Virus record (IMG/VR): IMGVR_UViG_3300022867_000025
Location: 1 to 42,196 of that record
Strand: one strand, 5' to 3'
Length of the DNA: 42,196 nt
Source of the DNA: a virus
Taxonomy: Duplodnaviria; Caudoviricetes
The notes under the pieces are model-generated. The model did no database searches and was not told where the DNA came from. It was given only the letters and a program-made list of their open reading frames with translations. The position numbers were made by a program, and so were the translations under genes. Of this stretch, positions 1 to 42,196 are shown piece by piece. The stretch's first letter is position 1, and every line of letters starts with the position of its first letter.

Positions 1-1
1 A

Positions 2-280
2 CCAAGAGATTACAAAGCAGAGTATGCCAAGTACCAAGGCACTACTGAACAAAAGAAAAACCGCGCTAAACGGAATGCCGCCCGTACCAAACTGACGGCC
101 GAGGGTAAGGTATCCAAGGGGGATGGGAAGCATGTCAACCACAAGACTCCCCTATCACAAGGTGGGGGTAATGACCGCAGCAACCTGTCGGTTAAGACTG
201 AAGCGGAAAACTCTTCCTATGCACGCACCAGTAGCGGAGCAATGAAGAAAGGTAAGAAGAAAGGTAAGAAAACTGTATGA
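2..280 (+). CDS. HNH-like endonuclease / small basic protein, 5'-truncated (not in ORF track)
   Basis: Frame 2 is open from the window edge: PRDYKAEYAKYQGTTEQKKNRAKRNAAR...KGDGKHVNHKTPLSQGGGNDRSNL...EN. This has an HNH-type H-x-x-P-L-S-x-GG-x-N pattern. The TGA overlaps the helicase ATG (ATGA). Confidence 0.7.
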   Translation, partial: PRDYKAEYAKYQGTTEQKKNRAKRNAARTKLTAEGKVSKGDGKHVNHKTPLSQGGGNDRSNLSVKTEAENSSYARTSSGAMKKGKKKGKKTV

Positions 281-1827
281 GAATAGTTAAGGATAGGGCT
301 ATGGTCTTAACTACGACCCAACCGCATCTAATTACGGAGCGGTTGAAGAAGCATAAAATTATCTCTGAGGTAGACGGGGTTTACACCGTGGCCCTACCTT
401 GGAATATGCTAGAGGCACAGGTACTTACTACTTTAAAACATGATGCCCCTTCCCCCATAACACGGGACTATACGTGGACAGGTCGGTTTACCCCCTTCGC
501 CCACCAGAAAGAAACGTCTGCTTTCCTTACGCTACATAAAAAAGCCTTTTGCTTTAACGAGCAGGGCACAGGTAAGACAGCCTCAGTTATATGGGCAGCG
601 GATTACCTAATGAAAATAGGCCAGATAAAAAGAGTGTTAGTTATTTGCCCGTTATCCATTATGAAATCAGCTTGGCAGGAAGACCTTTTTAAGTTCGCTA
701 TGCACCGCAGTTGTTCAGTGGCGCATGGAGCCGCACCCCAACGCAGGAAGATAATTGCTGCGGGTTCTGAGTTCGTTATCATAAACTTTGACGGAGTTGC
801 GGTTGTTAAAGAGGAGATACTTAACGGGGGTTTTGACATGATTGTTGTGGATGAGGCTAGTGCTTACAAGAACGCTCAGACCGACCGGTGGAAAATACTC
901 AGGGATTTGTGCATAGGTATCCCTTGGCTTTGGATGCTTACTGGTACGCCAGCGGCACAGTCCCCTGTTGATGCGTTTGGTCTAGCTAGGTTAGTTAGCC
1001 CTGATAACGTTCCGAGATACTTTGGGCAGTTTAGGGATAAGGTTCTCTATAGAGTTACGCAGTTTAAGTGGGCCCCGAAACCTGAAGCCGACAAAGTAGT
1101 ACACAACGCGCTACAACCCGCTATTCGTTTTGAGAAAGATCAGTGCTTAGACTTACCTCCGGTTACTTCAGTAGAAAGATATGCAGCACTAACGCCCCAA
1201 CAGTTTAAGTACTACACGTTACTCAAAAAGCAGATGACAATGGAGGCGGGGGGAGAGCAGGTTACTTCAGTAAACGCAGCGACTAATATAAATAAACTAC
1301 TCCAGATATCAGGAGGTGCGGTCTACACGGACACTAAAGAGGTTATAGAATTCGACGTTAGCAATAGGCTGCAAGTCGTGTTGGAAGTGATAAAAGAATC
1401 CTCACATAAGGTGCTAGTATTTGTGCCCTTTACGCATACGATAAACTTGTTGCAAGACTTCCTGACCAAGAAGAAAGTGACCTGCGATGTTATATCGGGC
1501 AAGGTAACGGTGAACCGGCGGCACCAGATAATTAAAGACTTCCAAGACAAAGATACTACGCAGGTGCTTATTATCCAGCCACAAGCAGCCTCGCATGGAC
1601 TTACTCTAACGGCGGCCAACACCATTATCTGGTACGCTCCAGTTACTAGCGTAGAGACTTACCTGCAAGCTAACGCTCGGATAGATAGACCCGGCCAGCA
1701 TAACCCTATGACTATTGTGCATATCACAGGGAGTGAAGTTGAAGGCCGACTGTATAATATGCTTCGCGCTAACATCAGTAACCACAGCAAAATAATTGAT
1801 TTATACAGACAGGAGTTAGACGCTTGA
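277..1827 (+). CDS. SNF2-family (SF2) DNA helicase
   Basis: Walker A EQGTGKT, Walker B VVDEAS, motif III LTGTP, motif V HGLTLT, motif VI QANARIDRPGQ. Confidence 0.93.
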   Translation: MRIVKDRAMVLTTTQPHLITERLKKHKIISEVDGVYTVALPWNMLEAQVLTTLKHDAPSPITRDYTWTGRFTPFAHQKETSAFLTLHKKAFCFNEQGTGKTASVIWAADYLMKIGQIKRVLVICPLSIMKSAWQEDLFKFAMHRSCSVAHGAAPQRRKIIAAGSEFVIINFDGVAVVKEEILNGGFDMIVVDEASAYKNAQTDRWKILRDLCIGIPWLWMLTGTPAAQSPVDAFGLARLVSPDNVPRYFGQFRDKVLYRVTQFKWAPKPEADKVVHNALQPAIRFEKDQCLDLPPVTSVERYAALTPQQFKYYTLLKKQMTMEAGGEQVTSVNAATNINKLLQISGGAVYTDTKEVIEFDVSNRLQVVLEVIKESSHKVLVFVPFTHTINLLQDFLTKKKVTCDVISGKVTVNRRHQIIKDFQDKDTTQVLIIQPQAASHGLTLTAANTIIWYAPVTSVETYLQANARIDRPGQHNPMTIVHITGSEVEGRLYNMLRANISNHSKIIDLYRQELDA

Positions 1828-1851
1828 CAATGTAAAATTAGGTGTTAAACT
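1824..1851 (+). promoter_or_regulatory. sigma70-type promoter
   Basis: TTGACA (1824-1829), 16 nt, then TAAACT (1846-1851) with an extended -10 TG. RBS AAGGAG precedes ATG 1876. Confidence 0.65.
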
Positions 1852-1875
1852 CTTCCCCCCACTAAGGAGTAAAAT

Positions 1876-2259
1876 ATGAAAACAGCCGCCCAGCTTACCG
1901 CTATATTCATTAAGATGCGTGAGGCTATTAAAGTTAAAGAAGACGAGATTAAGGACATAAAATCGCAGCAAGAAGTAATTACCGAAAACCTCTTAGCCCT
2001 ATGTGATGAGCAAGGGTTAGACAGTGTTAAGTCAAACACAGGTACGGTGACAAGAAGAGTACAGGCAAACTATTGGACTAGTGATTGGGAGCAGATGCAC
2101 CACTTTATCAAAGAGCATGATGCCCTACACCTACTAGAGAAGAGAATTTCTAATAACAGCATGAAAGAGTTTTTAGAAGAGCACCCTGACCTGTCCCCCG
2201 CGGGACTTCAGATCAACAGAAAGTTTGTTATCTCAGTACGCAAGCCCACGAAGGCATGA
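1876..2259 (+). CDS. conserved phage replication-module protein (N-terminal coiled coil)
   Basis: Strong RBS, 127 aa, ...GTVTR...DW...F...LL.KR pattern typical of small phage proteins next to SSB genes. Function unknown. Confidence 0.75.
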   Translation: MKTAAQLTAIFIKMREAIKVKEDEIKDIKSQQEVITENLLALCDEQGLDSVKSNTGTVTRRVQANYWTSDWEQMHHFIKEHDALHLLEKRISNNSMKEFLEEHPDLSPAGLQINRKFVISVRKPTKA

Positions 2260-3617
2260 TGAAGTTACAGTCTCAGGATGGGTTCTTTATCCGCCCTGAC
2301 ACTAAAGAAACTCTGCCCTCTATAGAAGTAGTAATAACAGATAGAGGGGCATTAGCTAGGAATTACTACAAGAGCCAGCAGCAAGTGTGTTGGTCATCAG
2401 ATGGAAAGTTTCCTAGTTCAGCAGTCGCAGAGCCACAAGCAGCCCGTTGTTTAGACTGCTCGCAAAGCGTTAGAAGGGGTGGGTACAGTAGTGGCGCACC
2501 CTGCAAGTTTTTTAACGTAGTTACATTAGCAATACCGGAAGCCAATATAATCTGTAGCTTAAGACTAAGTGGACAGAGCTTATTTTCTAAGAAGGTTAAC
2601 CAGTACAGCTTACGCAGCTACGTGGAACACTTGGCCCAGCACAAAGAAGAAGTAGAACATGTCTTAACAGAGATTTACTTTGGAGAGACTAATGGATACA
2701 ACAGTGTTTATTTTAAACCAGTTCGACCTTTAGCCGAGGAAGAACTAGCAAAAGTGGAAAGGCTAATTAAAGCTGCATCCCCTTCAACCAATCCTTTTGA
2801 ACAGGATACCGAGGAACTATTTATGGCTAACCAAACTCACATAATCAAGAACGTAGAAGCCCGATACCCACGACTAGACCGGCCTTACCGGTTTGATAAC
2901 ACCGCGGGAAAGAACGGCAAAAGCGTTCCATGTGATGCACTAGAAGACGGCGCGAAGTATGAGCTGGACTTCTTGATGACACAGACCCAAGCCAAAGAGC
3001 TCTATAGCATTATGCAAGAGGTTTACACGAACGCCGCTAAGCGTGATAAGTCTTGGCCTACTACGTTAGAGATGCCATTTAAGAAACAAGAGGATGGCAC
3101 TTTTTTGGCCAAGGCAGTTTTGAAAGCAGCATACAGTGGGACGGCGACCGACTCCCCTGCTCAGTTCGATGCCCAGAACGAGCGCCTTGGGGAGGACTTC
3201 ATGCTTACTACAGGCAGCACAGTAAATGCAGCCCTAGAGATGATTCCTTATAAGATGGCGGCTACAGGGGTATCGCTACGCTTACGCGGTGTGCAAGTTA
3301 CGAAATACCTACCGTACAAACCTGCTTCACCGTTTGACCAAGAGGAAGGTGGCTTCACTGCTGACACGGCAAAGAGTTTTTTTGCCAAACCTGACGAGGT
3401 TGACGAGGTTGACGAGCCAGATGAAATCCCAGTAGCTAAGAAAGAAGCTGTCTCAGATGCCGAGCTAGATGCAGACCCATTTGCAGATTCCCCAGCACCT
3501 ACGAAAGCCGCGGCAAAAGCGCCAGTCAAGCGTACAAAGAAAGCCGCAGAACCCACTCCGGCCGACGATGCGGAGATTGCATCAATCATTGATATCTGGG
3601 GTAGTGAGGGAGACTAA
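2256..3617 (+). CDS. ssDNA-binding-protein-like, two modules (Cys-containing N-terminal domain plus T7 gp2.5-like SSB with acidic tail)
   Basis: C-half has an OB-fold SSB-like pattern (YPRLD...GSTVN...GVSLRLRGVQV) and an acidic low-complexity tail ending DIWGSEGD. N-half has CWSSDG...CLDC...C. Confidence 0.65.
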   Translation: MMKLQSQDGFFIRPDTKETLPSIEVVITDRGALARNYYKSQQQVCWSSDGKFPSSAVAEPQAARCLDCSQSVRRGGYSSGAPCKFFNVVTLAIPEANIICSLRLSGQSLFSKKVNQYSLRSYVEHLAQHKEEVEHVLTEIYFGETNGYNSVYFKPVRPLAEEELAKVERLIKAASPSTNPFEQDTEELFMANQTHIIKNVEARYPRLDRPYRFDNTAGKNGKSVPCDALEDGAKYELDFLMTQTQAKELYSIMQEVYTNAAKRDKSWPTTLEMPFKKQEDGTFLAKAVLKAAYSGTATDSPAQFDAQNERLGEDFMLTTGSTVNAALEMIPYKMAATGVSLRLRGVQVTKYLPYKPASPFDQEEGGFTADTAKSFFAKPDEVDEVDEPDEIPVAKKEAVSDAELDADPFADSPAPTKAAAKAPVKRTKKAAEPTPADDAEIASIIDIWGSEGD

Positions 3618-3853
3618 TGAGCTACGGGTATACAACACGACTCGTTAGGCTCAATAAGGAAGCCGATAAAACCAATCTCGGGGTGAAGCTAGGCCGTCTG
3701 TGCATTCGTAAAGAAGTGCCGGTGGTTCAAGTTTCCCTTGAGCTGGGGGTAAGCCGGATGGCGGTGTACAATTGGTTTTCTGGGTCTAGCGAACCTTCCG
3801 ATAGAATGACCGGTGCCATAACTAAACTGATAGCGGAGTACCGCCAACGATGA
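3617..3853 (+). CDS. Cro/XRE-type HTH DNA-binding protein
   Basis: VVQVSLELGVSRMAVYNWFSG helix-turn-helix. Coupled to the upstream gene by TAATG. Confidence 0.8.
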   Translation: MSYGYTTRLVRLNKEADKTNLGVKLGRLCIRKEVPVVQVSLELGVSRMAVYNWFSGSSEPSDRMTGAITKLIAEYRQR

Positions 3854-6660
3854 ACGCTTTTAGCCTCATAGATTATGTAGTGCCCTCGGGTGGCTTCTAC
3901 TGTGTGGTTGGTATGGACGAGGGTGGCCCACTAGATACTAGGCTTACCCAAGATAGGGCAGAGGTAGATAGAATAGTTGAACAGTTTGTACAGCAAAACA
4001 AACATGTCTACTTCGCCCTCTCTAAGTTTAAGACAGATCAGAACAGAACTGCTGATAACGCTGAAGCACTCCAAGCCGTCTGGGTAGATATAGACTGTGG
4101 GGAAGCCAAGGCAAATGAGATAGAAGAGTCTACAGGGTTACCCAAAGGGTATGTAGATAAAGCTACAGCTAGTATGGCCTTAAAAAAGTTTTGCGATACT
4201 GTAGGTTTACCTGTCCCTGCAATAATAGACTCTGGTAATGGGCTACATGCCTATTGGGCGTTAACCGAAGAAGTCCCTAGGGACAGGTGGTCGCCCATAG
4301 CTGACCGATTGAAGCAGGTTTGCGTTACCCAGAAGTTCTGTGCTGACCCCCGCGTTTTTGATGTTTCGCGTATATTGAGAGTGCCGGGAAGTTTTAACCA
4401 GAAGTCTCAACCCGCAAGAGAAGTAAAAGTATTACGCCCAAGCACTACCCGAGTAACACCAGATGCCCTACGAGAAATATTGGGGGTCGCCTCAGACGCA
4501 GTGGATGCTGTTAAGCCTAAGCGCGAACTGTCTGTACTCCAGAAGTTACTCGACCAGAACACGGACAATAGTTTTAAACGGATACTAGTTAAGAAGGATT
4601 CATGTCTACAGCTACGTGATTGTTTGCTTAACAGAGCTACGTTGTCCGAGCCCCGTTGGTTCAATGCCCTATCTATAGCAAAGTTTTGTGAGGATGGGGA
4701 TGTAGCAATACATAGACTTTCAGAGGGCCACCCAGACTATAACCACAATGCAGTGGAGCGGAAAATTGTAGGCATTAAGGGACCGCATTCTTGCCTAGAG
4801 TTCGAGAAAAATAACCAAGGGGGTTGCGAAGGTTGCCCCCACAAGGGAAAGATTACTAGTCCTATAAGTTTAGGTAAGGTTCTTGCGCCCGCCAAGGCCG
4901 TTAAGGCTAACAAGTACCCTAGTGGGTACACCCTAGGAGAGAAAGGTGGTGTTTACTACACAGGAGGGGAAGATGTTGAGCTTGTGTATCGCTACGACTT
5001 TTACCTAGACCAAGTTATGGTTGATCCAGAAGACGGTGATGTTGGTGTATTCAAGGTGCATACTGCACACAATGGGGTACGAGAGTTCACAATTAAGTTT
5101 GACTGCCTAGGGCAAAAAGAGCTCCAGCAGAGGTTAGCTAAGTACGGCATCATAGGGCACAGAGCACAGCACAAACTGCTTACTGACTATGTAATAAATG
5201 CACTTTTAGAATCACAGGACATGAACAGGGCAAAACTTATGAGAGTACAACTAGGATGGGCCGACAATGACAGCAAGTTTATTGTCGGAGAACGCGAGAT
5301 AACTGTGGACGGTTGCTACCATTCACCGGCTTCAAGCATAACTGAGTCATACGCTCCGCACTTCGCACCGAAAGGTTCATACGCTAAGTGGCAGGAGGTG
5401 TTTAACATCTACAACAGGCCGGGACTAGAGGTGCAAGCCTTCGCGGCATTGAGTGGTTTCGGGGCCCCCTTACTCAAACTAACAGGGCAGAAGGGTGCGT
5501 TGATTAACCTAGTGCATAAACATGCAGGTACTGGAAAGACTACAGTGCTGCGTATGGCAAACAGTATATGTGGTGACCCTGAGAATCTACTAGGCACCCC
5601 AGACGACACAATGGTTGGTAGGATAAACAAGCTGGGCGTTTTTAACAGCATAGTAAACACTATGGACGAGCTCACTAACATGGAAGACAAGGAGGTGGGT
5701 AGGTTTGCCTACGCTTGTTCACAGGGTAAGGGTAAGGAGAGAGGGCAGGCGGCTATTAATGCCAACCGTAAAAACCTGACCACTTGGAGAACCATAACGC
5801 TAACTACTTCTAACTCTTCGTTCTACCAGAAGCTACAGCACCTAAAGGGGATTCCAGACGGGGAGCTAATGCGTATCATCGAGTTCGTTATCGAGTACCA
5901 AGACGTTAGCATTGTCAGCACAGCAGAAGGCAAGGAGATGTTTGACCACCAGTTAAATGCGAACTACGGACACGCTATTGTGCCATTCATGCAGCATGTT
6001 ATAGCCAACATAGACGCTGTTAGAGAGCGCATTAAATCCGTACAAAGCAAGATAGACTCCGAGCTCAACCTTACTCAGCGGGAAAGAAACTGGTCTGCCA
6101 TTATTGCGGCGAACATTACTGCGGGTATGATTGCTACTGAGCTGGGGATTATTAACTTTGATATGCGGCGTATATATAAGAATACTGCGCCTATACTTAG
6201 CAGTATGCGTGATGACACCGTGGCTCCGATTGATTCAAACGCAGGCAACATTGGGGAGTTTATAAACCGCAACTTGATACACACCTTGGTAGTAGAAAGT
6301 GGCAACGATAGGCGTTCGGGTAGAGTTAAAGCACCTCAGCTAGAACCCCGAGGAAGTTTATATATTCGGATTGAGCCTGATACAAACAGGATGTACGTGT
6401 CGGTAAGCAGACTGCGTGATGACTTTGATAAAAACGGGATTGATTATAAGTCCTTTGTTAAGGAGCTAACCGCAGCGGGTATGATATTGGAGACTAAAAA
6501 CTTTCACCTAGGTAAGGGTTTTGTGGGGGCTAGTACAGCCACTAGGTCCATAGTATTTGACACAGCCCACCCAGAGTTTGGTGGTCGGTTGGATGCAAAG
6601 GTTTTTGTCCCTTTAGCGGAAGAGCTGCATGAAAGTGGAGAATCTGACCTACCAGATTAA
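3850..6660 (+). CDS. primase-helicase (RepB/AEP-like primase, Cys cluster, DUF927-like P-loop domain)
   Basis: WVDID and IIDSGNGLHAYW primase motifs, RILRVPG, HSC...CEGCPH, LGW, Walker A AGTGKTT, MDE Walker B. Confidence 0.85.
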   Translation: MNAFSLIDYVVPSGGFYCVVGMDEGGPLDTRLTQDRAEVDRIVEQFVQQNKHVYFALSKFKTDQNRTADNAEALQAVWVDIDCGEAKANEIEESTGLPKGYVDKATASMALKKFCDTVGLPVPAIIDSGNGLHAYWALTEEVPRDRWSPIADRLKQVCVTQKFCADPRVFDVSRILRVPGSFNQKSQPAREVKVLRPSTTRVTPDALREILGVASDAVDAVKPKRELSVLQKLLDQNTDNSFKRILVKKDSCLQLRDCLLNRATLSEPRWFNALSIAKFCEDGDVAIHRLSEGHPDYNHNAVERKIVGIKGPHSCLEFEKNNQGGCEGCPHKGKITSPISLGKVLAPAKAVKANKYPSGYTLGEKGGVYYTGGEDVELVYRYDFYLDQVMVDPEDGDVGVFKVHTAHNGVREFTIKFDCLGQKELQQRLAKYGIIGHRAQHKLLTDYVINALLESQDMNRAKLMRVQLGWADNDSKFIVGEREITVDGCYHSPASSITESYAPHFAPKGSYAKWQEVFNIYNRPGLEVQAFAALSGFGAPLLKLTGQKGALINLVHKHAGTGKTTVLRMANSICGDPENLLGTPDDTMVGRINKLGVFNSIVNTMDELTNMEDKEVGRFAYACSQGKGKERGQAAINANRKNLTTWRTITLTTSNSSFYQKLQHLKGIPDGELMRIIEFVIEYQDVSIVSTAEGKEMFDHQLNANYGHAIVPFMQHVIANIDAVRERIKSVQSKIDSELNLTQRERNWSAIIAANITAGMIATELGIINFDMRRIYKNTAPILSSMRDDTVAPIDSNAGNIGEFINRNLIHTLVVESGNDRRSGRVKAPQLEPRGSLYIRIEPDTNRMYVSVSRLRDDFDKNGIDYKSFVKELTAAGMILETKNFHLGKGFVGASTATRSIVFDTAHPEFGGRLDAKVFVPLAEELHESGESDLPD

Positions 6661-6823
6661 CTGGAAAGCGTTTAAGGCAGGGGCCTCTTTCTTTATCCCT
6701 TGCCTTAAGCCCCCGCAAGCCCGAGCAATTATCCTAACTGAAACTAGTAGACACAAATATAAAGTGGTTACTAAAATAGTTATAGAAGATGGGGTGCGGG
6801 GCATCCGTGTATGGAGAGTCTAG
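6629..6823 (+). CDS. conserved small phage protein
   Basis: INW..F..G.SFFIPC...GIRVWR pattern; last gene of the replication operon. Confidence 0.7.
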   Translation: MKVENLTYQINWKAFKAGASFFIPCLKPPQARAIILTETSRHKYKVVTKIVIEDGVRGIRVWRV

Positions 6824-9800
6824 TCGCCATCAAAGAATCTCTCGTTTAATTCAGGGGTAAGAGCATCGTTAAACTTAAGCCCCTTAATTAATTTCTGTTC
6901 GTAAGACTGCCTAGATTTAAACGAGCTCGACAAAGTGTTTGACTTAACCAGCGCCGGATATCTTTGGGCAAACTTCATCAACTCCATAGCCGCTTCATTG
7001 GCCAGTTCTAAGTCCCCAGTAGTTGCCCCTATGTAGTACCTCTTTAATATTTTTTGCTTGCGAGCTAACACTTTAGATTCATAGTTAGCCGCGTCACCTC
7101 TCTTCTCGTAGGTATTAGACAAATCAGCCGGTGAAAAACCAAAGGCTTGCATGAATAGGTTGTAGCCGTTTATGTCTGTATCTATTGGTGCGCCGTCCAT
7201 AGTACGGGCCCCCTCGAAGTAGTACCTCCCTGCCTTAAGTACATTACGCGCTGCACTGGGTAGTATAGTTTCCATAAAGCGGGAGTACTCCCCGGCTTCT
7301 AACAGCTTACCCGCCCCCCGTTCAACCCCAAGGGCATAACTGCCTACTGGGCCCATAGCCTGCATAATAGCGGTCAGCACATAGCCGTTTTGCTCAATAC
7401 TGTACGGGTCTTCTCTAAATAATAATCCGTTTGCGATACCAGTACGGTTAGAAATTTCTAAGTTGGTAGCTGCGTTGACTGGACCCTTAAAGGCGAAGTC
7501 CCCCACAAACTCACGAGTCCATGTCCTAGCGTTAAAAGGCTCCTCTTCATCGTCCGGTATAAGAGCTGCAATTATGTTAGCGAAGGTAGCCGCAGCACCA
7601 AAGAAAGGTAAGCCGTTAACTCCTGCTACTGTAGCACTCATAGCGTAGATGCCTATTATCTCAGACCTTGCCTTACGTTTAGTTTCAGGGTCTGCACCTT
7701 TGACCGCACCGTTAGCCGCAAAAGCAGTTTGGACGGCGCTGTTCCATATCCAAGATTTAAAGGTAAACATAACTCGACCAATAGAGCCCTGTGCCAGCCG
7801 TGGTCCCTCAGCAGCCATACCCGTGGTATGAACATCCATAACAACTTGTCTAGCGTAAACCGAGGCTTCTTTTTTTGTCTTGCCCGAAGCTAGTGCTAGT
7901 TCATAGGCTGTTATAGCAACAGTAGCCCTGCTGTATTTTTCTGCTGCGGTAAACGGGTAAGACAGTATGTCCAAAAACTTGGACCCCACAGAATCAAACT
8001 CGTCAACTGAAGCGTTAGCACCGTCTTGTAGTTCCTTCTGTAGCGTATGCTCCCTTTGCCCAAACTCATCTAGAGTCTCTACTAGGGTTTTGTATCTCTC
8101 ATCAAACTGCCAACCTTTATCCCCACGCCTACTTGCTACTTTCATGGCCTTTAGCATTTGGGTATTAGCACTTCCAAAGGTAAAATCTGCCGCAAGTTTT
8201 GGTAAGCCCAGCATTATTATGGCGCTTAGGTTAACCACCGCCGCAGACACACTACCCAGTAAGTACAAGTTATACGCCGCAGTTGTTAAGAACCCAGTCA
8301 TAGCTGGATAGCTAGGGCTTCGTATAAACCCACTACGTTTCCCTATCTCGTTAGCAACGGCTTGGATATCCCCATTATCTAAGTTTGTTCTTTTGGCACC
8401 CAACTCGGCAATGCCCGCAAGTGCCTCTTCAACCGCTGGAGCATGTGCTAGGTTAGCTAGTTTGCTGTTAAACCGGAGTGCAGTTTCCGAGTAGCCTTGC
8501 AGTAGGTCGTAGCTCTCTCCACCAAGTTCATCCGCTTTGCGTGTACGTTGCATGAAAGAAGAATCAGGGTACATAGACAGCATGACTTGGTAAATTTGAT
8601 CCCTTTGATTTTGGGTTTCCACTTGATTCATTAACTTAGCTATGAAACTTCCAGAGGGCATTCCCTTAGGGTCAAAAGTAACTTCCTCCATCCTGTCTGT
8701 AAAAGTCTCGGAATCCTTTTTTATAACGGCTTGGTTATCCCTTATAAAATCCTTTCTCTTCGCGTTGGAAACAAACCCAACTTGCATTATTTGGTTGGTA
8801 TTAATGTCTTCGTACCTTATGAAGTATTCCCCGGGATGGCGGAAAGGCACATACCCAATAATGGGATTGTCCCTAGTAAACTGGGCCATCAATATATCTT
8901 TTTGTGTGCCCGCTTTTACTCCCTCAAAGGTAAACTTAAGTAGCTTGTTGTAGGAGTCTTTGTACTCCATAACTATTTCTTTATACATACCCTGCAAGTC
9001 GCCGTTCTTATCTAGGTTCCTTAACCGGTTAGAAAGTGCGGTAAACTGAGCCTGCTTCGCAGGGGATAACGTGCTAGGGTCAAACTCTTTGTGTATGCCT
9101 ACTAGGTCAAACCGTAGTCTACGGGCTTCCGAGGCAATTTTCCCCAGCTCTAATAACTTATTAGGGTGAGCCTTAGCTATCTTTTTAAACCTACGGTAGT
9201 TTTTTTGAATGCGCTGAAGCCCAATCTGTGTTTGCCCCTGCCTGAGAAGTATGGCATCTCGTAGGGCTACAAGCTGGGGAACTTTCTTACTATACAACCG
9301 GATAAGATCGTTAAGGCGAAGCCCAGCAAACACCTTACTGAGTAGAGACTTAGCTCCCGCATCATTAGTAAGGTTAGAGATAGTGTTGCGTAGGTCTTCC
9401 TTCTTTTTGCCAACTAACGTAGAGCCCATAGTCAGTAACTCGCCCATAGCGGAGTTACCCATAGCGGGAGTGCCGCTAAACAACTTAGTTTCCAAGGAGG
9501 GTTCTACGTCTTGGGATATATCTAGCACGTTCTCTACTAGCCGAACGGCCTCAGTGTATGCAGTTTGATCCTTACGAAACCCAAAGAACCTAGCAATAAT
9601 ATCCGCTATGTAGGCAAAGTAACTCTGATTCCCCTTAGGGGGTTTCATCCCTTTAAGCAAAGCAACTAGCTGCTGGTTAGCCGCCAGCTCTGCCGCAAAC
9701 TCTTGCATACTTTCCCCAGCATAGAGTCCAGATAGAGAACCCTGTATGTCTGAGAAAAAGGCAAAGAGTTCTTTAGTAACCGCTAAGTTTGGGTTGTTCA

Positions 9801-12588
9801 AAGCCTGTGCTAACGAAGCGTGCATTGCCTCGTGCATGAACGTGCCTTCGGTTAACCCGTTCTCGGGGTTAAGTCCTATAGTGTTTGTGCTTGGGTTGTA
9901 GTACCCGCTAGTTCCTGTTTCAGTAGGAGCAACCTCTATCGTAGGGGTTAAGTTCTGGCTACGTATCTTACGCATCAGCCGTTGAGCAGGGCCTTTCAAA
10001 GTAGGAATTAGAGCATCTAAAACAGCGTTAAAACTAGCGCCCTGTAACATTAGTTCCGTTATCTTGGCACTAAGCGGGTTGCCCTTAAACGCGGGGGCCT
10101 TGTTAGGTAAGAGGGCTTCCGAAATATATCTTGGGTCAACATTGGAGTCGGCATCTTCAGCAGCCTTCTTAGTCTTAGATTGTTCATCTGCGACTGGCTC
10201 TTGTGTAGCATTTCTTTCCTGTGTTCCGTTTTCGGTTTCATTATTGGGTTGCGATGTGGTCCGCGCATTGGGCTCCTGTGAAACGGTTGGATCGACTACT
10301 ACTTCCCCAGCCGGAGCTGATTCCTTCCCCTCTAACTTACGTGCAAGGGTATCGTACTTAGTGGATAAGTCTTTGCTGTTAGATTTTTCTGCGGCTGCGT
10401 ACAACCCAGCAACTATTCCCTGCCGTTGTTCAGGTACAGCTAAGTCTTTCCCTGCGAAGATAGCCTTCGTAGGGGCATTAGCGTTTAGCCCTTGGTCGTT
10501 TATAAATTTGTTAAGAGCTCGGCCTACTAGGGGGCCTCTAGTTTGCTCCCCGGGCACACCATCAAAAATATCACCCTGCCGTGTATCTGGGGCTTGGTCT
10601 ACTAGTGTCTGGTACTCCGCTTCTATTTCAGTGTCGGCGTTGGACGGTGGGCTAGACTCAAAGTCTTCATATCGAGCACTCACAGTCTCAACCGCTTGCA
10701 GGCGCATAAGGGCATCTCGTTCCCTAGCATTAGCCGCGGTAACTTCTGGGTTCTCCACAACAGGGGCAAAGTCTAACCCTTCTTGGGTGTCTCTCCCGGT
10801 TGATCTAGCTTTTAGCGCAGCGTCCGCTGTTTTTCTAGCTGCAACTGCCTCTCGTTTAGCTTCGGCCACAGCTTTTTTGGCTGCGGATACCCGGCTCTTA
10901 TCTTCGGCGTAGGCCCCTCGTTCTGCTTTATTTACTGCAACAGTGGCTGCTTTTGCCTCAGTTTCTGCTTGTTTTATATCCGCCTTTCCCTGTGCGGCCA
11001 CTGTAGCCTTTACTCCCGGCAGGTTTGACTGACTACCGCCGAGTTTCTGGTATCTGGTGCGGCTAACTATTTCAAAAACTTCCCGTTCCTCTGGGTTAAG
11101 GTCTGCACGCCGCTTGTTAGCATCAAAGGGGATATCTCTAAGCCTAGCGTACTCAGCAGCGTCGGACAGTAAAACCCGCTCGCTGAGGTCTTGCTGCACT
11201 GTCTCTACTAGCTGCTTCTGTTCGGCGGTCAAGGACTCAACTGTGCCCTCACTGGGTATGCTTTCGTAAAAGGTGTTGCCTCGGGCTTTAAGTCTTCTGG
11301 CTTCTGCTAAGGCAGCATCCAAACCAACCGCGGGCTTAGAAGTAAACTTGCCGTTCTTAGTTAGGTTAAAGGGGGCATTCTTATTGGCTTCTTCCCGCGC
11401 AGCTCGACCCTCGGCTTGGGCAAACTCGGCTATAGTTAAATTCTGCTGGTTGGCATCTAGCCCGGAAGTTGTGCCCGTTAACTCAAGCTGGTCGGTTATA
11501 CCCGTTTCCGCAGAGCTAATATTCTGTTTAGCCTCCGTAGCTTCGCGTAGAATCTTGGCCTCATTCATGCTTGCTAAACGGCCAGTAAGCGCACTTTTCT
11601 CACGAGCACCAGAGGCAGCCCCACCAGCGGTACCATACGCACCACCCGCAGCAGCACCACGAACACTGGCCTCCATAATGCGGTTCCATTCTCGACTACC
11701 AAATATTTCTGGGTTTTCGTCAATGAATCTTTCCGCGGCTATACTTATACCTTCTTGGGCACCCTCAGTAACAAACTCGCCTGCAACCCCCTTAGCTAAC
11801 CCAGCAGTAGCCCCGCGCAATGCGCCAGTAGACATACCAGATCGTTTTAAGATTGCCTCTACTATTCCTTTTTTAAGAGGACCAGTTAAGTTCTTGGCTA
11901 AGGTATTTGGGAGAACAGAGTCTAGGGCTGCGGCAGCGGAGCCAAACAAAAGAGAGGTACCCGCGGCGAGCTCGCCTGTTTCTTCATATATGTTCTGGAA
12001 TACTTCTGGAGCATTTAAAGCATACGACCCAAGGAACGCACCCGCCCCCGTGCCTACAGCGGCTTGAGATGCCACTGTCTTTGCTGCCGCGATTTTAGCT
12101 GCTTCTGTAACAGCCTTAGATGCAATAGCCCTGCCCCCTAGCAAAGCAGGTGCTGCCGCTCCACCGGTTAGAGCAGTTGCAAGGGCCAAACCCATATTAG
12201 GCAGTTGTTCACCTGCGGATTCTGCGACAAACTTAATAGCATCCCCTATACCCTCAACGTCTTTATAGCTGTCAAAGACCGCGGGAGCTGACCTAGATAA
12301 GGCTTCTGCTTTCTGGTTAGCCTCGGCCAACTGGGCTTCAGCGTACTCATCAAACCCAAGAGCACTACCTACCAGAGCAGGTATAGTGTCCGTGATGGTA
12401 GAACCAAACCTAGACTTGCCCCGCTCAAAGCCCTGCCCAAAAGCCTCACCCACGCCTACTTCGCGCTTCGCAGGTTTAGGGGCTAAGGTGCTAATCAAGT
12501 ACGAGATAGCGTCTTGCTCAGTAGCCCCCTCGGGGGCAGTTACTTCGTGCGTAGTGCCATCTGGGGCCGTAATCTTGTACTGGGGCAT
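6820..12588 (-). CDS. large internal virion / DNA-ejection (polyvalent-type) protein with zincin-like metallopeptidase motif
   Basis: 1922 aa, last late gene, Ala-rich helical. Contains GYYNP...FMHEAMHA...EFAAE (HExxH plus downstream E). Confidence 0.7.
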   Translation of the reverse strand: MPQYKITAPDGTTHEVTAPEGATEQDAISYLISTLAPKPAKREVGVGEAFGQGFERGKSRFGSTITDTIPALVGSALGFDEYAEAQLAEANQKAEALSRSAPAVFDSYKDVEGIGDAIKFVAESAGEQLPNMGLALATALTGGAAAPALLGGRAIASKAVTEAAKIAAAKTVASQAAVGTGAGAFLGSYALNAPEVFQNIYEETGELAAGTSLLFGSAAAALDSVLPNTLAKNLTGPLKKGIVEAILKRSGMSTGALRGATAGLAKGVAGEFVTEGAQEGISIAAERFIDENPEIFGSREWNRIMEASVRGAAAGGAYGTAGGAASGAREKSALTGRLASMNEAKILREATEAKQNISSAETGITDQLELTGTTSGLDANQQNLTIAEFAQAEGRAAREEANKNAPFNLTKNGKFTSKPAVGLDAALAEARRLKARGNTFYESIPSEGTVESLTAEQKQLVETVQQDLSERVLLSDAAEYARLRDIPFDANKRRADLNPEEREVFEIVSRTRYQKLGGSQSNLPGVKATVAAQGKADIKQAETEAKAATVAVNKAERGAYAEDKSRVSAAKKAVAEAKREAVAARKTADAALKARSTGRDTQEGLDFAPVVENPEVTAANARERDALMRLQAVETVSARYEDFESSPPSNADTEIEAEYQTLVDQAPDTRQGDIFDGVPGEQTRGPLVGRALNKFINDQGLNANAPTKAIFAGKDLAVPEQRQGIVAGLYAAAEKSNSKDLSTKYDTLARKLEGKESAPAGEVVVDPTVSQEPNARTTSQPNNETENGTQERNATQEPVADEQSKTKKAAEDADSNVDPRYISEALLPNKAPAFKGNPLSAKITELMLQGASFNAVLDALIPTLKGPAQRLMRKIRSQNLTPTIEVAPTETGTSGYYNPSTNTIGLNPENGLTEGTFMHEAMHASLAQALNNPNLAVTKELFAFFSDIQGSLSGLYAGESMQEFAAELAANQQLVALLKGMKPPKGNQSYFAYIADIIARFFGFRKDQTAYTEAVRLVENVLDISQDVEPSLETKLFSGTPAMGNSAMGELLTMGSTLVGKKKEDLRNTISNLTNDAGAKSLLSKVFAGLRLNDLIRLYSKKVPQLVALRDAILLRQGQTQIGLQRIQKNYRRFKKIAKAHPNKLLELGKIASEARRLRFDLVGIHKEFDPSTLSPAKQAQFTALSNRLRNLDKNGDLQGMYKEIVMEYKDSYNKLLKFTFEGVKAGTQKDILMAQFTRDNPIIGYVPFRHPGEYFIRYEDINTNQIMQVGFVSNAKRKDFIRDNQAVIKKDSETFTDRMEEVTFDPKGMPSGSFIAKLMNQVETQNQRDQIYQVMLSMYPDSSFMQRTRKADELGGESYDLLQGYSETALRFNSKLANLAHAPAVEEALAGIAELGAKRTNLDNGDIQAVANEIGKRSGFIRSPSYPAMTGFLTTAAYNLYLLGSVSAAVVNLSAIIMLGLPKLAADFTFGSANTQMLKAMKVASRRGDKGWQFDERYKTLVETLDEFGQREHTLQKELQDGANASVDEFDSVGSKFLDILSYPFTAAEKYSRATVAITAYELALASGKTKKEASVYARQVVMDVHTTGMAAEGPRLAQGSIGRVMFTFKSWIWNSAVQTAFAANGAVKGADPETKRKARSEIIGIYAMSATVAGVNGLPFFGAAATFANIIAALIPDDEEEPFNARTWTREFVGDFAFKGPVNAATNLEISNRTGIANGLLFREDPYSIEQNGYVLTAIMQAMGPVGSYALGVERGAGKLLEAGEYSRFMETILPSAARNVLKAGRYYFEGARTMDGAPIDTDINGYNLFMQAFGFSPADLSNTYEKRGDAANYESKVLARKQKILKRYYIGATTGDLELANEAAMELMKFAQRYPALVKSNTLSSSFKSRQSYEQKLIKGLKFNDALTPELNERFFDGD

Positions 12589-12600
12589 ATGCGGCTAGTC

Positions 12601-15387
12601 CTATTCTATTAGTTTAGCGGAGTATCCCGTTGTATCGAACATTGGATTACCTTGCGAGCCCGGGCTACTTGCTCCCATACCGAAACCAATACTATTTAGG
12701 TACGCTTCTTGTACGGCTGGGCCGTGCTCATCTATATCTGCCTGAGTTACTTTGTTGAGCTCTATCCCGGCGGCCTGAGCTACTCTTGTCTTGTACGCAA
12801 TAGCGGGCTCCGTTGTAAACTCTATGACAATATCCCGGCGTTCTGCATCCAACCTAGCCCTTGCTGTTGCCTGTCGTTGTTCTTGGGCTGCCATTGCTGC
12901 ATCCCGCTTTAGTTTTTGCTCGTTAAGCCCGAGCTTTAGTTCTTGGCGACGGTTATCTTGTGCTTGCCCATACTCAGCACCAGCACGGCCCATTGATCCA
13001 AGTGCTCCAGCAGTTGTTACAGACTCAGAGTTAGAAAGCATCGCTATAAGGCGGTTTAAGTCTAACCCTTCTTTATTCTCTAAGGCAGCTATTTCCGCTT
13101 GTATACCACTTATTTCTTGCGCCTGTTGACGACCCGGTGCTCCGCCCTGTGCAGCATACCTACCAGCCGCGGCTTGGGCATCAGGGAAGGTTTCAGCATC
13201 AAACTTTTTCACTTCCCTATCCACTCCCCTATTCACTCCTAAACTTTCTAGGAACTTTTGAGCTTCCGCATCTGTCTGGGCTTGTATTCTATCCGCCTCA
13301 CTGGCTCTTGCACTTCCTACCCTATCTGCTACCTCTAAATATTCGGCTTGGGAAATAATCCCATTGTTCCGGGCCCTTTCAGCCGCGGCGGCGGTAACGA
13401 GAGCCTGCTTTACTTCTGGGTCAGTATCCCCTCTTGTAAAGGATTCACCAGCAAGTTCCCCAACAGCACTGTTAGGAAGCGCCCTAGGGTTCCCTTGCTT
13501 GGCAAAACCTTCTGCGTTTTTCTTTGCTACGTCTGCCCTCATCCTTGCAAAGAAACCAAGCTCCGCATCTTCAGGGGTTTGGGGCTCCTCACCCCTAGCG
13601 GCCTCTTCCATAGCAAGAGCCAAAGCATCAGGTATAGTTGGGGCGTTGGCCCGGGCTTCTTCTTTGTTGCCTTGGCTTTGTGAAGAAACTGCTGCTGATA
13701 ACATAGCCATTAAGTTATTTCGCCGTGCAATCGCTTCGTCCGTATCTGCTTCAACCAAGGAGCCGTCTTCCCCATTGTAACCTTTGATGTTAGCCGCTGG
13801 GTCTGCTTGGTTAACCATATCCTGAGACTCTTGCTGCATACGCAGAAACTTAACTATTTCCGCTACGCTTGGCTTACCGGCGGGCTGTGCTCCTCTAGCC
13901 GCTGGGTCTGCTTGGTTAACCATATTCTGAGACTCTTGCTGCATACGCAAGTAATCCACAGCAGAGTCTACCTTAGCCCGCTGGTTATCCTGTTTCTCTC
14001 CTACGCGCCGCAAACTTGCAATGCCTCCTTGCTCTTTATCATCCGCATACTGGTTGACTGCACCTTGAGCTTCGGGCGCAGCTTGGCTAAAGGCATCGCG
14101 CCTAGCTTGCTGTTTCCTACCCATATTCTGAAGGGCAGCTATACCCCCTGTAGGTTCTACAACCTCTTCCTCTGCAACAGGAGCCGTGGGCATAAGGGCA
14201 GCTATACCCGCTTCGTTCCGCTCTAACTTTTCTCGGCGCATACGCTCAGAATAGCCTTCTGGTTCTTGAGTAGTAATTTGTCTACCCCCCGCAAAATCCA
14301 GTGTGCGTTCAGGGCGCATATCGTCCATTATCTTACGGACGTAAGGTTCAGTTTGCCTACGCTGCGGTAGTACACTCATGTCCCGGCCTGAGGCCATAAA
14401 CTTATCAGCATTACCAAACCCAGCGTTATAGGCAATAAGAGCTGCCTCTACGTCTCCGTCGTATCTGTCAAGCATAGCCTGCAAATAGTCTCGTGCGAAT
14501 CTACGGCTTTCCACTGGGTCAAAAGAATTTTCTATAGGCCTAACCCGGAATCCCGGCTGCCTAGCAGTAGAGGGCAGTATTTGAAAAGCACCTTCTTCAC
14601 CCGCAGCTCCCACGGCGTTTGGGTCACCGCCGCTTTCCGCCATCATAAGAGAGTCTAGTAAAGCCTCTATGTCTAGATTGGAGTCGCCCCCAACCGACCC
14701 ACCAATAGCCATACCCGGACCCGCGAGGATACCTTTAGTGCTGTCGATGTACTGCATAACAGCCGCTTGCTCGTTGCCCATTTGCCCTTTTAATTCCTGT
14801 AGGTGCTGCTGGGCTTGCATCTTACTCTCGGGAGTCTGCGCTTTGTTAATGCTATCTGTTATAGCCATGTACTGGTTGGCAAACTGTTTTATTTGGGCAT
14901 CCCCCACAGGAGACTTAGGTACTGCTCCCATAGTAGGTATAGGGGATGCACTCACATTACCGCCTTGAGCATACCCAACGATACCGCCACTAGCCATCTG
15001 GTTCATGTTGGGTGCAGGCATACCGGGCATACCAGCAGCAGGGCGAAGCGCAGCTTCTTCAGCCATACGTTGCCCTTTAATATTCATACCCGGCTGTAGC
15101 GCCGATAGGGTGGATGCAATACCGCTCTCGACCTGCCCTTTAACAGTAGGGGGTGTAGGTGGCTGGTACTGCATTTGCTTTTCAGAAGCCGCGGCTTGTA
15201 GGAGCTGCAATGCCTGCTGCTCTTTCATAAGGGCACTTAGTGCTGGGGGTATGCCACCCCCCACAACTTCTTCCGCCATTGCTTGCTGTGGGGATTTGTT
15301 TTGTTGTGGTGTAGGCATGGGAAAACCCCCGCCAACGGATTGCGGAGGGGGGATAGAATTTAGTATACCTGACTGAGGCATTTGCAT
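12601..15387 (-). CDS. internal virion protein with lytic transglycosylase (SLT) domain
   Basis: MAESGG (catalytic E), GAFQILP, ALIAYNAG, TEPYV SLT motifs embedded in Q/A/G-rich sequence. Confidence 0.85.
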   Translation of the reverse strand: MQMPQSGILNSIPPPQSVGGGFPMPTPQQNKSPQQAMAEEVVGGGIPPALSALMKEQQALQLLQAAASEKQMQYQPPTPPTVKGQVESGIASTLSALQPGMNIKGQRMAEEAALRPAAGMPGMPAPNMNQMASGGIVGYAQGGNVSASPIPTMGAVPKSPVGDAQIKQFANQYMAITDSINKAQTPESKMQAQQHLQELKGQMGNEQAAVMQYIDSTKGILAGPGMAIGGSVGGDSNLDIEALLDSLMMAESGGDPNAVGAAGEEGAFQILPSTARQPGFRVRPIENSFDPVESRRFARDYLQAMLDRYDGDVEAALIAYNAGFGNADKFMASGRDMSVLPQRRQTEPYVRKIMDDMRPERTLDFAGGRQITTQEPEGYSERMRREKLERNEAGIAALMPTAPVAEEEVVEPTGGIAALQNMGRKQQARRDAFSQAAPEAQGAVNQYADDKEQGGIASLRRVGEKQDNQRAKVDSAVDYLRMQQESQNMVNQADPAARGAQPAGKPSVAEIVKFLRMQQESQDMVNQADPAANIKGYNGEDGSLVEADTDEAIARRNNLMAMLSAAVSSQSQGNKEEARANAPTIPDALALAMEEAARGEEPQTPEDAELGFFARMRADVAKKNAEGFAKQGNPRALPNSAVGELAGESFTRGDTDPEVKQALVTAAAAERARNNGIISQAEYLEVADRVGSARASEADRIQAQTDAEAQKFLESLGVNRGVDREVKKFDAETFPDAQAAAGRYAAQGGAPGRQQAQEISGIQAEIAALENKEGLDLNRLIAMLSNSESVTTAGALGSMGRAGAEYGQAQDNRRQELKLGLNEQKLKRDAAMAAQEQRQATARARLDAERRDIVIEFTTEPAIAYKTRVAQAAGIELNKVTQADIDEHGPAVQEAYLNSIGFGMGASSPGSQGNPMFDTTGYSAKLIE
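13791..13949. repeat. ~54-nt direct repeat x2 (105-nt spacing) inside the SLT protein
   Basis: tagccgctgggtctgcttggttaaccatat(c/t)ctgagactcttgctgcatacgca at 13791 and 13896; encodes LRMQQESQ(N/D)MVNQADPAA. Confidence 0.9.
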
Positions 15388-15398
15388 ATTAGTTGTCC

Positions 15399-16571
15399 TT
15401 AAGTTTTAGGGAGGATGCCGACGCTCTGCATGAGTCCCAAAATACCACCTGCCCCACTAGTAAACTGGGATAAGCCACTAGGCTCAGCGTACTCATAAGA
15501 CTGCGTTTCAATAGGCAAGCCCTGCAATAAAGACTGCATGTACTGTACTTTCTTGTAAGGGTCGTCCCGCTCTAATTCGAACTGAGCCATATCCGCGGCT
15601 ACTTGCTCCCCTTGCATACCTCTTTGTACAGCGCCTGCGCCTTGCTGAGCGTTTAGCAGACTGAAGCCATAGTCGTTGTTCTGCTTCTGCGCGGCCATAT
15701 CACGTACCGCTTGGGTGTTAAACTGACCTGCTTCAAAGTCTCTATCCGCCATCAGACGAGATTGCTCGGTGTTAAACTGACCTGCCCCAAAAGCTCTATC
15801 CGCCATCAGACGAGATTGCTCGGTGTTAAACTGACCCGCCCCAAAAGCTCTATCCGCTCGCTGACGCTCTTGTTCAGTGTTAAACTGTTGTTGTGCTTGG
15901 GTAAAGGCATCTCGATACCCACTACCCGTAATACCCGCCATCCTATCTAGCATACCCCTGTCTAACTCCGCAGAAGCAACAGCTTGCCGACCCCCACCAA
16001 AAGCACCGGCTTTACCATATTGACTCCGCATAGCCTGTTGGGCTATCTCGTTCTGCCGGTTTGCCGCGTCATACTGCGGCTGCAAAGCTCCTTGTAGGTA
16101 AGGATTCATGTATTGTTGAAGCACACTGCTAGACATGGGTATGTTGCTTTGGCCGTCTACCGCTTGTTGAGCTGTAGGGGCATCGTACCCCGGGCCTGTA
16201 AAGGATGTAGGGGTGTAAGCATTTGCCGTTTGAGTAGGGGACAAAGACGAAGCGTAAGATGTAGGGGTGTAAGCATTTGCCGTTTGAGTAGGGGACAAAG
16301 ACGAAGCGTAAGATGCAGGGGTATAAACGTCCCCAGTATACGTGCCGCCAGTGACTGCGGTCCCCATCCCAGTAGGAGTACTTAATGCCCCTAGTCCTTG
16401 GAAGGCATTGGTTTGTAAAGTAGACGGCCCCGCGGTTAAAGCGCCGCCATATCCTTGGTAGGGCTCAGAGGCAAGAGCGCGTCCACGCCCCAGCATATCA
16501 GTTACGTATGGCCCAGCCCAGTTACTTAGGGTGGATTCTTGTGCTAATGGGTCGCCTACTTGTGTAACCAT
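15399..16571 (-). CDS. internal virion / DNA-transfer (pilot-like) protein
   Basis: Q/G/A-rich, YMNPY...AGAFGGGR motif typical of podovirus ejection proteins; lies between other internal virion genes. Confidence 0.65.
   Translation of the reverse strand: MVTQVGDPLAQESTLSNWAGPYVTDMLGRGRALASEPYQGYGGALTAGPSTLQTNAFQGLGALSTPTGMGTAVTGGTYTGDVYTPASYASSLSPTQTANAYTPTSYASSLSPTQTANAYTPTSFTGPGYDAPTAQQAVDGQSNIPMSSSVLQQYMNPYLQGALQPQYDAANRQNEIAQQAMRSQYGKAGAFGGGRQAVASAELDRGMLDRMAGITGSGYRDAFTQAQQQFNTEQERQRADRAFGAGQFNTEQSRLMADRAFGAGQFNTEQSRLMADRDFEAGQFNTQAVRDMAAQKQNNDYGFSLLNAQQGAGAVQRGMQGEQVAADMAQFELERDDPYKKVQYMQSLLQGLPIETQSYEYAEPSGLSQFTSGAGGILGLMQSVGILPKT
15715..15887. repeat. 54-nt tandem repeat (~3.3 units)
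   Basis: gtgttaaactg recurs at 15715, 15769, 15823 and 15877; encodes QFNTEQSRLMADRAFGAG. Confidence 0.9.
16204..16322. repeat. 54-nt perfect tandem repeat x2 plus partial
   Basis: gatgtaggggtgtaagcatttgccgtttgagtaggggacaaagacgaagcgtaa; encodes YASSLSPTQTANAYTPTS. Confidence 0.92.
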
Positions 16572-16581
16572 TGTATTTCTC

Positions 16582-19500
16582 CTACCCTAAGTATTTGCGG
16601 GGGTCAATTTCACGCCCCTGATTCGGATTGCCAGTACGGTCTTTACGTAACCGGTCCATCATACTGTATAAATTCTCCGCACCGGCATCAGAGTTACCGT
16701 TGCCTAGGTGACTGACCACATCCGCGGGTATTACAAACTCGCCGTCACTGAGTCGAGCTGGCTCTTTGTTGTCTATTGTAGCAGGAACATCATCCGCCAT
16801 GCCATCTGTAGAGCCCCCTAAGTAATAGCCTTGCCCCCCTATAATACCGCCTTGCGCGAAACCCTTCTGTTTCATAAAGGCTTTATACTCATCTATTAGC
16901 TGTTGGCCTGTTTTGGCGGGGGTTACCGTTTGTACCCCGTCAACAGTGGTTATGACGTTACCATACGCATCTTCTAGATTGCCATCTTGGTTTGTTGTAA
17001 ACGAGTTATTGGGGCGTAAGCTGGGAACAAAAGAAGTTCTTGCTTCTGCGTACCCTTGGTGGTCAAACTCCTCTATAGGGTCTGCCCCGCCTTCAACGAA
17101 CTCATTTGGGTTATTATTAAAATATCCTACTAACTCGTTAACCTCGTTCTCGGATATGCCAAAGTAGCTTGCGGCTTCCCCTACTAGATTTGGGTTTGCA
17201 TTTATTAGCCTAGAGGCACTTGCAACTTCTGCGTTGGTATAATCCCCATCTGCTTCTATACCTGAAAAGGCGCTACCCTCTATAAGGTCTGCCGCTTCTC
17301 CAGCGGATATTAAGCCCTGTAGGTATTGCTGGTATAGGGCCTGCGAAACCTTATAAGCCTCGGATTGGCTTGTTATAGCGTCGGAGGCTATTTGGTTTTG
17401 GGTCTTTACCCTAGCTGCCTCTGCTGCCTGTTCGTTTGCCACCCTAGTATTTTCTGCTGCCTGTTCGTTTGCCACCCTAGTATTTTCTGCTGCCTGTGCT
17501 GCTTGTAGTTGAGCTTGCGCTGTTGCCTCGGCCTGTGCATCTGCTGTTGCTTGCGCTGCTATTGCAGCTTGGTTAGTGTTGTACTGGTTAGTTAGCCCGG
17601 TTGTTATATCCGCTACTTCAGCATCGTAGGCATCTATACGGCCTTGAGTAGCAGCCCTACGCGCTCGGTTGTCTTCTGCTCCTAGGAAGTACTGTTGCTG
17701 GGAGGCTACCCCCTCGTCGTTGGTTACCGTCTCCATCTGCGGGTTGTATAGCCCAGTAGCCGGTGTGTTAAAGTAGTTCCTTCCCGCGCTTCCAGCAGGG
17801 CGCTCCCCTACGAAGGCATCTGCTTTAAGGGATCGGTCTAGATTGTAGGAGGGTACACCCCCTTGATAGCCTTGATTACCTCCGCTATTACCCCCGCCTC
17901 CGCCGCTGAGTCCCGCAATACCTCCCGCTAGGGCCCCTATAATAGACCCTATTTTTTGTCCACCGGTTAACCCTACGCTACCACCGGGAGCAAAAGTTTG
18001 CATGGGTAGGGAGGCTAAGCCTCTGCTGTGTCTGTTATTGCGACTGTTGTTGTTCACTTCGCCACCTCTATTGTAAGTGCGTAATAATCCATCTTTTTCA
18101 TCCTCTGTAAGCTCTGGCGCAAATATAGAGTCCCCACCTACGTCAAATAAGTAATCTATATCTACTAAGTCCCCGGGAGTTACCCTAACCTTGCCCGGTG
18201 AACTTTGGGGCTGCCCAAAACCGCCGCCTCCGCCACCACCGCCACCTTCGCCACGAGGTGGGGCTTCTCCCCGAGGGGGAGGCGACATAAAGTCTTCTAC
18301 AGAATAAGTTTGAGCGCGTATGTCGGTGGGTATATCAAAATCATAACCCGTTGATTTAGGGGCAGAAGGGCCATCTGCAACAACTGTGTCACCAACAACT
18401 GTGTCACCAACAACTGTGTCACCAACAACTGTGTCATCAACAACTGTGTCACCAACAACTATGTCATCAACAACTGTGTCATCAACAACTGTGTCATCAA
18501 CAACTGTGTCATCAACAACTGTGTCACCAACAACTGTGTCACCAACAACTGTGTCACCAACAACTGAGTCATCAACAACTGTGTCATCAACAACTGTGTC
18601 ATCTATTGAGTCTGGGGTTAAGTTTGGTCCAACAACACCGGGGGCCACATCCCCATCACTGGTACTTGCAGTGGCGTTTAACAACTGATCTATTGGGTCT
18701 GGGGTTAAGTTTGGTCCAACAACACCGGGGGCCACATTCCCACTAATTATATCCTCGGCGCTATCTGTTTCAGTACCAGTAATGTCTACCCCGAATACAG
18801 TATCAGCATCATTCAGGGTTGTAGCGGATACTACCGAGCTCCCTACCTCTTGCAGCCCTTCTATAGTTTTTTCAATGTTTTCAGTGCTAACCCCCAGCTC
18901 TTCGGCAGCAGCTCCGGTAAGTATTTCTCGTACTGTTGAGGCATCAATCACCTCTTCCGCAGCAATGCGCCCTGAAAGTACACCTGTTACTTTATTGAGT
19001 ATGGCATCCAGCGCCGCGTTTCCCGTTGTCACACCAGTCTGTGTTCCAGCGCCGGTGGTACCCGTATTTATTACTCGACTTCCCCCAGTCTGGCCCCAAA
19101 CTACAGTACCCGATTGAATCCCACCAATAATTTTTGTGGGGTTAGGGAGGCGTAAAATCCTAAATACCTCATCTATTGCGTCCCCTACTTTGCTTGCTAC
19201 CGCGTTAACCCCACTGGATACAGTGTTTTGCACAGAGTTAAGTATGTTGGTTGTGGGCACTGTGCCGGGGGTTGCTACACTGGTAGAGCCAAGAGTGCCG
19301 GGAGCAAAACCTAAGGTATCAAATAAATTGTTGTAGTACTCCTCAGTTTCCTCGGGGGTCATGGGGGTGTTGGCAGCTTGGTTTGCTTCAGCAGCAAACC
19401 TGTTTTGGGTTTGCTGGATTGCACCCGCTAGGTCAAACGAGTCTTGGAAGTTACTGTTGTTATAGTTGTTCTGTATATCTGCCAGCGTTTCTTCTAGCGT

Positions 19501-20004
19501 GCGGGTGTCTGCTGCATTGTTAATAGCTGTCCGGGATGCTATCTGTTCCGAGGTTGGGCGAATATCCGCGCCCTGTTCCAAAATAGAATTAAGGTAGTCG
19601 TTTTGTTGGGCTGCACTAACCGCGCCTACCACGGGGTCTGGAAATAAAGATAGCGCACTACCAAGGTCAACTTCGGTGCCCCCAATAGAATCACTGTATA
19701 CCCCCGTATTTGAGCTTGGTCCTCCGGGAAGTCGGTCGGGTGGGAGAAAGTCTGAGTCGCCTTCTTGGTTAGCTAAATCCGAGGTAGCTTGCAGGGCTGC
19801 CAAAAAAGCATCTTGGTCTACCTGTGCTTGGGTTTTGTATGACCCATCAGGCTGTCGAACCATTGTGCCCGGGCTTAACCCACTGCTACCCCCTAGTGAG
19901 GGGTCAAAAGAAGTGTTAAATGCACCCAGGTCTAATGAGCCAAGGCCGCCACTTTGGCCCGTGACGGTTATTGATGTGGGCATTCTATTTGTTGTAGTAC
20001 CCAT
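16582..20004 (-). CDS. large acidic low-complexity virion-associated protein with conserved C-terminal 'D.VPA...LSDGEFVIPADVV' domain
   Basis: 1140 aa with multiple internal repeats. The C-terminal ~90 aa is a globular-looking block that follows FAQGG. Confidence 0.7.
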   Translation of the reverse strand: MGTTTNRMPTSITVTGQSGGLGSLDLGAFNTSFDPSLGGSSGLSPGTMVRQPDGSYKTQAQVDQDAFLAALQATSDLANQEGDSDFLPPDRLPGGPSSNTGVYSDSIGGTEVDLGSALSLFPDPVVGAVSAAQQNDYLNSILEQGADIRPTSEQIASRTAINNAADTRTLEETLADIQNNYNNSNFQDSFDLAGAIQQTQNRFAAEANQAANTPMTPEETEEYYNNLFDTLGFAPGTLGSTSVATPGTVPTTNILNSVQNTVSSGVNAVASKVGDAIDEVFRILRLPNPTKIIGGIQSGTVVWGQTGGSRVINTGTTGAGTQTGVTTGNAALDAILNKVTGVLSGRIAAEEVIDASTVREILTGAAAEELGVSTENIEKTIEGLQEVGSSVVSATTLNDADTVFGVDITGTETDSAEDIISGNVAPGVVGPNLTPDPIDQLLNATASTSDGDVAPGVVGPNLTPDSIDDTVVDDTVVDDSVVGDTVVGDTVVGDTVVDDTVVDDTVVDDTVVDDIVVGDTVVDDTVVGDTVVGDTVVGDTVVADGPSAPKSTGYDFDIPTDIRAQTYSVEDFMSPPPRGEAPPRGEGGGGGGGGGFGQPQSSPGKVRVTPGDLVDIDYLFDVGGDSIFAPELTEDEKDGLLRTYNRGGEVNNNSRNNRHSRGLASLPMQTFAPGGSVGLTGGQKIGSIIGALAGGIAGLSGGGGGNSGGNQGYQGGVPSYNLDRSLKADAFVGERPAGSAGRNYFNTPATGLYNPQMETVTNDEGVASQQQYFLGAEDNRARRAATQGRIDAYDAEVADITTGLTNQYNTNQAAIAAQATADAQAEATAQAQLQAAQAAENTRVANEQAAENTRVANEQAAEAARVKTQNQIASDAITSQSEAYKVSQALYQQYLQGLISAGEAADLIEGSAFSGIEADGDYTNAEVASASRLINANPNLVGEAASYFGISENEVNELVGYFNNNPNEFVEGGADPIEEFDHQGYAEARTSFVPSLRPNNSFTTNQDGNLEDAYGNVITTVDGVQTVTPAKTGQQLIDEYKAFMKQKGFAQGGIIGGQGYYLGGSTDGMADDVPATIDNKEPARLSDGEFVIPADVVSHLGNGNSDAGAENLYSMMDRLRKDRTGNPNQGREIDPRKYLG
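17421..17496. repeat. 33-nt tandem repeat x2+
   Basis: ctgctgcctgttcgtttgccaccctagtatttt; encodes AENTRVANEQA. Confidence 0.88.
18378..18602. repeat. 15-nt coding minisatellite x15
   Basis: caacaactgtgtca(c/t) units; encodes (D/G)DTVV pentapeptides. Confidence 0.95.
18601..18737. repeat. 50-nt direct repeat x2
   Basis: atctattg(a/g)gtctggggttaagtttggtccaacaacaccgggggccacat at 18601 and 18688; encodes VAPGVVGPNLTPD. Confidence 0.9.
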
Positions 20005-20429
20005 TACACAATCATCCAGTTAGTTCCGTTGCTCATAACTTTTATGCTCACATACTGCGAAAGGGCTTTGGTTGTTGCACCATCAATAGTTTCAGAACCA
20101 GCGCCATCTAGGGTTATAGAGCCTGCGCCGCTGTTTTTAACTTGAAATTCTTGCCCCGGTATGCCTACTGCACTAGGCAGTGTAACTGTAAAGCTACCGG
20201 TGCGATACTCAACTAAGTAGTTGGTTATTAATATTGTGTACGCTGTAGTTGCCAAGGTATAGGCTTTGACTGAAACAGTTGATTGGCCTAGCAAAGCAGC
20301 TACCGCAGCATCAACGCGGATAAAATACAACCGCAGTATGTTAGTTAAGGCCGCAAATTTACCGGGTTCATACTCTTGTGGAGGTGTTGGCAGTGCGGGT
20401 GCAACAACTTTCTTGTTTGTAATAGACAT
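20004..20429 (-). CDS. virion/tail-associated protein
   Basis: APALPTPP.EY...LRLYF N-terminus and TVTLPSA...VKN.G...ITL...ETIDG...SNGTNW tail-fibre-type beta domain. Confidence 0.65.
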   Translation of the reverse strand: MSITNKKVVAPALPTPPQEYEPGKFAALTNILRLYFIRVDAAVAALLGQSTVSVKAYTLATTAYTILITNYLVEYRTGSFTVTLPSAVGIPGQEFQVKNSGAGSITLDGAGSETIDGATTKALSQYVSIKVMSNGTNWMIV

Positions 20430-20431
20430 AC

Positions 20432-22279
20432 TTACCCCCTCCGGCCGTCAGGCCGCATGTCTAAACGTGGTAGGCCAAGCCGCCAAGCCACACCCAGTTC
20501 AGTAGACTCTAGCTTAAAGGCCATCTGCCTACCCCGTACTCGGATAAAAACCTGCCCCGTAAATTCTTCTATAGGCGCGGTTGCAGTGCGCGTCACGGTT
20601 ACGTTGTCTACCCCACCTTGAGACGTAGGAGTATTGTAGCCCGAGCCTGAGTTCTCCATAGGCAGTAGCGTCATTACACACGCAGGGTTTTCCGCAGTTG
20701 AGTCTATGAACGTCACATCGGGCAGTACGCGCCTAACAAACATAAACTTATCCCCGTCATCTAAGTCAAACTCAGAGGAAAGTATGGTGGCTGTAATGGG
20801 TTCTATAGTGGCAGTTTCTTGAGAATCATACCCTACTTCATGCTGCACTAAGTTGTTGTAGTACGTAGCGGCGGTAGGCTGCTCTCTTAAATCTGCATCC
20901 ATCCAAGCTGTGCGTGCCATCGTGCCGTAGTACCATATTTCTTGCACGTAATTGTATATCACATACCGGTCTATCGTAGTTGACCCCGCAGAGCAATAGA
21001 ACCACCAAACCTCGTCGAACCGCTCGTTAGTACCCGCTACCACTTGTGAGTACTGCGCTTTGTTAAAGTCATTAAATATGTACCCGCGTAGGCTACAAGG
21101 GAGGGTATTAACCGTACCCTCGTAGTAGTAGAACTTGTCAGAACCCATCCAGTAGGCTGCGTTACCCGAATAAACTGCCGCGTTGGGGCTGGCTATGGTT
21201 ATGTTATCTCCCAACAATTGGGCACCAAACACTTCGGGGGCTCCTAGGTACTGTAGGCCGTAAAGTGCAGTATCAGTCCAGATCAAAATCTCCTGACGCG
21301 CTTGCAAGGCCTTAACAATCTCGGTACCACTAGAGAATCGCAAGCTACCTGCTTGGTTAGTAGCTTCGGGAGTCCAATTAGCCACATCTTCTTGAGCAGA
21401 CCAACGGATTAGCATGGGGTCTAAAACTGTGGAACCTAGGGGGGTAGTACCAAAGCATAGTGCGAAGCGAAAAATGTCGGACACCAACACAGAATTGACG
21501 ATAGTGGGCACATCAGAGGCCCCTGCTAAAGACGACACGTACACCCCCCGTGTAGATACCGAGTTAGTTGCATCCCAGTACATTAGCTGCCCCCCACGAT
21601 GGGCAAATAATAAATCTTCACCAAAGTTAGCCTGACTCCACAAACGTATGGGTGAGAACGTAGTGCCTCCAACGCCCCAACCTCCTAAGCCCCAAGTACC
21701 TGCACTAAAGCCTGTATAGGGTACTGCTATTTCGGAGCCTGTGTTTATTTGGTATGCCGCAGTAACGGTGTCTCCGCCCGTTGCTCCCGAGGAAGCTGTG
21801 GTCTCGGCTGTTATGCTATATGCGTCTTCGGTTATAAAAGAAATTGCGTACTCATTGTTTAGAGTAAGCCCACCAACCGCAGAAGCCCCATTAAAAGTAA
21901 CGTAATCACCTTCAATTGCCCCGTGAGATGTATCTGTAACCCCCACAACCGCGGAGCCCAACGTAGTAGTAAAGGGGTTAGTTAGGGTAGCAGTCGAGCG
22001 GATAGGCGTAATATCATAATAGGCTCCGCCGCGTTCTATGTAGTACTTTAAGTTGGTGCCCACGCTGACAAGGTTCTGGCTGCCAAGGGTAACCCAGTTG
22101 TGCATAGAGCGGCATACGCCAAGAAAGGTAGAGCTAGAAAGCCTTACCCACCCCCCTATCTTTTGGGGAAACCCCCGTCTAAAACGCACCTTATCAGTCT
22201 CATACCAACTACCTTCAGCAGCATAGCGGGTGCTTTCCCGGTCTACACCGGGTTTTATCTGTAGTTTTTGTAGTGGCAT
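20432..22279 (-). CDS. tail tubular / nozzle (packaged-DNA stabilisation-like) protein
   Basis: 615 aa, beta-rich. MPLQKLQIKPG...KVRFR.G.PQKIGGW N-terminus, IRWS, ends DMRPDGRR; sits before the internal virion genes. Confidence 0.7.
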   Translation of the reverse strand: MPLQKLQIKPGVDRESTRYAAEGSWYETDKVRFRRGFPQKIGGWVRLSSSTFLGVCRSMHNWVTLGSQNLVSVGTNLKYYIERGGAYYDITPIRSTATLTNPFTTTLGSAVVGVTDTSHGAIEGDYVTFNGASAVGGLTLNNEYAISFITEDAYSITAETTASSGATGGDTVTAAYQINTGSEIAVPYTGFSAGTWGLGGWGVGGTTFSPIRLWSQANFGEDLLFAHRGGQLMYWDATNSVSTRGVYVSSLAGASDVPTIVNSVLVSDIFRFALCFGTTPLGSTVLDPMLIRWSAQEDVANWTPEATNQAGSLRFSSGTEIVKALQARQEILIWTDTALYGLQYLGAPEVFGAQLLGDNITIASPNAAVYSGNAAYWMGSDKFYYYEGTVNTLPCSLRGYIFNDFNKAQYSQVVAGTNERFDEVWWFYCSAGSTTIDRYVIYNYVQEIWYYGTMARTAWMDADLREQPTAATYYNNLVQHEVGYDSQETATIEPITATILSSEFDLDDGDKFMFVRRVLPDVTFIDSTAENPACVMTLLPMENSGSGYNTPTSQGGVDNVTVTRTATAPIEEFTGQVFIRVRGRQMAFKLESTELGVAWRLGLPRLDMRPDGRRG

Positions 22280-22282
22280 AAC

Positions 22283-22633
22283 TTAATAGGTCCATAGTAC
22301 GGGGGTGGTTTCCCGAATGTCTACGTGAACAAAAGTCTTAGCTACTCCTATGCCTGTAAAACCCAGCAGGAGTGCATTTTGGACAATCATATATCTGTCT
22401 GCGCCGTTAGTAATACGTATGTCGGCTGCGATGCCTTGAGTGTGTGTACCGCCTTTGGCTTTGCGGCATTCATTAGGGTGGCTTGTATCTCGGTACCCAC
22501 TAGTAATACTAAAGGCAAAACCGCAAGCGGCCCGAAGTCTGTCAAGCCGCTCCAAGAACTCAGGGGCCATGCCGTTAAGCCCCGTATGCTTACAGTCAAA
22601 CTCAGACCGCTTAAAGTACGTTAGGGTGAGCAT
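22283..22633 (-). CDS. endolysin, peptidase M15A family
   Basis: YF..SEF.C, LD.LR, ITSGYR, H..G.AADI, FVHVD zinc-peptidase motifs. Confidence 0.88.
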   Translation of the reverse strand: MLTLTYFKRSEFDCKHTGLNGMAPEFLERLDRLRAACGFAFSITSGYRDTSHPNECRKAKGGTHTQGIAADIRITNGADRYMIVQNALLLGFTGIGVAKTFVHVDIRETTPVLWTY

Positions 22634-22863
22634 CAGTCACACAACTCAGCAAGGGTCTTCCAGTCTTCCGCAGTCCAGCTTGAAGTGTCTACAGTAGAGG
22701 GAACCTCCACAGTGATGCCCGCTATGTTACCCCCAAATAGGCCGCTGGTAGCAGATGTGCTACCTTTAACGCAGGCCATTGCGTTCTCGCCCGCTTCAAT
22801 TTGCAGACTATTAAGCTGACTACACGCTGGTACTAGCAATGCTAGTAAAATTAATGCTCTCAT
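22633..22863 (-). CDS. lipoprotein (possible o-spanin-like)
   Basis: Signal peptide MRALILLALLVPA-C with a lipobox-like Cys; next to the endolysin. Confidence 0.6.
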   Translation of the reverse strand: MRALILLALLVPACSQLNSLQIEAGENAMACVKGSTSATSGLFGGNIAGITVEVPSTVDTSSWTAEDWKTLAELCD

Positions 22864-23228
22864 GTGAACAACCCCTTAAACCATTGGAATGTACGTACTG
22901 GGTAGTATAGCGCAGCGGAGCGCATCCTACCTAGCCCAACAACACCTAATGCTTCCCTAAACACTTGATCTGCTTGCTTTTGGTGCTTAACAATGCCCTT
23001 GCCGTGGGTGCATAAGTAGTCATGGACCACCGCTGCTCTCCGGTTACGTGCATTTGCTACGGGCACTATAAAACGGAATAGTCTAGGCACTGAGGCCAGA
23101 TCGGTAATATACCCCTCTGGTACCTCAACAATTCGGCCTAGTATATCACTATGGTATACGAGCCCTTGACGCAAGAGCCACCCGCCATCAACGGCCTCAG
23201 CTATAAAATTGGATGAGAAATGACTCAT
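22860..23228 (-). CDS. DUF1353-family protein
   Basis: VP.GY.TDLASVPR...AAVVHDYL...AD..F signature. Confidence 0.85.
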   Translation of the reverse strand: MSHFSSNFIAEAVDGGWLLRQGLVYHSDILGRIVEVPEGYITDLASVPRLFRFIVPVANARNRRAAVVHDYLCTHGKGIVKHQKQADQVFREALGVVGLGRMRSAALYYPVRTFQWFKGLFT

Positions 23229-23235
23229 ATACCCC

Positions 23236-23481
23236 CTATACTTTACCTGTTATTTTCAAGTAAGTACCCGCCATCAAAGCGCCAAGGAACAGATATGTCA
23301 GTGTCTGCACAATCGCCTTCCCTGCTGTACGTTTAGCCATGCGCCATGCGTCAAGGACCGACCGAAGCTCCCTCAAGTCTGTGTTGGCATCTACATCTGA
23401 CAGGCCAATATCATGCAGAGCCTTTTTAGCACCTGCCGCCGCCGCCTTCTCTATTAACTGCTCTATCTGTGCTTCGGTCAT
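23236..23481 (-). CDS. holin-like / DUF6127-like membrane protein
   Basis: AA..GAK.AL..IGL.D..A..D..ELR..LDAWR followed by one C-terminal TM helix; in the lysis cluster. Confidence 0.6.
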   Translation of the reverse strand: MTEAQIEQLIEKAAAAGAKKALHDIGLSDVDANTDLRELRSVLDAWRMAKRTAGKAIVQTLTYLFLGALMAGTYLKITGKV

Positions 23482-23496
23482 GGTGCTGCTCCATTA

Positions 23497-23526
23497 CTAC
23501 GGGCTAGTGGGCCAGTCGTCTGACAA
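23497..23526 (-). pseudogene. relic 3' end of a tail-fibre assembly chaperone gene (LSDDWPTSP*)
   Basis: TTG TCA GAC GAC TGG CCC ACT AGC CCG TAG is preceded in-frame by TAG. 'WPxxP*' is the typical terminus of phage tail assembly chaperones. Confidence 0.5.
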
Positions 23527-23590
23527 CTACGCCAAATTTACTCTCTGTAAGGTGGGTCAATAATTTCACCAAGTAATCAGTTAAATAGCA

Positions 23591-24133
23591 TTATGGCAAG
23601 AAGAACGACTTTCTGAAGGGAACCCAAATACCATAAATGCTAAGGAAATTATCATGGGTGATAACCAAGCTATTCCCGTTAGCAAACTCAAACTTCGTAG
23701 ACTCAAACTTATCTCCCGCGGAAGCAGTCATTGAGTAGTCCAAGCCTATTGCGGTCAAACCCATCTGGTCCTCTTTAGTAGCAGAGCACATGACACCAAG
23801 TATCTCTATGCCTGTTATTTTGGAGTCTTTTGCAGCTTTTGCTGAAGCCGCTGCCTGAGCCTCTGCCAAAACATCTCCATCCAGATCAGTTACTACCCAG
23901 TTTTGAGTCCAAACGTCAGAAACCAATAATGGCTCCACCTCTCCCCTAGCCTGAGAAGCTGGGTTAAAAGCAGGGGGTGTAACTAACTGTAATTGAAAAA
24001 CGCCAAACTGCTTGCGCTCATCTTCAGACAGCTTTCTAACTGAAGTTTTGTGCGTATCGTCCCAGCGAATGTTTTCGAACTCATTAAGTATATGCCGAAC
24101 AAAAGCACCTTTACTTGTCTGCACGTATCTCAT
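23591..24133 (-). CDS. tail fibre assembly/chaperone-like protein
   Basis: P.FNP..Q...EP......WTQNW.V.DL N-terminal block typical of tail-fibre accessory proteins; downstream of the fibre genes. Confidence 0.55.
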   Translation of the reverse strand: MRYVQTSKGAFVRHILNEFENIRWDDTHKTSVRKLSEDERKQFGVFQLQLVTPPAFNPASQARGEVEPLLVSDVWTQNWVVTDLDGDVLAEAQAAASAKAAKDSKITGIEILGVMCSATKEDQMGLTAIGLDYSMTASAGDKFESTKFEFANGNSLVITHDNFLSIYGIWVPFRKSFFLP

Positions 24134-24422
24134 CTTCTTTCCTCTTTTTAGTGGTTCTAATGACTGCCGCTTCGTGTTCTGACTGGTCAGTTATTTGAGC
24201 TTCTAGGGCTTTGTAGGTGTTTTCCACTGCCACCATCTGTGCGCGTGTAGACTCAAGCCTTTCTTGAATATCCTTAGTGTTGGCCCCTGTGGGCGCGTTA
24301 TCAATCAGATGCTCAAAGTTCTTAGCGTCAAAATCGTAGTGGAAGTATTCCACCTCTCTTGCGTACATGGCACTGGCTATCGTGTCTGCTTTGTAGGTGC
24401 TTGGTAGTTGTTTATGCTTCAT
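24111..24422 (-). CDS. hypothetical protein (tail accessory module)
   Basis: 103 aa, RBS AAGGA, overlaps the next gene. Confidence 0.7.
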   Translation of the reverse strand: MKHKQLPSTYKADTIASAMYAREVEYFHYDFDAKNFEHLIDNAPTGANTKDIQERLESTRAQMVAVENTYKALEAQITDQSEHEAAVIRTTKKRKEDEIRADK

Positions 24423-24432
24423 ATTTTATTCC

Positions 24433-25485
24433 TTATAGTGCGGTGAATGCTACACCTTGGCAAGTTCCGGTGGGTAAAGTGCTAGGGTTAGCGAATTTAA
24501 CCCCGAATCCAGAAGCACTCCAAGGGTAAGCTGCGAGATAAGGGCTGGACTGGTGGCCTACTAGTATTGCAGCTCCAGCGGGGTCGAAGGCAATGCTCGC
24601 TCCAATTCCTGCTGGCAATGTACTAGGATTAGAAAACTTAGTCCCAAACCCTGAAGCACTCCAAGGATAAGCTGAAACATAAGGGTAAGCTGCGTGAGCT
24701 ATACCTATCTCAGTTCCTGCTGGGCTGAAGGCAACGCCGTTGCCATCGCCTGTAGGTAAAGTGCTGGGGTTAGAAAACTTAGTCCCAAATCCCGATGCAC
24801 TCCAAGGGTAAGCCGAGACAAACGGGGTTAAGTTGTGACCTATAGCTATCTCAGTTCCAGTGGGGCTAAAGGCAACGCCGTCGCCAGTAAATGTTGGTAA
24901 AGTGCCAGGGTTAGCGAATTTAGCCCCGAATCCAGAAGCACTCCAAGAATAAGCTGAAACGTAAGGGCTTGTGGTGTGGCCTATAGCTATCTCAGTTCCT
25001 GCTGGGCTGAATGCTACGCCGTTGCCAGTTCCGGTGGGTAATGTACTAGGATTAGAAAACTTAGTCCCAAACCCTGACGCGCTCCAAGGGTAAGCTGCGA
25101 GATAAGGGCTTGAGTTGTGAGCTATACCTATCCCAGTTCCGGCGGGGCTGAAGGCAACGGCGTTGCCATTGCCTGTAGGTAAAGTGCCGGGATTAGAAAA
25201 CTTAGTCCCAAACCCTGACTCGCTCCAAGGGTAAGCTGAAACATAAGGGCTTGAGGTGTGGCCTACTGCTATCTCAGTTCCAGCGGGGCTGAAGGCAACA
25301 TCGTTGCCAGTTGCGGTGGGTAATGTACTAGGATTAGAAAACTTAGTCCCAAACCCTGACGCGCTCCAAGGGTAAGCTGAAACGTTAGGGCTTGTAAAGT
25401 GAGCGGTTGCTACGAAGAATGGTCCACTCGGAACAGTGACAAACCCCCGCTGGTTCTGAAAAACTGCTAGTAGTGCACCACTCAC
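24433..25485 (-). CDS. 7-bladed beta-propeller protein (WD40-like), probable receptor-binding/tail accessory
   Basis: Seven 47-aa repeats (AYPWSASGFGTKFSNPSTLPT.TG..VAFSPAGTEIA.GH). Likely start is GTG at 25485, overlapping the fibre stop (GTGA), rather than 25512. Confidence 0.8.
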   Translation of the reverse strand: MSGALLAVFQNQRGFVTVPSGPFFVATAHFTSPNVSAYPWSASGFGTKFSNPSTLPTATGNDVAFSPAGTEIAVGHTSSPYVSAYPWSESGFGTKFSNPGTLPTGNGNAVAFSPAGTGIGIAHNSSPYLAAYPWSASGFGTKFSNPSTLPTGTGNGVAFSPAGTEIAIGHTTSPYVSAYSWSASGFGAKFANPGTLPTFTGDGVAFSPTGTEIAIGHNLTPFVSAYPWSASGFGTKFSNPSTLPTGDGNGVAFSPAGTEIGIAHAAYPYVSAYPWSASGFGTKFSNPSTLPAGIGASIAFDPAGAAILVGHQSSPYLAAYPWSASGFGVKFANPSTLPTGTCQGVAFTAL

Positions 25486-26825
25486 GTTAAGGCGCTCCCG
25501 CTGATGAGCCACAGTGCGGACTCAATCTTTAGCGCAGTCGCAGAACCATATTGCGCCAAGCTCCGTGTTCCAGTAGTTCCGTCTTTCGCCAACCGCATTA
25601 CGTCTGTTGTTATTGCAATAGACACTACCTGACTTGTCATGTTGACAAAAGTAAGCGCGGTTCCGATGGGGTAAGCCACGGAGGCGTTTGCGGGGATGGT
25701 GTATGTTCGGGTACTGGCATCACTAGATGGGTGGAAGATATGCCTTCCGTTGTCTGTAAGCACTAATGTGTAGTTGGCAGACTGTCTGTTTTGGGGGATA
25801 TTACGGAAGCCAACCGCGTCTGTGCCATCAACCGTGCATCCTGACAACGTGCCAGAAGCGGGTGTACCAAGAACCGGTGTCACAAACGTAGGTGAGGTAT
25901 TAGTCGCGTAGGTAGAACCTGTTCCGGTCTTAGTTACTGTGTCCGTAGCAAGTCCAGCGGTTAAAGAGGCCGCTGTTCCTGAAACGTTAGTCATTACCCC
26001 AGAAGCGGGGGTTCCTAAGACTGGAGTAACAAATGTCGGGCTAGTAGCGAATACCAAAGCACCTGTACCCGTCTCGTCCGTTACTGCCGTTATAAGGTTT
26101 GCACTAGACGGAGTACCAAGGAAGCCCGCAACACCCGCCCCAAGGGACGTAATGCCAGTACCACCGTTAGCGACAGGTAGTGTGCCTGTGACATTGGTAG
26201 TCAGGTTAGCAAAGGTAGTAGCGGTAGTACCCGTACCCCCGTTAGCGGTAGGCAGGGTGCCTGTAACCTGTGAGGTAAGGTCCACATCCGACAAAGACCC
26301 GCCAAGCGTGAAAGTGCCGGAGCTGGTAACTGGGCCTCCTGTAAGCGTAATTCCATTAACCGTTCCAGTTACTGCTACAGAGGTAACACTGCCGCCTATT
26401 TCAGTAGGGTTAGCATTAAGTACCGCAGCGCCTGCGCCAGCACCGTCGGTAACCACCATCAGCTTACTGCCACTAGGGACATCTACTGTAGCGCCTGAAC
26501 CTTGCTTGATCGTGAGGGTCTGGCTGCCCGTTGTAGCGTTCTCAATCATCCACACCTTGGATATGGTGTTGGGGCCGAGTGTAATCGTGCGTGTAGCGGT
26601 TAGCGATACACCTGAGGTAAACTTTAGGTAGAAACCGCGAGTAGCGTCAGCCGTAGCATCAGGCATTGTGAAGGTTTCATCAGCGTCAGCCGCCATATCC
26701 TTTGTGCCGTAGCTAAAACCGTCGGTAACAAGCTCAAGGTTGGTGTTAGTGCTAGTGCCCCAAGTACCGTCCTCATCACCTGTGGTGATTTCTTTAAGTC
26801 GTAAGTTGTTATTAAAAGTAGGCAT
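25482..26825 (-). CDS. tail fibre protein
   Basis: N-terminal LRL.EITTG...GTWG..TNTNL virion-anchor block, VTGTLP.ANGGTG and TFVTPVLGTPASG repeats, C-terminal YTLVLTD...IPANASVAYPIGT...W.ISG. Confidence 0.85.
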   Translation of the reverse strand: MPTFNNNLRLKEITTGDEDGTWGTSTNTNLELVTDGFSYGTKDMAADADETFTMPDATADATRGFYLKFTSGVSLTATRTITLGPNTISKVWMIENATTGSQTLTIKQGSGATVDVPSGSKLMVVTDGAGAGAAVLNANPTEIGGSVTSVAVTGTVNGITLTGGPVTSSGTFTLGGSLSDVDLTSQVTGTLPTANGGTGTTATTFANLTTNVTGTLPVANGGTGITSLGAGVAGFLGTPSSANLITAVTDETGTGALVFATSPTFVTPVLGTPASGVMTNVSGTAASLTAGLATDTVTKTGTGSTYATNTSPTFVTPVLGTPASGTLSGCTVDGTDAVGFRNIPQNRQSANYTLVLTDNGRHIFHPSSDASTRTYTIPANASVAYPIGTALTFVNMTSQVVSIAITTDVMRLAKDGTTGTRSLAQYGSATALKIESALWLISGSALT

Positions 26826-26841
26826 TTGGTTTCTCCGGTAC

Positions 26842-27057
26842 TTATGTTAGGGTACTGCCAGAGGCAGAGGGAACGCTTGTTGCGTAAATCTTTGTACTTT
26901 GCCGCAAAGTAAGGGTTCCCCCACAGTCCCCACAAGTATCGGCATTTAGCTCTTCCTTGTCAAGATCATAGCCGCACGCCCCGCAAACTACTTGAACCTC
27001 ATGTTTGGGGTCGATTGCGCCATTTGCTATTTTAGTTGCTTCGTTAAATATAATCAT
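26842..27057 (-). CDS. small zinc-ribbon protein
   Basis: CGACG...CGDCG; coupled by ATGA. Confidence 0.65.
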   Translation of the reverse strand: MIIFNEATKIANGAIDPKHEVQVVCGACGYDLDKEELNADTCGDCGGTLTLRQSTKIYATSVPSASGSTLT

Positions 27058-27737
27058 GCTGCTACATCAATCCAATTAGGGTTGCCACCCGGAACAATCT
27101 CGCTCCAGACTAGTACATTTCCTACTCCGCCAGTGGCACTTACCCCTGTTATATAAACATTAGCCAGTGCTGTTTGTGTTGTTTCACCTAGTGCTGTAGT
27201 GCCCTGTACCCCAGTTACGTCTACATTCTGCTGTAGTAGGACTGTTACATTGCCGAGGGAAGAGTTTGTTTGTACGCCAACCTCGGTAACAGTGGCATCC
27301 CCTGTTACCCCGATTATACCCAGTGCTGAGTTGGTTTGGAGTCCTACAAGCACAACTCCAGTAGTTTCTACAACTCGGGCTTCGCCTGTTTGCCCTAGGG
27401 CTTGGACCCCAGTTGGGTTGACCGTAGCGGAAGCCTGTATCGTGGCTGTACCCACATATCCGTCAGAGGCGTTACCCAGTACACTAACTGCACCCGCTTC
27501 GCCCGTAACCGCTACGTTACCTAGAGCAAAAGTAGACTGAACCCCCGTAAGGACAACAACTGCACCCGCCGCTACCTGAACTGAGCCTACTACGCCTGTA
27601 GTAGCAAGACCTAAGCCTCCGCCCCACGCACCTTGGCCCCACGAACCACGCCCCCATACGCCTAAGCGAACAGTTGCATCAACGCCTTCTCCCCAAGAGC
27701 CTGAACTCCAAGTATTTCGACCCCAGCCGTCAGTCAT
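27054..27737 (-). CDS. Gly/Val/Thr-rich structural protein
   Basis: GWGR..W..G.WG repeats then V..TGV.....G.V beta repeats. Confidence 0.65.
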   Translation of the reverse strand: MTDGWGRNTWSSGSWGEGVDATVRLGVWGRGSWGQGAWGGGLGLATTGVVGSVQVAAGAVVVLTGVQSTFALGNVAVTGEAGAVSVLGNASDGYVGTATIQASATVNPTGVQALGQTGEARVVETTGVVLVGLQTNSALGIIGVTGDATVTEVGVQTNSSLGNVTVLLQQNVDVTGVQGTTALGETTQTALANVYITGVSATGGVGNVLVWSEIVPGGNPNWIDVAA

Positions 27738-27740
27738 CTA

Positions 27741-28175
27741 TTAAGCTAGACGGATGATTGCATTACTAGAATCTGCCGCTGGGAAGACAATGGTAAAGTC
27801 ACCCGCAGTTGATGTTTTATCTGCACCAAAATCAAGTACTGCTACAGCAGGGTTAGTGCCGCCGTTTGCTAAGTAGATCAAAGCGCCACGAGCAGTAATA
27901 GTCGCATCCGCCCAAGTAGTATCCGCGAAATCCAAAAACGCGGTTGTGCCTGTAGACGCTGGATTAGTGGATATAGTTAGCGTATTACCCGCAGCAACGT
28001 AGTTAGTACCTGTGACTTCGTTAGTTGTTGCATACGCAGTAGTCGTTGCCCCTAGGGTTGCGCTAGATGTATACAGTGCAATCTTAAACGTCTGTGCTGT
28101 ACCTGCGCTAAAGTCAAAGTCGCCACCAAGAAGCTCTACTTTGAAGGACGTTGCCATTGCTTGTGATATCGCCAT
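27741..28175 (-). CDS. conserved virion structural protein
   Basis: MAISQAM.TSFK.ELL.G...FKIALYT...VLDFG.DK.ST.GDFTI.FP, a common phage structural family. Confidence 0.75.
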   Translation of the reverse strand: MAISQAMATSFKVELLGGDFDFSAGTAQTFKIALYTSSATLGATTTAYATTNEVTGTNYVAAGNTLTISTNPASTGTTAFLDFADTTWADATITARGALIYLANGGTNPAVAVLDFGADKTSTAGDFTIVFPAADSSNAIIRLA

Positions 28176-28214
28176 TTTTCTTTCCTCTAAGGCATAACGC
28201 CCAATTTAATTTGG

Positions 28215-28844
28215 TTATGCTACTGGGATTCTTACTTGCCCAGAGCGGTACATATCTTCACGCATCTTACCATCCCCAAGGTTGCGGAGCAGTAATAACG
28301 CTTGGGTAAACATTTTCTCGTAAAGCGCAAGCATATCAGGCTCACCCTTCATAAAACGAATTGCTTGTACTAAGGCCCCGTTAAGCAGAGCAGAGTCAAA
28401 CTCATCCCCTAGCCATGTGGTCCCCGCGGTTACAATAGTCTCAGGGTAGTACCCGTAGTGTAGCTCCACAGCATAAGCAGCATCTGGAGTCGGGCCTAGT
28501 ATAAAAGAGGTATCACTAAACACGGCATAGTGCTTGGGTTTGCCAGTGCTAGTAGGGTTTGGATACGCCTGCCGCACGAAGTTTACATCTTTGTTTAACA
28601 GGTACTCATAGTTACCCGTAGCGTCAATAACGGCAAGTGAGAACGTGTAGAGAAAATCTGTAGGGTAAATAAGGTAGCTATTACCCACCCCAAGCGCCCC
28701 TGTCTGGTTACGGCGCAAAGCGGGTATCTGAACAGTATTATATACGAACTGCTCCGCCTGCTTAACAAACATGGCAAGCTGGTCTTCTGTAAAAGTCTGC
28801 TCACAGATATCCTGAATATTTACTTTAAGCTCAGTATAATTCAC
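28215..28844 (-). CDS. head-tail adaptor / tail tubular protein A-like
   Basis: MNY.EL...IQD, G.PK.YA, ILGPTPD..Y..ELHY, TWL, LL.G.L. Confidence 0.65.
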   Translation of the reverse strand: MNYTELKVNIQDICEQTFTEDQLAMFVKQAEQFVYNTVQIPALRRNQTGALGVGNSYLIYPTDFLYTFSLAVIDATGNYEYLLNKDVNFVRQAYPNPTSTGKPKHYAVFSDTSFILGPTPDAAYAVELHYGYYPETIVTAGTTWLGDEFDSALLNGALVQAIRFMKGEPDMLALYEKMFTQALLLLRNLGDGKMREDMYRSGQVRIPVA

Positions 28845-28854
28845 CAGCTACTCC

Positions 28855-29037
28855 CTAACCCATTGGCCCACGAGCCATAGTACCCTTAGTAGCGGCACCT
28901 GTACCGCGTATCTTTACACCGGCAGTCTTTAAATTGGCCGGGGGTTGGTTGCAGGTATCCACTTTATAGACAGTAGGCACATCAGGGAAGTCAATTATCT
29001 TAGGTGTTTTTACTGTTGATCTAGATTTGTTCTTCAT
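28855..29037 (-). CDS. small basic protein
   Basis: Ends KIRGTGAATKGTMARGPMG; in the late operon. Confidence 0.65.
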   Translation of the reverse strand: MKNKSRSTVKTPKIIDFPDVPTVYKVDTCNQPPANLKTAGVKIRGTGAATKGTMARGPMG

Positions 29038-29046
29038 TTTAGCATC

Positions 29047-29409
29047 CTATTCTGTAGTTACTGTAACATTACCCACAGTACCTTTGGCTTCTAAGTTATC
29101 TGGGGTTACCCCAAAAGGGTCGTTTAAACCCACCGGATTCCAACCCCACTGTATGTTCACACTACTAAACTCACCTGAAGGTACTAGGCTTCTGTCAGGT
29201 CTTGGATTACGTATCGCTTGCGGGTCATCTACTGGAAACCTACCTAGCATTAGCTGAGGTTGATCTGGGCTCCAACATTCAGGGCACGCTTTTGTCTGCG
29301 TTACGGTTCCTGCTACTACTAAGTTCTTTAACTGTTTTAGCTTGTACTCAAACCCGCACACATCACACATTGCAAGGGCTATCTTATTTGAGGCAAACCT
29401 AGTGGTCAT
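29047..29409 (-). CDS. zinc-binding conserved phage protein
   Basis: CDVCGF...CPECW..DQPQL...DPQA.R.PRPD. Confidence 0.75.
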   Translation of the reverse strand: MTTRFASNKIALAMCDVCGFEYKLKQLKNLVVAGTVTQTKACPECWSPDQPQLMLGRFPVDDPQAIRNPRPDRSLVPSGEFSSVNIQWGWNPVGLNDPFGVTPDNLEAKGTVGNVTVTTE

Positions 29410-29411
29410 GC

Positions 29412-30110
29412 TTAATACCCACTTATTCTAGGGACTAGCCGTAGAGTTGCTTTTTCTCTGTCTTCCCCAGCCGCTAGTTCCCACTGACGCTCATACTCAG
29501 CCTGTAGCATGGGTATTCTAACCATAAGATCAGGGTCTTTAGCCGCTATGTAATATGCCAACCCCGCAACTAAACAGGGTAGGAACCGAAAGCTAACATC
29601 AGCGTCATTAATACCTTCCCCAGCATCTTGGATACGGCGCATACGCCAATAAACCAACTGGTAGTAAGGCTCAGCAACTGTACCCCTATCTGGAACGGGC
29701 CACAACCTAACAACGGGAGCAATGCTCCGGTCCACGTTCACCTGTATAGGGCGACCCTGTGTTAGCTTGTTAGGGATACTAGCGTAAGTAGGCATACTTA
29801 CTCTGGCTATAGTTAAGTCTGATTGCAGGTTTTCATTCCCCTGCTCTGTACGTATGACTTGCTCTAGTAGGTCTATGGTTTCAGTAGGCAGAGAATACGT
29901 AGATTGGCCCTGAACTAGAGGTAGTACTCCTTCCTCTATGGTCCACATGTTTATGCCGCGGTTCTGCCACTCAATGGTCAGCAGATTCATGGAACGCCTA
30001 GCAGTTCTAAAGTCGTAACCAGACCGCATTTCACGACCGGCACGTTCCCATGCTTCTTCGGCAATCTCCGTGAAGTCCATGTTAAACGAGGAAGTACCTG
30101 AAGTAGCCAT
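29412..30110 (-). CDS. head completion / adaptor-like protein
   Basis: MATSGT..F..D..EI.EEA.ERAG...GYD..TARRS.NLL..EW.NRG.N.WT, LWPVPD. Confidence 0.7.
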   Translation of the reverse strand: MATSGTSSFNMDFTEIAEEAWERAGREMRSGYDFRTARRSMNLLTIEWQNRGINMWTIEEGVLPLVQGQSTYSLPTETIDLLEQVIRTEQGNENLQSDLTIARVSMPTYASIPNKLTQGRPIQVNVDRSIAPVVRLWPVPDRGTVAEPYYQLVYWRMRRIQDAGEGINDADVSFRFLPCLVAGLAYYIAAKDPDLMVRIPMLQAEYERQWELAAGEDREKATLRLVPRISGY

Positions 30111-30388
30111 TATTTTTCCTTCCTTCTAAGCGGTGCTACACGTTTGGGTTTTCCTGCCGGTTGTCCTAGGCGCTTCTTTTGCGCTACACGGGACTTCTTT
30201 TCTGCCGCAGTCATTTCACCAGATGTCTTAGGTGTTTTACTGGAAACCTTTTTAGTTGGCCTACAGTACGGGGTTCCCCGTTTATCGCCGTCCTTGCGCC
30301 CACAAGCCTTGCCTGTTTTTACGTCTTTCCAGTCTTCCGCAAACCAACGCTTTAGGGCTTTACCCTTCTCGGTTTTACGAACGGCCAC
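30110..30388 (-). CDS. basic conserved protein (LKRWF.E.W...CGR...PYCRP, DUF5872-like)
   Basis: Likely start is GTG at 30388 (MAVRKTEKG...) rather than 30430, because the upstream part belongs to the overlapping 30375-30545 gene. Confidence 0.7.
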   Translation of the reverse strand: MAVRKTEKGKALKRWFAEDWKDVKTGKACGRKDGDKRGTPYCRPTKKVSSKTPKTSGEMTAAEKKSRVAQKKRLGQPAGKPKRVAPLRRKEK

Positions 30389-30545
30389 TAGCTTTCTTCT
30401 TTCGGCACTTTGCGATAGCACCCGAGGCATACGCGGAAGGGAAGACTTTATATGATGCCTTCACCTTGCGGTAACATTCATCTTTGACCGTACCGCCCTC
30501 CTTAAGCGCAATGGGCTTCATTTTGCCCATGCCTCGGCACTGCAT
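30375..30545 (-). CDS. 56-aa basic protein (PSAYASG motif, DUF5872-like); not in ORF track
   Basis: MQCRGMGKMKPIALKEGGTVKDECYRKVKASYKVFPSAYASGAIAKCRKKKASGRS; ATG overlaps the upstream TGA. Confidence 0.7.
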   Translation of the reverse strand: MQCRGMGKMKPIALKEGGTVKDECYRKVKASYKVFPSAYASGAIAKCRKKKASGRS

Positions 30546-30709
30546 CACCGCATTGTACCCTTAGTACGGCCCTTAGTAACGCAACCATCGCCGCGACCTA
30601 CTGAACCGCCTGCCATGTACCCTTTCATTTTAGGCTTTGCTTTACCCATAGCTTGCTTATCGTCCATCTTACCGCCCATCATGCCGCCCGCCATATACTC
30701 TTTTTTCAT
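30545..30709 (-). CDS. 54-aa Met/Lys/Gly-rich protein; not in ORF track
   Basis: MKKEYMAGGMMGGKMDDKQAMGKAKPKMKGYMAGGSVGRGDGCVTKGRTKGTMR; fills the gap exactly, TGATG coupling. Confidence 0.7.
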   Translation of the reverse strand: MKKEYMAGGMMGGKMDDKQAMGKAKPKMKGYMAGGSVGRGDGCVTKGRTKGTMR

Positions 30710-30713
30710 AAGT

Positions 30714-31352
30714 CTAAACCCTTGTATTAGCTACATTGATACATATATATATAAATTCATCGTCGGTTAAGTTGCGTTTGGCTAGGTTTACCTTACCCGC
30801 AACCCACTGAATATTCCCTACTACGTACCCTACGCTGCTGTCTATTCTGTCTAGACTTGCTGTGCCACCCTTATACGTAGTAGTGAGGTCTACCCCACTT
30901 AGCGCACATTTAGCAGTATAGGTGTCCCACATCTGTTCTTCTGTAAGGTTAAACTCCAACCCTCTATTCCTAGCGTTTTTTATTACTCTACGGTATATTC
31001 TAGTCTTGTCTCCGACAGTCCGGTTCTTGGCATAACCTCTGGCCTTACCAACACAGAGTTTACACTGCCAGTCTGCAACTGTGCTTTGTTTTGCATGGCC
31101 CAGCCTAGTGTACGCCTGCTCCCTACCACACCCACTACAGGTGCTACTCCACTTACCTTCCGCATTTTTGTATACCTCAGTGGGCTCAATTTGTCCCTTT
31201 TGGTATTTATTCGTGCAGTTTCTACAAGTACCCCGGGCCAACATTTTTACCGCACCATATTTAGTTGTAAAGGCTACTTCGGCCCCACACTTGCAGGTAG
31301 TCCTAAACCCACCCTCTGCTTTAGAGATTCTTGAGTCTTCTATGGTCACCAT
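30714..31352 (-). CDS. free-standing HNH-type homing endonuclease with tandem zinc ribbons
   Basis: CKCG..CRNC and CSGCG..CKLC N-terminal ribbons; CALSG...SLDRIDSSVGY..GNIQWV...VN.AK nuclease core. Confidence 0.8.
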   Translation of the reverse strand: MVTIEDSRISKAEGGFRTTCKCGAEVAFTTKYGAVKMLARGTCRNCTNKYQKGQIEPTEVYKNAEGKWSSTCSGCGREQAYTRLGHAKQSTVADWQCKLCVGKARGYAKNRTVGDKTRIYRRVIKNARNRGLEFNLTEEQMWDTYTAKCALSGVDLTTTYKGGTASLDRIDSSVGYVVGNIQWVAGKVNLAKRNLTDDEFIYICINVANTRV

Positions 31353-31377
31353 CTATGTGAATAAGCCCTTGATTCTG

Positions 31378-31653
31378 CTACCATTTTGCTCTATCGGCCC
31401 AGTAAGCTGCGCTCATCTTACCCTTGGCAATGTTCTTACCGTGACGAGCCTTAAATGACTTGCGCTTAGCCTTCATCTTATCAGACTCTCCTGCTTTAGG
31501 TTTACCTGCCGTAGATGCGCCCTGCTCCCCAAACCGTATTATCTTCTCTTTACCACCCTCACAAGCCTTAACTATATGAGACTTCTTCGGGTGGTTAGAA
31601 GTTCTATTTGGCTTATTACAAGCCATGCTGCTTTTATCTGCTCGCTTAACCAT
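31378..31653 (-). CDS. basic conserved phage protein
   Basis: K.IRFG.QG...RKSFKARH......SAAYWA...W motif. Confidence 0.75.
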   Translation of the reverse strand: MVKRADKSSMACNKPNRTSNHPKKSHIVKACEGGKEKIIRFGEQGASTAGKPKAGESDKMKAKRKSFKARHGKNIAKGKMSAAYWADRAKW

Positions 31654-32059
31654 AGAGCTTTTGCACAGTTAGTATCATGGTGTAGGTGTTCCCCGCCGCT
31701 GCTGGCACAGAAGTAGCAACTATATCACCACTCTTACCCGCTCCTGAGTTATTGGGGATACCAAAGTCAGTAAAGTCATACTGCTCTGTCCAGTTTGATG
31801 GAAAGTCAAAAAGTAACACGTTAGTGTCTGCATCCCACTCCAGCTTAACTGCTACGCCAACACTGGCAAAAGTTAGCTTTTCTAAAGTAACTCCTGTGCA
31901 AGGACGTTTACTAACGGGGTCAGCCGCTAATGATGAAACATCAACCACAATAACGGTAGCCGACGCAGGGGGTGACCCTGCACCAATAACTGTAGTTACC
32001 TTAATGATGGCCGTGCGGCCGCCATCTTGGATTATTTGTGAAGCATTTGTATCAGCCAT
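31646..32059 (-). CDS. conserved virion-associated protein
   Basis: RBS GGAG; beta-rich 137 aa (VDVSSL...V.LEWDA..N...DF..FG.PN). Confidence 0.7.
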   Translation of the reverse strand: MADTNASQIIQDGGRTAIIKVTTVIGAGSPPASATVIVVDVSSLAADPVSKRPCTGVTLEKLTFASVGVAVKLEWDADTNVLLFDFPSNWTEQYDFTDFGIPNNSGAGKSGDIVATSVPAAAGNTYTMILTVQKLYG

Positions 32060-32070
32060 GAGTTAGCTCC

Positions 32071-32280
32071 TTATGAGAGAGCAGCGCCGATAGAAGTAAC
32101 CCAAGCAGCGCCTGTGTTAATTACTAGACAAAACTCGTTATTGCCTGCACCATTATCGCTAACGATATACACCGTACCAGCGGAAACAGTAGCAAAAGCG
32201 GGAAGATTAGCCGTGGTTACGACTGGGAAATCAAAGCCGTTTGTAGAAACGACGGGACCAGTAAAGGTAGTTGTAGACAT
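32071..32280 (-). CDS. small virion-associated protein
   Basis: MSTTTFTGPV.S.NGF N-terminus; RBS GAGG directly 3' of the structured RNA. Confidence 0.75.
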   Translation of the reverse strand: MSTTTFTGPVVSTNGFDFPVVTTANLPAFATVSAGTVYIVSDNGAGNNEFCLVINTGAAWVTSIGAALS

Positions 32281-32287
32281 TTTGGAA

Positions 32288-32364
32288 CCTCACATGCGAG
32301 TTATGGCGTATCTGTCTGCATGTCGTCAGCCGGGACTGTCAGATACACCGGTCTAGTTCCCGGG
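32288..32364 (-). ncRNA. structured RNA with two pseudoknots in the 5' leader of 32071-32280 (candidate Mu-gpT-DE-like motif)
   Basis: Minus strand: CCGGGA/UCCCGG (32358-63 with 32330-35), GGUGUAUCUG/CAGAUACGCC (32340-49 with 32305-14), ACAUGC/GCAUGU (32318-23 with 32292-97). Lies downstream of the gpT-like capsid gene. Confidence 0.7.
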
Positions 32365-32373
32365 ATAACCCCA

Positions 32374-32402
32374 AGTATATAACATTTATTCTTGCATTGC
32401 AC
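32374..32402 (-). promoter_or_regulatory. putative promoter for the structured RNA and downstream late genes
   Basis: TATACT -10 (32374-79) about 10 nt upstream of the RNA; weak -35 GTGCAA at 17 nt. Confidence 0.45.
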
Positions 32403-32413
32403 AACAGATAGGT

Positions 32414-32439
32414 AAAAAAAGACCCACCGTAGTGGGTCT
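32414..32439 (-). terminator. Rho-independent terminator
   Basis: GACCCAC-UACG-GUGGGUC stem-loop followed by 7 U. Confidence 0.85.
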
Positions 32440-32521
32440 AAGCCTTCTTATGGGCATTGGAACGCCTTGTCGGGTAAGTTCCAACGTTAGCTTACCTCAA
32501 CTTAGCTAATTTACAAACAAA

Positions 32522-32695
32522 TTACTGTTTAGTACGGGCTTTCTTTTTAGCCGCAGCACTAAGTTCCCCATAGTGGAGGAGGGTGCTGGCATTTTTACTC
32601 ATTTTTGAACCACTCATAAGTGTGCCGTCTGGGTGTTTATGGGTCTTACCTGTAAACACTTCCCCATTCTTTCTATAATGCTTTGCGTTTTTCAT
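32522..32695 (-). CDS. 57-aa His/Lys-rich protein; not in ORF track
   Basis: MKNAKHYRKNGEVFTGKTHKHPDGTLMSGSKMSKNASTLLHYGELSAAAKKKARTKQ; GGGG RBS-like; lies between two terminators. Confidence 0.65.
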   Translation of the reverse strand: MKNAKHYRKNGEVFTGKTHKHPDGTLMSGSKMSKNASTLLHYGELSAAAKKKARTKQ

Positions 32696-32720
32696 AATAT
32701 ACCCCGGTTAAACTCCACCC

Positions 32721-32745
32721 AAAAAGAAAAGGGGCCTAAGCCCCT
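32721..32745 (-). terminator. Rho-independent terminator after the major capsid gene
   Basis: AGGGGC-UUAG-GCCCCU followed by UUUCUUUUU. Confidence 0.8.
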
Positions 32746-32766
32746 AATCTCAACACCGTTTGCTTA

Positions 32767-33675
32767 TTAAGCGCCCGGAGAACCAAATATACCCAGTGGA
32801 TCAGATACGCCGAAGCTGTATCTCTCGCGGGCTTTATAACGGCTGTTACCAGTGTCGAAATCAGCATCCATGCTTGTTTGCATAGGTGTTCTGACAAAGT
32901 GCTTCAGGCCGTTAGGAATGTCCGTCATCAAGAACCAAGCATTGGTATCCGTTAGGTAATGGTTAGTTGAATAACCACCCGGGATAGCACTGTTGTTCTT
33001 AAGGGCGTTCAAGTCGTTATCTGCTGTACCAACACGGAGGTTAGTTTCCAAGATGCGCGTAGCAACGAATTGCAAGGCAGGTGGAATGATTAACTTCTTA
33101 GGTTGTGCAGCAATTAGCAAGCCACGCTCATCAGTCCAGCCAGCAATCTGAATAACAGCCGCTTCTAGTGAAGCCTCGTTAAGGTCAGCCGCAATAGCAG
33201 GACGGTTAGAGTTAACGCCACCAGAAACCAATGGATGCGCTGTTGAACATAAAGACACACCGTCACCGTAAGTAGTAGCGCCGGAGAATGCGTTGTTCAA
33301 TATTGTGGAACCTTTAACTTGCTTAGTGTAAGCCATAGCGCGGGCGAGAGCCTTTGTATAGCGAGCAGAAAGTGAGTCGTAAAGATTATCCTCAATAGCT
33401 TCCTCAGTAATAGAGAACCCCATTGCGATAGTCTCGTTGGTATACCGAGCAGTGTACGCTTCTTGTGCGTTATCATACTCAATAGCAGCGCCTTCACCCT
33501 TAACAGGTGCAGCACTAAAGCCTGACAATTTAACTTCTTCCTCGAATGAGCGGTCAGAAGTTTCTGATTCAAAAATCTCAGCAACCTCATCGTTGTACTT
33601 CGCATATTCGAGACCAAATAAGGCGTTTAGGCCCGGTAGTAACTCCTTAAGGAGTTGTGCTCTTGAAATAGCCAT
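32767..33675 (-). CDS. major capsid protein (Mu gpT-like HK97 fold)
   Basis: MAISRAQLLKELLPGLNALFGLEY...SDRSFEEE...ITEEA.EDNLY...DG..L....HP...YKARERYSFG.SDP; strong RBS; followed by a terminator. Confidence 0.88.
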   Translation of the reverse strand: MAISRAQLLKELLPGLNALFGLEYAKYNDEVAEIFESETSDRSFEEEVKLSGFSAAPVKGEGAAIEYDNAQEAYTARYTNETIAMGFSITEEAIEDNLYDSLSARYTKALARAMAYTKQVKGSTILNNAFSGATTYGDGVSLCSTAHPLVSGGVNSNRPAIAADLNEASLEAAVIQIAGWTDERGLLIAAQPKKLIIPPALQFVATRILETNLRVGTADNDLNALKNNSAIPGGYSTNHYLTDTNAWFLMTDIPNGLKHFVRTPMQTSMDADFDTGNSRYKARERYSFGVSDPLGIFGSPGA

Positions 33676-33686
33676 CTGCTAGTCTC

Positions 33687-34274
33687 CTATACGCCAGTTG
33701 TGTTGTTGTACTGATGCAAGTTGATCTTAACAATCACCTCAACAAAAGTATCAGCAGCGGTTTTAGTTTCATCTACTGTGGCAATAACGCGCACAACTAG
33801 AGCTGCGGTTCCGGCTTCAGAGCCTGCTAATACAGACGAACCAGAATTACCCGTGGTAGCATTTCCCGTGCCTGCTAATACAGACATGTTAGCGCCAACT
33901 GATGCCGAAGGCGCAGAAGACATAGCACTACCAGCGTTAGTCACCGCTACTTTAAAAGCAGCCATCGGATCGTCAACAACAATACCATACGCTTCCGTTA
34001 CAGAAGTGCCGGGGTAAGTCTGAGCCGGTGTGAACTGACCGAGGGAATTGACGTACTGTACGCCCATAAACACACCGCAGGGAGAACCTGTAGTAGTGCC
34101 CGTAAATTTTACTAACGAACCGTTCGCCGCGACTGAAACCAAATCACCGTTGAAGATAGCTGTATTGTAAGTGCCTGCGATTGGAATCAATCGGGTCGCA
34201 CCTGAATAAGGCATACCGTCTATACGGTTAACTGGCTCAAAGCCGTAGGGAGCGTTGACTGTTGGATAAGCCAT
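33687..34274 (-). CDS. capsid-associated (decoration/minor head) protein
   Basis: MAYP...APYGF.P...IFNGD.V...GVF.G..Y...VVDDP; immediately upstream of the MCP. Confidence 0.6.
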   Translation of the reverse strand: MAYPTVNAPYGFEPVNRIDGMPYSGATRLIPIAGTYNTAIFNGDLVSVAANGSLVKFTGTTTGSPCGVFMGVQYVNSLGQFTPAQTYPGTSVTEAYGIVVDDPMAAFKVAVTNAGSAMSSAPSASVGANMSVLAGTGNATTGNSGSSVLAGSEAGTAALVVRVIATVDETKTAADTFVEVIVKINLHQYNNTTGV

Positions 34275-34292
34275 TTGTAACTCCTAATTTTG

Positions 34293-34739
34293 TTAGCCTT
34301 TACCGAAAGTAACCTTCGTTTTCCTATCGTTAAATAGGGGCATACGGGGGTCATTGTTTCGCATAAGACTGTTATCAACAGATTGCATCTGAGACGAGGC
34401 TTGGTTTGAATAGTAAGCCGCTCTTTCTGCAACCATCTCGTTTGGGGCCTTGCACAGCATCAAACCACTAACGATGATATTGTCCTTAAACCGGGGGTCG
34501 TCCACGGCATCGGAGAATATCTCGGGGTGAGCTGTAGCAGGTACAGGTTCCCATCCTTCACGCATTTTGGCAGAAACGTTGGCTGCGTCAGCCTGACCCA
34601 TCATAGCAACTCTAACCCAGCGGTACGAATAACCTTCTTCCGGCACGGGGCTTGGCAATGCTTCAGGCCGTACCCATGCTGCTTTACGTTCCGTGTTTGC
34701 TCGGGTTTGACCTTCTCTATTAGCTCTATTTTGCGTCAT
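34293..34739 (-). CDS. conserved head-module protein
   Basis: W..P..LP.P...GY.YRW.R...N.S.KMREGWEPV...GL.LCK.P. Confidence 0.7.
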   Translation of the reverse strand: MTQNRANREGQTRANTERKAAWVRPEALPSPVPEEGYSYRWVRVAMMGQADAANVSAKMREGWEPVPATAHPEIFSDAVDDPRFKDNIIVSGLMLCKAPNEMVAERAAYYSNQASSQMQSVDNSLMRNNDPRMPLFNDRKTKVTFGKG

Positions 34740-35770
34740 TATTCGTTCCTCAGTAGTACGGCAGCCTGTTTGGCGTATTCTTCCAGCGAGATTCCAAGTC
34801 TTCTAGCAATAGCTACTTGTGATTGCTTTAGTACCACCTTTCGGGGTGCTGTGCTCCGCGTAGCGGGTGCAACCACACTGCTTGCCTTCTTCTTAGTCTC
34901 TGGTGTGTCTTCTATACCTTCGTCAAAACTTTCCGGGAACACTTGTCGCATACGAGCGTTAATTTTGTCGTAGTACCCGTCAGATCGTGGGTCTTCCCCA
35001 TCTTTCGTAAGTTTGTTATGTAACCCCAGCGCAAATGCGGTCATTTCATCATCAGCTCCAAACCAAGAGTTTTCACCTCTCCAGCTTTCGGCCTTCTCAT
35101 CCCGCGCAGGTTGCGGTTCTGGGGCATTTACCTGTTGTTGTACAGCATTGGCCTGTGCTTGTAAAGCCCGGATTTCTCTTGGTTTCAGGCCGTCTACCTT
35201 TGCCTGCCGTATCTGGGCCGTGTTAAGTGCCTGCTGGGCTTCTACGATAGCATCTGAGTTACCCGCCTCGTATGCTTCTTTATACCCTCGCTGAGCCATA
35301 GCAACTTCTGCTTGAACCTGTTTCTTGGCCGAGGTTATTAACGCATTATGGCTGTGGTCGGCGGAACCCTTTAACTTTTCGTTCTCCGCCATCAGGCTAC
35401 GGGCGTAGGTCTCTAGCTCGCCGGACTGACGCATGGCATCTTCTTTAGCCCTACGCTCATCATGGTAGCCCTTACTGAAGTGCTTAATACGCTTCTTAAC
35501 TTTCTCTGAGTAGTTCTCCAGCTCATCGTCAGTTACAGACTCTGGCGGGGTTGTGGCTTTGCGCCCCCTATCTTCTGCGGGGGTGTCGTCCTCAATTTCT
35601 ATCTCAAAGTCACTCTCTGCTTTTTGTTTAGCAGGGGTCTTCATGTCTTCTCTACCAACGGCACCTTCTACTTCTATACTGTTGGTTTCTTTTTCGTCTA
35701 GGGTTACCTCAACCTCAGCATTAGTCGCATCTGGTTCCGGGAACTCGTACTCCACTTCTTGCATAGCCAT
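34739..35770 (-). CDS. capsid scaffolding protein (putative)
   Basis: Acidic N-terminus, long coiled coil, W...NSWFG, C-terminal L..SQVAIARRLG.SLEEYAKQ. Confidence 0.7.
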   Translation of the reverse strand: MAMQEVEYEFPEPDATNAEVEVTLDEKETNSIEVEGAVGREDMKTPAKQKAESDFEIEIEDDTPAEDRGRKATTPPESVTDDELENYSEKVKKRIKHFSKGYHDERRAKEDAMRQSGELETYARSLMAENEKLKGSADHSHNALITSAKKQVQAEVAMAQRGYKEAYEAGNSDAIVEAQQALNTAQIRQAKVDGLKPREIRALQAQANAVQQQVNAPEPQPARDEKAESWRGENSWFGADDEMTAFALGLHNKLTKDGEDPRSDGYYDKINARMRQVFPESFDEGIEDTPETKKKASSVVAPATRSTAPRKVVLKQSQVAIARRLGISLEEYAKQAAVLLRNE

Positions 35771-35780
35771 ACCTTACTCC

Positions 35781-36275
35781 TTAAGCTCGCGTGACAGCAC
35801 GCGGATCAGCAACGACTGCTTCTACAGAGTCGTCGTTCATTAGTCTATATTCTTGGGTTCCCACCTTAAAGCGCGTACCAGTGTTAGCCCGGAACATTAC
35901 ATAGTCCCCCACCGCACACCACGGACCAGTAGGGAAACGTTCTTTATCAGAATACGCCTGCTTACCCATCTCAATAACTGCACCAACCGTAGACAAGATA
36001 TACTCCTCTCGTACAGTCTGGTTTGACTTAACTAACCCACTTTCACCATAGGTTTCTTCCACGTTTGGAAGTGCGATAAGTACTCGGTAACCTACAGGTA
36101 CTGGTATCTGGGCCTCTATTTCAGCAGCTTCCGCCGCCTCGGTCTCAATCCTACCCTTACGTTTTTTCTCTAGTTCTGTAGGTTCCACGGGAAACAACTC
36201 TAACTGCTCCGTTAGTGGTTCCCCTGATGCCCCCACAAGCACACTGGTCTGCCCGACTTCTGCTTTACTCATCAT
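35781..36275 (-). CDS. groES: GroES-like co-chaperonin
   Basis: PVGYRVLI...T...GLV...G.VI.MG..AY...WC.VGDYV.F....GTRF.V...EYRLMNDD.VEAVV. Likely start is ATG 36275/36272, overlapping the upstream gene. Confidence 0.85.
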   Translation of the reverse strand: MMSKAEVGQTSVLVGASGEPLTEQLELFPVEPTELEKKRKGRIETEAAEAAEIEAQIPVPVGYRVLIALPNVEETYGESGLVKSNQTVREEYILSTVGAVIEMGKQAYSDKERFPTGPWCAVGDYVMFRANTGTRFKVGTQEYRLMNDDSVEAVVADPRAVTRA

Positions 36276-36462
36276 CTTCTTCCATATATTTACGCGAAAG
36301 GTCATTTAGTTCTCTAAGTGCGATGTTTAGACCCTGAATTACACCACACCCCTCCCTGTACCCGGCGAAGTCTTTAGCTCCCCCGTTGTTCAGAAATTCT
36401 TGTGCAGAGGTTTTATGCTCTGTTAACTTGTTGTTCAGCACGCCAAAGACGGTAGTAGCCAT
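36265..36462 (-). CDS. conserved small protein between portal and GroES
   Basis: L..GGAKDF..Y...CG.IQGL pattern. Confidence 0.7.
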   Translation of the reverse strand: MATTVFGVLNNKLTEHKTSAQEFLNNGGAKDFAGYREGCGVIQGLNIALRELNDLSRKYMEEDDE

Positions 36463-36477
36463 TAGATTCCCTCTGGG

Positions 36478-38952
36478 TTATTTAGGCTGGTTTGGGTCAT
36501 ATTGCGCTTCCTTACGCTGAAGTTCAGCTTCCCTACGCGCCTTGTTTGCATCCAGCATTAGTTTAGCTTCCGCTAAGTCTGCGCTTGAATTGGCCGCGTC
36601 TGTCTGTGAGGCTATGCGAGCCGCTTCGAGTGAGGTTGTATTACCTGCCTTCTCTGTATCTAGCTGTAGTCTTGCTGCGTCGAGTTGTGTATCCGCTTGG
36701 TCTTTCTGGGCCTTACGCTGAAGTTCAGCTTCCTTCAAGGCGAGCTCTCTCTGTTGCATCTGGATTATGGGGTCTTCGGCTTTCTGCTGCGCTTGTTGCT
36801 GCGCCGCCGCGGCCTGCTTCTGCTGGGTTAACTGCTGTCCTGCCTGTGCCATAAGCTGAGCCAACTGTACCGCTTGCTCCTCTGGTAGTTCTGTATCTGG
36901 TGCAGGTAGTGGGACACCCAAGGTAGTCTCCATCTGCTGCCTGTAGCTAAACGCCACATGCTCCCCTATATGAGCTGTTAGAGCGGACATGATCTGCTGC
37001 GCTGCTGGGTTCTGCCCGATGAATGCCGCTATCTGCGGGTCTTGCATAAACGCTTGGTGGGTAGCAATGTGCGAGTCGTGGTCTTGGAATATAACCGCTT
37101 TCATCGGGGTACCATTCAGGGCGTTCATGTTCTCACTAACTGGGTCCGTAGGGATCAAGTCCGCTGAGGTAGGCACCAGCTTATCTGCGTTTTGAATGCC
37201 CAGTACCTCAATCATCTGCCTATGCAACTGGGGTAGGTCGTATATCTCTGGAGCCCCTTGAGACATTTGTAGAACCGTCTGGTACTGCACTACCCGCTGA
37301 GCCATTGTACTGCTGTTAGGGTCGCTGACAGGTATAACCTCTACCATTGCGTAGTCAGCTTGTCTGGCCCTAGCCTCTCCACGTTCGGGAAGGTACTCGT
37401 ACTCCTCTGGGGCATACTCGGCAATAATCTTACGCAGTAGTTTAAATTCCTGCTTCATCGCGTAGTGGACCCGAGACTGCACCGCGGCCATTGGCTTTAG
37501 CGTGCGTTCAAGTAGCGCGAGCGTAGTACCCACCGGTGCGTTAGCGCCCATGTCAGATATGTTCATATCCGAGATAGCACCTAGTCGTCTACCCTCATCG
37601 GTAATCTTGTCTAGCAAAGCCAGTAAGGTTTGACTGGGCTCTTTGTACGGTAGGGGTAGGATGTTGTCTCTAATCGAACCTGATGGTACATCCACATCCC
37701 TGAACTCGCCGGGGCCAATGGGGGTGTCATCTCCCTTAACTCGTAGTCCTCTAGATTTAAGACCGCCCGGTAAATTGGATAGGGTGCCAGCATCAACAAG
37801 CTGACGAATAAGGGAAGTGCCCGCTTTAGCGTAGCCCCCAATAATGTGAATAAGGCCAAGCCCATAGAATCCAAACCCCGGTACGTATACATAGTGAACG
37901 AAGTGCTGACGCTTCAACATCAGTGGGTCTGGCTCTTCCCAGTTCCGTCTGATACCTAGCACATGGTTAGAGCCCCGCTCTATGGTAACCACATACGGCT
38001 TAGCTAACTGGTAGCCATCGTCTGTTTCATCTACATCTACCCCATCTATAATAAGATTAGCGTTTATCTCATATACACAATACCGGTCGTCGTCAGTGAC
38101 GGAGTATCCGCCTTCTTCAGCCTTCTGCTCCTCAATATCGCTGTGGTATGCCACAGGCTCGCCTAAGTCTATATCTCTATAGAACCCAGCCGCTTGTAAG
38201 GTCGTCATTTCGTGTTTTGTCTTACGCATTACGTGAGTTACACGCTCTGCTTGCTCTATTGTAGAGGCTCCGTAGGGCACAATTACGTCTTCTGCGGGGA
38301 TATATAGGGCTACTTGGCGGCCTAAACTAGGGTCAAAATACACCTTTTTAAAAGCAGAACCGGCCAATCCTAGACTATAAAGCATCCTTTCGTGCTCTGG
38401 GCGGTACTCCGTCATCACCTCAGTCAGCTCATAATTCATGTCTGTCTGCACACGGAGGGCTGCATCCTCCTTATCCTTGGTAACTTCCCCTAGAACCTTA
38501 GTTTTCACAGGCCCAGAAGCGGGAAATGTCTCACTCATGGCCTCAGCTTGGAACCTTATGTTGGCCTCAGCTAACACAGTGCTATAAACACCGCAAGCAT
38601 TCTGCCAAGGCTCGGTCTTTTCCTCGTATTTCAGGCCAATACTCTCTAAACCCTTGACATAGGTGTTAGCCCACTCCTTGCGGGAGTCAATATCCGACTC
38701 TACATACCCAACTAACTCACTCGCTATCGTAGTAAGCTCTTCGTCGTCTAGGTATTCGGCAAGATTTGCGTCAAACGGGGCTAGTTCCTCGTCCTCAGCG
38801 GGGCCTCCCCCAAAAGTTATCTCTACATCGCCATTTTCTAGGACTACTTCAGTCCCATCTCCTGCCATGAGGTCTATTTCAATCATAGCCTCAGCTTCGC
38901 CCATGTCTTCTATGCCCACAGGCAGGTCGTATATTTGCTTTTCAATTGCCAT
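36478..38952 (-). CDS. portal protein
   Basis: 824 aa directly after TerL; SRKEW, LAGSAFKKVYFD, GFGFYGLGLIH, RQLVDAGTL.N; Q-rich coiled-coil barrel at the C-terminus. Confidence 0.88.
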   Translation of the reverse strand: MAIEKQIYDLPVGIEDMGEAEAMIEIDLMAGDGTEVVLENGDVEITFGGGPAEDEELAPFDANLAEYLDDEELTTIASELVGYVESDIDSRKEWANTYVKGLESIGLKYEEKTEPWQNACGVYSTVLAEANIRFQAEAMSETFPASGPVKTKVLGEVTKDKEDAALRVQTDMNYELTEVMTEYRPEHERMLYSLGLAGSAFKKVYFDPSLGRQVALYIPAEDVIVPYGASTIEQAERVTHVMRKTKHEMTTLQAAGFYRDIDLGEPVAYHSDIEEQKAEEGGYSVTDDDRYCVYEINANLIIDGVDVDETDDGYQLAKPYVVTIERGSNHVLGIRRNWEEPDPLMLKRQHFVHYVYVPGFGFYGLGLIHIIGGYAKAGTSLIRQLVDAGTLSNLPGGLKSRGLRVKGDDTPIGPGEFRDVDVPSGSIRDNILPLPYKEPSQTLLALLDKITDEGRRLGAISDMNISDMGANAPVGTTLALLERTLKPMAAVQSRVHYAMKQEFKLLRKIIAEYAPEEYEYLPERGEARARQADYAMVEVIPVSDPNSSTMAQRVVQYQTVLQMSQGAPEIYDLPQLHRQMIEVLGIQNADKLVPTSADLIPTDPVSENMNALNGTPMKAVIFQDHDSHIATHQAFMQDPQIAAFIGQNPAAQQIMSALTAHIGEHVAFSYRQQMETTLGVPLPAPDTELPEEQAVQLAQLMAQAGQQLTQQKQAAAAQQQAQQKAEDPIIQMQQRELALKEAELQRKAQKDQADTQLDAARLQLDTEKAGNTTSLEAARIASQTDAANSSADLAEAKLMLDANKARREAELQRKEAQYDPNQPK

Positions 38953-40487
38953 TAGTAGTAGCCACCCTTTTTATGTTTGAAATACTGCTGTTCTTCCTCT
39001 AAATCCGATGGGAGTCTTATAAACCCACCCTTACGGAACCGCATCATAGCCTGAGTTGTGGAATCCACATAGTCATCGTGCTCACCCGCTGGAAAACTAG
39101 CAACCTCTTCAATTACTTCTTCTGCCCAGCGTTTGCTGGGGGCCCAAACCATACCTGAGGCAAACATGTCCGACACAGCATTAAGTCGGCTTATCTTATC
39201 GTTACCCTTAGTAGGAGTAAACTCCTGTACGGGAATGCCCATAGCCCTAAGCTCGTAAATTAGGGGCGAACCTGACGCTTTCTTCTCCACAATCAGGGAA
39301 TCTGGGGCCCATTCCTCGTGCTGCTCCACCGCGGCCCGCTTTAACCTAGGAAATTCCATCCTTTCCCGGAACGCATTGAGTAATATTATGTTTGCCCGCT
39401 CAACCCCGTCGTCGCCGGTCTGGTAAAACACCCCCCAAGTAGTACAAGCGGAGTAATCTGATCTGTTTGTCTTCTCAAAGGCCGTATCCCACGATTGAAC
39501 TATGAAATTAACCTCCGGCGGCTCGGGTTCTTCCCAAATCTGCCACCATTCACGCTTGACTATAGCAGAGTTTTCTGAAGTTGGCTGCTGTTGGTACTGC
39601 GCCATCCACTTACCGTTGGGTAGTTCCTCCCTAAGTGCTTCGAGCTCCTTAAGTTCCCAGAATTCCGGCCACACAGGGTTACCAGAGGGCATAAGTGCAG
39701 GAAATTCAATGACTTCCCACTCGTCCCCACCACGTAACGCGGCAGATTTCAACACTTTTGCGGTTAAATCACGCAAACTCCAGCGAGTCATCACTATAAC
39801 TATAGCCCCACCGGGCTGTAATCGCTGTCTGGGCCCTGATGTATACCACTCGTAGGTTTTGTCATAGACCTCGGGGTTAACTTCTGCCAGTGCGGCCTCT
39901 TGTTCCGAGTGAGGGTCATCAATAATGAGCAGGTCAGCACCTTTACCCGTTACTGCACCGCCTACACCAATAGCGAAGTAGTCCCCACCCTTACTGGTGT
40001 TCCACCGTCCGGCAGCTTTTGAGTCACTTTGTAGGGTGAGCTCGGGGAATATCTCCCGGTAGTTATCTTGGTCTACTAAGTTACGCACCTTACGCCCAAA
40101 GCCCACGGCTAGTTCTGCTGTGTGCGAGGTTTGGATTATCTTTTTGTTGGGGAACTTACCCAAGAACCATGCGGGTAATAGGTAAGATGCAAATTCACTT
40201 TTAGTGTGGCGCGGTGGCATATTAATAATGAGCCGTTTACATTCCCCCGATGCCACTCTCTCAAAAGCCTCCGCCATAATTGCATGGTGTCTGCCACTAA
40301 TAAAGGTGGGCCACATCTGGTTCACGAAATCTATAAACCGTGTCTGGGCCTTTGTTTTCAACTTTAAGCGGGCTAGGTGGTCTAGTTCGGCAAGTAGTTT
40401 TTCTTGCTCTACCTGCGTTAGCATGGGTAAGATTTTAGGTATGTCTGACAGGGCTATGCCATCAAATACACTCTTACTCATCGTCAT
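38952..40487 (-). CDS. terL: terminase large subunit
   Basis: INMPPRHTKS (Walker A), LLIIDDPH (Walker B), VMTRW, SWDTA...DYSA and HDDYVDS RNase H nuclease motifs. Confidence 0.95.
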   Translation of the reverse strand: MTMSKSVFDGIALSDIPKILPMLTQVEQEKLLAELDHLARLKLKTKAQTRFIDFVNQMWPTFISGRHHAIMAEAFERVASGECKRLIINMPPRHTKSEFASYLLPAWFLGKFPNKKIIQTSHTAELAVGFGRKVRNLVDQDNYREIFPELTLQSDSKAAGRWNTSKGGDYFAIGVGGAVTGKGADLLIIDDPHSEQEAALAEVNPEVYDKTYEWYTSGPRQRLQPGGAIVIVMTRWSLRDLTAKVLKSAALRGGDEWEVIEFPALMPSGNPVWPEFWELKELEALREELPNGKWMAQYQQQPTSENSAIVKREWWQIWEEPEPPEVNFIVQSWDTAFEKTNRSDYSACTTWGVFYQTGDDGVERANIILLNAFRERMEFPRLKRAAVEQHEEWAPDSLIVEKKASGSPLIYELRAMGIPVQEFTPTKGNDKISRLNAVSDMFASGMVWAPSKRWAEEVIEEVASFPAGEHDDYVDSTTQAMMRFRKGGFIRLPSDLEEEQQYFKHKKGGYY

Positions 40488-41085
40488 CTTCCCCCAGCAC
40501 CCCTAGAGTTTCGTCTAACCTGCGTAGGGTTTCTTCTTGGTCTAGCCTACCAAGTGATGCGTCTAGGGGTACGGTATCTATAACTGAGGCATTGAGGAGG
40601 TTTTTAATCTTAGCCTTGATGGCGTTTTCTAGGTCTACCGGGTCTTTATAGTTGACTGTTATTTCACTGCGCTGGGTGAATATCCCTATGTCGCTGTGCT
40701 TGCCGAGGAGCTCTAGTGCTTTCAACTCGTACCGTGGGTCGCCGCAATCTGCAATTTCCATTAGCTTATTAGTAATAGCCGCCCGGGCTTCAGCCGCATC
40801 CACAGCAAGTTGTTGGCCGTAGGTACGCAGGAATGCCGCAGCAGCGTAAGCTGTATTGGTTTCAGTTAGATTGCCGGGTTTGGAGGAGTTTGCGACGGCC
40901 TTTAGCAGGGCCTTCTCACGGGCAGCGTCGCCCTCAGTGCAATCAAGGGGTGCGCCCATCTCAACTTGCAGCTCTGCTGTATTTCCGGCGACAGTTATCT
41001 CGTCGAACAGAGTGTTTGTCTTCTCTTCAGACAGGTCATACGGGACTTTATGGGCCCTAGTAGGCTCCACTTTTACAGTAGACAT
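40474..41085 (-). CDS. putative terminase small subunit
   Basis: Directly upstream of and overlapping TerL; ELKALELLGKHSDIGIF helix motif typical of TerS. Confidence 0.65.
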   Translation of the reverse strand: MSTVKVEPTRAHKVPYDLSEEKTNTLFDEITVAGNTAELQVEMGAPLDCTEGDAAREKALLKAVANSSKPGNLTETNTAYAAAAFLRTYGQQLAVDAAEARAAITNKLMEIADCGDPRYELKALELLGKHSDIGIFTQRSEITVNYKDPVDLENAIKAKIKNLLNASVIDTVPLDASLGRLDQEETLRRLDETLGVLGEDDDE

Positions 41086-41118
41086 GTTTTTCCGCAGGTA
41101 GTTATACCGATTTGGCCC

Positions 41119-41147
41119 AGTGTACAGCAGAGTTTTAAGCTAATCAA
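41119..41147 (-). promoter_or_regulatory. sigma70-type promoter for the packaging/late operon
   Basis: Minus strand TTGATT-17-TACACT, about 35 nt upstream of ATG 41085. Confidence 0.55.
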
Positions 41148-41173
41148 TAGGTTAGGTTAACGAGATTTTTTAG

Positions 41174-41350
41174 TACCCCCCCGGGGTGTTGGTTTTTGGG
41201 TTGATAGGGGGTGGGTCCGTGGTACAGATGGGGGTGGGGTACCCGGGATGGAAACTCAAAAAATAGGCCCCCCTTGTGCAGATTAGTATGTATATACAGC
41301 CGCGGCTCTTCGTGCTGAGAAAGGTGGGTGGGGGTGGGGTGGGGTCGCCC
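41174..41350 (+). other. G-tract-rich non-coding region incl. canonical G-quadruplex motif
   Basis: GGG-T-GGGGG-T-GGGG-T-GGGG at 41326-41344; further G-runs near 41206-41240. Confidence 0.7.
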
Positions 41351-41432
41351 ATAGGCGCTACCCGTTAAACTCGTGGGACCCTAGATATTCTAGGATGATC
41401 CAATCTAATTGATCCTCTCAACAACAAAGTAC

Positions 41433-41460
41433 TTGACTGTGGTACGGATTGCTGTATAGT
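41433..41460 (+). promoter_or_regulatory. sigma70-type early promoter
   Basis: TTGACT-16-TATAGT upstream of RBS GAGG and ATG 41511. Confidence 0.6.
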
Positions 41461-41510
41461 GGTTTTCAAGGGCGAGGCATATCGCTTCCCCATTTTTGAG
41501 GTTTCACACC

Positions 41511-42196
41511 ATGACAACTATGGCCACTATTATCACAGATCTAAAAACCGGTAACACTGAATCGCTTTACCTTGCGACTGATACGCAAATTGAGAAGTTG
41601 CTTGCGGCTAATAAGATCAGCGAAGAATATGTAAACATGTTTTATGAGAATCAGGATGAAATGCGCGAGCTTATGGCGGCCGCGATTGAAGAATTCGCCC
41701 CTGCCGTTTCACTGGCCGATGCTGCTATCAACACACTTAAGAAAACCCCATCTAAAGCCCCTGTGTTAATACCCGCTGATCAGATGGAGTTAGATGCGCT
41801 GAACGAATCACGTGCGGATCAAACCAAAAGACGCGAGTTAATGGCAAGCGATGCAATAGCTAATGCAGAGACTACTATTTCAGGAAAAGAGATCGCCATG
41901 ATTTTCGACAATACGTACAAGTTTAACTGGACCTTGCGCCGCGATGGTAAGGGAGTTAGTGATCTGGAATTGACCGCTATTGATCTGGCATTATTGAAAG
42001 CGGACTTTAAAGCATTTAAGACTAGTTTCGAGAATGCTGGTGCGGAAAACTTTGACCAGCGTATTAGTTACCTTAAGAAGCTTTCTTTACATACGCTTTA
42101 CAAGGGCGAACCAAAAAACAGTGAGGAAGTATTGGAGACGGAAGCGGAAGCGGATACCGAAACTGAGTTAGAAAACGCATATGAACAGGCATTAAC
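41511..42196 (+). CDS. acidic early protein of unknown function, 3'-truncated (not in ORF track)
   Basis: Open frame MTTMATIITDLKTGNTESLY...EEVLETEAEADTETELENAYEQAL to the window end; promoter and RBS upstream. Confidence 0.8.
   Translation, partial: MTTMATIITDLKTGNTESLYLATDTQIEKLLAANKISEEYVNMFYENQDEMRELMAAAIEEFAPAVSLADAAINTLKKTPSKAPVLIPADQMELDALNESRADQTKRRELMASDAIANAETTISGKEIAMIFDNTYKFNWTLRRDGKGVSDLELTAIDLALLKADFKAFKTSFENAGAENFDQRISYLKKLSLHTLYKGEPKNSEEVLETEAEADTETELENAYEQAL

Follow-up and report, generated by a model that had tools for sequence, protein, structure and literature searches.

A recurrent glycine-glycine motif in ejection and small basic proteins of an abundant aquatic podophage: a possible docking tag

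The best-known capsid-targeting tag, that of phage T4, is strictly N-terminal and is cut after loading, its removal being due to gp21, a protease that likewise processes capsid protein and core. It is a short conserved sequence shared by the diverse small internal proteins IPI-III, which it brings into the prohead core (PMC3012670). In crAss001, the cargo protein C1 (gp45) has a resolved segment, residues 425-552, that is bound to the portal (PMC10172136). Among tape-measure proteins, segment 1022-1066 of JBD30 has been proposed to act as a holding 'hook' after release of the protein (PMC11445458), and the cleavage of lambda gpH has a site and an enzyme still called unknown in a 2025 paper (PMC12617516). 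Finally, the adenovirus protease adenain recognizes the consensus (M/I/L)XGG↓X, with one spacer residue ahead of the two glycines (PMC4246237).

The DNA considered here, hereinafter the window, is the 42,196-nt record IMGVR_UViG_3300022867_000025 and represents an HTVC023P/DSL-LC04-like podophage. Its podophage gene layout is evident from a nozzle and two SU10-type adaptors (Pfam, PHROGs and PDB matches), and no tail tube was recognized in the window by Pfam or PHROGs. This aquatic phage type is very common and among the most abundant in water, with the capsid gene alone recurring in an estimated ~10,000 IMG/VR stretches. The genes relevant to our argument are as follows.

6820..12588, minus strand: giant DarB-like protein of 1922 aa (PHROG 10089, Pfam DUF6782) with HExxH at residue 919
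12601..15387, minus strand: SLT protein of 928 aa, SLT transglycosylase domain at residues 242-329 (Pfam SLT, E 2e-18)
15399..16571, minus strand: ejection-block protein of 390 aa, motif-free here, N-terminally tagged in a few relatives
16582..20004, minus strand: ejection-block protein of 1140 aa, the gene after the nozzle, its N-terminal part of low complexity and its C-terminal module conserved
16585..16872, minus strand: C-terminal module of the 1140-aa protein (residues 1045-1140), opening with FAQGGII
20432..22279, minus strand: tail nozzle (matches to PDB 9NWI_Y and the nozzle 8ZKK), a Gly-rich negative control
28855..29037, minus strand: basic protein of 60 aa, motif absent here
30110..30430, minus strand: basic protein of 106 aa (DUF5872), tag absent here
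30375..30548, minus strand: basic protein of 56/57 aa (PHROG 727), LKEGGTV ahead of its PSAYASG domain
30545..30709, minus strand: basic protein of 54 aa (K+R 13, D+E 4) with two motifs
31378..31653, minus strand: basic protein of 91 aa, tag absent here
32767..33675, minus strand: major capsid protein, motif in 1/86 homologues
34739..35770, minus strand: probable scaffold, from position and composition, motif in 0/84 homologues
36478..38952, minus strand: portal (PHROG 1216)

We infer from gene position that the ejection-block proteins reside in the virion and that the small basic proteins are located inside it. The SLT protein additionally matches a PHROG of internal virion proteins with an endolysin domain; a homologue search of IMG/VR with the whole protein returned near-identical copies only. 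The C-terminal part of the 1140-aa protein has 2844 relatives. Searches turned up no solved structure for capsid protein, portal or 390-aa protein.

The sequence-only reading of this DNA had pointed to nine copies of a short motif, plus one variant, in four of these proteins; all are present in the minus-strand ORFs to which they had been assigned.

14953..14997, minus strand: tandem of MASGGIV (residue 131) and YAQGGNV (residue 139), 8 residues apart, SLT protein; position conserved in homologues
14692..14712, minus strand: MAIGGSV (residue 226), directly N-terminal of the SLT domain
13753..13779, minus strand: long-loop variant YNGEDGSLV (residue 537) of the type Φ-x-G-[PE]-D-G-S-x-V, SLT protein
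17974..18075, minus strand: YNRGGEV (residue 644) and FAPGGSV (residue 671), 1140-aa protein
16840-16860, minus strand: FAQGGII (residue 1049), start of the C-terminal module of the 1140-aa protein
30677-30697, minus strand: YMAGGMM (residue 5), 54-aa protein
30599-30619, minus strand: YMAGGSV (residue 31), 54-aa protein
30486-30506, minus strand: LKEGGTV, 56/57-aa protein
39018..39038, minus strand: FRKGGFI, fitting the pattern at the C-terminus of TerL

Two matches in TerL, LQPGGAI and FRKGGFI, had been overlooked, as had the fact that the ejection proteins of 1922 aa and 390 aa are motif-free. The pattern is fitted by 45/52 TerL homologues, in the fixed form F-R-[QK]-G-G-F-I, and FRKGGFI is a doubtful member of the set that may be a separate conserved element. 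Equally doubtful is LVTGGTV of the 195-aa protein, present in 18/87; these matches and those in tail fibres are probably unrelated to the tag.

Within the window, the ejection block holds 6 motifs against 0.89 expected (0/1000 local shuffles reach 6), the six small basic proteins 3 against 0.18 (1/1000 shuffles), the six replication proteins 0 against 0.26 and the 28 other late proteins 2 against 1.0, both in TerL, the corresponding p-values being inflated because the motif was defined on those very proteins. Relatives dereplicated at 70% provide a fairer test, and there the ejection proteins carry 80 motifs against 19.6 expected, the small basic proteins 57 against 2.9 and the neck and nozzle proteins 0 against 4.1. 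With the exact spacing [FYM]-x-x-G-G-x-[VI], the relatives' ejection-block proteins show 68 against 7.2 (9.5x) and their small basic proteins 44 against 0.9 (47x), as compared to 1 against 4.8 (0.2x) in Gly-richer tail and structural controls; nozzle homologues have the motif in 0/86. Most shifted spacings stay near 1x. Single-Gly variants are likewise unenriched overall (0.78x, 0.88x), so that normally both glycines count, as they would at the site of a protease.

The proposed placement at domain boundaries has support. All SLT-protein homologues carry the motif (46/46; 113 motifs against 7.2 expected), and in the 5/5 SLT-bearing family members the SLT domain begins 10-30 residues past the last N-terminal motif. 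Internal alignment ends, which are not mutually independent, lie no more than 20 aa from a motif in 44% of 620 cases in the SLT family versus 16% at random, and in 15% of 3051 in the 1140-aa family versus 8%. The SLT protein can hence be described as a series of modules separated by motifs, with modules inserted, deleted and swapped at motif sites among homologues. In 6/39 distinct homologue tandems, a loop variant, Φ-x-G-P-D-G-S-x-V, stands for the second unit and retains Φ and Val; P-D-G is a classic hairpin turn. In the 1140-aa protein, the YNRGGEV/FAPGGSV region (17974..18075) may be where two genes kept apart in relatives are joined, as suggested by synteny; BLAST gave no link between the N-terminal part and those separate genes. 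Being real, conserved, cargo-biased and located at module boundaries, the motif is neither a matter of Gly-rich composition nor lacking in conservation, two of the outcomes that would have spoken against it as a signal.

Unrelated small proteins gain the motif as an N-terminal cassette. A tag of the form MRxYYKxGGxV is present or absent on near-identical cores in two unrelated families, namely the 91-aa proteins (3/11 unique homologues) and the DUF5872 proteins (4/17), and the same tag occurs in at least five families of small proteins and in three proteins of the ejection block. The motif is further found in 14/14 unique homologues of the 56/57-aa protein and 8/25 of the 60-aa protein, and among 24 unique homologues of the 390-aa protein, 6/24 match the pattern anywhere and about 4 have it as an N-terminal tag. 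The homologue search with the 54-aa protein returned one near-identical relative only. CRP-901 has 4 small basic proteins by our filter, and both motif and module are absent from it.

The domain at 16582-16860, opening with FAQGGII and continuing as GPG(T/S)..SD.IPA.LS.GE[FY]V, has a kinship to tape-measure proteins that had also been overlooked. The module matches PHROG 3547 (tape measure) at E 7e-4, with 10/16 alignment members at E<=0.1, and its DSL-LC04 homologue matches PDB 8ZDO (E 3e-4) and 8RK3 (E 4e-3) as well as 546 phage records, of which the 50 listed are mainly genes for tape-measure proteins; its homologues fall into 14,682 clusters at 50% identity. These matches indicate that the module is homologous to a siphophage tape-measure module, with the motif as its first element. 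The JBD30 hook (gp46 1022-1066; 8RK3) and Douge gp16 (8ZDO) have the homologous module opening with the same motif, often with a second one flanking it, and a FATGG...YATGG region of lambda gpH resembles such a motif-flanked module, though with a weak match (E 0.49). In siphophages, however, the module lies in a tape-measure protein in the tail lumen, whereas here, in keeping with the podophage layout, it is not part of a long-tail tape-measure protein but ends a protein of the ejection block; moreover, many proteins of this phage group have come to carry the motif. Six genomes that have the module hold 40 motifs against 7.7 expected, and six without it 4 against 5.8, a co-occurrence confounded by the kinship of the genomes; RW has the module and few motifs besides the module's own.

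A further parallel comes from crAss001 gp45, an ejection protein likewise punctuated by about nine motifs of like form, one of which opens its portal-bound domain. Since the resolved segment 425-552 starts A-F-G-G-W-L, with 425 being the motif Ala and the glycines being 427-428, the GG stays attached to that domain. The motif goes unremarked in the passages of PMC10172136 consulted. By eye, the gp45 domain and the window's module also share G-G-S/T...G-E-[FV]-V features, but their homology is without statistical support: the module did not match PF25725 (crAss cargo protein 1 domain), hhalign against the gp45 domain gave a probability of 0.3%, and an ESM Atlas feature score of 0.84 is a lead only.

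We posit, at about even chances, that Φ-[AK]-x-G-G-x-[VI] is an uncut docking handle that ties ejection and small basic proteins into the assembling head. The specificity for exact spacing, the modularity of the N-terminal tag, the retention of the gp45 GG on the portal-bound domain and the co-occurrence with the module favor this view. Conversely, the tag is missing from the giant protein (0/16 copies, of which 15 are partial) and from the 390-aa protein of the window, and only 14/73 motifs of small proteins start within the first 15 residues (3/81 in ejection proteins). Module swaps at motifs would fit a polyprotein equally well, and the gp45 model begins exactly at the motif Ala, as a cut before it would also give. 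As with the T4 tag, one short tag is common to unrelated proteins, presumably internal ones here. In contrast to it, the motif also occurs internally, in tandem and C-terminally, has no place in capsid or scaffold, and is accompanied by no recognized prohead protease. Of the two outcomes envisaged by the sequence-only reading, a maturation cut or the docking of cargo, docking is the better supported, and a cut of the adenain/pS273R type is disfavored.

Mechanistically, the motif would fold as a short β-hairpin, with the aromatic or Met side chain and that of Val/Ile pairing across the Gly turn and plugging a pocket on a partner. The hairpin is proposed from sequence, because AlphaFold modelled the module poorly from both 16 and 87 sequences (mean pLDDT 54-56, <50 in the motif region), and fold searches with these models (Foldseek, VIA) gave no clear match. 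The C-terminal module of the 1140-aa protein may anchor at the portal like the motif-led segment of gp45; free motif copies might bind the portal vertex, the C-terminal module or the inner shell; tandem copies would add avidity; and cargo without a tag, the giant protein for instance, could ride on tagged partners. By likeness to crAss001, the portal is a candidate receptor. The analysis identified no receptor for the motif, and a complex prediction with two portal fragments (residues 60-515) and the module scored 0.00, with the fold of the partner uncertain, a result that speaks neither for binding nor against it.

Alternatively, a phage, host or self-cleaving protease might cut at or beside the motif, most plausibly before Ala/Lys to leave an A-x-G-G-x-V N-terminus, which we rate as unlikely if by no means negligible; docking and cutting may also both hold. 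The ejection ORFs would then be polyproteins whose modules come loose from their anchors ahead of ejection, and tags at N-termini would be removed after loading as in T4. The module traffic at motif sites, the position of motifs directly before a conserved terminal helix or anchor module, and the population-level need for both glycines would suit such a cut. Against it, capsid and scaffold, the usual substrates of prohead proteases, are essentially motif-free, and no protease gene tracks the motif by Pfam or PHROGs. As the sequence-only reading had it, these recognize no HK97/T4-type prohead protease; the 148-, 195-, 65- and 174-aa head proteins resemble no known protease in family or residue pattern, although one of them may be a protease of a new type. 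The giant protein's HExxH zincin was rejected as a general processing enzyme: across 12 genomes, HExxH occurs in a large late protein in 2/12 only, and it is absent from DSL-LC04 and HTVC027P, the genomes with most motifs. In gp45, both resolved segments (214-245 and 425-552) are located between motifs, and the four peptides named in the text of PMC10172136 span none; however, its authors treat gp45 as continuous, the main text is silent on cleavage, and the residue ahead of the Ala is far from constant among crAss homologues (N, K, H, R, F, Y). In lambda gpH, a cut at FATGG (733) would yield a fragment of 12.2-12.7 kDa versus the published ~14 kDa, but the published gpH* estimate of ~78 kDa (~residues 1-710) ends 20-27 residues short of the motif (PMC12617516).

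A less likely proposition still unites the two: a single code, Φ↓A-x-G-G-x-V, in podophage ejection proteins, crassvirus cargo proteins and siphophage tape-measure proteins would first dock and then be cut before Ala, freeing modules for ordered ejection. Its protease might possibly be the acidic module beside the motif, with its invariant D23, D27 and E45.

It is improbable, in our judgment, that the motif acts at or after ejection without any loading role, as a flexible hinge or as a self-association element ordering the unfolded chains while they travel through the tail and build a trans-envelope channel or bind DNA. Motif and module do occur in siphophage tape-measure proteins, which are ejected but not head-loaded, and for the homologous JBD30 segment a role in holding the released protein has been proposed (PMC11445458). 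Nevertheless, such a role leaves the gain of N-terminal tags by tiny basic proteins unexplained, and a plain hinge needs no fixed spacing of Φ and Val.

A cut after GG by an adenain/pS273R/Ulp1-like cysteine protease, as originally suggested by analogy to adenovirus and ASFV, is very improbable. The invariant Gly-Gly core, the upstream hydrophobic residue and the kind of substrate (internal virion proteins, including small basic ones) are indeed alike, and the pattern with adenain spacing shows a mild excess in ejection proteins (216 against 151, 1.43x; 1.19x in small proteins). Yet the enriched spacing places two residues between Φ and GG, conservation extends to the Val/Ile two places past GG, and 12/344 motifs have Pro directly after GG, before which such proteases cut poorly. 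No clan-CE protease was matched by Pfam or PHROGs in the window or a near-identical 50.5-kb record (estimated to be 81% complete, with several family-less ORFs), capsid and scaffold again lack the motif, and GG 427-428 of gp45 lies inside the resolved portal-bound segment (PMC10172136).

That Gly-rich composition, or DNA duplication among neighboring genes, accounts for the pattern is hardly tenable and largely refuted: the motif was defined after the fact and has probably unrelated matches in TerL, the 195-aa protein and tail fibres, but it exceeds local shuffles, is depleted in Gly-richer controls and pervades the SLT homologues, and duplication is rejected on the synonymous divergence of the tag codons, the unshared upstream DNA and the absence of DNA repeats at motif sites.

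No description of the motif was found in the literature searched, which covered papers outside subscription, nor by a term search of the family papers PMC9599517 and PMC10149686. How short-tailed phages without a prohead protease select and position the proteins that they inject is a largely open question. If the docking handle holds, a seven-residue cargo tag would permit ejected and internal proteins to be predicted from sequence, and might, like the T4 tag, load chosen proteins into heads. Its connection with tape-measure proteins and crAss001 gp45 hints at a single ancestral handle that serves ejected proteins in phages of different tail types. For lambda gpH, the site of the cut can also be predicted precisely: were docking followed by cutting, it would lie at residue 733/734.

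The motif [FYM]-x-x-G-G-x-[VI] (its first residue hereinafter Phi) recurs in a linear 42 kb virus record in which Pfam and PHROG annotation reveals a podophage late operon on the minus strand, with terminase, portal, GroES, probable scaffold, capsid protein, small basic proteins, two SU10-type adaptors, fibres, lysis genes and nozzle. Four large genes (1140, 390, 928 and 1922 aa; hereinafter the ejection block) occupy the usual ejection-protein position. Gene position and PHROG labels suggest that their products and the small basic proteins reside inside the virion; term searches of the family papers PMC9599517 and PMC10149686 found no virion proteomics. The capsid protein shares 63–70% identity with those of MinM2/Yong1, DSL-LC04, 023Pt, HTVC023P and HTVC027P, and 56% with those of CRP-901/902. 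Further features of this region are:

35781–36305, GroES co-chaperonin between portal and scaffold, conserved in the family whether or not a member has the motif
30714–31352, endonuclease VII/HNH-like gene (PHROG) within the small basic gene cluster, probably a homing endonuclease
24433–25512, 359-aa protein (PHROG 19311; no Pfam family) built from some seven repeats of 44 residues (YVSAYPWS.SGFG.KFSNP.TLP) that probably form a beta-propeller receptor-binding domain

All nine motifs cited by the sequence-only reading, and its variant, lie in the window where it had placed them. The ejection block holds six motifs (0.89 expected) and the small basic proteins three (0.18 expected); the replication genes hold none, and the remaining late genes two (1.0 expected), both in TerL. 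A near-identical record extending 8.3 kb beyond the window adds none in 13 further ORFs. Since the motif had been defined on the window's own proteins, we tested it separately in relatives, namely 160 IMG/VR loci and the records of six annotated phages, using our own ORF calls dereplicated at 70%. Here, the ejection proteins contain 80 motifs versus 19.6 expected and the small basic proteins 57 versus 2.9, with 0 versus 4.1 in the neck/nozzle and 5 versus 3.1 in the head core. The exact form is found at 9.5 times expectation in the ejection class and 47 times in the small basic class as against 0.2 times in Gly-richer structural controls, and so exceeds what glycine composition predicts, these fold values not being independent counts because the loci share kinship. 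Single-Gly versions show no enrichment in the relatives.

The motif is kept in all 46 homologues of the 928-aa protein, which bears a transglycosylase (SLT) domain (113 motifs versus 7.2 expected), mostly as 8-residue tandems. The proposed placement at domain boundaries holds in this family: tandems bound modules, an additional module lies between motifs in some members, a single member has lost one, and the SLT domain itself is present in just five of the 46. The variant is likewise real, with a Phi-x-G-P-D-G-S-x-V form replacing the tandem's second unit in 6 of 39 distinct cases; seven more show other changes in the GG. In one homologue, P0260, the SLT domain gives way to matches to PF07591, PF05203 and PF14890, which we take to be Hint/intein-type families, i.e., a self-cleaving module among swapped cargo. 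Among the small proteins, otherwise near-identical cores carry the tag M-R-x-Y-Y-K-x-G-G-x-V in some genomes (3/11 and 4/17 members of two families) and lack it in others; its codons differ synonymously and the upstream DNA is unshared, and constraint therefore acts on the peptide. Tagging is incomplete, some cargo being without the motif: it is absent from all 16 copies of the giant 1922-aa protein, of which 15 are partial, and strict motifs number at most one in 14 of the 44 loci whose ejection block spans 1200 aa or more. In DSL-LC04 (L166:10344-12821, annotated PcfJ-like) and HTVC027P (L270:15806-18484), large genes lying between TerL and portal have two to three motifs, which suggests further tagged cargo outside the block. 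The TerL C-terminus (38952–39038) has a conserved F-R-[QK]-G-G-F-I; an acidic linker follows, then a basic tail whose last two residues are aromatic (often GGYY/GGFY). Kept across the family, this is likely a portal-docking tail.

The 1140-aa protein ends in a module (residues 1045–1140) that begins with the motif FAQGGII and represents a very large family (14,682 clusters at 50% identity) joined to N-terminal parts of widely differing lengths; conservation of its motif glycines is 90% or higher. Sequence searches establish its homology to a siphophage tape-measure module that opens with the motif and is often followed by another copy of it (at 733 and 778 in lambda gpH); a passage of PMC11445458 proposes the JBD30 copy as a hook holding the protein. 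In a set of 12 genomes, 40 motifs (7.7 expected) fall in the six that have the module and 4 (5.8 expected) in the six that do not, a comparison confounded by kinship. It shows that the wider family can do without the system. The cultured relatives CRP-901 and CRP-902, with the same head module and neither motif nor C-terminal module, are natural negative controls. Many relatives have two genes in place of the 1140-aa gene: one ends in the motif plus a short conserved helix of the DELLRI type, and the next in the module. The 1140-aa gene is possibly a fusion at motifs (17974–18075), which BLAST did not confirm. Within it, at 18333–18648, a 15-nt unit that codes for a V-V-[DG]-D-T repeat occurs some 20 times in tandem; its copy number differs in locus L003.

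The sequence-only reading had offered either docking or cleavage after GG. We favour, with confidence and doubt in about equal measure, an uncut docking tag: likely a hairpin with Phi and Val sharing one face, it would derive from the start of the C-terminal module and would load cargo. The module may anchor at the portal by analogy with the crAss001 cargo protein gp45, whose resolved portal-bound segment 425–552 interdigitates with the portal wing loops (in a section of PMC10172136). That protein has about nine like motifs, its segment starts A-F-G-G-W-L, and its homologues have clear motifs at the position of that start; homology of the segment to the module was not demonstrated by profile comparison or family-profile matching, an Atlas score of 0.84 serving as a lead.

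The main rival, in which an unknown protease cuts at the motif or immediately ahead of it, is appreciably less probable, and accounts for module swapping as well as docking does. It fits the gp45 model, which starts at the motif's Ala, and a cut at the motif of lambda gpH would yield 12.2–12.7 kDa, roughly matching the published fragment of about 14 kDa, for which part of PMC12617516 leaves site and enzyme unknown. Action at ejection only is rather unlikely. An adenain-like cut after the two glycines is very improbable: the motif's spacing is not that of (M/I/L)XGG|X (PMC4246237), a Pro comes directly after GG in 12 of 344 motifs, the motif is missing from the capsid protein and scaffold, and Pfam and PHROG searches of the window and the near-identical record found no fitting protease. 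The HExxH zincin-like motif (DUF6782; 9820–9834) of the DarB-like 1922-aa protein is unlikely to mark the general cutting enzyme, being present in just two of 12 genomes (the other carrier is the Yong1 giant protein) and absent from the other ten. Chance is the least credible explanation of all.

The window's tag resembles in its working the T4 capsid targeting sequence, which diverse internal proteins have in common (PMC3012670), but it fails two defining features of that system; nor does it belong to the adenain type. No description of the motif was found in the open-access literature searched. It is a real and widespread cargo tag, apparently undescribed so far.

Follow-up and report, generated by a model that had tools for sequence, protein, structure and literature searches.

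The post-capsid leader and its fold

The window, that is, the whole 42,196-nucleotide stretch of phage DNA analysed here, encodes a helicase, a primase, a terminase, a portal, GroES and a Mu gpT-like capsid gene. The major capsid gene lies on the minus strand (32767–33675; Mu-like gpT, PF10124; HTVC023P-like). Its product scored 34.3 bits against PF10124 (cut-off 20.1) and is 56–70% identical to those of MinM2, DSL-LC04, HTVC023P, HTVC027P and CRP-901. According to bioRxiv 2019.12.14.876532, no known marine phage group is more abundant than the HTVC023P-type group. A GroES-like co-chaperonin with an N-terminal extension (35781–36305, minus strand) is encoded between the portal and capsid modules, and an HNH/endonuclease VII-like gene (30714–31352, minus strand) lies within the late operon. 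The first-pass annotation had placed a strong terminator between the capsid gene and a structured leader; two are present (32745–32730 and 32439–32420), the second being an intrinsic-terminator-like hairpin 5′ of the leader. Between them lies a 57-codon basic ORF (32522–32695, minus strand) with no PHROG match. Relatives hold other insertions, often endonuclease-like, at this place, and a tRNA gene was seen in the post-capsid region of one locus (L666:3319–3391).

The leader itself occupies the minus strand between the second terminator and the AUG at 32280, where the gene for a 69-aa protein begins (32071–32280, minus strand). A putative promoter (32374–32404, minus strand) can be read from the sequence as TTGTGC, a 17-nt spacer and TGn-TATATA at 32381–32376, or with TATACT at 32379–32374 as the –10 box. 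The TATACT box of the first-pass annotation is present where it was said to be, but a sigma-70 consensus scan did not pick it up (0 sites called). We infer that transcription starts at 32368–32365. Among 113 leaders of the window's type (type I), a –10-like box stood 6–11 nt ahead of the structure in 73, and none was found in 22.

The fold spans ~75 nt, and a search of the window for a second copy found none. All three interleaved helices that had been proposed are there on the minus strand: P0 (helix a; 32363–32358 with 32335–32330), P1 (helix b; 32349–32340 with 32314–32305; 10 bp with one G-U) and P3 (helix c; 32323–32318 with 32297–32292). Dinucleotide shuffling of the 77-nt leader, done 3000 times, never gave this 6/10/6-bp interleaving. 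MFE folding of the leader gave a z of –0.48, without significance, as expected for a pseudoknot. Two elements had been overlooked at first reading. These are a fourth helix, P2 (CAG/CUG; 32338–32336 with 32329–32327), and a lone C32325-G32316 pair. With these in place the leader reads as follows, always on the minus strand. The final base of the P1 5′ strand (32340–32349) is the G of a first GAC, whose A32339 is unpaired and which runs into the CAG of P2 (32336–32340). The P0 3′ strand (32330–32335) forms the loop of P2, and the CUG of P2 runs into a second GAC (32325–32329; A32326 unpaired, C32325 in the lone pair). The loop closed by the lone pair contains the P3 5′ strand (32318–32323), and a third GAC (G32316 in the lone pair, A32315 unpaired) leads into the P1 3′ strand (32305–32316). 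The third unpaired A lies 35 nt from the AUG. The P3 3′ strand (32292–32297), the GCAUGU of the earlier description, is flush with the GAGG Shine-Dalgarno (SD) sequence at 32288–32291, as had been claimed, and covers –17 to –12 relative to the AUG. Positions –17 to –12 fall inside the 30S footprint. The P0 5′ strand (32358–32363) sits in a perfect 8-nt palindrome (32358–32365), and 4-nt palindromes are also frequent in the P0 and P3 strands of homologous loops.

Covariation had been named as a check on the fold, and homologues bear the fold out. Loci were fetched by protein, which kept the RNA sequence from biasing the sample. In 41 such leaders, 95% of cells were paired and 16 of the 21 pairs had changed on both sides (P1 9/10, P2 2/3, extended P3 5/8, where one of the two extension pairs was mostly unpaired); neither the 500 shuffles nor any slid control came near this level. 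P0 had at least five Watson-Crick pairs in 121 of 125 leaders paired with their own strands, compared to 1749 of 14,596 swapped pairs (12%). P0 was counted by script because MAFFT misplaces its 5′ strand and fails to align divergent forms. P3 had that many Watson-Crick pairs in 113/113 own leaders compared to 1678 of 11,768 swapped pairs (14%), a count that is partly circular since P3 helped define the class, yet no leader ended as 'unclear'. There were 34 distinct P0 and 29 distinct P3 helix sequences. Mismatches in P1 comprised 59 G-U, 1 A-C and 15 others, and the excess of G-U over A-C establishes that the minus strand acts, as RNA. These comparisons confirm at sequence level that the three interleaved helices are real and strongly covarying, although some of the co-changes may reflect cassette swaps rather than independent mutations. 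A covariance model built here scored HTVC023P at 32.5 bits and DSL-LC04 at 20.3 bits, but HTVC027P at only 10.1 bits (E 0.58). Despite quite different sequence, HTVC027P and 023Pt_psg01 parse into all four helices.

A triple-GAC junction shared with Mu-gpT-DE

At the core of the fold three G-A-C strands meet in a three-way junction that leaves three As unpaired. G1-C3 closes the end of P1, C1-G2 opens P2, and C2-G3, the lone pair, closes the P3-forming loop. In 160 of ~200 leaders a sequence-blind parser placed an A at each of the three junction positions. With the refined parser, 198 of the 201 distinct leaders (247 capsid-anchored loci, 213 of them with an arm-type gene) showed the core, at a threshold that 21/200 capsid-gene leaders and 28/202 shuffles also passed. 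Two of its three misses (L565:2800–2844 and L589:2805–2849) are a minimal, fully nested three-way junction, in which C2-G3 starts a true hairpin that contains the SD, while the AUG lies in P1; this form has no Rfam match. Counting them, 200 of the 201 distinct post-capsid-gene leaders of HTVC023P-like phages carry the core, including those of the cultured phages HTVC023P, HTVC027P, DSL-LC04 and CRP-901. The third miss, a type II leader, was not parsed into the core.

The lone pair, which the parser did not require, was C-G in 194 leaders, U-A in 3 and A-U in 1 with zero mismatches, and changed on 4 separate occasions on the capsid tree. The X1-Y3 junction pair was G-C in 181 and A-U in 15. Conservation reaches at least 97% at seven junction nucleotides (the mis-parsed L114 was excluded from the column counts), only three of them unpaired; flanking positions vary. 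By architecture the 201 leaders comprised 113 of window type, 73 of Mu-gpT-DE type, 12 hybrids and 3 others, with 25 switches on the capsid tree compared to at least 60 with shuffled labels. P0 is dispensable among homologues. In the 113 window-type leaders P3 overlapped the SD in 53, was flush with it in 48 and lay 1–5 nt off in 12; the SD itself is unpaired in 60 of the 113, the window included. The RNA lies 12–43 nt from the start codon. There are at least four interchangeable architectures, each pairing against the ribosome-binding site.

Other arrangements were also seen in the post-capsid region. A third leader type precedes the same 69-aa protein family (L032–L077, e.g. L034:2410–2505, and L607), with an inverted repeat, TATATA, a hairpin, two GACs and a CUCG/CGAG stem beside AGGAG, the stem being compensated in L058. 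It had no Rfam match in four loci tested nor in L607 and was not parsed into the triple-GAC core. Phage MinM2 (L521:1560–1640) lacks the core, and there an 8-bp anti-SD strand and a hairpin across the AUG could hide the ribosome-binding site of the equivalent gene. In L648, just 3′ of the capsid gene, a leader starts like Mu-gpT-DE and breaks off with the start of the arm gene gone, an apparent deletion.

The first-pass annotation had likened the leader's location to that of the Mu-gpT-DE motif (RF03012, typed by Rfam as 'Gene; sRNA'). This link stands for core, position and the gpT-like gene upstream, but not for family membership. Its proposed search of Rfam gave no family for the window at gathering level nor at E up to 10, the weak matches being terminators, and RF03012 alone gave no match to the window (membership score 49 bits). 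RF03012 matched 3 of 20 loci tested at 70–75 bits (3/3 type III, 0/13 window-type), and CRP-901 also matches it. Both forms lie downstream of a Mu gpT-like capsid gene in the order terminator, –10 box, RNA, SD and arm-type gene, and share the core P1-A-P2...P2′-AC-loop-GA-P1′. The window has the Mu-gpT-DE trait of an outer helix, a single A and an inner helix beginning CAG/CUG, and its AC...GA linker before the 3′ strand of the outer helix is 12 nt compared to 13 nt in the Mu-gpT-DE model. The two forms swap for each other on the capsid tree, and the 12 hybrid leaders combine the window's P0 and long P1 with a loop that pairs with the start codon as in Mu-gpT-DE. The forms differ in size (~75 compared to 53 nt). 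P1 in the window has 10 bp with the SD outside, whereas in Mu-gpT-DE it is a 4-bp CCUG/CAGG helix containing the SD (AGG), 13 nt from the AUG. The second arm is a pseudoknot in the window, its 6-nt loop pairing with an upstream strand, but an extended hairpin in Mu-gpT-DE, and P3 pairs beside the SD in the former and on the AUG in the latter. On this sequence comparison the window RNA is a larger sister architecture of RF03012 and, by the Rfam model, not a member.

The Rfam model of Mu-gpT-DE draws neither the lone pair nor P3, and the 13-nt strand left unpaired in Rfam is complementary to the gene start. In 110 distinct Mu-gpT-DE leaders (L428 was excluded as a chance match) this pairing was GCC/AUGGC in 76, CCC/AUGGG in 33 and in a shifted register in 1, and was concordant in 109 of the 110 (76 G:C, 33 C:G). 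On the capsid tree the two bases changed 12 and 11 times, and jointly 12 times; 82 of 85 agreed there and the other three kept the pairing in a shifted register (by eye). Cassette exchange might inflate these co-change counts. P3 of Mu-gpT-DE is only 4–6 bp long, with frequent mismatches at the outer pair (U-U or A-G in 18/110). The ZWD structure of Mu-gpT-DE has 11 pairs compared to 9 in Rfam, and the part of the CaCoFold supplement available to us lists the motif under types 7 and 8 (loop, non-Watson-Crick covariations), not under 'new pseudoknot'. Searches of the literature on Mu-gpT-DE, structured phage RNAs, HTVC023P and operators found no description of the fold in the texts available to us.

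The gene behind the leader

The RNA is tied to one gene. Pattern matches preceded a TTFxG-arm gene in 115 of 118 cases, and two of the remaining three preceded recognisable variants. Wherever the flank was at least 1 kb, the capsid gene was upstream (72/72 loci). In 35 loci where 430–1317 nt separate the arm gene from the capsid gene, the RNA is found beside the arm gene. In six loci (728–1791 nt fetched) the capsid terminator is followed directly by the next gene, and both the arm gene and the RNA are absent, as judged with a descriptor whose sensitivity was 182/201. L672 and L686 have an arm-type gene without the core in front, behind an inserted ORF. With a pattern that was too loose for bacterial contigs, 100 of 120 bacterial loci were scored and gave 5 strong matches, all on MAG contigs and 4 beside the same capsid gene. 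The narrow type I pattern alone would, by estimate, occur in ~1,900 IMG/VR stretches.

The 69-aa protein has a TTFxGPV N-terminal arm, a small beta domain and a predicted homotrimeric state. It has 181 homologues; the F-x-G arm is conserved in 203 of 213 loci and is the only conserved part of the product. The protein of the window contains no K, R or H, and among 177 downstream products (57–313 aa, mostly acidic) just 6 had a net positive charge. The single-chain model reached a pLDDT of 78.6. The three-copy model scored 0.87 against 0.00 for the best control, with at least 93% of contacts agreeing between runs and pLDDT of at least 87; in the calibration, which was made on two copies and is unlike the three-copy job, 20 of 30 solved pairs and 1 of 23 single chains came up to this mark. 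The model buries arm residues 1–20 in the interface. Sequence and fold searches with the protein gave nothing significant, including Foldseek with the model (no match at E up to 0.001). Its weak resemblance to tail-fibre and tailspike units (VIA Z 3.3–3.8 to Mtd and tailspike N-terminal units) is not significant, being below the noise level of the tool. The positional homologue in DSL-LC04 is annotated 'cement protein', and the modelled product is likely a capsid decoration or fibre protein.

In the available part of the HTVC027P time course (PMC12753301), the gene behind the leader, gp62, is a late one, averaging 12,786, 22,241 and 28,568 TPM at 9, 12 and 15 h, compared to 10,371, 33,390 and 74,585 for the capsid gene, so that by these values gp62 mRNA exceeded capsid mRNA at 9 h and fell below it at 15 h. 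The upstream genes gp60 (3,456, 8,343 and 11,866) and gp61 (8,271, 20,718 and 36,186) were likewise raised relative to capsid at 9 h, and gp61 was above gp62 at 15 h. Since gp60 and gp61 share the early rise, the TPM values are no proof of a separate promoter for gp62.

Proposed regulation by the leader and alternative readings

The third arm lies against or over the SD or the AUG in all architectures that were parsed. Besides the junction, pairing of the ribosome-binding site is the one feature common to all of them, and for this reason we believe that the element is probably a cis translational off-switch (probability about 0.8, on comparative grounds). Of the functions offered at first reading, covariation and gene context support the translational switch. 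The ribozyme and packaging-RNA options fare poorly with only seven junction nucleotides at 97% or more, a dispensable helix a, and a third arm on the ribosome-binding site, 12–43 nt from one start codon. In the proposed mechanism, formation of P3 would block 30S loading, and P0 stacked on P2 would merely build the second arm that Mu-gpT-DE makes as a hairpin.

As to what operates the switch, we lean tentatively, at somewhat short of even odds, toward an autogenous operator bound by the gene's own predicted trimer. This choice reflects that the RNA follows that gene, that conservation within the product is confined to the arm, and that a three-fold protein fits a three-fold junction. Unassembled decoration or fibre trimer would recognise the pseudo-three-fold junction through its TTFxGPV arms and stabilise P3, and mature capsids would titrate the trimer away, releasing translation; these are the least certain steps. 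Sequence argues against autogenous control in the lack of basic residues in the window protein and the mostly acidic products, in the arm genes of L672 and L686 without a core, and in the unparsed type II leader before the same 69-aa family, as does the predicted trimer in burying the arm proposed to read the junction. The SD left unpaired in 60 of 113 type I leaders and the short, frequently mismatched P3 of Mu-gpT-DE also count against it. The fuller idea, which we regard as doubtful, is a symmetry-matched switch that counts mature capsids. A C3 capsid-surface protein would read the three-GAC/three-A junction in at least four topologies, with Mu-gpT-DE re-assigned as a cis operator. A bolder variant would have the junction bind a C3-symmetric small molecule.

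The same off-switch might be worked by a different protein, from the host or from the phage (the major capsid protein or some other late protein), which would couple a separately transcribed decoration gene to capsid production. The constant upstream capsid gene (72/72 loci) fits this, as do a capsid protein far better conserved (56–70% in cultured relatives) than the controlled proteins, terminators that rule out ordinary translational coupling, and the acidity of most controlled products. The RNA nevertheless tracks the downstream gene and is lost with it in the six loci that keep the capsid gene, which speaks against this reading; we consider it fairly unlikely. It is also unlikely that the fold is a ligand-free attenuator, setting a fixed or folding-time-limited translation rate and shielding the 5′ end, with the three As purely structural. 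Shape evidently matters, as the X1-Y3 and lone pairs tolerate compensatory swaps; architectures interchanged 25 times on the capsid tree, and MinM2 hides its ribosome-binding site with an unrelated fold. But a simple hairpin would suffice for such a task, and the three-A junction has been kept through four topologies, suggesting recognition.

SAM-II and preQ1-II/III translational riboswitches use an SD-adjacent pseudoknot, and like them the window RNA has a terminal pseudoknot helix at the ribosome-binding site. A riboswitch sensing a small molecule or an ion, in which the triple-A junction would be the pocket and P3 the expression platform, is in our view quite unlikely. Unlike these classes, the window RNA has no Rfam riboswitch or aptamer match, has just three conserved unpaired nucleotides and is seen before one virion gene only, not before metabolic genes; the 5 strong bacterial matches (100/120 loci) were all on MAG contigs, 4 beside the same capsid gene. 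The SD-adjacent pseudoknot, multistem junction and seven nucleotides at 97% or more do fit the sophisticated-RNA heuristic of PMC5737381, as far as that source was available. A structural or packaging RNA processed from the leader and oligomerising by loop-loop pairing (pRNA-, ROOL- or GOLLD-like) would account for 4-nt palindromes in the two pseudoknot loops (77 and 86 of 113, compared to 19 for P1; 8/21 and 16/33 distinct loop 6-mers, compared to 13/61). We hold it to be very unlikely, as each loop covaries with an intramolecular partner, many members have no palindromes, and the SD or AUG lies within the fold in several architectures. The least probable reading, and a highly improbable one, is a ribozyme whose self-cleavage would process the late mRNA at its 5′ end. 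A compact double pseudoknot would suit this; Rfam gave no ribozyme match at E up to 10, P0 is dispensable, and some variants fold the AUG in. A hammerhead core consists of a CUGANGA box plus GAAA. The window's CUGACGA fits the box, but the hammerhead reading was rejected, as there is no GAAA partner and the bases after the second GAC vary freely.

The proposed autogenous operator has its nearest known counterparts in T4 gene 32 and E. coli rpsO (S15), where a leader pseudoknot likewise precedes one gene and, as proposed here, excess product over the primary ligand feeds back (PMC3014915). They have no sequence or fold homology to the window RNA and are single H-type knots bound by nucleic-acid-binding proteins, whereas the candidate binder here is an acidic virion protein. 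In the part of that 2010 review available to us, T4 gene 32 is the only viral pseudoknot operator named (PMC3014915).

In the phages studied here, one small junction has been rebuilt as a hairpin, a pseudoknot, a hybrid and a fully nested form, each closing on the ribosome-binding site. The orphan 'sRNA' Mu-gpT-DE thereby gains a concrete, testable role, and since cultured phages carry the element, it can be tested directly. If this reading is true, the class for which the 2010 review names T4 gene 32 alone among viruses would gain a pseudoknot operator that controls a virion protein.
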